The translations under genes and the position numbers were made by a program. Below the pieces are notes generated by a model. It was given only the letters and a program-made list of their open reading frames with translations, had not been told where the DNA came from and ran no database searches. Shown here piece by piece: positions 1 through 64,000 of a stretch of DNA of 64,000 nucleotides; positions within the stretch are counted from its first letter, which is position 1, and the number at the start of each line of letters is the position of its first letter. Location: IMG/VR virus record IMGVR_UViG_3300032223_003493, positions 1 to 64,000 of that record, one strand, 5' to 3'. The stretch comes from a virus.

Positions 1-345
1 GACTTCTTGGCAGAAAACGTTAATGGCGTTACCAACCCAACTGCAGGTTCTTCAGGATATGAAGGTCCAAGAAGAGGCGTAGGTGTTTTCAATACCCCAG
101 GCGCACAATTCATCACCGATAGATTTTCAACTACTAACGCTTCCAACGCTGCTCAAACTGATGGTGGTTCTGCATGGACCCCAACACCAGGCGATCTTTT
201 AACAATCGCTGCTGCATCTGGAAATGCTGGTAAGTTAGTAAAGCTTTCAACTCCAGGCACTGACGGACTTGTCGTTGGTAGAGTTGACAACTATGATTCA
301 GCTGCTGGCTTGCTTTACTTCACCCAATTAGCTGGTGGTGCATAA
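1..345 (+). CDS. Probable capsid decoration/cement protein (5'-truncated by window edge)
   Basis: Frame is open from base 1 (DFLAENV...). Small Gly/Ala/Thr-rich beta-type protein directly upstream of the major capsid gene, with the same GC-richer codon style. Confidence 0.6.
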   Translation, partial: DFLAENVNGVTNPTAGSSGYEGPRRGVGVFNTPGAQFITDRFSTTNASNAAQTDGGSAWTPTPGDLLTIAAASGNAGKLVKLSTPGTDGLVVGRVDNYDSAAGLLYFTQLAGGA

Positions 346-363
346 TCTGTAGCTTAGGAAATT

Positions 364-370
364 AAGGAGA
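364..370 (+). promoter_or_regulatory. Shine-Dalgarno site of major capsid gene
   Basis: AAGGAGA 9 nt before ATG at 380. Confidence 0.8.
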
Positions 371-379
371 ATTATTCAA

Positions 380-1234
380 ATGTCAATGATTAAGAGAAAC
401 ACAAATGAGCAAAGAGAATCCATTATTGCAATGGCTCTCGAGACTCCAGAGGGACGCACAGCTCTTGCACAAGCAATGGTTGAGCCAATCAAGACTTCCC
501 TCATGTACCAAGCCATCGGTCGCAAGCTTTTGATGGTTGATGAGCTCCCACAAGGTGCTCTTGCTCGCTACGAGAGAGACGTTGCTGTCAAGTCATACGT
601 CATTCCTAAGCGTGGTGCTGTTCCAACAGCTGAGGTTGAGGCTGAAGAGCTTCTCGTTCCTACAGTTGAATTAGCTGCACACCCACAAATCCGCTTGAAC
701 GAAATTCGCCAAAGAAGATTCTACATTGTCGATAGAGCTCAAGTCCGTGCTAAGGACTCCCTCCAAAGACAAGAAGATACTGAAGTCTTCAAGGTTATCA
801 ACGCTGGTGTTCCAACTGACCAAGCAATTTCTGTTTCCGGTACTCTCCAACCAGAGAACGTCAACCTTGCGTTGACCCTCATTGAAGAGCACGAGTTGAT
901 CGGTGCTAAGGTTGTTCTTCACCCACAACGCTACAAGGATATCAGAAACTGGGGTAAGGAGTTCTTCGATGAGGCAACTCAAAGAGACATCCTTATGACT
1001 GGTCTCTACGGACACATTTATTCCGCTGACATCCACGTTTCCACAATGGTTCCTAAGAACAGCGTTTACGTTCTTGCACCTGCCCAATTCGTTGGTGCAA
1101 TGCCAGTTCGCCAAGACATCACTGTCCTCCCAGCAGACGATCCAAAGAGACTTAGACTCGGATGGGTTGTTTACGAAGAGCTCGGTTTTGCTCTTATCAA
1201 TGACTATGCAGTTTCAAGAATTACCGTAAGCTAA
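380..1234 (+). CDS. Major capsid protein (HK97 fold)
   Basis: 284 aa. GRKLLMVDELPQGALARYERD N-terminal region and C-terminal LGWVVYEELGFALIN resemble large-phage MCPs. Strong SD, high-expression codon style, terminator downstream, neck/tail genes nearby. Confidence 0.85.
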   Translation: MSMIKRNTNEQRESIIAMALETPEGRTALAQAMVEPIKTSLMYQAIGRKLLMVDELPQGALARYERDVAVKSYVIPKRGAVPTAEVEAEELLVPTVELAAHPQIRLNEIRQRRFYIVDRAQVRAKDSLQRQEDTEVFKVINAGVPTDQAISVSGTLQPENVNLALTLIEEHELIGAKVVLHPQRYKDIRNWGKEFFDEATQRDILMTGLYGHIYSADIHVSTMVPKNSVYVLAPAQFVGAMPVRQDITVLPADDPKRLRLGWVVYEELGFALINDYAVSRITVS

Positions 1235-1249
1235 TTCTAAACTAGTCAT

Positions 1250-1284
1250 AAAAAAAGGAGAGTTGTTTTCAACTCTCCTTTTTT
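1250..1284. terminator. Bidirectional rho-independent terminator
   Basis: AAAAAAGGAGAGTTG-TTTT-CAACTCTCCTTTTTT perfect hairpin with A-tract and T-tract, between convergent genes. Confidence 0.92.
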
Positions 1285-1293
1285 GTTTAAAGT

Positions 1294-2163
1294 TTATTTT
1301 ATATATGCATGAAGTAAATGTCTATTTGTAGGATTATCTTCAATTATATCAAAAAACATATTTTCTTCTTGAACAAATTTTTCAGAATAATCTCTGTAAA
1401 AATTATTACTTTTATGCAAACAATATCTAGTCCAAAATAATAATCTATCCCCTTTGTTCAAAGGGTTTCCATGATGGAGTCCAAATGTATCTGCAAAAAT
1501 TGCAGTTCCAGCTTTTCCAGTAATAACTTTTTTATCACTCATATCATCTGAACCATTATGCGTATTAGCATAATAGATATGAGGACCATTATCTTCATCC
1601 ACATCAGATAAATAAATAAAAAATGCTAAGAACTTAAAATCATCATAGTCTCGGTGAAGATTTTGGGTATGAAATGTTTCACCTGTATATTTGCTCCACC
1701 ATGAACTTACTGAAGTTATTGTTGGAAGACAACCCAAATATTCTTGTATTGTGGCAATTACATCAGGTCTAGTTATTAAGTTTAATATTTGCGCATTGTG
1801 CATAAGATGATTAGTCTTGTAAGCACATGAATTCCAATTTAAATTAGCATCATACTTTTGAGGAATTTTGTTAAAAGCCCTGTTTGGAATGTGAAAATTA
1901 TATCCTTTTATGTCATTTAAGTAATTTTTAATTTTTACAACTTCGTCTTCAGATAGAAAATTTTCTACTACAGAATAACCATTTTCTCTAAGATCGTTTA
2001 CAATTTTATTATTAGGTTGCACATTGATTTTTGGTACGTGATCATTTACAACTTCACAGATTTCGCTTTGGTATTTTTCTCTTAAATCTACTTGTTTGTA
2101 AAGAGAAATATCTTCTCCTGGCGGCATATTGATTTTAGTTCTAATTAAATTTTCTATGTCCAT
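1294..2163 (-). CDS. 2OG-Fe(II) dioxygenase, phytanoyl-CoA dioxygenase (PhyH)-like
   Basis: HxD (LHRDYDD), NGPHIYY, distal His (GLHHG) and Arg (GDRLLF). Confidence 0.8.
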   Translation of the reverse strand: MDIENLIRTKINMPPGEDISLYKQVDLREKYQSEICEVVNDHVPKINVQPNNKIVNDLRENGYSVVENFLSEDEVVKIKNYLNDIKGYNFHIPNRAFNKIPQKYDANLNWNSCAYKTNHLMHNAQILNLITRPDVIATIQEYLGCLPTITSVSSWWSKYTGETFHTQNLHRDYDDFKFLAFFIYLSDVDEDNGPHIYYANTHNGSDDMSDKKVITGKAGTAIFADTFGLHHGNPLNKGDRLLFWTRYCLHKSNNFYRDYSEKFVQEENMFFDIIEDNPTNRHLLHAYIK

Positions 2164-2231
2164 ATAAATTCCTTTAAATTCATTTTACCAATTATTCAAT
2201 CTTATCATTACATGTATCGTTTATTTCAGAG

Positions 2232-2237
2232 TATAAT
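2232..2237 (+). promoter_or_regulatory. -10 box, probable leaderless promoter
   Basis: TATAAT 6 nt before ATG 2244, no SD. Confidence 0.5.
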
Positions 2238-2243
2238 TTGTTT

Positions 2244-3560
2244 ATGACTAAAGAAGAATTGCTTAAATTGGTTGAAGATTATGTGAAGAATGAGCCAACC
2301 AAAAAATGGCGTCCTGGCAAAGATCACGTTCATTATGCTGGTCCTTATTTTGACCATAGTGAAATTGTAAGATCGGTCTCTACATTATTAGATGGTTGGC
2401 TTGTATTGGGTGCCGAAGCATATAAAGCAGAGAAAAAATTAGCTTCATTATTTGGCAAAAATCACGCTTTATTGACTAATTCAGGCAGCAGTAGTAATCT
2501 TCTTATGATGTCTGCACTTAAGTCAAAAAGATACTTGAATTTACCTGAAGGAACCAAAGTATTGACTCCGATTGCTGGTTTTCCTACCACCATCAATCCT
2601 ATTTTCCAATGTGGATTTAAGCCCGTATTTGTAGATATTTCTTTGGATGGATTGAACCTAAATCTCGATGATGTTGAAGCAACATTGCAAGCAGACCCAG
2701 AAATAAAAATAATAACATTTGCTCACGTATTAGGAAATCCTCCTGATATGTACAGATTATTAGATATTATCGATCATTATGGATTGATATTACTGGAGGA
2801 TTGTTGTGATGCTTTGGGATCAATATACGACGGTAATCCTTTGGGCAGTTTTGGCACTATGGCTTCTTGCTCTTTCTACCCTGCTCATCATATTACTTGT
2901 GGAGAAGGCGGATTAGTTGTTTGCAATGATGAAAATTTAGAAAAAGTAATTCGTTCTATTCGTGATTGGGGTCGTGGTTGTTTCTGCATAGGTAAGCAAA
3001 ACATCACTGAATGTGGAGCTTGTAATCAAAGATTTTCAGAATGGCTACCAAGTATGCCAGGAGAAGTTTTTGATCATAAGTATGTTTATGAAGAAATTGG
3101 CTATAATCTCAAACCAATTGAAGTTCAAGCGAGTATGTTGTTAGCTCAAATTGAAAAACTTGGTGAAATTAAAAAATTACGTCAAAGAAATCATAAATTA
3201 CTTTTTGATATCTTCAGCAAATATGAAGAATATTTTGTTCTTCCTGTGGCTCAAAAGAATGCAGATGTGAATTGGTTTGCTTTTCCAATAACAGTTAAAG
3301 ACAATGCGCCATTTAAGAGAAGTGATATATGTCAGTATTTAGAATCAAAGAAAATTCAAACTAGACCATATTTTGCTGGAAATATTTTGATGCAACCAGC
3401 GTATAGTCATTTGGTTGGCGATATGGATCTGAACGATTTTCCAGTAGCCAAAAAAGTTACCACTGATACTTTCTTTTTAGGAACATCACCAGTTATAAAA
3501 GAAGAACAAATAGATTATATCGGTGAAGTTATTGATTCATTTTTTGTATCTATAGGGTAA
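2244..3560 (+). CDS. rfbH: CDP-4-keto-6-deoxyglucose 3-dehydratase (E1, RfbH/DdhC)
   Basis: NSGSSSNLL, EDCCDALG, SFYPAHHITCGEGG (His at the PLP-Lys position), RDWGRGCFC...C Fe-S motif, DHKYVYEEIGYNLKP. ATG 2244 preferred over TTG 2238. Confidence 0.92.
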   Translation: MTKEELLKLVEDYVKNEPTKKWRPGKDHVHYAGPYFDHSEIVRSVSTLLDGWLVLGAEAYKAEKKLASLFGKNHALLTNSGSSSNLLMMSALKSKRYLNLPEGTKVLTPIAGFPTTINPIFQCGFKPVFVDISLDGLNLNLDDVEATLQADPEIKIITFAHVLGNPPDMYRLLDIIDHYGLILLEDCCDALGSIYDGNPLGSFGTMASCSFYPAHHITCGEGGLVVCNDENLEKVIRSIRDWGRGCFCIGKQNITECGACNQRFSEWLPSMPGEVFDHKYVYEEIGYNLKPIEVQASMLLAQIEKLGEIKKLRQRNHKLLFDIFSKYEEYFVLPVAQKNADVNWFAFPITVKDNAPFKRSDICQYLESKKIQTRPYFAGNILMQPAYSHLVGDMDLNDFPVAKKVTTDTFFLGTSPVIKEEQIDYIGEVIDSFFVSIG

Positions 3561-3564
3561 TTTT

Positions 3565-3927
3565 ATGATTTTATCAAAACCAACTATTTTTTGCGACATT
3601 GATGGTACTTTAGTTAAACACTGTCCATTATCTGAAAGTATAAAGCCAGATCACAAACTCGAACTTTTGCCTGGAACCATTGAAAAAATAAATGAATGGG
3701 AAAGTAAAGGATATAGAATTATTCTTACAACTGGCAGAAAAGAATGTTCAAGAAAAATATTAGAGAAGCAACTTTTTGAAGTTGGAATTTTTTATGATCA
3801 GCTTGTAATGAATATTGGCGGTGGTGCAAGATATCTAATCAATGATGATAAACCAGATGGTGAAAATGCATCCTTCGCAATTTGTATAAAAAGAAATGAA
3901 GGAATTTCTGGGGTTGAAATATCATGA
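3565..3927 (+). CDS. Small HAD-family phosphatase (capsule-biosynthesis type)
   Basis: DIDGTL motif I, TTGR motif II, INDDKP. Confidence 0.8.
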   Translation: MILSKPTIFCDIDGTLVKHCPLSESIKPDHKLELLPGTIEKINEWESKGYRIILTTGRKECSRKILEKQLFEVGIFYDQLVMNIGGGARYLINDDKPDGENASFAICIKRNEGISGVEIS

Positions 3928-5036
3928 TTTTATATATAAATGTTTTCATTACACAAGAAAAAATTGTCAATCAAGGTAATGTGGTCAGAGAAAATGCTAA
4001 ATATTCCAACAATTTAGACATTTATAAATATATGTTAGCAAGTTTATCGAATTTCTTTCCTTGGAAAAGAGTTATTATAAACACTAAACTTGATGATTAT
4101 TATGAATCACGTCGTGAAGAACTAAATAATTTTATCAATCAAGAATTTTCTCAATATGATTTGATTGTAAGAAATACAAGAAACGAATATCAAAATGATT
4201 GGCAGAATGATTATGATTTGATAAATGACAATTTACTTCTTTTTTTATGCAATCATGATCATATTTTTACAGATCCAGATCCAAGTTATTTTGCAAGTTT
4301 AGTAGACAAATTCAAAGACAGTGATGATTATATAGGCATTCAATTTACTGCTTATCCAGAATTAGGTATGTTTCCTTGGTGTCCAATTCCCTGGAATTCT
4401 TTAGAAAATATGAATTTTGAATTAGAAGAAGATTATATGTCTTTTAAATATCCATGTATTCATTCAGCTCAAGTAATTACTAAAAAGGTTTATCATCATT
4501 GGTGGTTTGATTATCAACTTCCAAACACTATTTTTGGAAGACCAGATTGGTTCACTGACCATATTACAGCTTACCATAAATATGAAGATTTAAAATTTAT
4601 AGTGCCATTCAGAGAGACAACTAGACACTTTGACGGATATCAACATTGCACTATCACTTTTGGAAACCAAGTTTGTCCAGTATTAGAAATACCTGATGGT
4701 TTTTTTGAAAATGATATCAAGATAAATTATTCAACTAACTACATAAATGGTAAAACAAATATCAATCCCATCACGAACAAGCTCAAGATTTACGCTGAAG
4801 ACGGCTTTGAACTTAACATGTCAAAAAAATACATCCCGCATTTTTGGAAAAATAAAATAAGTGAGTTTAAAGATGATTTTTCGCTAATTGGGGATGTATG
4901 GACAGAGAATGAATTGGATGAACTTTACATAAAAAGAATTACAGGCTTTTGGAATCACGTACCTAATAATGATTGCCATTTAGCACAAGAAATCAAAAAA
5001 AGGATTAGTAGCTGGTACAAAAAAGTCAAAACTTGA
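3924..5036 (+). CDS. Hypothetical protein, possible GT-A glycosyltransferase
   Basis: 370-aa ORF coupled by ATGA overlap. Hydrophobic strand followed by NHDHIFTD, in a glycan cluster. Confidence 0.4.
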   Translation: MILYINVFITQEKIVNQGNVVRENAKYSNNLDIYKYMLASLSNFFPWKRVIINTKLDDYYESRREELNNFINQEFSQYDLIVRNTRNEYQNDWQNDYDLINDNLLLFLCNHDHIFTDPDPSYFASLVDKFKDSDDYIGIQFTAYPELGMFPWCPIPWNSLENMNFELEEDYMSFKYPCIHSAQVITKKVYHHWWFDYQLPNTIFGRPDWFTDHITAYHKYEDLKFIVPFRETTRHFDGYQHCTITFGNQVCPVLEIPDGFFENDIKINYSTNYINGKTNINPITNKLKIYAEDGFELNMSKKYIPHFWKNKISEFKDDFSLIGDVWTENELDELYIKRITGFWNHVPNNDCHLAQEIKKRISSWYKKVKT

Positions 5037-5316
5037 TCTTTCCCCTTAAAATATCCCATAACATCATCCAGTCACTGATTTTTGCTTTGACTGGATCCTT
5101 GAAAGCAGCTGGTTGATTTTTCTCAAAAAAGAAATGTCCTGACCATGCAAAAGGATACACGATGAAAGGTGTTAAGAGCAATAAGAAATACATCTGATAA
5201 TAAAAGCAACCAATGACCCATAAAATTGTCATAAATTGTCCTAGAACGTGTAATCTTCTGCAAATTTTATTTTGATGCAACGTTAAATACATTGCGTAAT
5301 ATTCTTTCAAATTCAT
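5026..5316 (-). CDS. DUF962 / Mpo1-like small membrane protein
   Basis: YLTLHQNKICRRLHVLG and AWSGHFFFEKNQPAAF signatures with hydrophobic segments. Start could be 5325 or 5316. Confidence 0.85.
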   Translation of the reverse strand: MNLKEYYAMYLTLHQNKICRRLHVLGQFMTILWVIGCFYYQMYFLLLLTPFIVYPFAWSGHFFFEKNQPAAFKDPVKAKISDWMMLWDILRGKIKF

Positions 5317-6080
5317 ATAGTACATACTCCCTTTTTTTGAACAACTATAGTTGCACAGTGTTGAGCAAATTTAATTGCGTCGATAATATTATTTGTGCGA
5401 ACATATTCACAAACTAATCCAGAGATAAAAGTGTCTCCCGCTCCTGAGACATCTTTGATATTAACTCTGTCTACTGGATATATTTTACCTTGATATTCAC
5501 AACCATCATTCGAACGTGTAATAATAAGTTGATCTTTGATATTTAATTGATCAATTGTGTGTTCAGTGCGATCATATTCAACATGATTAATTTTTATAAA
5601 AGAAACATGTTTACACCAATCACCTAAAATTTTCTTCGTGTCTAAAAAAATATTAGAATTATTTTTAGATATTTCACAAATATCTTCTTCACTTAAAAAA
5701 CCTTTACAATAATCGCTAATAATAATAGCATCATAAAACACTTCTAAATAAAAATTATTTTTAATTGATTGAATTATATCTTTACTTATTCTGTTAGCTT
5801 TGTCATTTGTATCTACTCTAAGTAAAAGACTATTAGTTCTGGAATCAACATATCTAGTTTTGACAATTTTTTCTTCTTGAGTAATCAAGGTCGAATTAGC
5901 ACCAATAGCATCAATATTATGCTTTACATTAAGAGCCATACCACCATTCTTTTGTTCGTGATGGGGGTTAAAAACTGGCACTGGGCCCTCAGGTGCTAGA
6001 CGAAATACATTTCCGTATAGAAAAACATCAGAGCAAGAATCGCCAATTACTAATATTTTTATGTCTTTATAATCATTCAT
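5313..6080 (-). CDS. rfaE: PfkB-family kinase, heptose-7-phosphate kinase (RfaE/HldE kinase domain) type
   Basis: LVIGD, RLAPEGPVPV, GGMALNV, ISDYCKG, DVSGAGDTF. Confidence 0.85.
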   Translation of the reverse strand: MNDYKDIKILVIGDSCSDVFLYGNVFRLAPEGPVPVFNPHHEQKNGGMALNVKHNIDAIGANSTLITQEEKIVKTRYVDSRTNSLLLRVDTNDKANRISKDIIQSIKNNFYLEVFYDAIIISDYCKGFLSEEDICEISKNNSNIFLDTKKILGDWCKHVSFIKINHVEYDRTEHTIDQLNIKDQLIITRSNDGCEYQGKIYPVDRVNIKDVSGAGDTFISGLVCEYVRTNNIIDAIKFAQHCATIVVQKKGVCTI

Positions 6081-6087
6081 AATATAA

Positions 6088-6597
6088 TTATCTTAAGAAT
6101 TGTGAATTTATATCTCTTTCTGACAAAATAGGATCATCAATACCCCAATCAATGTTTATTGTAGGATCTTTCCAATTTACTGAAAATTGTTGATCAACAT
6201 CAGGATAAGAGCCTTCATAACTCCATTTGTAATAAAACACTGCACTTTCACTTAAAACCAAATGTCCCGTTAAAAAATTAGGAGGTACTATCAAACTTTG
6301 CTTTATTGGACTACTACTATCAAGAGTGAAAATTTGCCACTTCAAATATTGATCAGAATCTTTTCTAAAATCTACAACAGCAAATTTGATTAAACCATGT
6401 ACACAAGAAATATATTTATGAGATTTGCTATCACCATGAAGGCCTCTCAAAACATTTTTCTTAGATACAGCAACCTTATCATGATTGAAGAACAAATCTA
6501 AAGGAAAATTATTTGAATTATAATTTGTCCAAAGATCTCCCCTCAAGTCAGAAAAGCAATCATTTTCAAACACTAAAACATCACGCAAATTATCCAT
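6088..6597 (-). CDS. rfbC: dTDP-4-dehydrorhamnose 3,5-epimerase family
   Basis: DLRG, VLRGLH, VVDFR, WKDPTINIDW, ILSERD. Confidence 0.88.
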   Translation of the reverse strand: MDNLRDVLVFENDCFSDLRGDLWTNYNSNNFPLDLFFNHDKVAVSKKNVLRGLHGDSKSHKYISCVHGLIKFAVVDFRKDSDQYLKWQIFTLDSSSPIKQSLIVPPNFLTGHLVLSESAVFYYKWSYEGSYPDVDQQFSVNWKDPTINIDWGIDDPILSERDINSQFLR

Positions 6598-7759
6598 TTA
6601 AGACCTCAAGAAGTTTAATAATTTTTTCTTTTTGTAAGCCTGGATAATTTCCAATATACCAGGAAAAATTATGTATATGTTCTATATTTGGAAAATCATC
6701 AAATTCATTGTAAATTGATTTAAAGAAGGGCTGTCTCATTTGATTGCCACCACCTGACAAGCCTCTTCTAAATTCAATGCCGTTTTCTTTGAGTTTATCT
6801 TCAAGAGCATTTCTCATTTCAAAGTCAGCGTCTTTCAAAATCACAATAAAAGCATAATTACAATTTCCATCTGTGTCCAAGGAAATATGATACTTTTCTG
6901 GATTTAAATTTGATATGAATAAATCAAAGTTGTCTCTTCTTTCTTGATTTTTTTCATCAAGTTTTTTAAGTTGAGAAAGTCCAATTACTGCATTTATTTC
7001 AGTGCTTCTAAAATTATGCGAAGGTCTTAAAAAAATAAAGTCTGGATTAAGATCAGGATTTTGATCAATAATTTGCTGCCTCATAGTAACATCTGATATT
7101 TCTCTTGTCATACCATGTGATCGCAAGGCTCTACAAATTTGATAAAACTTAGAATTATTGGTACAAATCATTCCACCTTCTATAGTGGACATATGATGAG
7201 CAAAGTAAAAACTGAAATTACTTGCAAAACCAAAATTTCCAACTTTGCTTCCCTGAAAAGTTGTGCCATGTGATTCGCAAACATCTTCAATTAACAAAAT
7301 ATCATTGTCTTCACATATTTTTAATAACTCATCACTTAGTCCATTGATTCCTAAAACGTGAGTAAGAAAAATAGCTTTTGTGTCAGGCGTGATTGCAGAT
7401 TTTAATTTTTCTAAATCAAAAGAAAGATTTGTTAAATTGACATCAACAAATACCAATTTATGTCCAGCAAATAAAACTGAAGAAATATCAGATATCCAAG
7501 TTAAAGGAGGAACAATAATTTCTCCCTCTCCCACCATTTGCGCAAGAGCAAGCATTGTTAATTCATTTGCTGAAGCTCCTGAATTTACAAATAGATTGTA
7601 TTTAGTACCGAGCCAATCTCCCCAAGCTTTTTCAAATTCCAAAACTTTTGGTCCATTTGTAAGCTTAGGTATGCTATCTTGAGACAAAAAATCAATTACA
7701 GAATTAACATCTTCTTTATCAATATTGTCATTCATTAAGGGAAGAAAAAAATTATTCAT
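6590..7759 (-). CDS. DegT/DnrJ-family PLP enzyme, ColD-like GDP-4-keto-6-deoxymannose 3-dehydratase type
   Basis: VNSGASAN, EDVCESHG, FYFAHHMSTIEGG (His for Lys), RSHGMTR, no Fe-S cysteine motif. Start 7759 inferred. Confidence 0.8.
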   Translation of the reverse strand: MNNFFLPLMNDNIDKEDVNSVIDFLSQDSIPKLTNGPKVLEFEKAWGDWLGTKYNLFVNSGASANELTMLALAQMVGEGEIIVPPLTWISDISSVLFAGHKLVFVDVNLTNLSFDLEKLKSAITPDTKAIFLTHVLGINGLSDELLKICEDNDILLIEDVCESHGTTFQGSKVGNFGFASNFSFYFAHHMSTIEGGMICTNNSKFYQICRALRSHGMTREISDVTMRQQIIDQNPDLNPDFIFLRPSHNFRSTEINAVIGLSQLKKLDEKNQERRDNFDLFISNLNPEKYHISLDTDGNCNYAFIVILKDADFEMRNALEDKLKENGIEFRRGLSGGGNQMRQPFFKSIYNEFDDFPNIEHIHNFSWYIGNYPGLQKEKIIKLLEVLNG

Positions 7760-7766
7760 ATGAAAC

Positions 7767-8531
7767 TTATACAATCCAATCTTTAAACTTATCTAATTCT
7801 TCTGAAGGCAGATATCTTCTATATCTTTCTATAGCAAGCTCATAATGGGACTTAAAAATTGCTTGATAAGGAAAACCATTATAACAAGCCCTACATAATC
7901 CTTTATATATTGCCGCATCACTATCTGTTGATCCACGGAAGGTTTCATTGGAGATATTTTTCATAAAGGAATGATTCAATCCACCAGCTGGGATATTGTT
8001 GTAATAATTCCAGACACCAATCCAATTATCAACATAATGATGCTTGAATCCCAAATTCCACAAAAAACCACCATAATGTTCGTTTATGAGATCTTTTTTG
8101 ATTAGAGGATGTCCTAATTTTAAGCATGATTTGAAAACTTTTGTAGAGGTTTCTGCATCAAGTACATCTGAACTGTCTACAAAATGAGGCATATAATCTC
8201 TAGTAACCGTCCAAGCTTTATGCCCATTTCCAAGTTTGTAATGCTCCAAAATCTCATTGAAAGTTTTATTGAAATCTCCAACCATAACTTCGTCGTCTAC
8301 AAGAGCTAAAATGTATTCACCTTGGGCATAATATGATGTAACATTATATCCAATGACCCCTCCATAGGAGGGGACTTGTTCTTTTATCCATTTAAACTCT
8401 GGACCAGGATCTTCAGGACCAAAAACTATAAACTCAAAATCACCAGAATAACAATTCTTGATAGATTCATAAATTTTTTTAGTTTTGTCTAAGTTTCTAT
8501 TTGTGCTTATAGTCACAGAAAGACTTGACAT
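7767..8531 (-). CDS. Putative GT2-like glycosyltransferase
   Basis: GEYILALVDDE acidic motif after a beta strand, HHYVDNW, cluster context. Confidence 0.5.
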   Translation of the reverse strand: MSSLSVTISTNRNLDKTKKIYESIKNCYSGDFEFIVFGPEDPGPEFKWIKEQVPSYGGVIGYNVTSYYAQGEYILALVDDEVMVGDFNKTFNEILEHYKLGNGHKAWTVTRDYMPHFVDSSDVLDAETSTKVFKSCLKLGHPLIKKDLINEHYGGFLWNLGFKHHYVDNWIGVWNYYNNIPAGGLNHSFMKNISNETFRGSTDSDAAIYKGLCRACYNGFPYQAIFKSHYELAIERYRRYLPSEELDKFKDWIV

Positions 8532-8532
8532 A

Positions 8533-10065
8533 TTACAACTCTTCTCTTACCAGAGTCCGTGAAATAATTTCTAGCATAGTGTTCTTTGCTATTGCACCAA
8601 ACTTACTTTCAACTTTACTCAAAAATTCAGGGCTTGAATGATAGTCATAAAATGCTTGATCTCTGAACTTGAGAATTTCCATTCTTGAAAGATTTTCATT
8701 GTACATAGGAAGAGTCTTCTTAGATAAGAATCCAAACTTGTCATATGTATCTGGTATTGGAAGTCCCGCATCTAAAGAGTCTTTATAAAGTTTGCTTCCA
8801 GGAAGAGCTATTGCTGGATAAGCATTCCATCCTCTGGTATTGAGTTCTTTCGATAAACTCAACGTAGCTTGCATACTTTCATGAGTATCACCAGGTAGAC
8901 CAAAAATAAAATTTGCCATCACATCAATGTCAGCATCTTCAATTTGTTCTACTACTTTTGTGATATCTACATCTTGAAATTTACCTTTAGAAACTTCAAG
9001 TCTAACATTTCTGTCAAAACTTTCAATTCCTAAACATAGCCATTTGATACCAGCACGTCGAACTAACTCTAACTTTCCAGGATCAGTGACAGTATCTACT
9101 CTTGAGTAAGCCCACATTCGTAGATCTTTACTGTATGTCCTAGCAGCAAGCATTTCACATAATGGAACATAATATTTCTTATTCAACAGAAACATTTCGT
9201 CTACTATACGAATTGTTTGGACACCTAATTCGTTAAGTTTGTCGAACTCTTTGATAATGAATTCTGGTGACCAAAATCTCATCTTTGAATAATTTGAAGC
9301 AACACCGACTTCCTCATTATCATTTCTGTTCAAGATGTTAATCATACAAAATGAACACCCAAATTGGCAACCTAAAGATGTTTGTAATGCAGCGTAAGGT
9401 GTTCTTTTACTTTCATCGTATTCAGCATGCCAAAGAGGTGATCTGTACAAGTCAAGAGGTTTTTCCTTGAATGGAAGTAAATCCCAAGCATATCCAGGTA
9501 AATCAATGTCCATTCTTTCGCTAGGAACAATCTCTTCAGGCTCGTTGAAAATAATTTTGCCATCTTTTCGCCAAGCAATTCCTTTGATGCTTCCTAAATC
9601 ATTAACATCAAGATTTTCAACTTTGAGTAAATTATGAAGAGCATATACTCCTTCATTCATAAAAACAAAGTCGATTGATTCTTCATCAATCAAAGCTTTT
9701 TTTGGGAGTGCCTGAACATATGAGCCAATGTATGCAAGAGGTGTTGATACACCTGAACTCTTAATATATTCTGAGAATTTGACAGCACCACTCATCGATA
9801 CTGTGCCTGCGTTTACATTCTGTCCATAAACAACAAAACAAATTAATTTAGGGCTTAGTTCGTTGATTCGCTTAAGGCCATCTTCTAAGGATAGATTTTC
9901 GGCTAGCATGTCTAAAATGCCCACATTGTATCCAAGAGAGCGACATGATTGTGCCAGTAACAAAGCCCATGTTGGTGTTTCTATAGCGGAAATTTCATCA
10001 GATAAAGATTGATAAATTTCCTTAGCATTACTTGGACTAACAAATAGAACATCTAAATTTTTCAT
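8533..10065 (-). CDS. Cobalamin-binding radical SAM enzyme (class B methyltransferase-like)
   Basis: N-terminal B12-binding-like domain, TSLGCQFGCSFC (CxxxCxxC), LGIES, FIFGLPGDT. Confidence 0.9.
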   Translation of the reverse strand: MKNLDVLFVSPSNAKEIYQSLSDEISAIETPTWALLLAQSCRSLGYNVGILDMLAENLSLEDGLKRINELSPKLICFVVYGQNVNAGTVSMSGAVKFSEYIKSSGVSTPLAYIGSYVQALPKKALIDEESIDFVFMNEGVYALHNLLKVENLDVNDLGSIKGIAWRKDGKIIFNEPEEIVPSERMDIDLPGYAWDLLPFKEKPLDLYRSPLWHAEYDESKRTPYAALQTSLGCQFGCSFCMINILNRNDNEEVGVASNYSKMRFWSPEFIIKEFDKLNELGVQTIRIVDEMFLLNKKYYVPLCEMLAARTYSKDLRMWAYSRVDTVTDPGKLELVRRAGIKWLCLGIESFDRNVRLEVSKGKFQDVDITKVVEQIEDADIDVMANFIFGLPGDTHESMQATLSLSKELNTRGWNAYPAIALPGSKLYKDSLDAGLPIPDTYDKFGFLSKKTLPMYNENLSRMEILKFRDQAFYDYHSSPEFLSKVESKFGAIAKNTMLEIISRTLVREEL

Positions 10066-10113
10066 TTATTGTATATAAAACCTCACTTTATATTATAAAT
10101 GAAAAATGAAGAA

Positions 10114-11049
10114 CTAGCAATTGATCAAAATGTTTGAGTTTTGAACTATTGAATCCACTGAAAGACCATGTTTATCAAGTAAGTAATCTCTATCTCCATT
10201 ATCAAAAATATAATAATTTGGCAAACCCATTCTTTTGATAGAAATATTGATATTGTTATCAGAAATAAACTCACATAATGCCGAACTAAAATTACCAGAT
10301 AATGTTTGCTCTTCTACGGTCAATAAATGCGTATATGTGGACAACAAATCTATCAAAGGTTGTTCGTCTAAAGGTTTTATTTTTGAAATATCAACTACAC
10401 TTACTGATGTGTTTTTTGACATCACTTCAAATGCATCTAAGCATCTACCAAGCATATAGCCACTAGAAGCTACTAATAATCTTTTGGTAACATCTGCTTG
10501 AGATGATTTTATAATTTTAATGTATTCATAATCGCCATAATCTACATCAGCAACTTGTTTTGCATATGTTCTCTCAAGCCTTATATATCTCAAAAATGGA
10601 ATTGCTAGAGATAGACTTACTAAATTTTTAGTAGCCTTTTCATTCGACGGCGAATAAATCTCAATATTGTTTAATGATCTGACTAAAGCGATGTCTTCAT
10701 TGGGTTCATGAGCTGGTCCAGAAGGTGCATATCCAAAAGCAACACCATTAGCCAAAATAGTTATTGGTAAGTTTGCCATTGCACAAGAATATCTGATTTG
10801 CTCCAAGCATCTGCATGTCCAACTAGCCATAAAGTAAACATATACTTTTTTACCTTGACTAGCTAATCCAGCAGCAATATTGATAGCATTTTGTTCAGAG
10901 ATACCAGCAGCAATAAATTGATCTGGCAAATTTTCACGCCATTGGTCCAATGATGGAGCACCCATATCAGCAGAAATCATAATAATTTCTGAATTTGTTA
11001 ATGCTACTTTGTAAAGTTCATTGATAAAAATATCTCTTTGAGATGTCAT
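10114..11049 (-). CDS. Transketolase, C-terminal subunit (pyrimidine-binding plus C domain)
   Basis: SADMG, GISEQN, GPAH, IKPLD, TVEE. Confidence 0.9.
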   Translation of the reverse strand: MTSQRDIFINELYKVALTNSEIIMISADMGAPSLDQWRENLPDQFIAAGISEQNAINIAAGLASQGKKVYVYFMASWTCRCLEQIRYSCAMANLPITILANGVAFGYAPSGPAHEPNEDIALVRSLNNIEIYSPSNEKATKNLVSLSLAIPFLRYIRLERTYAKQVADVDYGDYEYIKIIKSSQADVTKRLLVASSGYMLGRCLDAFEVMSKNTSVSVVDISKIKPLDEQPLIDLLSTYTHLLTVEEQTLSGNFSSALCEFISDNNINISIKRMGLPNYYIFDNGDRDYLLDKHGLSVDSIVQNSNILINC

Positions 11050-11816
11050 GACAAATCTTTTATACCTTGTTCTAAGTCTTGAGCGCTTTTTGGAATTATA
11101 GAGTGATATTCATATTTGTCTTCCATATAGCTTACTCCCTTACCCTTAATTGTGTTTGCAATAATAACTTTTACTTTTTTATTATTTTCAAATAAACAAG
11201 ACCTTAATTCAGTAAAATTATGTCCATCAATTGTAAACGTATCGAATCCAAAAGCAACAAATTTTTCGTGCAAAGGCTCCAATTTAAGTAAATCTTCTGT
11301 TGCACCCAAAATCCCATATTTATTTCTGTCAACTACAAGAGTTATATTTGTTAAATTGTGGTGGTTTATGAAAAGTAAAGTTTCCCATACAGAACCTTCA
11401 TAAAGTTCTGCATCACCTAAAATTACGAAAACATTTTTATCAGGACTAGCTTTTGCAATACCAGCAGCATAGCCAATACCATTTCCTAAAGAGCCTCCAA
11501 CAAAATGACACCCAGGTATAGAACCATCAGAATGAAGTCTCAAAATTCCTTCAGGAGTACAATATTTATCTAATTCTGATTTATCAAAATAATCTAAGTC
11601 TGCTAGTATAGGATATACAGCAGGGGAACCATGACCTTTGCTAAAAATCAAATAATCATTTTTATGATTAAAATTTGAAACTTCATCATAATATAAAGAA
11701 ACAACAATATCTACGCAACTTAAACAGCTTGCTAAATGGCCTACTGAAGATTTAGTTTTAAACTTAAAAATCTCTCTTCTAGTATATTGGGCTTTTTCTT
11801 CTAAAAATGAATTCAT
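11046..11816 (-). CDS. Transketolase, N-terminal ThDP-binding subunit
   Basis: GHLASCLS, SKGH, GSLGNG, GDAELYEGSVWE...N, TIKGKG. Start 11816 or 11837. Confidence 0.9.
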   Translation of the reverse strand: MNSFLEEKAQYTRREIFKFKTKSSVGHLASCLSCVDIVVSLYYDEVSNFNHKNDYLIFSKGHGSPAVYPILADLDYFDKSELDKYCTPEGILRLHSDGSIPGCHFVGGSLGNGIGYAAGIAKASPDKNVFVILGDAELYEGSVWETLLFINHHNLTNITLVVDRNKYGILGATEDLLKLEPLHEKFVAFGFDTFTIDGHNFTELRSCLFENNKKVKVIIANTIKGKGVSYMEDKYEYHSIIPKSAQDLEQGIKDLS

Positions 11817-11826
11817 TATTTGACCT

Positions 11827-12831
11827 TTATTTGTCATTTGACATAGAAAAAATATTTGACCACCATGCTTTTGCTGAATAGTTCTTTTTATAAGTTTCGT
11901 ACATAGAGTTTGCAGCTTGTATTCTAGATGCAGGATTGTCTAAATAATTCTTTATGATTTCTGCACAATTATTGACTTCTATGCCTACAAATTGTGAGTT
12001 TTCAGTAAACCATTCGCCTTTATGGCACTTAAGCGTTTCTGGAAAATTTGTAGCCATAAAGCTGCCTGAAGCTGCAATTTCAAAAATTCTTCCCTTTCTT
12101 TGTTTTGTAACACCACTATGATTAAAATTCAAAGAAATTTTTGATTGTCTAAACTTTTTTGCATATTCGGAAAATGATAATTCTTCTCCAATTCCGCCTT
12201 TGCCACCAAAAATATTCACATTAATTCCAGATTTATTTAAAGCATTAATAAATTCTAATCTTTCTGAAGTATAAACAGTTCCTACAAAAGAAACATCATA
12301 TATTCTTTCTTCTTCTGTTCCAGGATAATAAATTCTGTCATCTTGTGGAACTGAAACACAATAAATATTTGGAAACATTTCGCCATATCCATAATCATAT
12401 ACCAAAATGTTGCAGTATTCTGAATATTCTAAAATTGAATGTCTATATTTGATATATCCGATATCTGGAGCAGATTTTATAAAAATTCTAAAATTTGTGT
12501 AAAGATTGCTAGTGACTCCACAAGGAGTATCCCATACACATAAAAACAATTTTTTTCCAAGTTTTTTTGCTGTTTCTAAATAAACAGTGATATCTTTTAT
12601 AGAACTTACAACAGCAATATCAAACTCTTTTGATAACAACGCATTATTAAGTTCTTCAGCAGACTTTATTCCATCAGGCTCATCACAAATATGCAATGTT
12701 TCACATGAATGTTCGCTATCATTTTCGAAAGCAGCCATAAATGATCCTGTCAAATTGCTATTCGGATTTGACAAGATTGGATTTATTGGATCTACTTTAC
12801 TATATTTGTCATAAATCAATAATACTTTCAT
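11827..12831 (-). CDS. CgeB-type (Glyco_trans_1_2) GT-B glycosyltransferase
   Basis: YDVSFVGT...R, SKISLNF, RIFEIAASG. Confidence 0.8.
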   Translation of the reverse strand: MKVLLIYDKYSKVDPINPILSNPNSNLTGSFMAAFENDSEHSCETLHICDEPDGIKSAEELNNALLSKEFDIAVVSSIKDITVYLETAKKLGKKLFLCVWDTPCGVTSNLYTNFRIFIKSAPDIGYIKYRHSILEYSEYCNILVYDYGYGEMFPNIYCVSVPQDDRIYYPGTEEERIYDVSFVGTVYTSERLEFINALNKSGINVNIFGGKGGIGEELSFSEYAKKFRQSKISLNFNHSGVTKQRKGRIFEIAASGSFMATNFPETLKCHKGEWFTENSQFVGIEVNNCAEIIKNYLDNPASRIQAANSMYETYKKNYSAKAWWSNIFSMSNDK

Positions 12832-12837
12832 TATTTG

Positions 12838-13374
12838 CTACTTCTCACTGTAATAATCGCCCCATTCAACCAAAATTGTAGGACGAAAATCAGTTCTTAA
12901 ATAAGCATACTGATAAGCATCAAAAATTTGATTTGGTTCATCTAATCGAATAATATCAACAAAATCACACATTGCTCTAAATCCACCTGTATAGTCGGCT
13001 ATATGCTGATGTTGAGGATGCAAAGGTCTTTGAGATCCTATTGATGTTCTTATGATAATTTTAGGTTTGTACCCACCATCTGACATCACTTTTATCTTAT
13101 CCACATGATTGATAAGTTGATTTGATGCTAATAATAAGAAATTCCATCTAGGAAAAAAAGAAATAGGTACAGTTCCATTAAGTGCCATGCCAAGAGTAAT
13201 ACCCATTTGCATATCTTCATTAACTGGCATTTCTAGCAATTTAGAACGTTCCACATCTGACAAAGTATTAGTCATTGCCGTTCCAGGATATTCAACTGCT
13301 TGACCTAAAAATAATGTATCTGGTTGTTGAGCAAGCCAGTCCATAGATTTTTTTAATTCATCAAAATATTTCAT
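12838..13374 (-). CDS. Short 2-oxoacid dehydrogenase E1 beta-like subunit
   Basis: LGQAV, EMPVNEDMQMG, NQLINH, HPQHQH. Only 178 aa, lacks the C-terminal domain. Confidence 0.8.
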   Translation of the reverse strand: MKYFDELKKSMDWLAQQPDTLFLGQAVEYPGTAMTNTLSDVERSKLLEMPVNEDMQMGITLGMALNGTVPISFFPRWNFLLLASNQLINHVDKIKVMSDGGYKPKIIIRTSIGSQRPLHPQHQHIADYTGGFRAMCDFVDIIRLDEPNQIFDAYQYAYLRTDFRPTILVEWGDYYSEK

Positions 13375-13979
13375 TAAAATTGAATCCTTTTACCAGCACC
13401 AGCATGTGGATATTTTGATTCGTATTGATAATAAACTATTTTTGGCATTGATTTTTCAAAAAACAAAACATTTGAATTCCAAACTTTTCTTGTGTCTGTA
13501 CATACTGATTTATTATTATCTTCCACTACAAAAGTAATAGGCAGATCAAAATTTACAGCATATTTGTAATTTTCAAAAAATGTTCCTGTTTCAGATGCCA
13601 TATCCCCAACAAAACACCAAACATGATTTGCTTGATTTTTTCGTTTAATATCTAATGCTACGCCGGTTGCAATTGGAATGTTTCCAGTAACAATTGCTGA
13701 AGAATAAACTTTGTATTTTGGATAACAAAGTGTAATAGATTTGCCATTCAAGATATCATTCTTGACGGTTTCTGGAGGAACGCCTTTGAGCAGACATTGG
13801 TAATGTGATCTCCAAGTGCAGAACACCCAATCATCTTCTTTCACATCTTGAAAAACTTTTATTATTTGATCTTCATTGCCACTATATAAATGAACAGGCG
13901 CTTTGATAGAGCCTCTGTTGAAACAGTCTGCTATATCATTTTCAAAGTCAATTAATTCTTGAGGTGTATATTCTTTCAT
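13374..13979 (-). CDS. Short 2-oxoacid dehydrogenase E1 alpha-like subunit (ThDP)
   Basis: HLYSGNE, TWRSH, SAIV, GDMASETG...EDNN ThDP motif. Only 201 aa. Confidence 0.85.
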   Translation of the reverse strand: MKEYTPQELIDFENDIADCFNRGSIKAPVHLYSGNEDQIIKVFQDVKEDDWVFCTWRSHYQCLLKGVPPETVKNDILNGKSITLCYPKYKVYSSAIVTGNIPIATGVALDIKRKNQANHVWCFVGDMASETGTFFENYKYAVNFDLPITFVVEDNNKSVCTDTRKVWNSNVLFFEKSMPKIVYYQYESKYPHAGAGKRIQF

Positions 13980-13991
13980 TTTGCTGATCTA

Positions 13992-14507
13992 TCAATATCC
14001 ATTTATCTTAAACTTTTGAAAGACCATTATTCTTTTTTGACCATTCAAAATTTCATCATTTAATTTCTTAAGTGAATTAACATGAAAATTTACTTGATCA
14101 ATCAATAAATGTTTTCTTTCATCATTATTTTCAACGAGATGAACATATTTTATGTAATCATTTGATAACTTATCTACTATAGATCCCATGCCTTCACTAT
14201 GAGTTTCAGCATCTGGGTTTTGAAAATTTACATAGATTTGATCAATAAGTTGCATACATTCATTTCTAGCTGGATTATGTTTTAACCCACCTTCATATAC
14301 AAACTTAACAATATTTTCATCACCATTTTGATATTCTTCAATTAAATGCCATGCTACATAGTTGTGATAGCAAAGCTTTTTAGTCAAAGATAAAATATTA
14401 TCTTTTTCAACCTCTAAGTCAAAAATTTTCTTTTTTTCATTGTGCCACTGGTCAATTGAAAAAAATATATTTTCAACTAATTCATCTGTACTTATATTTT
14501 CAATCAT
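13992..14507 (-). CDS. DUF4254-like helical protein
   Basis: NYVAWH, N..RN...ID, HSEGMGSIVDKLS, FQKFK pattern. Confidence 0.6.
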   Translation of the reverse strand: MIENISTDELVENIFFSIDQWHNEKKKIFDLEVEKDNILSLTKKLCYHNYVAWHLIEEYQNGDENIVKFVYEGGLKHNPARNECMQLIDQIYVNFQNPDAETHSEGMGSIVDKLSNDYIKYVHLVENNDERKHLLIDQVNFHVNSLKKLNDEILNGQKRIMVFQKFKINGY

Positions 14508-14509
14508 AG

Positions 14510-15448
14510 TTATAAATTAGTGAAGTCTTTGTTTTTAAAATTAGCAATCATCTTGTAGGCACTCAATAATTCTTGAATACCTGCATCTAAAGAATAATCA
14601 CAAGACCACCCAGTTTTTTCAAGCTTTTCATTTGATACAACATAATTGCGCTTATCAAAATCCTCTTTAAATTGCTCTTCAATAATAACTAGGTTAGGGA
14701 CATATTCCTTGATCTTTTGAGCAAGCTGTAATTTTGACATATTTGCAGACGTAAGACCAACGTTAAAAGCATTATTGTTGCAAGTCTCATAATTTTCAAT
14801 CAAATGAAGAAATGCCTTAGCCACATCTCTTACATGAACATAGTTGCGCAAAAAATGAGATTCGAAAAGTACTAAAAATTCATCTGTGAAAGCTCTGTAA
14901 ACAAAGTCATTCACAAGCAAATCCATTCTTTGTCGATATGAAACTCCAAATACTGTAGCTAATCTTAAAGAGATGCCATTACCAAATTCTAAAACACGCT
15001 TTTCAGCATCGCATTTTGTTTGAGCATATAAAGAAAGAGGATTAAATGGACTTTCTTCTGTGATGATTGTTTCTGAGCTACCATATTGAGAGTTTGTATT
15101 AGGAACTAACAATTTCTGACTTGGCTGAATTACCTCAACAATGTTTTTAATTTGTTGATAATTTACAGCTACTGTTAGATCTGGATCTTTTTTACAAGCT
15201 GGCATACCAACAATTGCAGCTAATGGAATAACGATGTCGTGAGTTTCTACCAGACTTGTAAGAAGCTTGGTATCACGTACATCCCCAACAACTAGATTGA
15301 AATTTTCATTATGACAAAATGATGTTAGAGAAAGTTGCTTATAAGTTAAATTATCTAAAACAGTAACTTTGTAGCCTTTGGACAATAAAACTTCTGTAAG
15401 CGTTGAGCCTAAATATCCTGCTCCACCTGTAATTAAAACTTTTTGCAT
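14510..15448 (-). CDS. NAD-dependent NDP-sugar epimerase/dehydratase (SDR)
   Basis: GGAGYLG, LAAIVG, YAQTK, RLATVFG. AGGAGG SD before ATG 15448. Confidence 0.9.
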   Translation of the reverse strand: MQKVLITGGAGYLGSTLTEVLLSKGYKVTVLDNLTYKQLSLTSFCHNENFNLVVGDVRDTKLLTSLVETHDIVIPLAAIVGMPACKKDPDLTVAVNYQQIKNIVEVIQPSQKLLVPNTNSQYGSSETIITEESPFNPLSLYAQTKCDAEKRVLEFGNGISLRLATVFGVSYRQRMDLLVNDFVYRAFTDEFLVLFESHFLRNYVHVRDVAKAFLHLIENYETCNNNAFNVGLTSANMSKLQLAQKIKEYVPNLVIIEEQFKEDFDKRNYVVSNEKLEKTGWSCDYSLDAGIQELLSAYKMIANFKNKDFTNL

Positions 15449-15456
15449 AATACCTC

Positions 15457-16143
15457 CTATTTTATAGTCGTATACCAAACAGAGCCTGAAGTTTCAGTTT
15501 TTCCAAAAAATTCAAAAACTGCTTGTGATACTCCTGGATGGTGTCCATTATAAAAATCAACCCTAAGCTCTTCCTGGGTATATGTATTTACATAATCAAA
15601 ACTATTCAAATCATGTCCAGACAAAATTCCACCTTTTTTTACCTTGGGCAGAGAAAGTTCAATATCTTTTTTTACAGATTCATAAATATGATCAGCATCA
15701 ATAAAGATAATGTCGCAATTATCAGGAAGTAAAGGTATCTTATTAAATGAAAATCCTTTATGAATAGTCATCATGTCTCTATAATCTTTGAACTTTTCTA
15801 AAAATGTATCATAAAGTAAATAATTATGAGATCCTTTCCAGTGAGGATTATTCTGGTTTTGTGCATAATTAGGATCTAATTTTTTAGTTTCTTCAGTTGG
15901 AATAGTTCCTGCAAATGTATCTATCACAATAACATGGCCATTATTTTTTTTGACAGTATCTATATATTTTCTAGTAGTAGCACCATCATAACAACCAATT
16001 TCAACAACAATCATTCCTTCGGACTGATTTTTTTCTACTAAATCAATGAAGTTTTGTTCGCCATCCCATGACCAATTATTCACTTTTTCAGCTACTTTTC
16101 TTTTTGTGTAAACGTCAAAGATACTTTGTGGACTAATAGCCAT
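15457..16143 (-). CDS. Class I SAM methyltransferase (Methyltransf_24 type)
   Basis: VEIGCYDG, IDTF, FIDADHIY, GGILSGHD. Start 16143 inferred. Confidence 0.85.
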   Translation of the reverse strand: MAISPQSIFDVYTKRKVAEKVNNWSWDGEQNFIDLVEKNQSEGMIVVEIGCYDGATTRKYIDTVKKNNGHVIVIDTFAGTIPTEETKKLDPNYAQNQNNPHWKGSHNYLLYDTFLEKFKDYRDMMTIHKGFSFNKIPLLPDNCDIIFIDADHIYESVKKDIELSLPKVKKGGILSGHDLNSFDYVNTYTQEELRVDFYNGHHPGVSQAVFEFFGKTETSGSVWYTTIK

Positions 16144-16147
16144 ATGT

Positions 16148-16549
16148 TTACCAACTGATTTCCCAATCTTTGAAATCAGCAGCGAGACAATCAATCTTGT
16201 AATCTTTTCTGCCGCCTACCACTTCTTGAATTTTATTTTTTGCAGTATTTCTAATGCCATTCAACCCATGAGTTAATTCAAGATTGTTGCCATCTTTTAT
16301 ACCTTTGCGATAATTTGTTTCATTATGCCAAATGTGCAAATTCATTTGAGATAAAACAATAATAGCACGAATTACTTCAGCATCTACTACTGCATTATTT
16401 TCATCAATATGCGCTTGAATATCATGAACAATTGCTGCAATTTCTTCTGCATATTCTGACTTGTGATCAGGGATAAATACTTCTTTAAGTTGCACAATTG
16501 AAAGGCGATCGATAAGTTCTGAAAGTGTTGGTAAATATTTTCGTTCCAT
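16148..16549 (-). CDS. Helical hypothetical protein (DUF6165/DUF4254-like)
   Basis: ELIDRLSIVQLK, NLHIWHNE, N..RN..KNKI pattern. Confidence 0.55.
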   Translation of the reverse strand: MERKYLPTLSELIDRLSIVQLKEVFIPDHKSEYAEEIAAIVHDIQAHIDENNAVVDAEVIRAIIVLSQMNLHIWHNETNYRKGIKDGNNLELTHGLNGIRNTAKNKIQEVVGGRKDYKIDCLAADFKDWEISW

Positions 16550-16614
16550 AAAATTCTCTTGTTTTATTATACATCAAGATAAATCGTATAATATTATTTA
16601 TTATAGGTGCAAAA
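16550..16614. promoter_or_regulatory. Divergent promoter region
   Basis: GTATAAT on both strands between divergently transcribed operons. Confidence 0.55.
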
Positions 16615-17598
16615 ATGAAGATTCTTTTTTATAACGCTCATCAAAATGGTGACATTATTCTTTCAAGACAAGGTGTTAGGTGGATAATTGATAATTTGGG
16701 CAAAAATCATCAATATTTTTACCTACATAACAAGAACCCAAAGTCTATCTTTATCCATGAAAATGTTGAAGTTTTTTCTATTGATGGGAACTTTCATGGC
16801 AGCCCAATGCAAATTATGAAACGTCAACTTAAAAATCAATTACTAAATGAATGCCTTTGGGTAGATTCTTGGTTAGGATCTTTACATAATGGCGGGTTTG
16901 TGGTTGATGAAACTGGACAGTGGATTTTTTTATTGAATAATGAAAATGGACAAAGAATCTTGGGAGAATGCACTGAGGTTTGGGACAGTATTGATTGGCA
17001 AACTGTCTTATGGAAACAAAACGTTGATATTATCAATGATGCATTATCTTATGAGTTAACAAGTAAAAGATTGTCGTATCCAAAAGCTGAAGATTTAATT
17101 CCAAAATGGTCAGGGCAAACAAAAAATTCTTCAATAATTGATGAATTTATTTCAAAAAATGAAAATAAAAAATTTATATTAATTTGTAATTCCGAAGTTA
17201 CATCTAATCAAAGAAAAAATACTAATTTTGAATTAATATTAGAGCCTTTATATGAAACTTACAAAGATTTTATTTTTTGTTTTACTGACAAAATAAATGA
17301 CATGAATTATGACAATGTCTGTTGTTTAAGTGATCTTCTTCCTTTACCCAATTTAAATGAAATAGAATATTTCTCAAAATTTTGTTCTGTACTTACCACG
17401 AGTATGAGTGGTCCTGGGTGTATGGTTTTGAATGATGCTGTGTTTTCAGATCCTCAAAAAACTCTAATATACTTTACCAGAGATGTTTTAGGTAAGTATT
17501 ATGAAGAGGGTCAATGTAAGTATTTACATACATCAGATTTTAGTGATGAATCAATACTTGAGATTTTTAAAAAAGGGCTGGAGAATGTAATCAAATGA
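16615..17598 (+). CDS. Putative GT9-like (GT-B) glycosyltransferase
   Basis: N-terminal HQNGDIIL and late SGPG resemble GT9 GD and SGP motifs. Weak. Confidence 0.45.
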   Translation: MKILFYNAHQNGDIILSRQGVRWIIDNLGKNHQYFYLHNKNPKSIFIHENVEVFSIDGNFHGSPMQIMKRQLKNQLLNECLWVDSWLGSLHNGGFVVDETGQWIFLLNNENGQRILGECTEVWDSIDWQTVLWKQNVDIINDALSYELTSKRLSYPKAEDLIPKWSGQTKNSSIIDEFISKNENKKFILICNSEVTSNQRKNTNFELILEPLYETYKDFIFCFTDKINDMNYDNVCCLSDLLPLPNLNEIEYFSKFCSVLTTSMSGPGCMVLNDAVFSDPQKTLIYFTRDVLGKYYEEGQCKYLHTSDFSDESILEIFKKGLENVIK

Positions 17599-18548
17599 TA
17601 GTTTATATTACAGGATGCTTGGGATTTATAGGCTCATATGTTACTAAAGCTTGCCTAGATCGTGGATGGTATGTGTATGGAATTGATAAATGTACATATG
17701 CCTCTAATTCATATAAGCTTGAGGAATTTTCTACATATCCAAAATTTAAATTTGAAGAGATTGATATTTGTAAAATTGATAGATTGATAGATTGTGATTA
17801 TTTCATAAATTGTGGAGCAGAAACTCATGTAGATAATTCTATTCGTAAGAGTGATGAGTTTATGCATTCAAATATTATGGGAGTATATAATATTCTTGAA
17901 TTATTGAAAAATTACAGAAGAGATAATAGCTCAACACCCGTATTTTTTCAGTTCAGTACTGATGAAGTGTATGGAGATATTATAGATGGATCTCACACCG
18001 AAACTGATATTCTTAAACCTTCTAATCCTTACTCTGCAACAAAAGCAGCAGCCGATCAACTAATTACTGCTTGGGCAAGGACTTATTCTTTTCCTTATAT
18101 TATTTTGAGACCTACTAATAATTACGGAATAGGACAATATGTAGAAAAGCTAATCCCAAAGTCTTGCAAATATCTCACATTAGGAAGAAAAATACCTTTG
18201 CACGATGAAGGTTTGCCTGTTCGAAACTGGTTGCATGCTAGAGACACAGCATCTGCAGTTATTACAATCATCGAATCAGGTCAAATTAATCAAATATTCA
18301 ATGTCGCTAGTAATTTTGAGCAAAGAAACATAGATACTGCAAAAAAAATTATTGCTAACTATTTTGGAACATCAGATATTGATTACATGGATTATATTGA
18401 TTTCAAATCATTGAATAGACCAGGCCAAGATATTAGATACGCTCTTGATGACAGTAAATTGAAAAATTTAGGATGGAGTGCTGTTTGTGATTTTGACAAA
18501 GAACTTGTAGAGATTGTGGATTATTATAAACATCACTTTGTATGGTAA
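17595..18548 (+). CDS. rfbB: dTDP-glucose 4,6-dehydratase
   Basis: GCLGFIG, DKCTYA, AETHVDNS, STDEVYG, PYSATKA, RPGQDIRY. Confidence 0.93.
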   Translation: MIVYITGCLGFIGSYVTKACLDRGWYVYGIDKCTYASNSYKLEEFSTYPKFKFEEIDICKIDRLIDCDYFINCGAETHVDNSIRKSDEFMHSNIMGVYNILELLKNYRRDNSSTPVFFQFSTDEVYGDIIDGSHTETDILKPSNPYSATKAAADQLITAWARTYSFPYIILRPTNNYGIGQYVEKLIPKSCKYLTLGRKIPLHDEGLPVRNWLHARDTASAVITIIESGQINQIFNVASNFEQRNIDTAKKIIANYFGTSDIDYMDYIDFKSLNRPGQDIRYALDDSKLKNLGWSAVCDFDKELVEIVDYYKHHFVW

Positions 18549-18556
18549 AATTAAGT

Positions 18557-20062
18557 ATGTTTAACTTTGAAAATCTTGTTATATTTGAAATGGCTAATAA
18601 TCATATGGGAGATATGAATCATGCCAAAAACATTATTCGTGAATTCTCATATTTTATTACGAAATATCCTCAATTCAAATTTGCAATGAAATTTCAAATG
18701 AGAGATTTAGACACACTCATACATGAAAGCCATAGACAAAACTCAACTAACAAAGCAGTTTTAAGATTTCAATCTACAAGATTATCTTATGATCAATTTT
18801 ACGAATTGAAAAATTTTGCATCTGAACAAGGATTTTACACAGCTTGTACTGCGTTTGACGAAATATCATTGCAAAAATTGATTGAAATCGATTTTGATAT
18901 CGTCAAAATAGCAAGTTGTTCAAATTCTGATTTTCCATTACTCAATGAAGTAGTAAAGCAAGATAAGCCAATTATTATAAGTTTTGGAGGATCTCAAATT
19001 GAACAAATTGATTTGACAGTAAATTTTTTCAAAAATAGAAAGAAAAATTTTGCTATACTTCATTGTGTTGGTGAATATCCTACACCTAGCAATCATTTGA
19101 ATCTAAATAAAATTGATAAGTACAAATCAAGATATGGTTTACCTGTCGGATATTCCACCCATGAAGAAACTTCTAATATACAAGCTGTTGGTCTTGCAAT
19201 TGCTAAAGGTGCTTGTATTTTAGAAAAGCATATTGGATTAGAAACGAATGAATATAAGCTAAATAATTATTCTACTAATTTAGAAGAAACTGACGCTTGG
19301 CTATTGTCTGCGCAAAAGGCATTAGAATCTTGTGGTGATATGTTTGCAGAGCCATCTGAACGTGAAATACAAGATATTTCTCAATTTGCTAGAGGTGTTT
19401 TTCTTAAAAGAAACATCCTTGCTGGTGAAAATATAACAAAGGATGATTTGTACTTTGGTATTCCACTTGACACTCAAAATGGACAAATTCCAGTGTCAGA
19501 TTTGTCGAAATATACATTGATGAAAGCATCTACAAATTTGTCTAAAGATGACAGTTTGTTGTATGAAGATGTTGAAATTTGCAATCTTAGAAACACGATA
19601 TTCAGCATTACAAAAGACGTGAATAAATTTGTTAAAGATGCTAACTTAATTATTCCTGAAGATTGCGTTTTAGAAATTTCAGCACATTATGGAATTTCAG
19701 ATTTTTACAAACATGGCTGTGCTATTTTTTCTTTGATAAACAGAGAATACTGCAAAAAATATATTATTTTACTTCCAGGTCAGATTCATCCAACTCAATA
19801 TCATAAAATAAAAGAAGAAACTTTTATTTTGATTTCTGGAGAATTGAAATTAAAAATCAATGAAGAAGTAAACCTTTTAAAGCCGGGAAGCGTTCATGTT
19901 ATTCAACGAGGCGCCAAACATGAAATGGTATCAGAAACTGGCTGTATTATTGAAGAATTATCTACTACTCATATTCCTAATGATTCATATTATTTAGATG
20001 ATAGCATAAATAAAAATGAAAATAGAAAGTTTGTTGTAAATTACTGGAGATTATATGATTAA
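18557..20062 (+). CDS. neuB: N-acetylneuraminate synthase (NeuB) family with SAF and C-terminal cupin domain
   Basis: EMANNHMG, KIAS, HCVGEYP, GYSTHE, EKH, SAF-like region, then YCKK...HPTQYHKIKEETF cupin. Start 18557 or 18542. Confidence 0.88.
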   Translation: MFNFENLVIFEMANNHMGDMNHAKNIIREFSYFITKYPQFKFAMKFQMRDLDTLIHESHRQNSTNKAVLRFQSTRLSYDQFYELKNFASEQGFYTACTAFDEISLQKLIEIDFDIVKIASCSNSDFPLLNEVVKQDKPIIISFGGSQIEQIDLTVNFFKNRKKNFAILHCVGEYPTPSNHLNLNKIDKYKSRYGLPVGYSTHEETSNIQAVGLAIAKGACILEKHIGLETNEYKLNNYSTNLEETDAWLLSAQKALESCGDMFAEPSEREIQDISQFARGVFLKRNILAGENITKDDLYFGIPLDTQNGQIPVSDLSKYTLMKASTNLSKDDSLLYEDVEICNLRNTIFSITKDVNKFVKDANLIIPEDCVLEISAHYGISDFYKHGCAIFSLINREYCKKYIILLPGQIHPTQYHKIKEETFILISGELKLKINEEVNLLKPGSVHVIQRGAKHEMVSETGCIIEELSTTHIPNDSYYLDDSINKNENRKFVVNYWRLYD

Positions 20063-21833
20063 AGTATCAGATTATATTATTCAAAGACTTGAAAGTGAAG
20101 TAAAACATATTTTCTTAATTCCAGGAGGAGGATGCATTCATTTAGTAGATTCTTTGGGTAAAAGCAATATACAACCTATAGCAAATTTGCACGAACAAGG
20201 GTCTGGTATTTGCGCTGAAGCATATTCTCAATATACTAATAATATTGGAGTTGCATTAGTAACTACTGGTCCAGGTGGTACTAATATAATTACTCCACTG
20301 ACGTCTGCTTGGCTTGATTCAATCCCAATGCTTGTTCTTGCTGGTCAAGTTCAAAAGAAAGATATGGTTAGCTATCATTCTATAAGGCAACTGGGATTTC
20401 AAGAAGTCAATCTAATCAAAATGGTTCAAGGAATTACTAAATATTCAGAGTGTGTCAAAAATCCTGAAGAAATTCCATATCATTTAGAAAAAGCACTTTA
20501 TTTAGCTAAAAATGGAAGACCAGGTCCTGTTGTTTTAGAGATCCCATTGGATGTTCAATCATCAACAATAGATTTAGATAATTGCAAGAAATTTCAAGCA
20601 CCTCAGCAAGAAGAAAATAAAATTGATATTGATTCCGTTATCCAAGCAATAAACAATAGTAAACGACCAATAATTCTCGCTGGAAATGGTGTTAGGCTTG
20701 CTGGTGCTGAAAATTTATTCACAGATTTTATAAATCAAGTAAAAATTCCCACACTTCTAACTTGGAAATCATTAGATTTTTTACCTGAAGATCATGAACT
20801 TTATGTTGGTAGACCTGGAGGAGTAGCATCCAGAGGTGCAAATTTCAACCAGCAAAATTCAGATCTAATTATTTGTTTGGGTGCAAGATTAGATCATGGA
20901 CAGTTAGCTTACCAAGCAAAATATTTTGCTAGAAAAGCAAAAAAAATTATAGTTGATATTGATATTTTTGAAATTAGAAAATTAGGAATTGAAGTTGACT
21001 TTGCAATAAATATAGATTGTAAAAAATTCCTAAATTTACTCTTAAGCAATATTGAAAAAATAAATATAAAAACTAATGATTGGCTAGATCACTGCAAAAA
21101 AGCATATGAAAAATATCCAATATGCTTACCAGAATACTACGAACAAAAAAACTTTATTAATAATTATGTTTTTATTGAAGAGTTATCAAAAAATCTTCCT
21201 GAAAATTCTTTGATTGTTCCTGGAAGTTCTGGTGCTTGTAGCGAAGTCACAATGCAAGCTATAAAAGTGAAATCTAATACAAGAATCTTCAATAGTGAAG
21301 GTTTGGGATCTATGGGTTTTGGCATACCTGCAGCAATTGGAGCTTGTATAGCTTCAGGTAAGAAGCCAACAATTTGCATAGATGGTGATGGCGGATTTGT
21401 CATGAATATGCAAGAGCTAGAATTAGTTAACAGATATAACTTACCAATAAAGTTTTTTATCTTAAACAATAATGGATATGGCTCAATAAAGACTACTCAA
21501 AACAATCACTTCGGTGGGAAACTTGTTGCAAGTGATCCATCTAGTGGATTGACTTTGCCAGATATAAGCAAGATTTCTTTTAGTTTTGGTATTGAACATA
21601 TTAAAATTTTTGATAACAATATGCTAATTTCTTTATTGCCAAAAATAATTAAAAAAGAATCAGCTTTAATTATTGAACTAATGATTGACCCAAATCATAA
21701 AACATTTCCAAAAGCAGCGGTATTCAAGACCGAAGATGGATTATTTTCAACAAGACCAATGGAAGATTTGCAACCTTTACTTAGCAGAGATGAATTAAGA
21801 TCAAACATGTTGATTGATACAATAGATTGCTGA
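20055..21833 (+). CDS. ThDP-dependent acetolactate-synthase-like enzyme (YerE-type)
   Basis: GGGCIHLVDS, HEQ, TTGPGGTN, GRPGPV, GSMGFG, GDGG...NN, in a sugar cluster with RfbH. Confidence 0.88.
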   Translation: MIKVSDYIIQRLESEVKHIFLIPGGGCIHLVDSLGKSNIQPIANLHEQGSGICAEAYSQYTNNIGVALVTTGPGGTNIITPLTSAWLDSIPMLVLAGQVQKKDMVSYHSIRQLGFQEVNLIKMVQGITKYSECVKNPEEIPYHLEKALYLAKNGRPGPVVLEIPLDVQSSTIDLDNCKKFQAPQQEENKIDIDSVIQAINNSKRPIILAGNGVRLAGAENLFTDFINQVKIPTLLTWKSLDFLPEDHELYVGRPGGVASRGANFNQQNSDLIICLGARLDHGQLAYQAKYFARKAKKIIVDIDIFEIRKLGIEVDFAINIDCKKFLNLLLSNIEKINIKTNDWLDHCKKAYEKYPICLPEYYEQKNFINNYVFIEELSKNLPENSLIVPGSSGACSEVTMQAIKVKSNTRIFNSEGLGSMGFGIPAAIGACIASGKKPTICIDGDGGFVMNMQELELVNRYNLPIKFFILNNNGYGSIKTTQNNHFGGKLVASDPSSGLTLPDISKISFSFGIEHIKIFDNNMLISLLPKIIKKESALIIELMIDPNHKTFPKAAVFKTEDGLFSTRPMEDLQPLLSRDELRSNMLIDTIDC

Positions 21834-21871
21834 TAAAAAAACCCATCGGTATAATAAAAAGAGGTAAATGA

Positions 21872-22387
21872 ATGAGTTTAATTAAGTTTCATGTTGAAGA
21901 TGAAAACCCATTTAACCATTGGGACCATTTGATAGTTAAGGATCAAGTTGTATTAGATCTTGGATGCGGTAAGCATTATATTCAAGATGGCTGGATGACT
22001 ACTCCAGAATTTTTTTTACATAAAGGTGCAAAAAAAGTAGTAGGTGTAGATCCACATATTGATGATATTGAGTATTACAAACAAGTTCATCCAGATTCTT
22101 TATTTTTCAAAGATTGTGTATTGAGTGCTGATCATCTTGATAGTTATATGAATAACTATGATGTTACTGCTGTCAAAATGGATATTGAAGGGCATGAAAG
22201 ACATCTAATTGAATCAGCTAGCACTTATCCAAATATCAAACACATTGCAGTAGAAACTCACAATCGTGAATTGTTCCATAATGTAATGATGCGTCTAGCA
22301 GATTTAGGTTTTGAAATCACTCATGTAGCTACATTTTATCCAAGAGTATACAATGAGTGTAATTTAATTGTAGCAAATAGGCCATAA
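21872..22387 (+). CDS. SAM-dependent methyltransferase (FkbM-like)
   Basis: LDLGCG, KMDIEGHE, VETH. GAGG SD and upstream TATAAT. Confidence 0.75.
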   Translation: MSLIKFHVEDENPFNHWDHLIVKDQVVLDLGCGKHYIQDGWMTTPEFFLHKGAKKVVGVDPHIDDIEYYKQVHPDSLFFKDCVLSADHLDSYMNNYDVTAVKMDIEGHERHLIESASTYPNIKHIAVETHNRELFHNVMMRLADLGFEITHVATFYPRVYNECNLIVANRP

Positions 22388-23280
22388 TGAGAATTTTAGT
22401 TACTGGAGCCAATGGTTTTATAGGGACTAACTTTATAAAAAAATTCAGTAACAAGTCTGATATTCTTGCAGTTTCAACTAGAAATACCAATATTGCTTCT
22501 TTCTCAGATGTAGAATTTTTAGAATTAGAACTTAAAAATTATGATAATTTACCGTCAATAGTAAATAAGTTTAAACCTGAAATAGTTCTACATTTAGCCT
22601 GGGAAGGAAGCAATACTTATTACCACACTAATTCAATAAATCAGTTTGAAAATATTACTAACTCTTTTAAACTCTTAGAAGCTATATCAGAATTAGAAAA
22701 TGTGCATTTCATTGGTATGGGAACAGGTGGAGAATATGGATATTATTCAGATTATGTTTCTGAAAGCTTTGAAGAAAATCCAGTTAGTCATTATGGGTTA
22801 GCTAAATTACTCTTTAAGCAAGGTTCAGAGATTTTCTGCTCCAAGAAAAACATAACATGGACATGGTTAAGACCTTTTATGTGTTATGGGCCTTATGATG
22901 TTAAAACAAGATTGATTCCCAAAGTTATCAACAGTTGTTTACTAAATGAATCTCTTAGATTAGATTCTTGCGAATCAAAAGTAGATTATTTGTACATTGA
23001 TGATGCTATAGATGCAATAGAAAAAATTATATATCTACGAAAAAGTGGCGTGTTCAATATTTGTTCAAACAAAGAGTACCAAGTTAGATCAATTATTGAA
23101 GTTATAACAAATCATTTTCAAGTAAATAATGTAATTTTTGATAGTTCTCTAAATAGAAAAAATTTTTGTGAGTCAGTTATTGGCGACAATTCAAAACTTA
23201 TAAATGAATTAGAATGGACGCACAAAACACAAATTTTTGAAGGTTTGTTAAAGACAATTGATTTTTTTAAAGGTAAGTAA
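22387..23280 (+). CDS. NAD-dependent NDP-sugar reductase/epimerase (SDR)
   Basis: GANGFIG, HLAW, YGLAK, YGP. Confidence 0.88.
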   Translation: MRILVTGANGFIGTNFIKKFSNKSDILAVSTRNTNIASFSDVEFLELELKNYDNLPSIVNKFKPEIVLHLAWEGSNTYYHTNSINQFENITNSFKLLEAISELENVHFIGMGTGGEYGYYSDYVSESFEENPVSHYGLAKLLFKQGSEIFCSKKNITWTWLRPFMCYGPYDVKTRLIPKVINSCLLNESLRLDSCESKVDYLYIDDAIDAIEKIIYLRKSGVFNICSNKEYQVRSIIEVITNHFQVNNVIFDSSLNRKNFCESVIGDNSKLINELEWTHKTQIFEGLLKTIDFFKGK

Positions 23281-23283
23281 ATT

Positions 23284-23937
23284 ATGAATAATTTTTCAAG
23301 CAAATTGGTATTTTTAGATGACAAATGGCATTGGAGAAATGATGATACAGATCTCAAGTGCTACAAAGGCTGGCAAGAAGAGAATCAGCTTTTAGAAATT
23401 TTAGAAAGACATTTAGATAAAAAAGATGTTATGGTTCAAGCTGGTGGAAATTGTGGAATGCAAGTTGTTAAGTTTGCTGACAAATTTAAAATGGTGTACA
23501 CATTTGAACCAGATCCAGTAAATTTTCAATGTTTAGTAGCAAATTTACCATACACTAACGTAGTAAAATTGCAAGCTTGTGTAGGCGATTCACATCAATT
23601 GTTAGACGTAGACTTCTTTGTTGATGATATCGGATCAATTCATGTGAAAAACAATAAAGGCAAAATCCCAACTCTTAAGATTGATGATTTAGCTTTAGAA
23701 TCATGTGATTTGATTCAGTTAGATGTTGAAGGCTTTGAATATTTTGCTTTGAATGGTGCTATTGAAACTATAAAGAAATTTCATCCACTTCTTTGCTTGG
23801 AGTTTACTTGGTTGCAAAGATATGGTGTAAATATGGACAAGATGATGCGTCTTTTAGCAAGTTTAGGTTATGAGCAAGTTGATTCATACACCAATGATTA
23901 TATTTTTAAATACAAGAAGTTGAGTTTTAGCATCTAA
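23284..23937 (+). CDS. FkbM-family methyltransferase
   Basis: QAGGNCG, FEPDP, QLDVEGFE. Confidence 0.88.
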   Translation: MNNFSSKLVFLDDKWHWRNDDTDLKCYKGWQEENQLLEILERHLDKKDVMVQAGGNCGMQVVKFADKFKMVYTFEPDPVNFQCLVANLPYTNVVKLQACVGDSHQLLDVDFFVDDIGSIHVKNNKGKIPTLKIDDLALESCDLIQLDVEGFEYFALNGAIETIKKFHPLLCLEFTWLQRYGVNMDKMMRLLASLGYEQVDSYTNDYIFKYKKLSFSI

Positions 23938-24749
23938 TGAAAAATGTACTTTTAAACTTCATTCAAGGAAAAAATATTGCTGATTCCTTAGATATGGAAA
24001 TTTATTTATCATCATTGAGTAAGTTCAAGACATTTGATAAAATTTTGTTTGCTAATTATATTACTGATGCTCAAACTGCAATGTTGAGCAAGTACTATGA
24101 TCAAATTATCAATGTTCCAGATAGAGAGTATCCAGTTGTAGGGTACAAAGTTTATCATGACTGGCTATGTGAATATGGTATGCATTATGAATATGCTATG
24201 CATTGTGATATGCGAGATGTAATTATTCAAAAAGATCCATTTGAATTTATGAGAAACATGCCCGAAAAAGATTTATTTTTGTGCGCTGAGGGAATGAAGA
24301 TATCTGAAAGCGAATGCAACAGAATTTGGCATGATTGGTTCTTGACAACTGTATCATTTAACAAACATAAGTATGATGATTCAGAAGTTTTGAATGGTGG
24401 AACTTATGGTGGAAAACTTTCTTCAGTTTTGCTTTTTACCCAAATGGTATTAATTGGAATGAATAGATTGACAATGAGACCTGCTGTAATGCCAGATCAA
24501 GCAGTTTTAGGATTTTTAGAAAGACAACTGAAAATTAATCCTAGAGTAAATATTTGTCATCCTTACAGAGACACATTTGCTTGCACTGGAGAAGCAATTA
24601 AATACGATGATATAGAAGTTTTTTATGATGGCAAACTAGTCACAAATAAAGATGGGGAACCTTATTGTATTTTTCATCAATGGGATAGAACAGAAATTTG
24701 CAATACAGTGAGAGAAAAAGCAGCTAATACTTTACATTTCTCTCTCTAA
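23937..24749 (+). CDS. Putative GT-A glycosyltransferase (PLOD GT-domain-like)
   Basis: CDMRDVIIQKDPF, LNGGTYGG, DQA, HQWDR. Confidence 0.6.
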   Translation: MKNVLLNFIQGKNIADSLDMEIYLSSLSKFKTFDKILFANYITDAQTAMLSKYYDQIINVPDREYPVVGYKVYHDWLCEYGMHYEYAMHCDMRDVIIQKDPFEFMRNMPEKDLFLCAEGMKISESECNRIWHDWFLTTVSFNKHKYDDSEVLNGGTYGGKLSSVLLFTQMVLIGMNRLTMRPAVMPDQAVLGFLERQLKINPRVNICHPYRDTFACTGEAIKYDDIEVFYDGKLVTNKDGEPYCIFHQWDRTEICNTVREKAANTLHFSL

Positions 24750-25316
24750 ATCAATATCTAAATCTGCAGCTGTTTCTGGTTTTGCTTCATTTTTAGTTGC
24801 CAATATAAGTTGAATAGTTTCGAATTCTTTCATGCTTAAGTTTGAAAATTCATCTTTACTCATTGAAACTAATCCTCGTGTCATATAATCTATTTCAACA
24901 ATTAGTGGTGGCACGGGGTATGTTTCAGTATCATTTGGATTGTAATATTTTTTTGTAGCAACATAATAAAAGTTTGCTTCGTCGGCATTCAAATAAAGAT
25001 AATTTTGATATTCAACCCAAAGTTTTTCAATTGTACTGTGATCTATTAAGTGGATCAATGATTCTTCAAATTGCGGATAATAATCAGTATTTGTGCTTGT
25101 GTCGTAAGCTCTAAGTATTGCTAAACTAAGTATTTCACGCTTTTCAAATTCTGAGTTTTGGTAAATAATATTATCTTTTTTTCTAAATGATTTTGCATCA
25201 ATCAACAATCCTTCTTTCCAAGTAATTTCACGAATAATAAATTTCACAGAATCAATATTGATTATATGAATTTTATTAGATTTATTTTTTTCATAAAATT
25301 CAATAAATTCTTTCAT
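24732..25316 (-). CDS. Hypothetical, possible tail assembly chaperone
   Basis: Follows a tube-like gene; IIREITWKE N-terminal motif. Confidence 0.35.
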   Translation of the reverse strand: MKEFIEFYEKNKSNKIHIINIDSVKFIIREITWKEGLLIDAKSFRKKDNIIYQNSEFEKREILSLAILRAYDTSTNTDYYPQFEESLIHLIDHSTIEKLWVEYQNYLYLNADEANFYYVATKKYYNPNDTETYPVPPLIVEIDYMTRGLVSMSKDEFSNLSMKEFETIQLILATKNEAKPETAADLDIDLEREM

Positions 25317-26563
25317 AATATAAACTCAGAAACTCTACTGTTCAATAAACCATTGAAAGCTGTAAATTCTGTCATTCTTACAGTAAAGTTATACTCAATG
25401 AAATATCCATTTCCAGGACTTATAGTGATGACTGGTTGTTGCCAATCTACATTTTTCATGGTGTAGAAAAATACACTTCCGAAATACAATGTTAATGATG
25501 AAGCATTTGTATCAATAAAACTATAATTTTGAGGGCTGAAAAGTTTTATTGAACCAGTTACTCTTCTACTACTTAATGAAGCAAATCTGGGACCTGCTAC
25601 ATCATAAAATTCTTTCAAGATATTTCCTACAGAATATCCAGGATATGTATATACAAAATCTACAGATTGTTGTATTGATAATGACATGCCAACAATTTTA
25701 TGGATAGGCATACTATATGAACTATAAGCTTTTTGAACAGTATTAGCAAAATTTTGAAATGCATTAGTTCCAGTATAAAATCCTGGAGAAAAAGCACAAT
25801 CTGAGAGATTTATTGATCTATATTTATCTTGAAAGTTATTAGATTCATCAGTAATAAACTGATTATCACCTATATTCAAAGATTTCATTTTTATGTAACT
25901 GTTATTTGTGATAGGTCTAAAAACAGTTACGCCATCAGGTGAAATTACCGATCTGCCACCAACTACTGAGCATGTAATGTCAACGTCACCAAGTTGATCC
26001 ATACCATCTACTCTTATATTGAATGAACTTAAGAAAGATGGACCAAAAGATTTATGAGTTGGTATACTTGAACAGAACAATAGAGGATAAAGAGGTATTA
26101 CTGAAGCTCTATATATTGCCGTTTCTGCTGGGTATTGCTGATTAAAATTTGTTGACAAAATTGGATTGAAAGAAAAATTACCTGAATATTGATATGAATT
26201 AAATACAGGGTGATTCAATACTGACAATCCAGAGAAATTTTGCACTGGTTGATAAATATTTTCACCAGCGTTATCTGTAAAGCTTGAACAATATAATGGC
26301 TTGTAATCAGTTGAAAATCTTTTATAAAAAAAATTTCCAGATATATGTGTAGCTCGATTGGTCATATTTGCACTAAGCAGATATAAATCCCATAAATGTG
26401 ACCTTGAGCCTGAAGTGTTTTTGACGATTCTATGTCCGCCAAAAGACTTAAGTTGCTGATTATATAAACCTGTTTCATCAAACGGAGCCAGCTCACAAAC
26501 ATATATATTATGTCCTGAAGCTGGGTATATTCCATTTATGACATTGTTTATAATATCTGGCAT
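25313..26563 (-). CDS. Putative tail tube-like protein
   Basis: Beta-rich. C-terminal MSLSIQQ...RRVTGSIKL pattern shared with 26950-28422. Confidence 0.45.
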   Translation of the reverse strand: MPDIINNVINGIYPASGHNIYVCELAPFDETGLYNQQLKSFGGHRIVKNTSGSRSHLWDLYLLSANMTNRATHISGNFFYKRFSTDYKPLYCSSFTDNAGENIYQPVQNFSGLSVLNHPVFNSYQYSGNFSFNPILSTNFNQQYPAETAIYRASVIPLYPLLFCSSIPTHKSFGPSFLSSFNIRVDGMDQLGDVDITCSVVGGRSVISPDGVTVFRPITNNSYIKMKSLNIGDNQFITDESNNFQDKYRSINLSDCAFSPGFYTGTNAFQNFANTVQKAYSSYSMPIHKIVGMSLSIQQSVDFVYTYPGYSVGNILKEFYDVAGPRFASLSSRRVTGSIKLFSPQNYSFIDTNASSLTLYFGSVFFYTMKNVDWQQPVITISPGNGYFIEYNFTVRMTEFTAFNGLLNSRVSEFIL

Positions 26564-26950
26564 TTATTTTCCGCCTGTCATCTCTAGCCATTTTTTGGAT
26601 AAAGCTTTCACCAATTCGTATCTCATCATGCTAACATTGTGAGGATCTGGATAATAAGTTTCTTCGTTATCACCATCTTTGATCTTAATAACAGAAAAGA
26701 AACTAGTTATAATATTTTTACAAAGCACAGAAGTTCTCAACAATGGATTGCCAGTAACTGAATTGATAATAGTTGCTTCTTCTATAATATTAGACATGTC
26801 AGCAAAATTTCTTCCTTTAACATCACAAGAAATTTCACATTCACCATTAGGATCCATTTTATAACAAAGCACTTCTCCGTCATCATTTTTGATAACATTA
26901 CAAGTTAATTTTAATTCAAATCTTTTTCCGGCGTCTACAAAAATACTCAT
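26564..26950 (-). CDS. Hypothetical, possible tail assembly chaperone
   Basis: 128 aa, coupled to the upstream tube-like gene. Confidence 0.35.
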   Translation of the reverse strand: MSIFVDAGKRFELKLTCNVIKNDDGEVLCYKMDPNGECEISCDVKGRNFADMSNIIEEATIINSVTGNPLLRTSVLCKNIITSFFSVIKIKDGDNEETYYPDPHNVSMMRYELVKALSKKWLEMTGGK

Positions 26951-28422
26951 TAATAACTTCCTGTTGGTTTAAGTACTGGGTCAAATAAATAATTTTGAGT
27001 TGCTACTGAAAAATTAACTTTACCTTTTTGGTAATCCATTCTAGAATGTTCTTCAGATTCAGTTGACCATACAACTTCAGGCAATTCTAACTTAATTGGT
27101 CCCATATCAAAAGTTATACCGTCATTATTTATGCTGCTTGGTCCTGATAAGAATTCAACCATTGCCCAAGGTTTTATTGGACCAGTGTAGGTAATTGATC
27201 CTGAAATTTTACGTCCTTCAGAATAATATGCGTAAGGTAATGAATTCTTAAAAGAATTTATTTTTTTATCACTACTTTTACTGTTTAATGTAAATACTGG
27301 TTTTAAATTATTTTCAATGCTTATTGACATTTCAGTCACATAAATACTATCAAGCTGAGATTGTTGAAATCCCCTAAAAAGCTTTGAATCTAAAATACCG
27401 CCTAAACCAAAAAGACCATATTCTGGAGCACTTTTATAAACTCTTACATTGTATCCATTAAGAATATAGCTTGGTTTTTTCTTAAAGTAATTTTGAACTA
27501 TTGTTGCAAAATTGTTGTACATTTGAACTTGATATGTTCTGTCTACATTCAATACTTTCAAATCAATGTATGCAACTATTTGCTCTCCTGGAACAAAATT
27601 TATTGCAAATTTTTCAACCAAACATCCACTTAGTAATCCTTGTTTCAAAGTAAACAATGAGAATGATGCTTCTTTACCATTTGATTGTGGATTAGCCGAA
27701 ATATAAGAAGTATCTCTTGCAAATGCAGCATTAACTCCACCTCCTATAGTAAGTAATCGATTAGCTTTGTCCACTGCAGTAACTGTTACTAAATCGTAAC
27801 TAGTGCTTGTATCAGATTTTATCTTTGCCTGAAATGGTACTGATAATCCCATAAATTCAGCTATATTGTCAATGTAAAGTTGAGTTGTTCCAGCAGATAT
27901 TGTAGATGAATTATCAGAAGTAAATCTACCTATAAAAGAAGTTGGTGATCCTTTGAAAGCTTCAATACAATAATCAAAAAATGCCGCTAAAGAAAAATCT
28001 AAATATCCCCAACTATCTACTTTAAAAGGATATGTGAAGCTTACATTGTACTCTTTAGGTCCTAATTGAAAAGTATTAGGATTTGCCCCTTCACCCGCAT
28101 ATCTTTCTCCTGCATCAGAATCTTGTGCGCCTTGAATATTGAAATTATCAATAGAAAATAAATAATTTGTATTTATATTTGAAAAAGATAAATTGAAATC
28201 TGGATCTTCTCCAAATTCCCTAGAAAGTGCAAAGATATCATAATAACCAGCTTCAAAAGCCGGGGTATATAAATGCGAGCTGAAGTTATTATAAGCTTCT
28301 TTATAAAGGTATTGAGAAGGTGAATATTCTGAACTTCCAATACTAGGAACTACAACTGTTTGATCTACGCCAAAAGCTTTGATGCTTGATTTTGATGAAC
28401 TGGCTTTAACACTTTTTCTCAT
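26950..28422 (-). CDS. Putative tail tube protein
   Basis: GCLVEKFAINF, MSISIENNL, GRKISGSITY resemble tail tube family strands. Located downstream of connector and terminator genes. Confidence 0.55.
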   Translation of the reverse strand: MRKSVKASSSKSSIKAFGVDQTVVVPSIGSSEYSPSQYLYKEAYNNFSSHLYTPAFEAGYYDIFALSREFGEDPDFNLSFSNINTNYLFSIDNFNIQGAQDSDAGERYAGEGANPNTFQLGPKEYNVSFTYPFKVDSWGYLDFSLAAFFDYCIEAFKGSPTSFIGRFTSDNSSTISAGTTQLYIDNIAEFMGLSVPFQAKIKSDTSTSYDLVTVTAVDKANRLLTIGGGVNAAFARDTSYISANPQSNGKEASFSLFTLKQGLLSGCLVEKFAINFVPGEQIVAYIDLKVLNVDRTYQVQMYNNFATIVQNYFKKKPSYILNGYNVRVYKSAPEYGLFGLGGILDSKLFRGFQQSQLDSIYVTEMSISIENNLKPVFTLNSKSSDKKINSFKNSLPYAYYSEGRKISGSITYTGPIKPWAMVEFLSGPSSINNDGITFDMGPIKLELPEVVWSTESEEHSRMDYQKGKVNFSVATQNYLFDPVLKPTGSY

Positions 28423-28430
28423 ATCAAAAC

Positions 28431-30881
28431 CTATGGTGTAGTTTCAATAGTTATAAGATCATAAATATCCCATAAAATTGGACCATTATTTATTCTTGTT
28501 ACATTAGTTCCAGGTGTTACATAAGCATCCAAAATTCTATCAAATAATTGCAAATCATTTCCCAATGCAAATCTTTGATTTCTTGCAGTGCCTTTTGGAA
28601 CTGTAGCTGTAAGAGTTGTAGGTTCGCCATTTTCACCATTTTGAGCAATGACTGTAACTACTAAATCATTTTTTATTGACTGATCATCTGTTGTAGCAAT
28701 TCCAGTTGTAGAACCATTGAAAACTACATTCGAAGTAGTCAAGTCATCTACATACGGGACATACACTGATAATTTTCTAGGCTCTAATGCAATTCTATTT
28801 GTAAGTTTGATGCCACGTCTTAGGATTTCTCCTGATATATTTCCATCATCAAGATATCCTCTAAATTTGTAATAAGCAGTTCCACCTGTTCCTGTCCAAG
28901 AAGACCCACTATTTACAGAAGTTAATCCTTGTCCAGAACTACCTGATACAACTCTAGTATAAAGCGAAGTAGATCCTAAACCAGTAGCAAAATCTGATGG
29001 TTTATTGATCATTAACCAGTAAGTTGTTCCTTGTAAAAGATTCGCTCCAGTACTAAACTTAACAGTATATTCGTTAGTGCCTTGAAGAACATCGGAATTT
29101 CTTATTACTGATGTGCTAGTAATCATTCCATTAGGTGTTGGTGTTGATCCAGTAGCAGAATAAATTGATATACTTATACCTGTTGTTCCTGATCCTGTAG
29201 ATTGACCGCCAGCAGAATATTTTAATTTTAATGTTACTCCACCAACAAAACAATTTTCATTTGGTGTTATTTTAAATGCTGTCAATCCGTTTCTTAAAAT
29301 TAAGTCTGTGTCATCTTGGATTGTAGCCATTGTATTGTAAGATGGATACTGTATTTCGTTGATATTGGTTAGTTTTCTTTCAATTAAATCACTACTTAAT
29401 TGTGGTTTTTTGTAAACATGATAGAAAAGTGGGTTTGTAATACCAGCACCGGACCAATTCAATTCAACAAGATAATTACTTGTAGTAAAATTTGAAGAAA
29501 CAAGATTACTATAAACTGGAATACTTTCTACATATTCATCCGTTGAAATGTTGTAAACAATAGTAACGCCATATATTTGAGTTCCAGACGATAATGAAGA
29601 GATATAGTTTGAACATGGAATAACTACATTAGTAAATCCTGTTGCAGCTGCTGTGTTATTACTTCCAATTGCTGCATTGTAAGTAATAAGATCTCCTCTA
29701 AAAATAGCAAATGTATGTTGAACATCAGAGCCTATAGTTTCATAATAAGCTTTAGCAAAATTATAAGGCAATTCAAATCTTTCTAGCCCACTGAAAGATG
29801 TGCCTTTGGAATAGAACTCAGTTTTTCTAAAAGGCTGGGTAGCTAATAATTCTCTATTTGTTTGACTGGAATTATAAGATACTGTGCTTAAATATCTATA
29901 AACTGCAGATACTGTATTTGAAACATAATCATTTGTTTGATAAGTGGCTAATGCATTATTTGCGTTAGTACAACTTTGAATAATTAAATTTTTATCTGTG
30001 GAATCACCTAAAATTTGATAAGTTGAAATGTCTGTTGGCATATCAACAATTGTTCTAGTTAAGCCTGTACCAGAATCAACAACAACTGGATTTTCAGGAT
30101 TTTTAACCATAACTTTGCTTATAGGAATCCAGCTTTTTGGAAGAGGCGGAAAATAATTAAAAGTATTTACATTTTCACTTGTTTCCAAAACAGGAAAACC
30201 AGTAATATACTTAACTCTAGGCTGAAATAAGAAAGTAACAGGATTATCCAAATAATAAGTTGCCGGTAATGTTCCGAAAGAAGAACCATTATAGTAAGAT
30301 GGATCAACAACTAATCCTGTTAAATCATCAGTAACATTTGAAAAAGAAATCAAATAATTTCCAACAAAAGCTTGAATTGGAAAACCTAAATTCACAGCAA
30401 TTGTTGCATCTTTCACATATAGAATATTTGTTCCAGACAAACATGTTGTACTTACTGTTGTTGTCCAAGTTTGAGTTGCTTTTTGAACTTCAGAAATTGG
30501 TAAGCCTAAAGTAACTCCATATTTATAACTTGCCCCAAATCCACCTGAGGAATAATTTTTTGACCATTCTTTTTTGAGTGGAATTTTTTGTGGCTGTAAA
30601 TTAAAGATAGAACCATTATAAGCAACTTGTCCACTTCTTACAGTAACATAATATGGATCGTAAGTTATATCGTAAGTTGTTTCACATCCTAGTGGAGCAG
30701 TTTCAAGAATACCAAAATATGGAAATCCTGTGTTTGCCATTGAAAGCAAATTATTAATTTCAAAGATAGAAGAACCAGGAGTGTTGATATCTCCGATGCC
30801 ATAATTCAAAGCATCATAAATATTGCCTACTGTTTTTGTTAATTCAAGAACTATCTCTTCTACTTTTGATGATATTGCCAT
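28431..30881 (-). CDS. Virion structural protein (beta-rich, Ser/Thr/Gly-rich)
   Basis: 816 aa. Contains an AFKITPN...TYW beta-sandwich module; structural block context. Confidence 0.55.
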   Translation of the reverse strand: MAISSKVEEIVLELTKTVGNIYDALNYGIGDINTPGSSIFEINNLLSMANTGFPYFGILETAPLGCETTYDITYDPYYVTVRSGQVAYNGSIFNLQPQKIPLKKEWSKNYSSGGFGASYKYGVTLGLPISEVQKATQTWTTTVSTTCLSGTNILYVKDATIAVNLGFPIQAFVGNYLISFSNVTDDLTGLVVDPSYYNGSSFGTLPATYYLDNPVTFLFQPRVKYITGFPVLETSENVNTFNYFPPLPKSWIPISKVMVKNPENPVVVDSGTGLTRTIVDMPTDISTYQILGDSTDKNLIIQSCTNANNALATYQTNDYVSNTVSAVYRYLSTVSYNSSQTNRELLATQPFRKTEFYSKGTSFSGLERFELPYNFAKAYYETIGSDVQHTFAIFRGDLITYNAAIGSNNTAAATGFTNVVIPCSNYISSLSSGTQIYGVTIVYNISTDEYVESIPVYSNLVSSNFTTSNYLVELNWSGAGITNPLFYHVYKKPQLSSDLIERKLTNINEIQYPSYNTMATIQDDTDLILRNGLTAFKITPNENCFVGGVTLKLKYSAGGQSTGSGTTGISISIYSATGSTPTPNGMITSTSVIRNSDVLQGTNEYTVKFSTGANLLQGTTYWLMINKPSDFATGLGSTSLYTRVVSGSSGQGLTSVNSGSSWTGTGGTAYYKFRGYLDDGNISGEILRRGIKLTNRIALEPRKLSVYVPYVDDLTTSNVVFNGSTTGIATTDDQSIKNDLVVTVIAQNGENGEPTTLTATVPKGTARNQRFALGNDLQLFDRILDAYVTPGTNVTRINNGPILWDIYDLITIETTP

Positions 30882-30882
30882 T

Positions 30883-31737
30883 TTAAATATTTATACTCAA
30901 CTCTGATGAAAGATATGACAAAAGCCTAGTTGGTAAAGGTTTGTCGGAATTTTGCCAATAAGTTTTGAAATCTGGCTCCCAAGTTGAACTTCCTGTCCAA
31001 TTTGTAATAATTTCTTTAGTTAAATTTTTCTGCGTATTATATTGTTCTGAAATTATTGCATAATTTCTTATAATTGATGCTACTACTATTTTAGAAATAT
31101 TTTCTTCTGTATATCCAAAATAGCCTCTTGGTAATCTTTCGTCTATAAGTTTGAAAAATACTCTTGAATTTTTAATTGTTCCGTCATAGTAAGAAACATC
31201 TGCTATAAATTTATAAATTTCTAATGAATAAGTTTTATTTGTAGTGAAAGATAATTCTTGAGTTGTTCTTAAAATTTCTTCAGCTGTACTAATATCTATA
31301 TCTTTACTTATAATCAAAGGACTACCATTTGGATTATTTACAGGTCTTGCTAAAGAAAATGTAATTGCTTGTCCACCTGTATTATCAGAGGTCAAGAAAA
31401 CTTTACCAAAAACATAACTATCTGACATTGTGTCAAGATTTCCCAAAACCTGTTGAATTGTGTACCCTTGTTCATTTCCAGAAGGTAATTCTACATTTGT
31501 TGTAGATAAGACTGTTTTTATAAGACCTTTACCAAAACTTAAAATATCCAAAACCATGTTATAATTTTGTGATTTTATAGCAGACAATCCATACAATAGC
31601 TGCAAATTACGTTCAACTGTGTTATTAGATAAAGCATATTCTTGAGACGCTAAAGCCATATCTACTGTAGTTGCTGTTTGATCTAAAGCGAGCACTAAAT
31701 TGTTCATTGTGATCGCTGAAGCATAGTTCATTGCCAT
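30883..31737 (-). CDS. Hypothetical virion-associated protein
   Basis: 284-aa ORF translationally coupled within the structural operon. Confidence 0.5.
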   Translation of the reverse strand: MAMNYASAITMNNLVLALDQTATTVDMALASQEYALSNNTVERNLQLLYGLSAIKSQNYNMVLDILSFGKGLIKTVLSTTNVELPSGNEQGYTIQQVLGNLDTMSDSYVFGKVFLTSDNTGGQAITFSLARPVNNPNGSPLIISKDIDISTAEEILRTTQELSFTTNKTYSLEIYKFIADVSYYDGTIKNSRVFFKLIDERLPRGYFGYTEENISKIVVASIIRNYAIISEQYNTQKNLTKEIITNWTGSSTWEPDFKTYWQNSDKPLPTRLLSYLSSELSINI

Positions 31738-34700
31738 TACTTGTTCCTGATCACAATCTTGTCAGTAAGTGGAAATCCATAATTTTGATCATTAATTTCT
31801 TCCAAAGTTTTATTAACAACTAAATAAGATAGATTTTCTATTTTGTCGCTGCTTATTAATACTGGACTCACTGATACATCTTGATAGAAAGAGCTATCAA
31901 CTTCCTGCCAAGTTGAAGTTCCTGTTTTTCTCCATTCTAATTTAAGATTATGAATATTTTCATAATTGTTAAATTGTAATTCAAGAGATATTGGTTGAGA
32001 ACTACCAGTAGCTGCATACGAGGTTGTAAATGATGTTGAAGTTGAATTTTTCCAACTACTTATATATGGTTTTTCTTCATTATTGATATATAATTTTACT
32101 CCACCATTTGTAGTTACTTTGAAATCAAAAGTGGATCCTAATGATGCTTGAGTTGTGAAGTTTCCAATTGCAAATCCATTAAAATAATTTGTTTGCCCTA
32201 ATCCACTAAAATTATCAAAGTTTATATTGTGATGAGCTGAAGTTAAATCGCTCATACTATTATTTTCTAAATCAAGGTAATTCCAAGATGATTTGCTATA
32301 CCATTGGGTTATCCAAGTGGGAGATTTATCAAGCTTAATATAAGTTGTTTGCAAATGATTATCAACATAATATTTGAGATACAAATGAACATCATTTGCT
32401 CTTTTTACAAATCTATTTTGATTATCGCCAAAGTAATGAGTATTTGCTGATCCAGAAAGGTTGTTGCTTAAATAGACTTTGTAGATACTGTTAGTTGAAT
32501 CATAAGTTAAATTAGTAATTGCTGTTCCACTAGCAATAACACTTGAAGTTACAGCAATACCAACCATCACTGAAGGATCAAAATTTTCTTCTGGCATATA
32601 AAGTAAATTTGTTCCAGAAGTTCCAGTAGCTCCAATTGATACAACTCTAGAAACAAATGATCTTGGATAAATGTATAGCTGAGATGGGGTAAATAATGTT
32701 TGATTGTTTAATGTCCAAAACTCATCTACATAATAATCTATATCATTAGCTCTTGTAGTATTTGGTTCTGGCAAAATCAAGGAAGATGTGCTAAAGTCTC
32801 TATTGAATCCGCCATAAATTTCATCATCAAGCCCAAAGAAAACTACATAAGGTGTACCTGTTGAAGCTGTCCAAGAATATCCATCATAAAAAGCTAAATT
32901 TGATGCTGTAGGTGCAGATGATTCTTGTATTTGTAATCTAAGGTCATATTTGATTATATAATTTTGATTTGAACTTGTACCAGCGCTTCCTGAAATTGTC
33001 ATAACAGAAGAAGAGCCGATAGAAGCAATTTCATACCAAGTAGAAATGTTGCCATAAATAGTACTTCCAAATCCTATAGAAGCATATTTTTGGTATTTAT
33101 TAAAATCAGCAGTTGAGTTGTTTGATGGATTGTAAAGCCCACTTACTGCTGTTCCACTTACACTTACCAAACCTAAAGTTTTAGCATCGTAATTTGGAGG
33201 ATTGGTGTTAGATTCAAAAACAATCCAATAAGTTCTGTCTTTAGTAAGTGAATAATTTATATAGAAATGAACATCATCAAAAACATTTTTGATGTTCGAA
33301 TAGAAAGCTTTTGAACCAGTTATTAACTTTGTATTAGGTAAGCTATTATAATTATCCCAAATGCTACATTGAATATAAGCATCAGGATTATTCCAAACAG
33401 CCAAACTTTGCAATCTTATCTTAAGAGATTTGATATTTTGATAATCATTCGGCGTTATTTTAAAAGCAAATCTATTGTAATTTACGCTTTTGTATCCACC
33501 TTTAGTAGTTTGGTTTATATTAGTTGCATCAGAAATAGTAATTTGCTGTTTAAAAACATTTTCTAAATTGTTTATAGAAGCATCTGAAGTTGAATATCCA
33601 GCAATACTAATTGAGAAAGAATCAGATCTTAAGTCTAATAAATTTTGTGCTGTAAATGTTTGTAAATCTTTTTTACCACCTACTACCTCATCATAATTTG
33701 AAATCCAGTATTTGCTTCTGTTGTATGCGTAATTAGAAACAGTCATACCAATTTCTTTGATATTTGTAAATGTATTAGGAAATTGACTTGAATCAAGAGT
33801 ATAGAATGATTTTGTCAACTCATAATCATTAATTTTATCTTGTATTTCAGTCTGAGATATATTAGGATTTGCTGATTTCAAACTAGCAATAAAGTCCGCT
33901 TTAGTTTGTTTTGTAGAATCTGTAGGTTGAACTTGTTTTGTTAAAATTGCTCTACTTTCTCCCATTTGCATATTGGGAATAATTGCAGCACTTCCATACA
34001 ATCTATATTCTTCTATTGAATTGAAAGTACCCGGAGCATTATCATTTCTTTCAGTTTGAGAGCCTTGTTTAAAATATCCAGAAGTTGATAAATTTTTATT
34101 TTTTCTATTAGAATATTCATCATCAGTTATATAAAATTTTGACGAATTTAATTTAATATTTTTTACTAATTTATCACTAGTAGCATTTTCAAAAACAATT
34201 GAAAACGAATAATCTTTAGTTAGTCTATTGCCAGTGTTTTCTTGGTCTAATAAATCCGGTATGTTAGAAACTTCTTGGTAAAATTCAAATTCTGTATCAC
34301 TTTCAAAATTGATATCTTTCAATGTCATTCCATTTTCATCATATTTAAAAGCTATTGTAGTTGGAGGATTATTAAGCCAAGATATTAATGCATTAGCGCC
34401 TGGTTCTTGAACTTGAATATTAATAGGCTCTGTTTCTAGTGGACTGTTCTTAATTCCATATTGCAAACTATCTACAGTTGCTTTATAGTTCTCTTCAAGC
34501 GTTAAATATGTGTCATTTATCACAGACAATACTTGCCCATAAACTGTCATATTGTCTGAACTGTAAAGATAATCTCCTTCAGTAATTTCTGTTGTAAATT
34601 TAGACTGATTTCCAATGACTATATTACTTCCAGAAGCAATGGTAATTTTTCCAGTTCCTTTAGTTGTTTGATAATTTGATTTTAAGGCTGGGGCAATAGG

Positions 34701-36440
34701 ATATTTCAGTAAGTTGTGTAATAGAGTAGTTTTCTTAAAACTGTTATTCTTAACATCTATATAGCTGCTAGTACCATACAGTTTAAAATTGGTAAAAGGA
34801 GCTATTAAGTCTACACCTAATTTATCAAAAATATTTTTATAATCTACACTTCTAGTAAAATTTGTCAATGAAATAACATCTTGCAAGGTGTCATTTATTA
34901 AATCGCTATCACCTATTGGAGGAACAGCAAAATTATCAGCTTTTCTCTCTATGTGAACGATTGATGCATTGTTCAAGTTGTATGTAGTATTTGTTTTGTT
35001 TTTTATAGTCCCTGAAGTTTTAAACGATGGATAAGAAAGAATAATATTTGCAATAATATCGTAATCATTGTCAACTGGTGGATAATTTTCAAAATCATTC
35101 CAGTCAACAGGTACAGATTCTTGAGGCATAGCTTTACCAAAAAATAAATAAAAGTCTATGTCTCCATTCTCATATTGATTACCAGAAATAATATTTTTAG
35201 TAGCAATAACAACTGGAAGATACTCAAAAGAATTTAATGATACATAATTTGCTAGTGAATTTGTATCTCCCATACCAGTGAAAGTTTCTGGATACAAATA
35301 TCTAAAAGGTTCAGTAGTGGATATATAGTCGCCGTCAAAATATTTTTGATTTGTTTTGCTTCTTGAAAAAAGATAAATATTTGTATCATTTACACCTGTT
35401 TTATCAAATGTAAGATAATTTGTTATATCCTTTTGTAGATATGTTTTTCTAGGATAGATATTCCAAGTTGAACCTAAATTGCTAGGATTAAAAGTGGTTG
35501 CAGTTCCAGAAGTATATGTTGGATACGAGGATAGAAAATCTGTATCATGAGTATCCCAATAAAAAGCTAAGTGATACCAATAATTTGCTGTCCAAGATGC
35601 TGGTGTCTTGACCTTAAATAAATAATGATCTTTGATTCTGTCAGTTGTTGAACCAGTGGAAGATACTTCTGATACATTATAAGCAAGATAAGTTAAAGCT
35701 AATCCTGACATTGTTCCACTAAGTGAAAAAGTAGAACCTATACCTTGAGTTTTAAGGTATGTATGAGAGGCAATACCTAAATCTTTTGGCGTGTTTGTGT
35801 ACGGATTTATAAATTGAGTACCTTCAAAATAGGACTTTGGAATTAAAATATGTGCTTCATTATTTGATACTGAACCTGTATTTTTGACAGAGATCCATCT
35901 TGATGAATTAAATAAATTTACTCTTTGATATAAACTTCCATCCCATCTTACAGGGTAGTCATAGTTTGTTCTTTCTGATCCGTCTCCTGGCTCAGAATTG
36001 ATGTTGTAAATTATGTAAGCTGTATTTGCATTTCCAGCAGCATTATAAGGGGGAATATAGTATTGCCAAGCATTATAATCCCAAACTCCCCATCCTTCTG
36101 TAGCTGGCGGATTATAATATTGAGGAGTCCATCCACCTGTATTAGCGAAACTTGCAATTTTTAAATCTACTGCGTATTGTCCACCTTGAAAGCCAAAAGA
36201 AATATTATCATCAGCACCAAAAGTCTGATATGGCTTTGTAGTTAAACCATGAGGAGTAAGGCCAGCTAAATCATAGTCGTGAAAAATTGTTGATCCTCTA
36301 AACTTAACCGCAATTCTTTCGTAATCCAAAAAATATCCGTGTTTCAAAGACAAATCACCAATCAAATCTTTGTAAGCGTATTTTGCTTTACCAATTTGAT
36401 TGATGATAAATTCAAGACCTTTTTTGGATACGAGACTCAT
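31737..36440 (-). CDS. Large virion protein with C-terminal PA14-like domain
   Basis: 1567 aa. GKITIASGSNIVIG fibre-type motif, AFKITPN...TYW module, C-terminal FDFKVTTNGGVKLYIN...W...LKLEW (PA14-like). Confidence 0.6.
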   Translation of the reverse strand: MSLVSKKGLEFIINQIGKAKYAYKDLIGDLSLKHGYFLDYERIAVKFRGSTIFHDYDLAGLTPHGLTTKPYQTFGADDNISFGFQGGQYAVDLKIASFANTGGWTPQYYNPPATEGWGVWDYNAWQYYIPPYNAAGNANTAYIIYNINSEPGDGSERTNYDYPVRWDGSLYQRVNLFNSSRWISVKNTGSVSNNEAHILIPKSYFEGTQFINPYTNTPKDLGIASHTYLKTQGIGSTFSLSGTMSGLALTYLAYNVSEVSSTGSTTDRIKDHYLFKVKTPASWTANYWYHLAFYWDTHDTDFLSSYPTYTSGTATTFNPSNLGSTWNIYPRKTYLQKDITNYLTFDKTGVNDTNIYLFSRSKTNQKYFDGDYISTTEPFRYLYPETFTGMGDTNSLANYVSLNSFEYLPVVIATKNIISGNQYENGDIDFYLFFGKAMPQESVPVDWNDFENYPPVDNDYDIIANIILSYPSFKTSGTIKNKTNTTYNLNNASIVHIERKADNFAVPPIGDSDLINDTLQDVISLTNFTRSVDYKNIFDKLGVDLIAPFTNFKLYGTSSYIDVKNNSFKKTTLLHNLLKYPIAPALKSNYQTTKGTGKITIASGSNIVIGNQSKFTTEITEGDYLYSSDNMTVYGQVLSVINDTYLTLEENYKATVDSLQYGIKNSPLETEPINIQVQEPGANALISWLNNPPTTIAFKYDENGMTLKDINFESDTEFEFYQEVSNIPDLLDQENTGNRLTKDYSFSIVFENATSDKLVKNIKLNSSKFYITDDEYSNRKNKNLSTSGYFKQGSQTERNDNAPGTFNSIEEYRLYGSAAIIPNMQMGESRAILTKQVQPTDSTKQTKADFIASLKSANPNISQTEIQDKINDYELTKSFYTLDSSQFPNTFTNIKEIGMTVSNYAYNRSKYWISNYDEVVGGKKDLQTFTAQNLLDLRSDSFSISIAGYSTSDASINNLENVFKQQITISDATNINQTTKGGYKSVNYNRFAFKITPNDYQNIKSLKIRLQSLAVWNNPDAYIQCSIWDNYNSLPNTKLITGSKAFYSNIKNVFDDVHFYINYSLTKDRTYWIVFESNTNPPNYDAKTLGLVSVSGTAVSGLYNPSNNSTADFNKYQKYASIGFGSTIYGNISTWYEIASIGSSSVMTISGSAGTSSNQNYIIKYDLRLQIQESSAPTASNLAFYDGYSWTASTGTPYVVFFGLDDEIYGGFNRDFSTSSLILPEPNTTRANDIDYYVDEFWTLNNQTLFTPSQLYIYPRSFVSRVVSIGATGTSGTNLLYMPEENFDPSVMVGIAVTSSVIASGTAITNLTYDSTNSIYKVYLSNNLSGSANTHYFGDNQNRFVKRANDVHLYLKYYVDNHLQTTYIKLDKSPTWITQWYSKSSWNYLDLENNSMSDLTSAHHNINFDNFSGLGQTNYFNGFAIGNFTTQASLGSTFDFKVTTNGGVKLYINNEEKPYISSWKNSTSTSFTTSYAATGSSQPISLELQFNNYENIHNLKLEWRKTGTSTWQEVDSSFYQDVSVSPVLISSDKIENLSYLVVNKTLEEINDQNYGFPLTDKIVIRNK

Positions 36441-36442
36441 TT

Positions 36443-37219
36443 TTAATATGCAGTTGTTGGTACATTATCTGGACCAAAATAAATTTGTCTAACCAATTCT
36501 TTTGCTGAAATTGTTATATTCCCACTTCTGAAAAGTTGTTTACCTGTAGCATCATCAGAAGATTTGTTATCATTGCAAAGTACGTCATAAAGCATTCTGA
36601 TGGGTTCAACATTATCTGCTTGCATTCTAAGTATATTGTTTCTTGCAGTTGTAGATAAATTTGCTACCGATGTTCCAACCCCTACATCGTTATACATTCT
36701 GATAAATGCTTCTGCTGCTTTGCCTGAGTCAGGTAATGAAGGAGCAGATAAAGTTGCGGGGTGTGTTTCGGACCAAAGAGTGTTGAACTCATTTGTAACT
36801 GCTGTTGCGTATGGACTCAAAACATTATTATGATCTACAGTAAAGTGAGCTGGGGACAGGGTAAATTTTTCACACATTGGACAAATATCAACTACCCAGA
36901 TTCTTCTATGTTTTCTTAAGATTGATAAAATAATTCTTGTTGCTTCTTGAGTTACTCTTTCTGTAGTTTCTAAATTGTCAGCACCTACGTTTACTTCTAT
37001 ACTTACGTTATGCTCAAATTCTTGCAAGCCGAATGAAATATCTTTCAATGGAGAACTTGCACCCTTGAATATAATTGCAATACCATTTGGCCTTACAGCA
37101 GCTTCTCCAATATAAAATCCAGAAACAGGTCTATCAAAAATTACTGCTTCACCTTTTGCATTTTTTGGCAATTCATAAAATAAAATGCCTCTCAAGGTAT
37201 CATAAACTCGTTCAAGCAT
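36443..37219 (-). CDS. Putative tail terminator/completion protein
   Basis: Directly after the gp36-like connector; alpha/beta pattern. Contains a CPMC...H...H insert. Confidence 0.45.
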   Translation of the reverse strand: MLERVYDTLRGILFYELPKNAKGEAVIFDRPVSGFYIGEAAVRPNGIAIIFKGASSPLKDISFGLQEFEHNVSIEVNVGADNLETTERVTQEATRIILSILRKHRRIWVVDICPMCEKFTLSPAHFTVDHNNVLSPYATAVTNEFNTLWSETHPATLSAPSLPDSGKAAEAFIRMYNDVGVGTSVANLSTTARNNILRMQADNVEPIRMLYDVLCNDNKSSDDATGKQLFRSGNITISAKELVRQIYFGPDNVPTTAY

Positions 37220-37228
37220 TTATTTCAC

Positions 37229-37723
37229 CTATTGACTTTGGCCTTTTGAACGCTTGCCCTCTGTTGGGTTGTTTACCACTCCACGTAAGGTAGATCTAAC
37301 AAATCTATCTCCACGAGTATTTCTCTGTCCAAATAATCTAATCTCACCATTTTGAATTCTTACAATTTCATTTTGGGCAAAGTCAAATCTTACTTTTTGA
37401 GCCTCGGAATATTGTGGGTCTGCTCCTTGGAGTGCTTGCATATAATACATTTGTGCAGCAAGAATTGCACAAATAACAGGAACAGGGTGAGGATAAGCAA
37501 CATCTCCACCGATATTAACTTGCTTTAAAGGAACATCATACATCGTGGCAAGGTTAGCATCAATTTCTGCTGATGCTTGTTGGATAAAAAAGTCCAAATT
37601 TATGTTTGATGCCGATTCAGGAGTAGGATTTCTAAAGTTTGGAATCGGGTTATCACCTTCTGTAACAACGTTAGGCGGAAGGTATTGTTTTACATCATTT
37701 GTTGTGCAATAAGAACGTGGCAT
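37229..37723 (-). CDS. Head-tail connector, Mu gp36 / DUF1320-like
   Basis: YCTTNDV...ASAEIDANLATMYDVPL...ICAILAA...RIQNGEIRL. Confidence 0.8.
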   Translation of the reverse strand: MPRSYCTTNDVKQYLPPNVVTEGDNPIPNFRNPTPESASNINLDFFIQQASAEIDANLATMYDVPLKQVNIGGDVAYPHPVPVICAILAAQMYYMQALQGADPQYSEAQKVRFDFAQNEIVRIQNGEIRLFGQRNTRGDRFVRSTLRGVVNNPTEGKRSKGQSQ

Positions 37724-38403
37724 TATACTACTCCTGTGTTTGGCTTTAAATATTTCGGTGTGTAATCAACACCCTCGTCACCTTGTACTAATCCCATTTC
37801 TTGTGCCGTTTTTCTTTGCATCAAGGTAAAAACATTTGTATTTTCAAGATCATTAGCTGAAGTAGCTCCTGAACTTAAGAATCTTGGAAAATCTATATCA
37901 ATATCTCTGTAAGCTCCTGATTTAGCATTAAATATCTCAACTCCATCAGGGGCATATTTACTTCCCTGCAGTCTATTTAATGTGGCTCCAAGTTTTGAGT
38001 TAACATTGGTAGCTAAAACAAATCCATTGTTATCATGAACAAAGCCGCAAGCTTTGTCAATTGAAAGATTTTTTGGTACTGGCTTAAGTAAATTGTAAAC
38101 ATACAATTCTTCTTTACCAGTGCAAATGTAAGTTTGGCCAGGTATGACAACTATGTCCATTTGTTGTTCCTGAGCCATTTGCTTTGCTCTCAATCCAACA
38201 TTTGGCGTGTCAGGAGATAAAATTCCAATTACATCCAAGCCATTAATTATAGCTGCTGTAAGTATTGACTTTATTGTTGAGTTTAAGTAATCTTCGTTGG
38301 AAAATGCTTCTTCTTTGTCAATAAATACGCACAAATCAACTCTTAAGACATTTTTTCTAAGGGCTGTGCATTCTTTTGCTATGTGATACCAAGAGCGTTC
38401 CAT
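37723..38403 (-). CDS. PHP-fold protein with degenerate metal ligands
   Basis: RVDL..., GLDVIGI, VIPG, GFVLA, DGVEIFNA follow PHP topology, but the HxH, TDH, HP and DAH residues are replaced. Confidence 0.65.
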   Translation of the reverse strand: MERSWYHIAKECTALRKNVLRVDLCVFIDKEEAFSNEDYLNSTIKSILTAAIINGLDVIGILSPDTPNVGLRAKQMAQEQQMDIVVIPGQTYICTGKEELYVYNLLKPVPKNLSIDKACGFVHDNNGFVLATNVNSKLGATLNRLQGSKYAPDGVEIFNAKSGAYRDIDIDFPRFLSSGATSANDLENTNVFTLMQRKTAQEMGLVQGDEGVDYTPKYLKPNTGVV

Positions 38404-38437
38404 AATAAAGAAAATACTAGGTATCCAGCTTGTTTAC

Positions 38438-38974
38438 CTATCTTTTGTTTCCGCAGTCAGGACAGAACTTTTCCATTGTAAGAAATTTAAAGCCACATTC
38501 CACACAGAATTTTGCTAATTGAGCAGTGCCACATTTTAAACAAAATTTAGCATCAAGTGGCAAAGCATATAAGCACTCAGAATTAGAACATTCTTTGTAG
38601 TGCTTTTCAACTTGCTTTCGTACAGTGGTTCCATCCATCTCATCAAGCTCGGAAATCAAATCTGCGATATTCACCGTACTAGGGGTAATTGCTGCTTGAT
38701 GTTCTGTTTCTTGTTCTACTTCAGGTTCAGTTGGCTTCAATATAGGCTGTTTTTCTGCCCATTTTTGAAATTCTGGGCTATCAAAAAGACTTTGCTTTGG
38801 TTCTGCACTAACGTCCCCAAATTCATTGATTTTTAGGTCAATTTCACGATCAGGTAATTCCATCTCGTCCCCAAGCACTGTATGTCCAAATTTATTAACT
38901 TTTGGCTTGGGGAGATCTTCACGATGGGGATTGGTGAAAGAGTGTCTTAAAGCTTTGATCTGATCGTCGTTCAT
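38438..38974 (-). CDS. Double zinc ribbon protein
   Basis: C-terminal CSNSEC...FCLKCG...FCVECG...FCPDCG. Confidence 0.8.
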   Translation of the reverse strand: MNDDQIKALRHSFTNPHREDLPKPKVNKFGHTVLGDEMELPDREIDLKINEFGDVSAEPKQSLFDSPEFQKWAEKQPILKPTEPEVEQETEHQAAITPSTVNIADLISELDEMDGTTVRKQVEKHYKECSNSECLYALPLDAKFCLKCGTAQLAKFCVECGFKFLTMEKFCPDCGNKR

Positions 38975-38990
38975 AAACTAATTTTACAGT

Positions 38991-39407
38991 TTATTGCTTC
39001 TTTTTGTCATCTCTTCTTTCGTATTTGAAGCTGACTACCTCAAATGAATTAGCTTCAGAATCATCTCCTGCAGCATATTCCTTGGCAGTATCTGAGTGAT
39101 TTTCAATTGCTTGTAAGATCTTGCTCATCAATTGTGTGTCTGGAATAGGTCCGTTGTGCTTTGCCTTAATTTCAACTGCAAAACTGTGTACTGTTCCATC
39201 ATCACCAACAACACTGACACTCGATTGTGGTTTGGCAAATGATTCGATTTTAGGGTGCATTCCAGTATCAATGGTTGAATCCTCTGTTTCCATTGGTTCA
39301 GTAGCTCCCATATCGTAAACTGCATCATTGATTTTGCTACCCAATTCTGGATTTACCTGTGCTACTCTAGTCTTTATGTCGTCCAAAACTCTTATCACTC
39401 TGTTCAT
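38991..39407 (-). CDS. Hypothetical protein
   Basis: 138-aa ORF with purine-rich SD-like leader (GAAGGAAG). Confidence 0.65.
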   Translation of the reverse strand: MNRVIRVLDDIKTRVAQVNPELGSKINDAVYDMGATEPMETEDSTIDTGMHPKIESFAKPQSSVSVVGDDGTVHSFAVEIKAKHNGPIPDTQLMSKILQAIENHSDTAKEYAAGDDSEANSFEVVSFKYERRDDKKKQ

Positions 39408-39558
39408 TTTTTCTTCCTTCTAGTTTTCTCTTTTTTTACACCCATTAATAATGGGAATTAACATTTAATATTAAAATGATTATTAACGTTAATCTTTAAA
39501 AGAAAATTGTTTTTTAAAATATTAAAATTAAATTGTTGCTACAATATGCAAAAACAAT

Positions 39559-40668
39559 TTACCCTCCAGTACCAATATTCCAGATATATCTGAAAAATCT
39601 ACTTCTTCCTCCAGGCATATTAAACTCTGGTACAACAACTGATTTGATTCCAGGGTAGAAAGCAATAGGTAATTTTTCTAACATCTTTTCAAATTCTTCT
39701 TTGTACATTGTAGCTGATTGTCTTAAATCATCAGTAATTCTTGCATCAGGATCTTCTATAAGTAATCTTCGTTGTCTGTTTGTCAAGCTTGTTAGTAAAC
39801 TTCTTAAGATGTAATATGCTGCTCCGTACACTAATGCTGGATCATAGAAGTAAGGAGCATCACTGACTTTTTGATATTTTCTAGAACCTGGTTGAGAATT
39901 TATTGTTTGTAATGCCATATATAAGCTACTGTTCATATGATCATTTGTAATCATTTTTATGCTGTAGGAAACAAGAACATTATCATAGCTTTGAATTTCA
40001 ACAGGATTACCATTTGAATCAATAAAATATATGTTTCCCATAAAATCATACTTAACCAAAAGACCATTTGGGTAGTTATGTCCTCCAGAATATTGAGATT
40101 CATAACCATCTCTGTTTTTTATTATTGGGTCATAAGTAGTATTAATTGTTGAATAAATTGGAACTGTCTCCGACAATTGAATCAATGGATCTCTATCGCC
40201 TTGATTTGAAGGTCCACTTATTCTGACTTCTGGTTTTGGTACAGAATTCCAAAATGGAAATGCTACTGACCCAACACTTCTATTTCTTCTGAAAATTACT
40301 TCTTCGTCGTAGATAGGAATGTTCAAAAGATGCTCTAATTCGTACCTTAAACTACTTTTTACGAGTAATTCATCTCCTAGCATTGGTGAGGAAGTATTTA
40401 GTACATTTCCGCTTGAATCTACCTCTTGAATTCTGTAATAGTCTGAAGGGGATCCGTTAGTGTCTACACCTTCATTTGTTGGGAATGGTACTGTTGCTAT
40501 TGTTGTGTAAGTACCTTCAAAATTGGAACTTTTTTGAATTTTGTAAAAGGCAACATTTTGTGCACCACTTCTTTCCCATTCAATAAAAATTCCTGGGTTT
40601 GATGGTTGTGAATTGTAATAAACTAATGTACTGTTGCTAAATGATTGAGCTGAAAAATCTTGTGCCAT
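39559..40668 (-). CDS. Putative head-tail adaptor/neck protein
   Basis: N-terminal Ig/Fn3-like segment, C-terminal helical adaptor-like region (LVYGAAYY...). GGAG SD before ATG 40668. Confidence 0.5.
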   Translation of the reverse strand: MAQDFSAQSFSNSTLVYYNSQPSNPGIFIEWERSGAQNVAFYKIQKSSNFEGTYTTIATVPFPTNEGVDTNGSPSDYYRIQEVDSSGNVLNTSSPMLGDELLVKSSLRYELEHLLNIPIYDEEVIFRRNRSVGSVAFPFWNSVPKPEVRISGPSNQGDRDPLIQLSETVPIYSTINTTYDPIIKNRDGYESQYSGGHNYPNGLLVKYDFMGNIYFIDSNGNPVEIQSYDNVLVSYSIKMITNDHMNSSLYMALQTINSQPGSRKYQKVSDAPYFYDPALVYGAAYYILRSLLTSLTNRQRRLLIEDPDARITDDLRQSATMYKEEFEKMLEKLPIAFYPGIKSVVVPEFNMPGGRSRFFRYIWNIGTGG

Positions 40669-40677
40669 ATTTACTCC

Positions 40678-40714
40678 AAAAAAATAAAGGCCACCCAACT
40701 GGATAGCCTTTATT
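40678..40714 (-). terminator. Rho-independent terminator
   Basis: Minus strand AATAAAGGCTATCCA-GT-TGGGTGGCCTTTATT followed by a T-run; stem has G-U pairs; lies after gene 40733-41518. Confidence 0.8.
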
Positions 40715-40732
40715 CAGTCTAGATTAAATTTT

Positions 40733-41518
40733 CTAAACTCTTCTGATTGAGCCCTCTTCTGCGTCGCCCATATCTGCTTCTAAATCAATAGCATCAGCAA
40801 TTGCATCATAGCCATCGTCGCCAGTATCGTTATAATCAAAATCAGCTCCAGCAACTCTTCTATCACGATTGTAGTTAGTCATCTGTACTTCACGAACACT
40901 TGATCCTCTAACTGCATCATTAGGAGGCTCAGCTACAAAAGCTCTTCCTTTTGTTTCTACTCCAGAGACAGAACTATTTGCATCTAGATTTTTTTGCTGA
41001 GCTAAAAGTTGGTTAATAATCCCTGGATTTCTTTGAACTCTTTCTGCAAATTGCTCTACTGATAAATCTTCTCCTTGAAGTTCAGCTTGTGTTTGCGCAA
41101 TATCTAAAGCCATTGCGTAAGAAAGGGAATCATTAGCATAGCCAGCAGTAGTAACATTATTATCTTTGTTTGAATAAGCTTTTTCTGCATCAATACTTTC
41201 TGCTTCAATTGTTTTGCCATCGACATCAACAGTTCTGAGATTATTGTTATTTTGCTGCTTAAGGAGTTCTTTCTTTCCCTTAATAGCTGCCTTTTCTTCA
41301 ATATTGTCAAATTGTTCTGGAGTTATTTTTCTCAAAAGTCCTAGTCGCAATGAATTTCTAAGGTCTTTAGAAGCCTTGACAACTTTAGGATCTTCCCAAG
41401 TAAGATCGATGGCTTGTAGAGGACCAAAGTTCAATCTAATATCACTTACATAATGAGGGCCAAGAGTTACATTTTGCACAATAAATGATTCTGGCTCTTG
41501 ATTTACACTTTCATTCAT
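40733..41518 (-). CDS. Hypothetical protein (acidic C-terminus)
   Basis: 261-aa ORF with AAGGA SD and its own terminator. Confidence 0.7.
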   Translation of the reverse strand: MNESVNQEPESFIVQNVTLGPHYVSDIRLNFGPLQAIDLTWEDPKVVKASKDLRNSLRLGLLRKITPEQFDNIEEKAAIKGKKELLKQQNNNNLRTVDVDGKTIEAESIDAEKAYSNKDNNVTTAGYANDSLSYAMALDIAQTQAELQGEDLSVEQFAERVQRNPGIINQLLAQQKNLDANSSVSGVETKGRAFVAEPPNDAVRGSSVREVQMTNYNRDRRVAGADFDYNDTGDDGYDAIADAIDLEADMGDAEEGSIRRV

Positions 41519-41521
41519 ATT

Positions 41522-41866
41522 TTAATCCTTTTTATTTACAGGTAAAGATGTTATACCGTCCAACCCTTCTTTTCCGGTCCAATACTCATTTGATTTAGCC
41601 TCTCTAGAAGTTGGGTCATAAGAGTTTTTTCTAACTGACTTTTGGTCTTTAACAAATTCTGTCATTTGTTTTCGTTTCACAGTGGTTCCGAATTGTTTTT
41701 CTTTTGCTGTCAAACCCTCTTGAACAGTAAAGCTATTAAAAATTCTTTTTGCTTCTCCAACTCCACAAGGGCAAGGAATTGTAGGATTGTATTCACTAAA
41801 AGAAAGAGATATTGTGAATGTTTTAGGTTCATTTGAGCATTCACATAAGTATTCGTATCTAGGCAT
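41522..41866 (-). CDS. FmdB-family zinc ribbon protein
   Basis: MPRYEYLCEC...CPCG...KRIF. Confidence 0.8.
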   Translation of the reverse strand: MPRYEYLCECSNEPKTFTISLSFSEYNPTIPCPCGVGEAKRIFNSFTVQEGLTAKEKQFGTTVKRKQMTEFVKDQKSVRKNSYDPTSREAKSNEYWTGKEGLDGITSLPVNKKD

Positions 41867-41943
41867 GTTTTGTTATTTGAAGTTAGAGATATACAGGTAT
41901 TTGTACAATATCTTTCGAAATCTTATATAAGGAGTACTCAAAA

Positions 41944-42120
41944 ATGAGTTCAGAAATTACAGACGCAGGAACAACCCATCATATGTATTGTGTTAAGTGC
42001 AGAACTATGGTAATGGTTTCAGCTCCTAAAAAAATTGTTATGAAGAGCAGTAGACACGCACTTCAAGGCAAATGCCCTCACTGTTCTACATCTACTTTTA
42101 AAATTACAAAAGCAGAATAA
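41944..42120 (+). CDS. DUF5679-like small zinc-ribbon protein (not in supplied ORF track)
   Basis: Translated by hand: MSSEITDAGTTHHMYCVKCRTMVMVSAPKKIVMKSSRHALQGKCPHCSTSTFKITKAE (58 aa). TAAGGAG SD at 41928-41934. Confidence 0.85.
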   Translation: MSSEITDAGTTHHMYCVKCRTMVMVSAPKKIVMKSSRHALQGKCPHCSTSTFKITKAE

Positions 42121-42125
42121 TTCCT

Positions 42126-44819
42126 ATGAAATTTGTATTCAATGATAGTTTGACAGCATCGATATCAGTTAGTGATCAAAATCTAACTGATATTCGTTTT
42201 GTACCTAGTGGCATCATTTTAGAGAAAAAGATTGTCACTTCAGCAACTCTCAATAATCTTGACGAGTTGTTTGAAGCAATAAAGGGTTTCAAAACAGAAA
42301 AGGATGTGTTAAATTTTATTAAAACTAGCACTGATGCTCAAAATATCTTGAAAAACCCAGAAGATTTATTTAAATTTTCCAAAAAATTGCATTCAATGTT
42401 TGGTAGTAGCAGTTCTGGAGGTTCTTCCTTATCAGATCCTGTTGCAATAGCTAATCAAATGATAGGCGCTTCAGCTGATGAAGCAGGAGAACCAGCATCT
42501 CGTTTTGCTCCTTATTTATCTTCAAAAGATCAAATTATTGCAAGACTTAAGCCATTTATGTCAGATAAACAAATTGGTGATCTTTTTTACAAATTTGAAG
42601 AAGTAGTAAAACTTCCATTTACAGAAATTATTGGCATCTTAGAATATTGTATTCAGCAATCTAGATCTTGTAATGCCAAAGTAAAAGATTTAATTGATTT
42701 TTATATTGACCATTACTCACAAAAACGCCAAGGTGCAAATACAAAAAGAATTATTGAAACTGCTTGTCAGTATCAAAAATTAAATCCTACAGTTGATATA
42801 TTTTCTGTTTTAAGAGATGCTGTTCACGGAAATCAACCAAAAGTTGGTTTGGGATACTTATCAAAAGACCCTGATGCTCAATTAGTTTTTGATAACTTAA
42901 TTATGTTATCGCAAGCTAGTTTGCCTGAACAAGATGAAGAAATCAGAAGAAGATTCCAAGCAAGTAGAGACGCTTTGCAAAACCAAGAACAAAAAATCAA
43001 TATGCAAAGAGCTATTTACGACATGATGAAAACTGAAGAAAGAAATCTTCAGCTTGCAAAAATGATCAAAGGCCTTGGTTCTACATTCGAGTTTTTACTC
43101 ACCCAGCCAATGTATAGAGCATTGAAAGATATGTACTATAATTTGAGTGCTGGAAGAATATTGATGAATCAAACTGCAAGTATTTTTGGCGGTGATACAT
43201 CTCCAGAAAATAGAAGAGTCAAGCCTAGCGAACAACAAGCTGAGAATGAAAATACTTTTCCTCAAATTCCAGAAAATAAACAACCATTTTCAAATAGTCA
43301 ATACAATTTTCTTAAGTTGGCTAGCCCAGAAGTTTCTAAACATATATATGCTCAAACTGCTCCCACTACTACACCAGAACAGAAGAAAGAAGCTGAAAAT
43401 GGCTTAACTAGAATTTGGCAATCTGTAAGAGAAACAGCAAATAAAGTCATACAAACAATAAAAGAAAAATTGTCACAAACTGGGCAAGTTATAGATAATG
43501 CTTGGCAAAATATTATTGGAAGAATTGCAAACTTTTTCAAGGCGCTTGAAAATGCTGTCAAAAGCTTACTTAATCAAATTGCTTCAAATACAATAACTTT
43601 TGAAAGTGTTGCAAAAGCTTTTAGTGGAGTACTTGAGTTACTCCAAGGCGGAACTGGATTTGAACAAAGTTCTACTAAAATTGCATCAGTTGATATAAAT
43701 AGAACTTCTCAAAGAGCCCCTCAACAAGGCACTACATACCCTGGTGGAAATAAAGCCAATCAAATTGCCCTTAATACTATTGGATTACTATCACAAATAG
43801 GTGGTTTTATTATTGGTGCAATTGGAATTGAAAGAGGAGTGGCAGTTGCTATAGGCGAAAGAAATTGGCCAGCTATTGTAAATGCTATATTGCCTGTAAT
43901 GTCAATTTTTATTTCCAATTTACAAGAATTTTTATTACAAACTAACGCAATTGGTAAAAATGCTCCTCAAAGTTCAATGTTCTTTGACCCAAAAACTGGC
44001 AAAATGACTCAACAAGGTTTGCAAATTATGGCAAACAATCAAGAGACTATGATTTCTCTAGGAATAGCAGATGAAGATGCTATGGCCTTAAGTAAATTTA
44101 GAATTCAAAAGCAAGAACTCATGTCTCAATTATCAAAAAAAGAAAGTAGCCTAGAACTTTCAGAATCACAAACAATTCAAACTGGTGGTGGCAATAAAGA
44201 AACTACTGTTGGAGACTTGCCTGCTGATTTTCAAGTCAAGCTTAAAGATTTTCTAGATTTTTGTGAAAAAGTTGAATTACAATTTAAAGCAGCTCTAAAT
44301 ATATTTAGAAATGCAATTAATAATAATCAACAAAATTATAATGATGTTCAAAAAACTCAAGCGCAAGGATTGTTAGCTGAGTTTGAAAAGGATTTGAAAG
44401 AAGTTCAAGCAAAAAAATCAGAATGGTCTAGTATGAAAAATATTGCAGGTCATATGATGCGAAAAAGAATTTTATTGCAAAAATTAAAACCATTGCAAAC
44501 TCAATTAGACACATTGAAAAAATTGGGTATTCCAATGTCTAATATCATAGCTTCACCAAATGGAATTTTATCTCAAGTTGGTAGAATTAGAAGCGAAGAA
44601 CAACAAGCATTAGATAAATTGAGAAAAGAATATCACGAAAAAATGCAACTTTTGAAGAATCCAGACATAATTGCTCCAATGATGCAATATCCAACTGATA
44701 CCGGAATGACTAAATTACCTGAGAGTAAAGATCAATCAAATACAAATAAATCTCCTTTTGATGCACCTAAAGATTCACAATTCAAGATAAAAGAAGAAGA
44801 CAATACTGGAGTTGAATAA
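42126..44819 (+). CDS. Large helical/coiled-coil protein with hydrophobic segment (tape-measure or ejection-protein candidate)
   Basis: 897 aa, Q/K/E-rich heptads, hydrophobic IGLLSQIGGFIIGAIG...AIVNAILPVMSIFI. Confidence 0.45.
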   Translation: MKFVFNDSLTASISVSDQNLTDIRFVPSGIILEKKIVTSATLNNLDELFEAIKGFKTEKDVLNFIKTSTDAQNILKNPEDLFKFSKKLHSMFGSSSSGGSSLSDPVAIANQMIGASADEAGEPASRFAPYLSSKDQIIARLKPFMSDKQIGDLFYKFEEVVKLPFTEIIGILEYCIQQSRSCNAKVKDLIDFYIDHYSQKRQGANTKRIIETACQYQKLNPTVDIFSVLRDAVHGNQPKVGLGYLSKDPDAQLVFDNLIMLSQASLPEQDEEIRRRFQASRDALQNQEQKINMQRAIYDMMKTEERNLQLAKMIKGLGSTFEFLLTQPMYRALKDMYYNLSAGRILMNQTASIFGGDTSPENRRVKPSEQQAENENTFPQIPENKQPFSNSQYNFLKLASPEVSKHIYAQTAPTTTPEQKKEAENGLTRIWQSVRETANKVIQTIKEKLSQTGQVIDNAWQNIIGRIANFFKALENAVKSLLNQIASNTITFESVAKAFSGVLELLQGGTGFEQSSTKIASVDINRTSQRAPQQGTTYPGGNKANQIALNTIGLLSQIGGFIIGAIGIERGVAVAIGERNWPAIVNAILPVMSIFISNLQEFLLQTNAIGKNAPQSSMFFDPKTGKMTQQGLQIMANNQETMISLGIADEDAMALSKFRIQKQELMSQLSKKESSLELSESQTIQTGGGNKETTVGDLPADFQVKLKDFLDFCEKVELQFKAALNIFRNAINNNQQNYNDVQKTQAQGLLAEFEKDLKEVQAKKSEWSSMKNIAGHMMRKRILLQKLKPLQTQLDTLKKLGIPMSNIIASPNGILSQVGRIRSEEQQALDKLRKEYHEKMQLLKNPDIIAPMMQYPTDTGMTKLPESKDQSNTNKSPFDAPKDSQFKIKEEDNTGVE

Positions 44820-45463
44820 TGTTTAGAAAAATTTATGCTCAAATTGATGAATATATAACAACTTTGTCTAAATCTGATTTTGACAAAAATGAATCAAAGA
44901 TTGATCAAGAAATTAAAAATATTGAAAAAAAAATTCCTACAGACCAACAAATTTTAGTAAATGTTAATTTCAATAATAAAAAACAATCTCTTGAAGATTA
45001 TTTGAAATTATTAAAGCAACAAAAAGCTGATTTGGAAGAAAAGAAAAAAGTTGGTCAGATGTATGATTCTTCTTTATTTCAAGGCATTGGAAGTAAAAAT
45101 GTTGATGTTTCTACTGAAGAAGGCCGTGAAAGCTTGAAAAGAGATATAGCAGCTCTTGAAAAACAGATACAAGTTAGAGAACAAACATTAGCAGAAATAG
45201 ACAATTATGTAGTTACTTTGCTTACTGGAGAAATGGGACAATTGAATATCGCACACACTAATTCAAAATTTGTAAAGATTGCTGATAAACCATCAGAAGA
45301 AGAAGTTTTAGAGCCTGTTCAAGAATACTTTGATAAACTTTATGATGATACTCCAGGTAGCCCAAACTACGGTAAGCTCATGACTCATCCTGAAAAGCAT
45401 AGAAATGAACTTTCCACAGAAGCGCAAACACAAACCTCAAAACCAAAGTTCAAAAAGAAATAA
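44819..45463 (+). CDS. Hypothetical coiled-coil protein
   Basis: 214 aa, TAATG coupling to the upstream gene. Confidence 0.65.
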   Translation: MFRKIYAQIDEYITTLSKSDFDKNESKIDQEIKNIEKKIPTDQQILVNVNFNNKKQSLEDYLKLLKQQKADLEEKKKVGQMYDSSLFQGIGSKNVDVSTEEGRESLKRDIAALEKQIQVREQTLAEIDNYVVTLLTGEMGQLNIAHTNSKFVKIADKPSEEEVLEPVQEYFDKLYDDTPGSPNYGKLMTHPEKHRNELSTEAQTQTSKPKFKKK

Positions 45464-45482
45464 TATCTTTTACAATTAATTT

Positions 45483-48400
45483 ATGTCAGATATTGATTTT
45501 ATCGAATATGATAAAATTTCAATTAAGTCAGACGCTTTTATTTCGTCTGATGAATTAAATTGTTATTTTCAATATATACCTTCTACTAAAGCAATTTCTT
45601 ATAATATTAAGAAAGAATTGCATACTGCTGGCACGACTGAAGATCCCAACGACTATAAAGTTCCTGATGTTTCTCAAAAAATTCTTCCAAGAAAACTTTA
45701 TAGAATAAATCCTTTTCACACAAATTATTCTGAAAATTTAGAACTTAATAAAATAAACACTGACCCTGATATTATTTATCCAACTAAAATAAAAGAACAC
45801 AGAGAAAAGATTATAGATTACAGTGCTTTTGGTTTAAATTCAGATCAAATTGAATTTATGATGGCATTACAAAATCTAAGATCCTTGAAAACTGATGAGT
45901 CAATTAAGAAGCTAGATATAGAACAATTTGAAGCTGTAGATGAAAAAGTTATGAATGGCTTTTTTCAAATTTATCCAAGATTTATGGAGATGATGTCTAC
46001 AGGAATTTCAAGTGGTTTTAATCAGTTCTATGAAGATACAGAAACTACTGAATCTATTCATGAAAATGAAGCTTTGATCAATGATAGTTTAAAAAAATTA
46101 GGCCTGAATCCAAGTGAAGTCAGAGTAAAAAAAAAATTTGAAGTAAGATCTGGCAATGCTAATAAAAATGAAGTGAATTCATATCTTCAGGATATTTCAT
46201 TATCAAACAATACTTCTAATAACACAAGATCTATCAACAACAATTCTATCACTAATGTAAATCAATTAAATTTACAAAATAATAATAAAATAGAATTACA
46301 AGTTCGTTCTTCCAAAACTGTCAACAATATTAGAACAGCAAATAATACTGATTTTAATTTCATCAGTAATAATAACAAAACAATAAATCAACAAATAAAT
46401 AATGTAAGCAAATTTTCTGAAGCTACTAAAATTGATTTTGAAAATTTATATAAATCTTTTCTGAAGGACTTGAATATAGCGCCAAATGTTGAAAATCAAT
46501 TCTTCAAAATAGTCAATCAATATAGTAAAAACCTAAGTATTGAGTTTAATAGAATTTTAAATCATTCTGAAAAAACAGTTTATGAAACAAATTTAAAAAA
46601 CTTATCAACATCATATAATTTCTATAGACACATTGAAAATAGATATAGAGAATTTATTCAAAACTTAAATTTCTTCAATGAAACAGTTCAACAAATTAAG
46701 CAAACTGAAGTCAATCTCAAGAATACTTATCAAAATATTCATAGACACAGTGTTACTCATAAAAACAATCATTATAAGAACATTGTCAATCTTACAAAAA
46801 ATGTCAATTATGAATATACTGCCAATGATTATGAATTCCAATATGCTGTTCTTAAAACTATTAAAAACAGTAATCAGTATGTTGAAAATAAAATCACAAA
46901 GATTAAAAATGACCTCAATGTAGCTCAACAAAATATTTCTTTTGTTCATCATAGAATGGTTCACATTCAAGAAAAAACAAGTAATTTTGTGGCAAAAGAG
47001 ATAAAGAATGTTCTCAATAATACAGATTATATTGATGAATATTCAAACATCATTGTCAATAAAATAAGCAATATATCAAACAATCAAACAGTTAGGGCAT
47101 TATTATCATTAGTTACTAACGAAGAGCAACTCAATAGTATTTACACAGTGTTGAGGCAAAGCAATATCAACACTTCTAATATCAAGAATTTAGTAGATGT
47201 TATAAATTATTCTAAAAATAATAATTTGGAAATTACAAAAGTTTCAAGCGCCACAATAGAAAATATCAAGAACTTAGTAAATCTTTCCAAAAATATTGTT
47301 GATTTTAACAACACTGAAAACAAGATAATTCATAATGTTGATAAAAATATTGTTAATAAATTGTCCTCAATAAATGTTAATGAATTCAAATCTTTTGTAA
47401 ATCTTTCAGAATCTAAATCTTTTGTAAATTTTGCCAAAAGCATAAGTAGCATAACCAATCAAGATGTTAATAATTTATTATCATTATCTGCTAATACTAA
47501 CAATATAAAAAATCTTTATTCTTTGTCAAAACACAGCGCAATAGATCTTAATAATATTGAAAATTTATATAAAATAATAAACTTTTCAAAAAATAATAAT
47601 TTCGATATTACAAGAGTTAGTGGATCAACAATAGAGAATATAAATAATTTAGTAAATCTGACAAACAATCAGTTAGTATCAAAGGTTGATCAAAATATTA
47701 TTAATAAAATGTCTTCATCTAATTTCAATGAAGAATTTAAGTCTTTTGTCAATTTATCAGAATCAAAATCTTTCACCAGAATTGCGCAGAGTTATAAGAA
47801 CATTTCAAATATTTTTGAAAATCTGAATACAATTTCTGTTAGCCCTAAATTATCTACAATTTATTTGGATCAGAAAAAGGTAGAAAATCTTAGTGTTATT
47901 CAAAATTTAAGAAATGTTCAGCAAATTAAAGAGTTGTCTCAAATTGTAAATCAATCCAGTACATCTTACATTTTAGAAAAATTATCCAATTTTAATACTG
48001 AAAATATTACAGAAAAAATTAATTTACTTAAGAATATTAATATAACTCAAGATGTCAAGAAAACTGAAAATGTTGTTAGAAAAATAACTAGACTTGCTAG
48101 ATATAACAATGTCAATCAAATTACAGAAAATCTTGATGAAATAACAAATATAGACAAGAATATCAGCACCACTCAATTCAAAACTGAAATACAAAATTTA
48201 AAAAATCTTATCAATATAACTAAAAATGTAGATCAAGTTAATGTAGATAACATTAGTAAAATTGATGTATCCAAGTTAAATAATATAAAAGTTTCACAGT
48301 TCAATTTATTGTTAGATAACATCACTCAACTATCTAAGATAAGTCAGGTAAGAAATCTGACCGAAGAACACTTGGGTGTAATTAAGAAAATTAGTCAAAT

Positions 48401-50129
48401 TCAAAATATAAACCAACTTCAAAATGTTGATCAGAATACAATCCAGAAAATAAATCAACTTCAAAATATAAACCAACTTCAAAATGTTAGTCAATTCACT
48501 ATTAGAAAAGTAAGTGAATTGAAAAATATCGATGAAAATACAATTTTAGCTATCAATCAGATTCAAAATATAGGTCAAGAAAATATTTACAGAATAAGCC
48601 AGATAAAGAATGTTGATCTAAACACAATTCAAGCAATCAATCAAATTCGCAATGTAACTGAGCAGCAAATTAATCTTGTCAAATCTGTAAATCAAATTAG
48701 TGATATTCAAAATGTCTCAAAATTTATAAATCTTACAAATAAGAATGAGATTTCTGATATCAAGTTATCTAACATTAATCAAATTACAGAAGTTGCGCAA
48801 AAAATTTCTAAAATTGAAAATAAAGATTTACTTAATGTTGTGAATTTATCCAAAGTTGTTCAAGAAAGAAGAATCTATAATAGGATATCTAATCTTGTTA
48901 AAAATGTTGAAGTATTGGATACCGTAAATGTCACTCAAGAAACTGCTCAAAATATTTCTAAAATTTCTAATACTAATAATATCAATCAAATTACTAAAGA
49001 TTTAAATTTGATTTCCCAGAACTATCAGGAATTCAAGACAAGCGTTCAGCAAATTAATAAGATTGCGCAAGTTAAGAATGTTGATCAAATAGTAAAGAAT
49101 TTGAATTATGTAAACAATGTAATTCAAGAAAATAATATTGTAAATCGTGTCAGTAAAATTGATCAAAAAGAATTTATCACTGCCATAAATTTGAGCAAAA
49201 ATTATATTCAGTCTTTCAATAGGATTGAAAGTAAGATTAGCAATATTTCTCAGAGACAAAAGATAAGAGAAACACTACAAGATATCAACATTGTAAATAA
49301 TGAGGTCAATAATTCAACTGTCCAAATTACAAACAAAACACAAAAAGTTCAATTGCAAGAATTTATTCAAAATCTCAATTTGCTTGAAACTGAAAAGAAT
49401 ACAACTATCTTGAATCGATATAGTTTTGAGAGTAATAAAAAGAATATTTCAAATCTATTTACTGAACTGAATCTTACGCAACAAATAAAGCAAGAAAAAC
49501 GAACAGAAAGAGAATTTGCCCGTATTTCAAAGCGTTTAGATAGGATGAATAGAGAAACTATCAAAGTCCAAGGCAATTCATATAAAGTTGAACAAAATTT
49601 CTTCGATATGATGAATTTTTACAATGAACAGAAAGTGACAAAAACAAGCAAAGATAGAAAGGTTAATAATTTCTTTCAATTGTTGGAAACACTTAATGTT
49701 CAAAAGACTACTAATGAAAGAAAAATCACTCAAAAAATTCAGAAGATCGAGCAAGTTCAAAACAGAATTGTAAACAATACTTCTCAAATTAAAATTGATG
49801 TTTACAGAGAGAAAAAAGATAATTATTACAAAGTAGACAATCGCCAAACTTTCACTACTAATAATTATCATCAAGAGAAAGAAGAGCAGAAAAAGACAGA
49901 AAAGATAGTTGAAAACAAAGTAGAAGAGTTGCTTGTCAAGAAAATTGAAAATGTAACAAATAATTTAGTGACAAATGTTATCACTAAAAATGAATTTAAT
50001 TCTATCAAAAAAGAAATAATCCAAGAAATCTACAACATAGAAATGAAGACAGAAGAGCGTATTAAAGAGCTACGTAAGGAAACCCAGCAGACTGTACAAA
50101 CTATGTTAGAAAGATTCTTAAGAAGTTAA
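45483..50129 (+). CDS. Asn/Ile/Gln/Lys-rich low-complexity repeat protein
   Basis: 1548-aa ORF with internal duplications. Confidence 0.75.
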   Translation: MSDIDFIEYDKISIKSDAFISSDELNCYFQYIPSTKAISYNIKKELHTAGTTEDPNDYKVPDVSQKILPRKLYRINPFHTNYSENLELNKINTDPDIIYPTKIKEHREKIIDYSAFGLNSDQIEFMMALQNLRSLKTDESIKKLDIEQFEAVDEKVMNGFFQIYPRFMEMMSTGISSGFNQFYEDTETTESIHENEALINDSLKKLGLNPSEVRVKKKFEVRSGNANKNEVNSYLQDISLSNNTSNNTRSINNNSITNVNQLNLQNNNKIELQVRSSKTVNNIRTANNTDFNFISNNNKTINQQINNVSKFSEATKIDFENLYKSFLKDLNIAPNVENQFFKIVNQYSKNLSIEFNRILNHSEKTVYETNLKNLSTSYNFYRHIENRYREFIQNLNFFNETVQQIKQTEVNLKNTYQNIHRHSVTHKNNHYKNIVNLTKNVNYEYTANDYEFQYAVLKTIKNSNQYVENKITKIKNDLNVAQQNISFVHHRMVHIQEKTSNFVAKEIKNVLNNTDYIDEYSNIIVNKISNISNNQTVRALLSLVTNEEQLNSIYTVLRQSNINTSNIKNLVDVINYSKNNNLEITKVSSATIENIKNLVNLSKNIVDFNNTENKIIHNVDKNIVNKLSSINVNEFKSFVNLSESKSFVNFAKSISSITNQDVNNLLSLSANTNNIKNLYSLSKHSAIDLNNIENLYKIINFSKNNNFDITRVSGSTIENINNLVNLTNNQLVSKVDQNIINKMSSSNFNEEFKSFVNLSESKSFTRIAQSYKNISNIFENLNTISVSPKLSTIYLDQKKVENLSVIQNLRNVQQIKELSQIVNQSSTSYILEKLSNFNTENITEKINLLKNINITQDVKKTENVVRKITRLARYNNVNQITENLDEITNIDKNISTTQFKTEIQNLKNLINITKNVDQVNVDNISKIDVSKLNNIKVSQFNLLLDNITQLSKISQVRNLTEEHLGVIKKISQIQNINQLQNVDQNTIQKINQLQNINQLQNVSQFTIRKVSELKNIDENTILAINQIQNIGQENIYRISQIKNVDLNTIQAINQIRNVTEQQINLVKSVNQISDIQNVSKFINLTNKNEISDIKLSNINQITEVAQKISKIENKDLLNVVNLSKVVQERRIYNRISNLVKNVEVLDTVNVTQETAQNISKISNTNNINQITKDLNLISQNYQEFKTSVQQINKIAQVKNVDQIVKNLNYVNNVIQENNIVNRVSKIDQKEFITAINLSKNYIQSFNRIESKISNISQRQKIRETLQDINIVNNEVNNSTVQITNKTQKVQLQEFIQNLNLLETEKNTTILNRYSFESNKKNISNLFTELNLTQQIKQEKRTEREFARISKRLDRMNRETIKVQGNSYKVEQNFFDMMNFYNEQKVTKTSKDRKVNNFFQLLETLNVQKTTNERKITQKIQKIEQVQNRIVNNTSQIKIDVYREKKDNYYKVDNRQTFTTNNYHQEKEEQKKTEKIVENKVEELLVKKIENVTNNLVTNVITKNEFNSIKKEIIQEIYNIEMKTEERIKELRKETQQTVQTMLERFLRS
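48401..48488 (+). repeat. Exact 28-bp direct repeat at 60-bp spacing (coding)
   Basis: TCAAAATATAAACCAACTTCAAAATGTT at 48401 and 48461, encoding QNINQLQNV twice. Confidence 0.9.
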
Positions 50130-50130
50130 T

Positions 50131-53100
50131 ATGGCCACATATAGGTTAAATGATCCCAGAAATATATCATTTATAGGCAAATTTAAGTTTGACTATGTAG
50201 TTCAACTCGTTAATAAGGGTCAAAAAGGATCAAAAGTTTGGGATGATGCAAATTATATCACAGGAGCTTTTGTTCAATTTCAACGAGGAGAAGAATTTAA
50301 CGCTCAATGTATTATAGCAAATGTTCAACCTGACCAGCCTACTAATGCTGGGTCTTCTTTTTTTACTCATCCTTATGGAGGTAATGGAGGTTTTGGCGGA
50401 ATAGTTGACCCTACCACCTTCAAAAGAGAAATAAAATTTCAATTTTTTATAAAGTCTGGACAATCAGTGCCGTTGAGAGGATACTTTGTTTTAGAAACTC
50501 CATCTCCCCCTACTGATGCTGACTTAAGAGATATGGATGATTTTGGTATAGCAACCAAGTATGTCAGAAATGTAAGTGGCACAGTAGAAGGATATGTTTA
50601 TGAGAATTCGCCCCATAATGAATTTGTAGATATTCAAGAATATTACCCATCTGAAAACTATTTCCAAATTTCACCAGTTTGTCCAGATAATGAAAATGAA
50701 TATTGGCGTGATAAACCTTTAGACGAAAAAACTGTAAGACAATTTCCAAGATACACAACATTAAATTGGTTCGAAATGCCTGATCCAACCAGAAAAGGTA
50801 CTGCTGGAATTGTAATTAGGCAATCAAGTGGTAAAGGTGCATCAAATTACAGAAGAGATATTGTTACAAATTCAGCCTTATTTACTTCATATGAATATAC
50901 TAAAAAATTAAATGCTTGGTCTACAGCTGCCTCAAATTCAGGGTATATAGTAATTGCCTCAAATTTATCAGATGATTCTTACTCTAAAAGTATCAGTATA
51001 TCTTCTGCTAACTGTACTACTGATACTTTTAGTATTAGTTCAAATTCAGATTATATAAATTACAGAGAAGCTAAAATTGATCTTAAAACTGATGCATCCA
51101 GAAAGGTAACTTTCAATTCTGAAATTTATGACTGGAAAAATAATCACTCTGATGAAATAACAGCTTATTTAGTCGGGTTTGGTAGCACAGGGTTGACAGA
51201 GATTTTCGATCAAGGTGTTGGAAAAATAATATACCCAGTACCATCATATAGTGTAGTAAAAACGAAAAGCGGCGTTATCTCAGACTCCCAGGTTTTTAGA
51301 TATTTTGATGGATACATTTCTTTGATAGGACCTGGTGGAGAGAGTAATTCAGCTACGTTATTTTTTGATAATAGACAAAAATGGCTTTTTGGTATGATCG
51401 ATGCTTCATTATCCAAAGAAACGTTTGATGATTTGGAAAGTCCACCCTGCCATTTTGATTACCCAGATTACTATGTTCGATCAGCAGTTGGATGTAGAAA
51501 CTTAAATGAATATAATCAAATACTTACAATTGATGATGAAAAACTACAAGGTTTAACTGGTTCATATTCTTTGATTCCAATTCCCATAAAGGGTTGGAAA
51601 TTTAATGCAATGACTCTTAAACAAGATAAGGATTTCACTATTGAAGGTTCTGGGAATGTTAGAAATTTTACTGGGACAAATGCAGAACCTCATTATTATG
51701 GAGATACCAATTTATCAGGCTACAGATATTTAAATATTGAATTAAGATCCAAAAATAATGATTTGCAAAATGGCAATATTACTATTTACGAAACATCGAA
51801 AGGACCAACTACAAATCAGGATAATACTAATATAAATTTAAAATCTTGGAAAATATCTACTGACTCAAATAATTTCAAAAGTCTAAGAATAGATTTATGT
51901 AATCCAGATAACAAGATTGATTATGTTGATAATCAAGATTCTCCTTATCCAAGACTCAATGTTTACACTACATCTAAACCTCTATCAACAGCACCATTTG
52001 GTTATTTAAGTGTTGAAAACAAACCTACTGATATATTTATTGAAACAAAGCAACAATTAAATGTTTCGTCAAAATTTTGGATTGATGACAAACTCAAATC
52101 CAAAATATCCAATTCTGGATTTGTATATATTACAGATGATAAAACCAAAAATATAGATTATTTCGAAGTTAATACTAAAGCTTTTCCTGGAGCTGGAGTA
52201 GGAACAAACTTAATTTTTGTCAAACCTAGAACATACAACGGAAAGATCAAACTGGCAAAACCTTGGAATAGCAATAATGCCATTTTGCCTGAATATAGGA
52301 AAACTTTATTTTTATATATTGTCAAGAATGATTTGACATCCGGTAAATCTATTGATGATTTGTTAGGCAAAAATAAGCAAAATGAATACCCTGATGAATT
52401 TGAAATTTATGATATGGATCCAGGATATCCAGATATTACTGATAAACTTTCTGTATTGACAAGTGATTTTGTCGATGGACAAACTAGAATTTTTGTCAAT
52501 CCAATTCCTTTATTTGAACAACCAACTGTAATTCCTTATGATGCCATAATTTTAGAAGACTCAGTTAGTAAAAATAAAATAACATATAAATTTGAAAATT
52601 ATGAAAATAACAAAAATGATGGAATTACTTTTATAGATATAAAGCGTAATTCAAGTTTTGATAATAATGTTAAGTTTAAATTAGGCTCAACTTCAGTGAA
52701 ATTAACTTTTTTTAATGGAACTGATGATCAAAAAAGAACAGTTGTAGTAAAATTCAAGTCAGTAGAAAAACAAGGCAATCTTTATAAAGCTACTTTAGAA
52801 TATGCCAAATATGATGCAAATAGTCCGCAAATCACAGATGGTATTCCACTAGAAAGCCCTGATGGTAAAAAATTATATTTTTCAGAAAATGCACCAGTCA
52901 TAACAGTAAACCCCCCTAGACTTGTAGAGTTCACTTTTCCAGTAGACTCAATTTTGCAAACTAGTTTAGTTACAAATACTCCTAGTGGTCCAGAAGTAAA
53001 TGCAATTGATGATTATCCAGAAGACGAAGTTTCAAATGGTCCATATTATGGTGTTTCTAGAATTACTAAAATCGAAATTGATAATGATCAATTAGAACTT

Positions 53101-56100
53101 GGAAAAATTAATTTAACCAGAAATAATTCATTATCAAATTTTGTTATTTCTGGATTGAACAATACTTTTGAATCTCAAACTAAATTTGATGCTTCTTCTA
53201 CAACTACCACAGAGTATTATACCAGAAGATTTTGGCAGCAAAACACTGATGGTAGAGATGAAGAAGAAGGAGACTTAAGCTGGCAACATACAAAATCTGA
53301 AAATGTTGATTATTGGTCAGCTTATCCAAAAACAATTTCGAGTTTATGCGATGATATAAATAAAGTCGATGAATATGTAGCTCCAAGGTGGCTCAATGTA
53401 GCAAATCCTTCATCAAGTGTTATTAGACATCCTGGATGGAAAGCAAATAAAATTACAAAAGCATTTTCAGTTGATCCAATAACAGGAGAGAGAATTTATG
53501 GAAACAATTTAGATCCAGATTATTTGAACTCTGATACTGGATATGCAGCTTGGGTATTCGGTGGTGGAGTAATTGCAATTCCTAGCGGAAAAAATTCTGG
53601 TAGCGGAACATCGTATATAAAAGCTATAGACATAAATTTTAATGATCTAAGGACTATTTTAGCACAAACAGTTTTTCATAGAATAAATGCTGATTTTCCG
53701 CCTGGAAAAAATGATTTGTTTGGAAATACATCTATAATAAACACAGATGGTACTAAAGAAGAATCAACTCTGCATTTAAGAGGAGCATTGATAACTCGAG
53801 GACCAGGATATGGTTTGATATTACCACCACAAGTTAGTACTACTGATAACTTAAGAGAAGCTAATCTGATAGATACTACTGAGCGTAATACTAATTATGG
53901 CAAAGGTCAGTCAGATTCTAAAGGTTATTTTGAAACTGGATCTGCATATGGTAAAAATTCCCATAATAATTACATTGAATTAGAAAAATCGAAAAATTTC
54001 ACAACTCCATCTGATTATAGAAGCTCTACAAGGAAAATGTCTCAAGCAAAAAGAGAAAGAGCTGCTTTCAAAGGAGGCAAACAAAATGTTGCGACAAACC
54101 TTTCGGCTTGTGAATCTGGTTTTGAAAAATCAATTGTAATAGCATATACAGTTCCCACAACAAAAGCTGGCGATGAAAACCAAACTGCAATTATAACCAC
54201 AGATTCATTTTTTACGTCGCAATATGAAAAGTATCCTGTAGGCTATAATACGATTACTGGCTCTGGAGTGACAATAAAAGGTGAATTTCCATTTGTTTTA
54301 GGTTCAGAAACTCATATAAATCATGCTTATAGAGTGAATACATTTTTACTAACAGAAAGAAATTCAAATACAAAAGCTACTAGTTCTCACAATTATGATT
54401 CTTTAATTGCTGCAAATACAGATATGAGGAATAAACTTTCTTGGTTTCCCTTTGTAGAGGGACAAGCCAAGATAGATGCTAATTTTTCAACTCTTGCCAA
54501 AGCATTTACTAACACAAAATACAATTCATACACAGTATCTGATCAATCTCCACAATTATTTAATGTGGGTTATGCAGATCCTGGAGCAATTGTTTTTAGA
54601 TCAATACCTTTAAATTTAGCCAATATAAAAGCTCCAGTTACTGATAAAACTATATTTATTGATGGCGTTGCACCAACTTATACTTCTGATTTTAGATTAT
54701 TAGAACCAATAACTTCCTCAGGTGCAGCTTGTTCATCATTTCCAACAGTAGCTCAAATATCATCAAGAGAATATATAGTTGCTTATTCTTTAAATGCAAC
54801 GCCTAGAAAAATTAATTTCAAGATAATTGCTAACTATCAAGTGCAAGATAAAAACATTTTAATTGATTTGGATGCTCTTACTGGAAATACACTTTCAGAT
54901 AAATATAACATATATGGATTGACTTCAAATTATGATGAAAACTTAGGACTTCATAGATCAATTTTTTGGTGCAATGGTGGAATTTATTATTTTGAATATG
55001 CCTTATCATCAAGCAACATCGGAACAAAAAGAACTGATAAATTACATTTGGTTAAGGGCAAACTTGATGACGATTTAGTAAAAGAATTAAGTAATAGACA
55101 AAATATTATCACTTATTATGATTCAGCTAGTGTTTTAAATGCTGAAGTTCCAAAGCAAAAACCAGCTTTAATTACTTGCCAAAAACAAGAATATAATGGA
55201 AGTGTATTTGTTGCTTACGATACTGGAAAATGCTATATAGAAGCAGTATTATTCCATCCTTATTCACAAATTTTAGGCACGAGAAAGTTTGATATTGAGT
55301 GCGTAAATACATCTGGATCAACATCAACCACTGCATCTCCAATTGCAGACATTCAAGCTAATCCAACTAGTGGACAATCAGCATTACTGGTTAACTTCCT
55401 ATCGAGTAATTCATATGATCCAGGTGGTAGCACACTAACTTATGCTTGGAACTTTGGTGATGGAACTCAATCTTCTGAAGAAAATCCAGTACATACTTTT
55501 GTCAATACTACTGCAAATCCAATAACTTTGACTGTATCTCTTGTAGTCACAAACGCTAGTGGTGTAAGTAGCGATCCAGCAACAATAACAATAACAGTAA
55601 ATCCTGCTCCAATTAATAACCTTTCGCCTCAAGCCAAATTCAATGCAACTCCAACTGCTGGCACCGTTCCATTGATCGTTACTTTTACGGATCAATCAAC
55701 ACCAGCAAATGATGGTTCTGTGATACAAACATACGATTGGGATTTTGGTGATGGTAATACAGCATTAAAACTTGACAATGTATCTTTCACTCACGAATAT
55801 ACGAATGCTGGGACATATGTACCTACTCTTATAATTAAAGATAATTTGGGTAGAGTATCAAGTAAGTTTTATGGCACACCAATAAAAGTAGATGGAACAA
55901 TAAACAATCCGCCATCCCCAAACTTTACCTGGGCTCAAACTTCTTACTCTCCAACTTTGAAAATTCAATTTACAGATACTTCTGTTGATGTTGAAGGTCC
56001 ATTGGTTGCATGGCATTGGGATTTTGGAGATACTCAAACTGCTGATGTTCAAAACCCAGAACATATTTATGCTAATCCAGGTACTTACTCAGTAGTTCTT

Positions 56101-59100
56101 ACAGTAACAGATTCTGGTGGTTTACAAGCTTCAGGAACAAAACAAGTTACAGTTTCGCCTCCTGGAAATAATCCGCCCATTGCAAACTTTAATTATTTGC
56201 AACAAAACAGGAAACTAGTAATAGATTTTGCTGACACATCCATCGATACTGACGGCACAATTGTATCTTGGAGTTGGAGTTTTGGCGATCAAACCACAAG
56301 CATAACAAAAAATCCTTCACATACATATGCCTTGGCTGGAACATATCAAGTCATATTGACAGTAACTGATAATGGTGGAAAAACTGGATCAATAACCAAA
56401 AACGTTGTTGTAAATCCATTAGTAAATCAGCCTCCTGTAATTTCCAATATTACTGGCACACAAACTAGTTTTAAACCATTAATTGGAACATTTTCAGAAA
56501 CATCTTCTGATCCTGATGGTTTTATTACTCAATGGGATTGGAATTTTGGAGATAGTCAGGTTTTTTCCACTACAAATAGTGCACTTAAGAACCCAACACA
56601 CACTTATAACTTTCCAGGATCTTACACTGTTACATTGACTGTTACTGATGATGGTTTGCCCGATGGAACTAGCAAGAAAACAGCAACATCTTCAATTCCA
56701 TTCGTAGTAGCACCACCACCACCTAATATACCTCCTGTCGCACTTTTCACAGTAGACACTAATAATGCATTTGCTCCTTTAACAGTCAACTTTACAGACA
56801 ATTCTACTGACGCTGATGGGAAAATTGTAAGTTGGCTGTGGGAATTTGAAACAGGTAGTACACTATTCTTCAATGCTCAAACTTATCAAAAAACTGTTTC
56901 GCATACATTTACAAAATCAGGAACTTATCCAGTTAAATTAACCGTAACTGATGATGGAAATCTTACAAATTTTTATATATTAAATATTGTTGTGAGAAAT
57001 AATCCTCCAGTATCAATTTTATCTGCATCTCCCAATCCTGTTCTATCGTTGTTGCCAGTTAGTTTCTTTGGCAATAATTCTTATGATATTGATGGAAATA
57101 TAACAAAATACTCTTGGGATTTTGGCGACGGTACAACTATACTTCAAGGTACTACTGCAGAAACACATACATATACAAAACCTGGGACTTACAAAGCATC
57201 ACTTACAGTAATTGATAACTTAGGAGATAGTTCAACTGCTAGTTTGTTTATAAATGTGTCAAACAGAAACCCAGTTGCAAAAATAACTTACACTACTCTA
57301 ACAGTTAAAGCACCTGGAAGTTTAACATTCAATGGGGATACATCTACTGATTTAGACGGAACAATTGTTTCTTACAATTGGACAGTTTCAAATGGATTAA
57401 CTGCTTCAACACCTAATGCTACTTTCAATTTCTCAACGCAAGGTACATTTGCAGTATCTTTAACTGTTACAGATGATTCTGGTGGCACAAATTCAACTAG
57501 TGTCATAGTAACGGTAACACCACCTGACAATATTTTACCTGTAGCTATATTGAACGTAAATAAAAATTCTGGAGTTATCAATGACTCATTCATTTTCAAT
57601 GTGTCAAATTCAAATGATCCTGATGGCTCTATAATTTTATATCAATTAGATTTTGGAGATGGAACTTCAACTCAATTTGTGAATCCTGCACCTATATCTC
57701 ATATATATAAAACAGTTGGTTCATTTACAGCAAAATTAACTGTTACTGATAATAGAAATGGCGTTAGTTTAGAAACAACAAATTCAGTACAAAATATCAC
57801 TATAAATAACCAGCCTCCAATAGCTAATTTCTCATTTAGTCCAATTGGTGCATTTACGTTTGATCTTATTACATTTACAGATAATTCGAGTGATCCTGAA
57901 AATGCATTATCTAAATGGGTCTGGGATTATGGTGATGGAACTAATTTTACAACAAATGATCCTTTGCAAAAAAGTCCAATTAAATCTTACAACAAAGGAA
58001 ATAAAGACTATACTGTATCATTGACAGTTTATGATAATTTTAATTTATCAAGCACAACTTCACAACTAGTGCATATCAATAATAGAAAACCATTTGCTGT
58101 AATTTCAACAAGCAGTACTCCAATAAATAATGTAATTACCGGAATAGCTCCATTTACTGTAATTTTTGATTCTAATTCGTATGATTTAGATGGTACAGTG
58201 ACAAATTATGAATGGTACTTAAATGGACTTGTAGGAACTCCATTTACTACAAAATCATTCACATATACTTTCAACACAGCTTCTTTCACTCCTTATGTAG
58301 TCACTTTAAGAGTGCAAGACGATGATGGTGTTTGGAGTGATTTAGCAAATATAGGAGTCCAAGTTAACGCTCCAAATACTCCTCCAATTGCTGTTATTAA
58401 AGCTAATCCATTGTCAAATACAAGTCAAGCTCCAATTACAGTTAATTTCTCTGGTGCTGGAAGTTATGATCCAGATAACATTAATGGCACTTTGATTTAC
58501 GCATGGGATTTTGGCAATGGTAGTATTTCAAATCAAGTTAACGCAAGCACCACTTATAATAACCCTGGAACATATAAAGTTTCTCTTACCGTTACAGATA
58601 ATTTAGGAGCAACAAATACTGCTACATTAGATTATATTGTTTTGAATAGTAAACCAATAGCAATATTAGATACTGTTCCATCAGGTATAACTCAAGCTCA
58701 AATTAATACGGCAGTTTTATTTACATCTGCTGGAAGTAATGATCCTGATTCTGGTCAATTTATTAATGGGTATAAATGGTTAGTTGATGGAGTGAATCAA
58801 AATTCTAACACTTCAACATTATCCACCTCATTCAGCACTATTGGAAATCATATTGTAACTCTTTCTGTTTTTGATAACTTGGGACTTGAATCTAATCCAG
58901 TTTCAAAGACTATATTTGTTATATCTGCTCCACCTCCACCACCAGTAAACCAAAATCCAATAGCAATACTTGGCAATGAGCCAAGTATTACTGGATATAT
59001 AGAACTTAAAGTTGGAGACACTTTTACATTTGACGGCACTACTTCTTATGACCCTGAAGATGGATCAAATATAACTTTTGAATGGTCAATAGATGGAGTA

Positions 59101-60525
59101 AAGTCTGGATATACTTCAACATTTGTGAATCAGTTCAATGCAATAGGAATATTTACTGTAAGCTTAGTTGTATTTGACACACTAAAATTAGCTTCTACTC
59201 CTGCTACTAATTTAGGAAAAAGATATACTGTAAATGTCAATGTATCTGCTGCACCTAATCCTCTTGCAAATAAATTATTCTCATCAGGTCAAGCACTTAA
59301 TGGAGCGATAGCAAGTGGTAGTAATTCTCCAGACAGATATGGTTTTCAGTTAGTTGATGATACAAAACAATATACAATTATTGAAGCTGGTTTAAATCAT
59401 ACTTTTGTAGTTGATGCAGCAGGGGTACTGTATGCAGCAGGGTCAAATAGTAATGGACAGCTTGGTTTCTCATCTAACATTACTCAATTAAATTCCTTAA
59501 CTGCTGTACCTTTAGCATCCAAATATAAAGTAGTAAAAGTTTCTGCTGGCGATCTTTGCTCAGCTATAATTGCAGATGATACAACTTTGAATAAAAGAGT
59601 ACTATTGGTATGTGGTTCTAATATAAATGGAATTTTTGGACAAGCCTTACCAAGAACAAATATTTATAATTTCCAGCCAATTCTTGAAAGAGCAACAACA
59701 AATAATGGAGCAAGTTATCTTTCAAATAATAGTTTCTTAGATGTTTCTTGTAATTCTTATATCTTGGCATTCACTGACAATAGACAAGTTTGGGTTGCTG
59801 GAAAACATAATTACATCAACAAAACTGGAATAAGCGACACTGGTTTTTTCCCAATCAACATAGATCCAAATCCTGATCTATTATTAGGCAGCATAAATTA
59901 TCTCAATCCGTTTAGATTAGAAGTTGGTTTTAATAATCAATTAGGTTTTGTAACTGGACTTTCGTATGATATTGATAACCAAATAGTGTGGTTTGCAGGT
60001 CTTTCTAGCTTGAGAGGTTGGGGATATGCATACGATATTTCAACTTATGAAAATAGTATTGTAGTAATTACAGCATCACAAGACCCTTTCTTTGATCACG
60101 CAATTTATCTTTACTTCTTCTCTTATAATGAAATACCTCAATTTAATGTTAGTGCTGGTTTGGCAGCTGACTTAAACCCAGGAGAAAATTTCTTGAAAGT
60201 ATCTACAGGGAGATTTGGGTATTTAGCTTTGTCTGAAACTTTATTTTATCCTTACGGCATAAATGACTATGGACAGCTTGGATATGCTCAGTCTATAACG
60301 AGTTCTATTGCTTTGAATAATCAATATAGTTTACCAGGTGGAGTAGTTTTGCCCAATAAAAGTGTTACAGGTATATCTGATATTGCTGCTGGTGGAAATC
60401 ATTCGATAATTTTAGCATCTAATGTAAAGCCATCATCACAATCATTCACAATTACAAAACCTGGTGGATATGCTACAGATCCTCAGTTTCCTACTTCTTA
60501 CCCAATTACACAAATAGCTGGGTAA
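50131..60525 (+). CDS. Giant virion adhesin/fibre protein with 14 PKD domains and RCC1-like C-terminus
   Basis: 3464 aa. Repeated P-x-A...S-x-D-x-D-G...W-D-F-G-D-G...GTY.V.LTVTD units; C-terminal AGLNHT, GSNSNGQLG, GINDYGQLG, IAAGGNHS. Confidence 0.85.
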   Translation: MATYRLNDPRNISFIGKFKFDYVVQLVNKGQKGSKVWDDANYITGAFVQFQRGEEFNAQCIIANVQPDQPTNAGSSFFTHPYGGNGGFGGIVDPTTFKREIKFQFFIKSGQSVPLRGYFVLETPSPPTDADLRDMDDFGIATKYVRNVSGTVEGYVYENSPHNEFVDIQEYYPSENYFQISPVCPDNENEYWRDKPLDEKTVRQFPRYTTLNWFEMPDPTRKGTAGIVIRQSSGKGASNYRRDIVTNSALFTSYEYTKKLNAWSTAASNSGYIVIASNLSDDSYSKSISISSANCTTDTFSISSNSDYINYREAKIDLKTDASRKVTFNSEIYDWKNNHSDEITAYLVGFGSTGLTEIFDQGVGKIIYPVPSYSVVKTKSGVISDSQVFRYFDGYISLIGPGGESNSATLFFDNRQKWLFGMIDASLSKETFDDLESPPCHFDYPDYYVRSAVGCRNLNEYNQILTIDDEKLQGLTGSYSLIPIPIKGWKFNAMTLKQDKDFTIEGSGNVRNFTGTNAEPHYYGDTNLSGYRYLNIELRSKNNDLQNGNITIYETSKGPTTNQDNTNINLKSWKISTDSNNFKSLRIDLCNPDNKIDYVDNQDSPYPRLNVYTTSKPLSTAPFGYLSVENKPTDIFIETKQQLNVSSKFWIDDKLKSKISNSGFVYITDDKTKNIDYFEVNTKAFPGAGVGTNLIFVKPRTYNGKIKLAKPWNSNNAILPEYRKTLFLYIVKNDLTSGKSIDDLLGKNKQNEYPDEFEIYDMDPGYPDITDKLSVLTSDFVDGQTRIFVNPIPLFEQPTVIPYDAIILEDSVSKNKITYKFENYENNKNDGITFIDIKRNSSFDNNVKFKLGSTSVKLTFFNGTDDQKRTVVVKFKSVEKQGNLYKATLEYAKYDANSPQITDGIPLESPDGKKLYFSENAPVITVNPPRLVEFTFPVDSILQTSLVTNTPSGPEVNAIDDYPEDEVSNGPYYGVSRITKIEIDNDQLELGKINLTRNNSLSNFVISGLNNTFESQTKFDASSTTTTEYYTRRFWQQNTDGRDEEEGDLSWQHTKSENVDYWSAYPKTISSLCDDINKVDEYVAPRWLNVANPSSSVIRHPGWKANKITKAFSVDPITGERIYGNNLDPDYLNSDTGYAAWVFGGGVIAIPSGKNSGSGTSYIKAIDINFNDLRTILAQTVFHRINADFPPGKNDLFGNTSIINTDGTKEESTLHLRGALITRGPGYGLILPPQVSTTDNLREANLIDTTERNTNYGKGQSDSKGYFETGSAYGKNSHNNYIELEKSKNFTTPSDYRSSTRKMSQAKRERAAFKGGKQNVATNLSACESGFEKSIVIAYTVPTTKAGDENQTAIITTDSFFTSQYEKYPVGYNTITGSGVTIKGEFPFVLGSETHINHAYRVNTFLLTERNSNTKATSSHNYDSLIAANTDMRNKLSWFPFVEGQAKIDANFSTLAKAFTNTKYNSYTVSDQSPQLFNVGYADPGAIVFRSIPLNLANIKAPVTDKTIFIDGVAPTYTSDFRLLEPITSSGAACSSFPTVAQISSREYIVAYSLNATPRKINFKIIANYQVQDKNILIDLDALTGNTLSDKYNIYGLTSNYDENLGLHRSIFWCNGGIYYFEYALSSSNIGTKRTDKLHLVKGKLDDDLVKELSNRQNIITYYDSASVLNAEVPKQKPALITCQKQEYNGSVFVAYDTGKCYIEAVLFHPYSQILGTRKFDIECVNTSGSTSTTASPIADIQANPTSGQSALLVNFLSSNSYDPGGSTLTYAWNFGDGTQSSEENPVHTFVNTTANPITLTVSLVVTNASGVSSDPATITITVNPAPINNLSPQAKFNATPTAGTVPLIVTFTDQSTPANDGSVIQTYDWDFGDGNTALKLDNVSFTHEYTNAGTYVPTLIIKDNLGRVSSKFYGTPIKVDGTINNPPSPNFTWAQTSYSPTLKIQFTDTSVDVEGPLVAWHWDFGDTQTADVQNPEHIYANPGTYSVVLTVTDSGGLQASGTKQVTVSPPGNNPPIANFNYLQQNRKLVIDFADTSIDTDGTIVSWSWSFGDQTTSITKNPSHTYALAGTYQVILTVTDNGGKTGSITKNVVVNPLVNQPPVISNITGTQTSFKPLIGTFSETSSDPDGFITQWDWNFGDSQVFSTTNSALKNPTHTYNFPGSYTVTLTVTDDGLPDGTSKKTATSSIPFVVAPPPPNIPPVALFTVDTNNAFAPLTVNFTDNSTDADGKIVSWLWEFETGSTLFFNAQTYQKTVSHTFTKSGTYPVKLTVTDDGNLTNFYILNIVVRNNPPVSILSASPNPVLSLLPVSFFGNNSYDIDGNITKYSWDFGDGTTILQGTTAETHTYTKPGTYKASLTVIDNLGDSSTASLFINVSNRNPVAKITYTTLTVKAPGSLTFNGDTSTDLDGTIVSYNWTVSNGLTASTPNATFNFSTQGTFAVSLTVTDDSGGTNSTSVIVTVTPPDNILPVAILNVNKNSGVINDSFIFNVSNSNDPDGSIILYQLDFGDGTSTQFVNPAPISHIYKTVGSFTAKLTVTDNRNGVSLETTNSVQNITINNQPPIANFSFSPIGAFTFDLITFTDNSSDPENALSKWVWDYGDGTNFTTNDPLQKSPIKSYNKGNKDYTVSLTVYDNFNLSSTTSQLVHINNRKPFAVISTSSTPINNVITGIAPFTVIFDSNSYDLDGTVTNYEWYLNGLVGTPFTTKSFTYTFNTASFTPYVVTLRVQDDDGVWSDLANIGVQVNAPNTPPIAVIKANPLSNTSQAPITVNFSGAGSYDPDNINGTLIYAWDFGNGSISNQVNASTTYNNPGTYKVSLTVTDNLGATNTATLDYIVLNSKPIAILDTVPSGITQAQINTAVLFTSAGSNDPDSGQFINGYKWLVDGVNQNSNTSTLSTSFSTIGNHIVTLSVFDNLGLESNPVSKTIFVISAPPPPPVNQNPIAILGNEPSITGYIELKVGDTFTFDGTTSYDPEDGSNITFEWSIDGVKSGYTSTFVNQFNAIGIFTVSLVVFDTLKLASTPATNLGKRYTVNVNVSAAPNPLANKLFSSGQALNGAIASGSNSPDRYGFQLVDDTKQYTIIEAGLNHTFVVDAAGVLYAAGSNSNGQLGFSSNITQLNSLTAVPLASKYKVVKVSAGDLCSAIIADDTTLNKRVLLVCGSNINGIFGQALPRTNIYNFQPILERATTNNGASYLSNNSFLDVSCNSYILAFTDNRQVWVAGKHNYINKTGISDTGFFPINIDPNPDLLLGSINYLNPFRLEVGFNNQLGFVTGLSYDIDNQIVWFAGLSSLRGWGYAYDISTYENSIVVITASQDPFFDHAIYLYFFSYNEIPQFNVSAGLAADLNPGENFLKVSTGRFGYLALSETLFYPYGINDYGQLGYAQSITSSIALNNQYSLPGGVVLPNKSVTGISDIAAGGNHSIILASNVKPSSQSFTITKPGGYATDPQFPTSYPITQIAG
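55336..59250 (+). repeat. Tandem array of 14 PKD (Ig-like) domains
   Basis: 14 units counted by eye, joined by Pro/Asn linkers. Boundaries approximate. Confidence 0.85.
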
Positions 60526-60560
60526 AGGTATAAACGTCTTTTATTTTTTATAATATTATT

Positions 60561-63461
60561 ATGAACCTTTCCCCAGATCCAAGACAATTAAAAACAAAAG
60601 TCACTTTGAGTATTTTGAATGCTCCAGAAAGTGGTTTCTTTTCTGGAGAATATACTTCATCTACAGCTACAAAATCACAAGATAACTTAAATGTTTTAAA
60701 TTCTGATTTTGAGCCTTATTACACTTATGAAAATGGTGTAACCGAACCTAAATACAGCCAAAGATTAAAAGTTGTATCTTCTTTACAAAATGCAAGAATT
60801 CCTGAACTCAACACTGTAATAAGTGCTTCATCTTGTACTTTTGCTTTTGGTGCAATTGTTCCAGGAGAAGTTGATCCAGTTTTGAATAGACTAAAAGGAC
60901 CTACAATTGGTTATAATCCTAATTTTGTAGATAGTCCATTACAAGGAACTGTCAGCACATCAGATTTCAAATCATATCCTGAAGTGCCCAAAATTCCTTT
61001 CACCGATGTTGGAAATGTTTTAACAACTTATAATATTTGGCAAAAAAAGTCACTTGGTGTTTTTATCTCAGATGATGCATACAAATATATTGGCCCTGCA
61101 ATTAAAAATACTAACACTGGTACCTTGAGAACAGTCAAGGATCCAGTTTATGGAGCACAAGTAGAAGTTACATCTATTCAAGATATTACTCTTGTTGAAA
61201 GAATTTTTCCAACTTCTTTTGATGCTATATATCAAGAAGGTGCTCAAGTTCATAATCCAGATGGCACAAAACAAGATATATTTGCTCGTGGTACAAATGG
61301 TGGAAATAGTTTTCATTTAAATCTTTCATTCTCAAATATGCAAGAAAACTCATCAGCTTTTAGTCTCGGATTAACTTCACCTCGAGATGATAATTATATA
61401 AATAGTTTTCTTTTAGATTTAGAAATTGACAAGAAGCCAATTTTAAAAATATATGATCCAGAACTAAAACAATATATTGTTCAAACTGATATTATAGCTC
61501 CCGTTTTAGATAGGAATAACATGGGTTCTTATGACATATTTGTTCATTTTGTTGGTCCAAATATGATGATTGGTTTTAGCCCCGATATAACAAGATGGAA
61601 TACAATTATTAATTTAAGTGGTAGAGAAGTTTTCTTCTCGCCTAATACTCGTATAGCACTGTCAATCAAGAATTGTAATTTAAAATTTAGATATTCTGCG
61701 TTAATTTTTAATAATTTTAATTATTCTCAATTGCAAACATCTTTATCTGCTAAAAATTATATTACTGCAGAGATAAGGTATTCAAAAGAAAAAATTAAGG
61801 ATTTAGGAAATTTCTTATCAACAATTAACAAATCATTTGAAGATGCTTCATATAGATTAAATAATTCTCCTAAAAATACTGGCTTTAATGACACTGCAAC
61901 TTCAACTAATACTAAAAATCCTATAGATAAAAATATATCATATTTTGCAGATTTACGACTCATTGGCAATCAATTTGAACCAATAACCCAAATTTTTTCA
62001 CCAAAAAATAAAAGTGCTGATCCTGACAAAGTAACAGTTTACTTTAAGATGATTTACAACACTACCATCGAAGGCCCAGCATTTATGCAAGTAGAAGTGC
62101 CTCATCCTGGAGTTTTAGCAGCTGGCGGAGCAGCAGATCTAGGATCAGGAGGAGCTGATGATTATCAATTTTCAAATCCTTTGCTAAATAGCTTGTTTTA
62201 CGATGTTGGAGATATTACATCTTGGGTTGAGACTTGGAATATAAGTTGTCAAGCACAATTATCAAACCTTTCAAAAATAACAAAATCTGCATCAATAACT
62301 TTAAAAAATATTGATTCATTAGAAGGTCAAAAATTCATTAATGCAATCGAAAACAATTTACTAGTTGTGTCCATTGATGCTGGATATGTTACAGGAAGTC
62401 TTCCAACTTTTTTCCAAGGGTTTATTACAAATACAAGTTATTTCAGAAAAGGAAACGATAGTACTTTTACATTAGATTGCACAGATATAGCCTCGTTCGT
62501 TTTGGAAAATCTTTACTTTGATAAAAATATGATGTTAGCTGGAATGAGGCATGATCTAGCTATTGATTCTATTTTAGCTTGTTCTGGATTCTGGTCATAT
62601 TATTCGAGAAATAATTCTGATTTTCAAAATGGTGGATCTATTTATGGTATTGACTTAAGATTAAACAGTAATTCAACAAATAATCAGGATTTAATTAAAT
62701 TGAATCCTCTAGATAAGATTTACGAAAAACTTGGAAGGCTGCTTGAAAGGTTAAACAATCCATATTCTCTACCTACTTTTAGATGGGCAGAAAGATATGG
62801 TTTGAAGCTTGAATGTAGAAATAATTATGTTGATACTGATTTGAAATTTACAGGATTGACCTCTAATGGAAATGCATATAGCTTCAATAGTAATTCTTCA
62901 AATGCAAACTACTTGACAAATTTTCAAACTGATCTTCATGGATTGTTGGTTGATGATTATAGAATTACAACAAATGTTTCTAATCTTTCATCAGGAGTTA
63001 GAGTCTTTGGTGTTGCTATGACTGGTTTTTTAGCTGATGAAAGGTATTCTCCAGATTCCGTTTCAGTGGCTAATCTCCCATTGCAAAAACAAGTTGATCT
63101 TTTGAAATACTTGGCTAACGCACCTTTTGATTCTGCTCAAGCTCCTTATGTTGGATTCAAAAAATATTTAATGTGGTCAATGCAAAGAAACGAAATTCCA
63201 GATCAAGAAGTTTTGAAAAGAATTACTGACAGCGTAGAATTAGTTTCAAAAACACCGATTAGTTCTATTTCATTTCAATGTTATGTTACAAAACCTTTAA
63301 GTTTTCATGGAAAGTTCATTATCAACGTATTTCAAGGCAGCGTTGTAAATGCTACTGATCAATATATTTATCAATCTATTGATTACACATACAATAAAGC
63401 TAATAACTTGATAACAGCTTCTGTCAAAGGAACTAATATGCCAATTTCGTTAGGAGTATAA
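60561..63461 (+). CDS. Putative baseplate hub / tail-associated protein
   Basis: C-terminal half DITSWV...ASITLKN...IDAGY...FQGFIT...LDCTD resembles hub (gp27/gp44-like) proteins. Confidence 0.55.
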   Translation: MNLSPDPRQLKTKVTLSILNAPESGFFSGEYTSSTATKSQDNLNVLNSDFEPYYTYENGVTEPKYSQRLKVVSSLQNARIPELNTVISASSCTFAFGAIVPGEVDPVLNRLKGPTIGYNPNFVDSPLQGTVSTSDFKSYPEVPKIPFTDVGNVLTTYNIWQKKSLGVFISDDAYKYIGPAIKNTNTGTLRTVKDPVYGAQVEVTSIQDITLVERIFPTSFDAIYQEGAQVHNPDGTKQDIFARGTNGGNSFHLNLSFSNMQENSSAFSLGLTSPRDDNYINSFLLDLEIDKKPILKIYDPELKQYIVQTDIIAPVLDRNNMGSYDIFVHFVGPNMMIGFSPDITRWNTIINLSGREVFFSPNTRIALSIKNCNLKFRYSALIFNNFNYSQLQTSLSAKNYITAEIRYSKEKIKDLGNFLSTINKSFEDASYRLNNSPKNTGFNDTATSTNTKNPIDKNISYFADLRLIGNQFEPITQIFSPKNKSADPDKVTVYFKMIYNTTIEGPAFMQVEVPHPGVLAAGGAADLGSGGADDYQFSNPLLNSLFYDVGDITSWVETWNISCQAQLSNLSKITKSASITLKNIDSLEGQKFINAIENNLLVVSIDAGYVTGSLPTFFQGFITNTSYFRKGNDSTFTLDCTDIASFVLENLYFDKNMMLAGMRHDLAIDSILACSGFWSYYSRNNSDFQNGGSIYGIDLRLNSNSTNNQDLIKLNPLDKIYEKLGRLLERLNNPYSLPTFRWAERYGLKLECRNNYVDTDLKFTGLTSNGNAYSFNSNSSNANYLTNFQTDLHGLLVDDYRITTNVSNLSSGVRVFGVAMTGFLADERYSPDSVSVANLPLQKQVDLLKYLANAPFDSAQAPYVGFKKYLMWSMQRNEIPDQEVLKRITDSVELVSKTPISSISFQCYVTKPLSFHGKFIINVFQGSVVNATDQYIYQSIDYTYNKANNLITASVKGTNMPISLGV

Positions 63462-63462
63462 A

Positions 63463-63690
63463 ATGCCACTTTTCCAATCACTTTCATTTGTAATTAATGA
63501 TCAAATTAGACAAAACACTATTGATATGCAAAGTGGTTTGACCTTAAGATCAAATGTCACACAAACTTTACAAGTTATTAATGTTAATAAAAATAATATA
63601 ATACAAGAGCCAGATGTTTTGCGCTGGGGTTATGCAAACTGGGGTGTTGAAAAAGTAACATCAGAATATAAGCCACAAGAAATTAAATAA
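63463..63690 (+). CDS. Small hypothetical protein
   Basis: 75 aa with AGGAG SD, coupled to both neighbours. Confidence 0.65.
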   Translation: MPLFQSLSFVINDQIRQNTIDMQSGLTLRSNVTQTLQVINVNKNNIIQEPDVLRWGYANWGVEKVTSEYKPQEIK

Positions 63691-64000
63691 TGGGAAATAC
63701 ACCAATTTATGGGTTTGGATACATCGAGCCAAACCAAGATCTTTCAGAAAACATTGATTTAGATGAGCTTCGTTTTAAAGCTATCGAAAATCAAATGTAC
63801 AATCTTTATCAAATCTTCAAAAATGGAATTATTGAAGATGATCCATTAGTCCCATCATGGCGTATTCAAACTTACTCAAACGAATTTAAATTAACAAAAA
63901 TTACAATTACTTCTGGCAAGGGATTTGTTTCGTATAAAGCTGGAAAAACCACAGCTTCTAAAGATGTAACATTACCAACAATTCCTACAACAGTTGGCTT
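63690..64000 (+). CDS. Probable tail/baseplate protein, 3'-truncated (not in ORF track)
   Basis: TAATG overlap. Reads MGNTPIYGFGYIEPNQDLSENIDLDELRFKAIENQ... open to the window end; a TPxYG start is common in fibre/baseplate proteins. Confidence 0.7.
   Translation, partial: MGNTPIYGFGYIEPNQDLSENIDLDELRFKAIENQMYNLYQIFKNGIIEDDPLVPSWRIQTYSNEFKLTKITITSGKGFVSYKAGKTTASKDVTLPTIPTTVG

Follow-up and report, generated by a model that had tools for sequence, protein, structure and literature searches.

A predicted rare-sugar and glycosyltransferase island in a recombination hotspot beside the capsid gene of a large freshwater phage

The window analyzed here, 64,000 nucleotides of IMG/VR record IMGVR_UViG_3300032223_003493, belongs to an 82.9-kb contig that is a fragment of a ∼360- to 380-kb freshwater phage related to Bacillus phage G. 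Positions 1294 to 24749 hold a 23.4-kb island of 27 non-overlapping open reading frames (ORFs) for making and linking unusual sugars. A preliminary description of this DNA had counted 27 contiguous genes, mostly sugar enzymes, and that count was exact; 22 of the 27 ORFs matched a Pfam family at an E value of ≤0.001, and the five with no Pfam match at this threshold were those at 3924-5036, 7767-8531, 16148-16549, 16615-17598, and 23937-24749. The enzymes include an E1/RfbH-type 3-dehydrase, an RmlB-like dehydratase, a NeuB-cupin fusion, a heptose-type kinase, and three methyltransferases, together with a B12 radical SAM enzyme and thiamine-dependent C-C enzymes of three kinds. Judged from these families, the phage carries a rare-sugar and glycosyltransferase island whose products are all soluble. 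Sigma-70-like GTATAAT boxes were present at the starts of island operons and none were seen before the flanking structural genes, which suggests that the island may be expressed apart from the late genes. In the coordinates below, strands are given as + or −.

On the left, the start of the contig cuts a capsid-decoration-like gene (1-345, +), of which the 3′ part is present and the 5′ end is open. In relatives the full-length protein (about 230 aa) stops just before the major capsid protein (MCP) gene, the place occupied in phage G by decoration gp26, and its identity is 56 to 88% where that of the MCP is 97 to 100%, with fast evolution in Ser/Thr-rich loops. The MCP (380-1234, +; phrog_2522, E = 3.6e-68) was 47.9% identical to Bacillus phage G gp27, with residues 1 to 283 of 284 aligned, and this alignment revealed no extra C-terminal acceptor tail. 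Homology to Mycobacterium phage MCPs, such as that of Myrna, was distant (25% identity). A GC-rich hairpin of 9 bp, with A7 on one side and T6 on the other (about 1250-1286, no strand assigned), is likely a bidirectional terminator separating the MCP gene from the island. The earlier placement of the island start right after an MCP terminator therefore agrees with a direct reading of the sequence, though the terminator scan gave 0 sites and left the hairpin uncalled.

The gene at 2238-3560 (+) encodes an E1/RfbH-type PMP-dependent NDP-4-keto-6-deoxyhexose 3-dehydrase, which exceeded the equivalog cutoff of NF011936 (441 versus 423 bits), matched E1 structure PDB 3bcx (E = 2.5e-96), and keeps the active-site His in SFYPAHHIT. 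Translation probably begins at the ATG at 2244, with GTATAAT 13 nt upstream. Other genes for nucleotide-sugar conversion encode an RmlB-like NDP-glucose 4,6-dehydratase (17595-18548, +; TIGR01181, E = 2.8e-84, 283 bits with a cutoff of 365), an RmlC-like cupin 3,5-epimerase/isomerase (6088-6597, −; PF00908, E = 2.8e-35), a DegT-family sugar aminotransferase (6590-7774, −; PF01041, E = 2.9e-70), and two SDR NDP-sugar epimerases/reductases (14510-15478, −, and 22387-23280, +; PF01370, E = 2.5e-35 and 1.2e-33, respectively). The PfkB-family sugar(-phosphate) kinase (5313-6080, −) resembles HldE domain I (TIGR02198, E = 1.6e-35, under the cutoff; phrog_8133, E = 6.6e-82) and was 40 to 47% identical to cyanomyovirus kinases. 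In relatives its gene is always adjoined by that of the Mpo1/DUF962-like small membrane protein (5026-5325, −; PF06127, E = 5.8e-29). A short HAD-type phosphatase-like protein (3565-3927, +; PF08282, E = 3.7e-6; phrog_1238) has a homologue in the cassette of cyanophage P-SSM2.

The thiamine-dependent enzymes comprise a split transketolase-like enzyme (10114-11837, −; C half at 10114-11049, N half at 11046-11837; PF02779, PF02780, and PF00456 domains; NF004559, 116.8 and 187.9 bits), a PDH-E1-like pair (12838-13979, −; beta-like at 12838-13374, alpha-like at 13374-13979; PF02779 and PF00676) whose fused form is phrog_34187, and an acetolactate synthase (ALS)-family enzyme with three TPP_enzyme domains (20055-21833, +; TIGR00118, 375 bits with a cutoff of 538). 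The last is a candidate YerE-like sugar C-acylating carboligase, a role taken from the portion of PMC4753412 that deals with this enzyme. The NeuB-family PEP-condensing synthase fused to a cupin (18542-20062, +; PF03102, E = 1.5e-45, plus PF07883) matched PDB 3g8r, a "spore coat polysaccharide biosynthesis protein E" (E = 4.1e-76), and its cupin is like D-lyxose isomerase 2y0o.

Among the tailoring genes, the three methyltransferases and the B12 radical SAM enzyme of the preliminary description were all recovered: a TylF-like Methyltransf_24 SAM enzyme (15457-16194, −; PF13578, E = 1.9e-18), a short FkbM-like enzyme (21872-22387, +; PF05050, E = 2.2e-6), an FkbM-family enzyme (23284-23937, +; PF05050, E = 3.2e-14; TIGR01444, 59 bits with a cutoff of 37.7), and a B12-binding radical SAM enzyme (8533-10065, −; PF04055 plus PF02310). 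The last is probably a C-methyltransferase or a rearranging enzyme, and its best PDB match, to AprD4, was weak (E = 5.6e-8). There are also a PhyH-family Fe/2OG dioxygenase (1294-2163, −; PF05721, E = 7.2e-9), a DUF4254 protein (13992-14507, −; PF14063, E = 1e-7), and a 133-aa protein without a family match (16148-16549, −), which adjoins the SDR in relatives and is 82 to 92% identical in two of them (L012 and L032).

Five glycosyltransferase (GT)-fold candidates, two GT-B and three GT-A, were found in the island. Of the "about five" GTs proposed earlier, one is visible to Pfam and the other four are candidates backed by structure or transitive homology. The Pfam-visible protein is a GT-B enzyme of the Glyco_trans_1_2 family (11827-12831, −; PF13524, E = 4.7e-14), which we take to be the family of Bacillus subtilis CgeB; it has paralogues in three related loci (L004, L006, and L013). 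A GT9-like (heptosyltransferase-fold, GT-B) candidate (16615-17598, +) has an ESM-Atlas model that matches a cluster composed of 97% PF01075 (TM, 0.66/0.64), and its nearest clusters are 92 to 100% viral. A divergent GT2-like (GT-A) candidate (7767-8531, −) has 52 remote homologues; PF00535 was matched by 15 of the 40 that were scanned and not by the protein itself. The GT-A-fold protein at 3924-5036 (+; AF2 pLDDT, 94.4) has an invariant N110-H-D-H113 motif. VIA-align placed GT-A GTs on top (Z = 9.3 to 8.6, residues 1 to 237) and nucleotidyltransferases at Z = 7 to 8, but Foldseek matches were weak and a GT-A Z of about 9 barely exceeds background, and the modeled fold makes the protein a candidate GT or, less probably, a nucleotidyltransferase. 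At the right edge, a GT6-like GT-A-fold GT (23937-24749, +; AF2 pLDDT, 90.2) matched GT6 alpha-1,3-GalT and GTA/GTB in Foldseek (E ∼ 1e-8; TM, 0.47 to 0.57), and D91, R93, and D94 are invariant. It has 94 homologue clusters. Its gene adjoins a d194 homologue in L016, L020, and L021, and it keeps its place by the structural block where the sugar cargo of a relative is small or of another kind; in L016 it is the sole sugar gene in the 1.4 kb of post-MCP sequence.

To the right lies a conserved block of unannotated proteins (24732-36440, −; 194, 416, 128, 490, 816, 284, and 1567 aa), for which no Pfam or PHROG match was found and which are presumed to be structural. Ser plus Thr makes up 18 to 22% of five of the seven, and in L027, a relative without the island, all but the last (1567 aa) come after the MCP in the same order. 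The sole family match in the minus-strand block at 24732-41866 was a Mu gp36-like head-tail adaptor (37229-37723), and a tape-measure-like gene begins at 42126. These two genes bear out part of the earlier statement that the island abuts a tail block; the adjoining block is otherwise without family matches.

The locus was compared with 29 loci whose MCP was at least 94% identical. Window-type sugar genes followed the MCP in 22, in differing sets; of the remaining seven, two had other sugar cargo, two had none, and three were too short. Related phages thus retain a sugar island beside the MCP and exchange its content, as had been predicted. Distant relatives carried unrelated cargo at the same site, and LAGLIDADG homing endonucleases lay directly 3′ of the MCP gene in 3 of 13 close loci and in 4 of 11 distant ones. 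The site is a general hotspot, often with homing endonucleases. Relatives G001, G002, and G004 also have sugar genes 90 to 140 kb away from the MCP. Because of the hotspot and these distant genes, adjacency to the capsid gene is weak evidence of capsid glycosylation, and the argument that the preliminary description drew from it is not supported, since a recombination hotspot explains the position at least as well. In one relative without the island (G003, 84% complete), which is otherwise collinear in the flank, there were 0 matches for five sugar families, and the island appears to be accessory.

In line with the earlier claim, the ORFs of the 82.9-kb contig gave no match to a Wzx, Wzy, ABC, Gtr, or initiating-transferase family. 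A hydropathy scan gave one segment in the Mpo1/DUF962 protein, previously named as the only evident membrane protein, and a second segment in an SDR that we read as a false positive arising from the Rossmann core. In the 358-kb relative G001 (89% complete), 0 of 393 ORFs had five or more hydropathy segments. Neither a nucleotidyltransferase nor an E3 reductase was found in the 82.9 kb, and the pathways are therefore incomplete as seen. Among bacteria, the core module was found in a single locus, L104, which has the PfkB kinase beside a fused E1 alpha-beta protein, with GT9, GT2, DegT, and C-methyltransferase genes, and its cluster includes genes for a Wzx-family (Polysacc_synt) flippase and PMT_2 (GT-C).

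Polymorphic sugar clusters are already known from jumbo T4-like cyanophages (P-SSM2, S-SM2, P-TIM68, and S-CAM1), where they are termed sugar or "LPS" clusters (Iyer et al. 2021, section 3.4.10 of PMC7824862). As that section presents them, they share with the island SDR epimerase/dehydratase paralogues, cupin isomerases, a PfkB kinase, a small HAD protein, oxygenases, and several GT families, as well as content that varies among related phages, a location near structural genes, and a putative target. The island is larger (27 genes in 23.4 kb, compared with a 15-gene cyanophage cluster), adds E1-type 3-deoxygenation, the three thiamine-dependent C-C enzymes, the NeuB-cupin fusion, and the B12 radical SAM enzyme, and lies in a phage-G-like lineage, fixed 3′ of the MCP gene; the cyanophage clusters have a HIGH-type nucleotidyltransferase, whereas the island has none within 82.9 kb. 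The Yersiniose A pathway of the Yersinia pseudotuberculosis O-antigen (DdhA-D, YerE, and YerF), as far as it is outlined in PMC4753412, likewise combines a 4,6-dehydratase, an E1 3-dehydrase with the catalytic His, an ALS-family enzyme, and SDR reductases, and the PDH-E1-like pair of the island may have counterparts in the branch-forming pairs AviB1/AviB2 and Pau11/Pau12. In contrast to that pathway, the contig has no DdhA nucleotidyltransferase or E3 reductase, and its dehydratase is RmlB-like rather than CDP-type.

Virion glycans offer further parallels. In the Megavirinae described in PMC10117803 (Notaro et al. 2022), virus-encoded nucleotide-sugar pathways and GTs produce rare bacterial-type sugars that vary between clades, with clusters of 6 to 33 genes leading to clade-specific fibril glycans. 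Those are eukaryotic giant viruses with chemically proven virion glycans containing bacillosamine, viosamine, or quinovosamine, whereas the predicted sugars of the island are branched, deoxy, and methylated. According to the pertinent part of PMC12619734, mycobacteriophages encode soluble GTs that act on subunits of the capsid and tail tube. The mycobacteriophage glycans are on C-terminal extensions; the MCP here has none. Freeman et al. (2023) reportedly described mycobacteriophage virion glycosylation, and those phages have few sugar-synthesis genes. Flagellin Pse/Leg islands and the B. subtilis sps/cge spore crust are cases of cytoplasmic protein O-glycosylation without a lipid carrier, in which strain-variable sugar islands lie by a structural gene and encode NeuB/SpsE-type synthases. 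The likeness is one of analogy. No Maf/motility-associated GT and no CMP-sugar synthetase were found, with PF02348 present in 0 of 5 relatives.

We tentatively favor, at somewhat less than even probability, the reading that this accessory island in the post-MCP hotspot makes a virion glycan. Soluble enzymes would draw on host NDP-glucose and sugar phosphates to form several rare sugars. The RmlB-like dehydratase and the E1-type 3-dehydrase would yield a 3,6-dideoxy-4-keto hexose; the ALS/YerE-like enzyme, PDH-E1-like pair, split transketolase, and NeuB-like synthase would give C-branched or chain-extended derivatives; further tailoring would produce aminated, C-methylated, O-methylated, and hydroxylated sugars; and a heptose-type kinase/phosphatase route would activate one sugar. 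The five GT-fold proteins would then assemble an oligosaccharide in the cytoplasm. The indications point weakly to virion surface proteins as acceptors, which might be the decoration protein or Ser/Thr-rich members of the neighboring block. Recombination at the MCP gene and the flank, both conserved, could swap cassettes, perhaps with the aid of homing endonucleases, and each phage lineage would have its own glycan coat. Pointing toward the virion are the position of the island between the capsid gene and the conserved Ser/Thr-rich block, the retention of the GT6-like GT by that block in L016, the fast change of the decoration-like neighbor in its Ser/Thr-rich loops, the fibril glycans of Megavirinae, and the location of the related kinase/HAD/cupin/SDR cassette of P-SSM2 among tail-fibre genes. 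Counting against it are the MCP without an added C-terminal tail, a site that says little in view of its unrelated cargo and homing endonucleases, the sugar genes 90 to 140 kb from the MCP in three relatives, and the incomplete pathways.

Remodeling of the host envelope is a serious but doubtful alternative, in which the GTs, working on the cytoplasmic side, would attach the same rare sugars to a lipid-linked acceptor of the host, be it LPS core, an O-unit, or a capsule precursor, and host MsbA/Wzx-type machinery would export the product. Several observations that count against a virion glycan favor it: the flippase and PMT_2 genes in the envelope-polysaccharide cluster of L104, the GTATAAT boxes at the starts of island operons, which suggest transcription by host RNA polymerase, and the GT9-like enzyme. 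The classical acceptor of GT9-family enzymes is lipid A-core. The hotspot can account for the position by the MCP. The kinase is related to that of the cyanomyovirus "LPS" clusters, which Iyer et al. interpreted as serving host O-antigen diversification (PMC7824862, section 3.4.10), although that interpretation is itself putative. The preliminary description had taken the missing export genes as an argument against an envelope target; this does not hold, as the GT9-like and GT2-like enzymes could use lipid-linked acceptors and the product could be exported by the host despite the lack of phage export genes. On the other side, initiating transferases, flippases, polymerases, ligases, and Gtr proteins were not found in the contig, and G001 has no ORF with five or more hydropathy segments; the phage would depend on the host for every membrane step, including a flippase that accepts a foreign unit. 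The receptor-masking systems known to us use far less than five GTs and >15 tailoring enzymes. If this reading is true, the surface of infected cells would be altered so that, for example, superinfection is blocked or progeny are kept off debris.

It is rather improbable that the island makes a soluble sugar-derived metabolite (aminoglycoside-like or a pseudo-oligosaccharide) or a glycolipid instead of a macromolecule-bound glycan. The enzyme set does overlap those of aminoglycoside and aminocyclitol clusters (kinase, phosphatase, GTs, and methyltransferases), DegT enzymes have relatives among the scyllo-inosose aminotransferases (PDB 7b0d, E = 5.9e-37), AprD4 is the best, if weak, PDB match of the radical SAM enzyme, and the cassette of one relative (L019) has a dehydroquinate-synthase-like sugar-phosphate cyclase. 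For a second cyanophage cluster, Iyer et al. proposed a sugar-derived secondary metabolite in the relevant portion of PMC7824862. However, no gene in the window was assigned to a cyclase, NRPS/PKS, resistance, or export function, and E1, RmlB-like, and RmlC-like enzymes typify NDP-deoxyhexose glycan pathways.

The suggestion that the sugars are placed on phage DNA is very unlikely. The island is soluble and cytoplasmic, and DNA-glycosylating phage GTs are known (cited in the part of PMC12619734 on such enzymes), but the usual entry enzymes are absent: the ThyA family, which includes dCMP/dUMP hydroxymethylases, was found in 0 of 5 related genomes, of which one is 100% complete, TGT/DpdA was found in 0 of 5, and neither family appeared in the Pfam scans of the contig. 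The relative without the island is otherwise collinear in the flank. To our knowledge, the sugars of modified DNA are simple hexoses or pentoses. Finally, although the contig is metagenomic, an assembly artifact joining a host polysaccharide locus to phage DNA can be practically dismissed, given that homologous sugar genes follow the MCP in 22 other, separately listed IMG/VR loci, that the first scan of 185,579 species genomes gave no close bacterial homologue of the PfkB kinase, that the nearest clusters of island proteins are viral, that the GC content of the island (0.30 to 0.35) matches the remainder of the contig, and that collinearity with G001 spans both island junctions.

Between positions 1294 and 24749, 3′ of the major capsid protein (MCP) gene (380 to 1234), the island is filled by 27 ORFs, as the preliminary description had it. 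Pfam matches at E ≤ 0.001 were obtained for 22 of them and were combined with NCBIfam and PHROGs annotation. The island encodes an E1/RfbH-type 3-dehydrase (NF011936, 441 bits against a cutoff of 423 bits; PDB 3bcx, E = 2.5e-96), a PfkB kinase similar to HldE domain I (PF00294; 5313 to 6080), an RmlC-like cupin, a DegT aminotransferase, a PhyH dioxygenase, a short HAD protein, an Mpo1/DUF962 protein, a DUF4254 protein, and a NeuB-family synthase fused to a cupin (PDB 3g8r, E = 4.1e-76). There are also a split transketolase, a pair of PDH-E1 beta-like and alpha-like proteins, and an acetolactate-synthase-family ThDP enzyme (20055 to 21833) that scored below every acetolactate synthase equivalog cutoff. 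Three SDR enzymes (PF01370) lie at 14510 to 15478, 17595 to 18548, and 22387 to 23280; the second is RmlB 4,6-dehydratase-like (283 bits, below the 365-bit cutoff). The three methyltransferases claimed earlier (one TylF-like and two FkbM) and the B12-binding radical SAM enzyme were all present. In the E1-type dehydrase, the catalytic histidine that replaces the PLP lysine is kept in SFYPAHHIT, of which AHHIT aligned with wild-type E1 (3bcx); the lysine form is the 3bb8 variant. No relatedness of the DUF4254 protein and a 133-aa protein without a family match (16148 to 16549) was detectable. The island had been said to start after an MCP terminator, and a hairpin bordered by an A-run and a T-run was read directly between the MCP gene and the first island gene; the terminator scan, which returned no sites, missed it.

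Taken as a tally of candidates, the earlier figure of about five glycosyltransferases (GTs) is fair: three are reasonably supported and two are leads only. The single GT visible to Pfam was a PF13524 protein, for which a PDB sequence search gave chance-level matches only. Structure and remote-homology tests were run on five island proteins without a Pfam family. The ESM-Atlas model of the protein encoded at 16615 to 17598 aligned with a GT9 heptosyltransferase cluster (TM scores, 0.66 and 0.64) in which 97% of the members carry PF01075, and its nearest clusters were 92 to 100% viral. None of the 94 homologue clusters of the protein encoded at 23937 to 24749 had a Pfam domain; its predicted fold (pLDDT, 90.2) gave Foldseek matches to GT6 at E values of about 1e-8 (TM scores, 0.47 to 0.57), and D91, R93, and D94 were invariant. 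For the protein encoded at 7767 to 8531, 52 remote homologues were found among 1.84 billion representatives, and PF00535 matched 15 of the 40 that were scanned. The predicted fold of the 370-aa protein encoded at 3924 to 5036 (pLDDT, 94.4) was ambiguous in Foldseek between nucleotidyltransferases and GT-A GTs; VIA-align slightly favored a GT (Z, 9.3 to 8.6 for GT-A GTs versus 7 to 8 for nucleotidyltransferases, a margin that the tool itself warns is thin).

The window covers bases 1 to 64000 of a linear IMG/VR virus contig of 82,881 bases. Because IMG/VR records sharing its MCP are 300 to 379 kb long (CheckV completeness, 84 to 100%), the contig represents about one-fifth of a huge-phage genome. 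It was collinear with a related 358-kb record (G001) at 65 to 85% nucleotide identity, with the match wrapping around the ends of that record. The MCP matched phrog_2522 (E = 3.6e-68), and its best match among cultured phages was gp27 of Bacillus phage G (47.9% identity over residues 1 to 283 of 284); in this alignment, the 284-aa protein had no added C-terminal acceptor tail of the mycobacteriophage type. The contig begins inside a decoration-like gene, whose 3′ part is the ORF at 1 to 345. In phage G, a decoration gene occupies the equivalent place, and no sugar genes follow the MCP gene. In the decoration-like protein of relatives, the variable stretches are Ser/Thr-rich loops in the C-terminal half; phages with and without the island did not differ clearly in this protein.

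No export or initiating-transferase family was found by Pfam in any ORF of the contig, and GtrA, GtrB, Gtr(type), Wzx, Wzy, Oac, and initiating Und-P transferase were likewise not found in these scans, which bears out the earlier statement that Wzx/Wzy, ABC exporter, Gtr, and initiating transferase genes are lacking. In gene count, enzyme families, GC content, and absence of export families, the observation of a rare-sugar island holds overall. A hydropathy scan marked just the Mpo1-like protein and one SDR in the island, and among the 393 ORFs of at least 60 aa in G001, a crude Kyte-Doolittle scan found none with five or more hydropathy segments and four with two or more. PF00483 nucleotidyltransferases were not found in the contig, about one-fifth of the genome, and occurred in one of five relatives, there inside the island; PF01467 (HIGH superfamily) was similarly not found in this part of the genome and occurred in one of five relatives; PF02348 was found in none of the five. 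No E3-type reductase was found in the contig; a Fer4 protein was present in two relatives (L009 and L017). Host enzymes may stand in for the E3 reductase and the sugar-1-phosphate nucleotidyltransferase. The related genomes were searched for selected families only, and a nucleotidyltransferase or reductase of an unrecognized family may be present in them.

An IMG/VR search with the MCP yielded 156 relatives from 157 matched stretches, of which 80 loci were kept and split by MCP identity. Among the 29 close loci (MCP at least 94% identical), compared by tblastn with the window proteins and, for 144 ORFs from 13 loci, by Pfam, window-type sugar genes lay just 3′ of the MCP gene in 22, and the gene sets differed, confirming that content is swapped beside the MCP gene. 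The recurring core comprised the E1-like dehydrase (75 to 96% identity), Mpo1 (73 to 84%), the kinase (68 to 82%), the RmlC-like protein (50 to 55%), DegT (82 to 86%), and the E1 alpha/beta pair (71 to 88%). The cargo that changed around it included aldolases with a ferredoxin-type protein, a dehydroquinate-synthase-like cyclase, a TylC3-type C-methyltransferase, and extra SDRs and GTs. At least about 18 arrangements, judged by eye, were present among the 22 island-bearing loci, and that of the window was repeated in no close locus. Two further close loci (L021 and L026) carried other sugar cargo (a RuBisCO-like protein, a GHMP kinase, a HAD-nucleotidyltransferase fusion, and a GT92-type GT), three were too short, and two lacked the island. 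In one of the latter (L027), the first six right-flank proteins, from the 194-aa to the 284-aa ORF of 24732 to 31737, had homologues that came after the MCP gene within about 1 kb, their order unchanged; in the other (L016), only the GT6-like gene was found.

The RuBisCO-large-subunit-like protein (PF00016, E of about 5e-33) is encoded at L021:12641-13816 and L026:4749-5924, inside the alternative sugar cassettes; the GHMP kinase accompanies it in both loci, and the HAD-nucleotidyltransferase fusion was seen in L021. The dehydroquinate-synthase-like protein at L019:19820-20839 is a possible sugar-phosphate cyclase, which hints at cyclitol chemistry.

In 11 distant loci (MCP at most 90% identical), examined together with L027 (118 ORFs), the post-MCP site held LAGLIDADG endonucleases (4 of 11), a TnpB-type transposase, an ADP-ribosyltransferase, and assorted genes, and sugar genes were found in L029 and L037 only. 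A LAGLIDADG gene also lay directly 3′ of the MCP gene in 3 of the 13 annotated close loci. It is possible that homing endonucleases drive cassette exchange at this site. The free-standing LAGLIDADG genes directly 3′ of the MCP gene are at L004:10904-12115, L019:11241-12386, L026:1311-2462, L029:11059-12393, L031:11192-12322, L040:11083-12003, and L070:10948-11715. In L029, from a 379-kb relative, an ART-PolyVal ADP-ribosyltransferase and an IS605 OrfB/TnpB-type gene (12986 to 15471) follow the MCP-adjacent endonuclease. A search for five sugar families in an island-less relative (G003, 84% complete) found none, and three other related records (G001, G002, and G004) had additional SDR or GT2 genes 90 to 140 kb from the MCP gene; the island is therefore accessory. 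The argument from capsid adjacency was not supported by these comparisons: because the post-MCP site holds other cargo and sugar genes also lie elsewhere, the position of the island reflects a lineage habit in a hotspot and not conserved functional coupling.

Protein identity of the MCP was 97 to 100% across the window and L004 to L045, compared with 31 to 88% for neighboring proteins and 65 to 85% for DNA. By these values, the close relatives are not near-identical to each other, and purifying selection on the MCP gene is unusually strong.

The motif GTATAAT occurred six times in the window compared with 15.5 expected copies, and four of the six were at starts of island operons (2231 to 2237; 16566 to 16572, minus strand; 16586 to 16592; and 21849 to 21855). 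In window positions 1 to 25000 and 27 close loci, which are not independent of each other, 43 of 59 post-MCP copies preceded the ATG of an ORF of at least 80 aa by no more than 45 nt, and in 22 of these 43 the distance from motif start to ATG was exactly 13 nt. These positions suggest leaderless transcripts, and the true start of the E1-like gene is likely to be 2244.

No close relative of the kinase was found in one genome per species from 185,579 species. A profile search returned a single locus, L104, on a contig of a candidate-phyla-radiation MAG; no other cellular counterpart of the core was found. In that locus, a fused E1 alpha-beta protein is followed by a kinase with 45% identity, with a SIS+CBS sugar-phosphate isomerase, GT9, GT2, DegT, a C-methyltransferase, a PMT_2 GT-C, and a Wzx-family (Polysacc_synt) flippase gene in the surroundings. 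This neighborhood suggests that the core may turn a ThDP-built ketose phosphate into a nucleotide sugar along a heptose-like route (isomerase, kinase, phosphatase, and nucleotidyltransferase); it also shows that, in the cell, the module contributes to an envelope glycan that is exported. Within this polysaccharide cluster, a Zn-ADH, the fused E1 alpha-beta protein, the PfkB kinase, and the SIS+CBS isomerase are at L104:5749-9761. Among cultured phages, relatives of the kinase were found in T4-like cyanophages (40 to 47% identity); in P-SSM2, it is in a cassette of nucleotidyltransferase, kinase, HAD, cupin, SDR, and oxygenase genes among tail-fiber genes.

All pathway steps are ones that we infer from the enzyme families and folds found. 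Host NDP-glucose would be dehydrated at C4/C6 and deoxygenated at C3, and the 4-keto intermediate would be acylated by a ThDP enzyme and then reduced, a logic described in PMC4753412 for yersiniose A and the AviB1/AviB2 pairs. Other branches might be aminated, C-methylated, O-methylated, hydroxylated, or PEP-extended, and five soluble GTs would assemble the oligosaccharide in the cytoplasm.

The GT-A and GT-B folds found do not reveal the acceptor. We lean slightly, and tentatively, toward virion proteins rather than a lipid-linked acceptor of the host. In favor of virion proteins, the island has structural modules on both sides, its GT6-like gene is conserved beside the structural flank, and the neighboring decoration-like protein is fast-evolving; the great complexity of the pathway and the precedent of the Megavirinae (PMC10117803) point the same way. 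Virus-encoded soluble GTs and sugar-nucleotide tailoring enzymes, a feature of virion glycosylation systems, are present. However, the hotspot accounts for the position of the island, the MCP is without an acceptor tail, sigma-70-like promoters of its own precede genes of the island, the fold of one GT is GT9-like, and the glycan made by the bacterial counterpart is exported to the envelope. Transfer to a host lipid-linked molecule, with the product exported by host machinery, is a serious competitor, itself somewhat doubtful. That the product is a small molecule seems improbable. Placement of the sugars on phage DNA, the other option of the preliminary description, is very unlikely: the entry enzymes ThyA (PF00303) and TGT, the deazaguanine transglycosylase (PF01702), were found in none of five related genomes and not in the contig scans. 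The GC content of the island equals that of the flanks, and an assembly artefact is hardly credible.

If virion proteins are the acceptor, huge freshwater phages could conceivably wear lineage-specific coats, in which branched, deoxy, methylated oligosaccharides decorate virion surface proteins and cassettes are shuffled by homing-endonuclease-driven recombination anchored on a near-invariant capsid gene. The diversification of O-antigen serotypes in bacteria would then have an equivalent among phages, and grazers, hosts, or competing phages would shape the "phage serotypes." Virion glycosylation, so far a trait of actinobacteriophages and giant viruses of eukaryotes, would in that case also belong to a widespread, uncultured clade of huge freshwater phages, and the variable island would be a genetic handle on why phage surfaces diversify. 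If the host envelope is the target instead, the island would be the richest phage-borne surface-remodeling kit so far, without a phage membrane protein. Either way, it brings together, naturally and in a small space, enzymes for branched, deoxy, and methylated sugars, the three different ThDP branching systems side by side are of interest to glycan biochemistry, and the conserved MCP with its variable downstream cassette offers a simple marker scheme for tracking these phages in metagenomes.

The kind of system is already known. Section 3.4.10 of Iyer et al. 2021 (PMC7824862) describes polymorphic sugar clusters in jumbo cyanophages with building blocks like those found here and reads them as O-antigen diversification against superinfection. 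As in the clusters of that section, the island has SDR paralogues (one to four there; three here), a PfkB kinase, and GT genes, and its content varies from one related phage to another, whereas the phosphosugar-activating HIGH-superfamily nucleotidyltransferase was not found in the 82.9-kb contig. The pathway to yersiniose-type 3,6-dideoxy-4-C-branched hexoses shares with the island the histidine-bearing E1 3-dehydrase, but its E3 reductase and sugar-1-phosphate nucleotidyltransferase were not found in the contig; nor were the membrane proteins of serotype-converting and Wzx-Wzy systems. The island is more elaborate than published phage examples. New are its size and chemistry (E1 deoxygenation, three ThDP branching systems, a NeuB-cupin fusion, and B12 radical SAM), its fixed site beside a near-invariant MCP gene, and the breadth of cassette exchange. 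A literature search found no description of a post-MCP island in the phage-G-like clade; supplements may list the clade or its clusters. No connection to the clade could be made for the phages of Bacteroidota, 200 to 307 kb in size, that the "moraphage" paper (PMC12619734) describes.

Further along the window, a 3464-aa protein (50131 to 60525) with 11 PKD-domain stretches (PF18911, E = 4.2e-170) and RCC1-like repeats is encoded between tape-measure-like and baseplate-hub-like genes. An unlisted ORF of about 60 aa (41943 to 42122), with cysteine pairs and a zinc-ribbon-like appearance, lies in the gap between divergent structural blocks.
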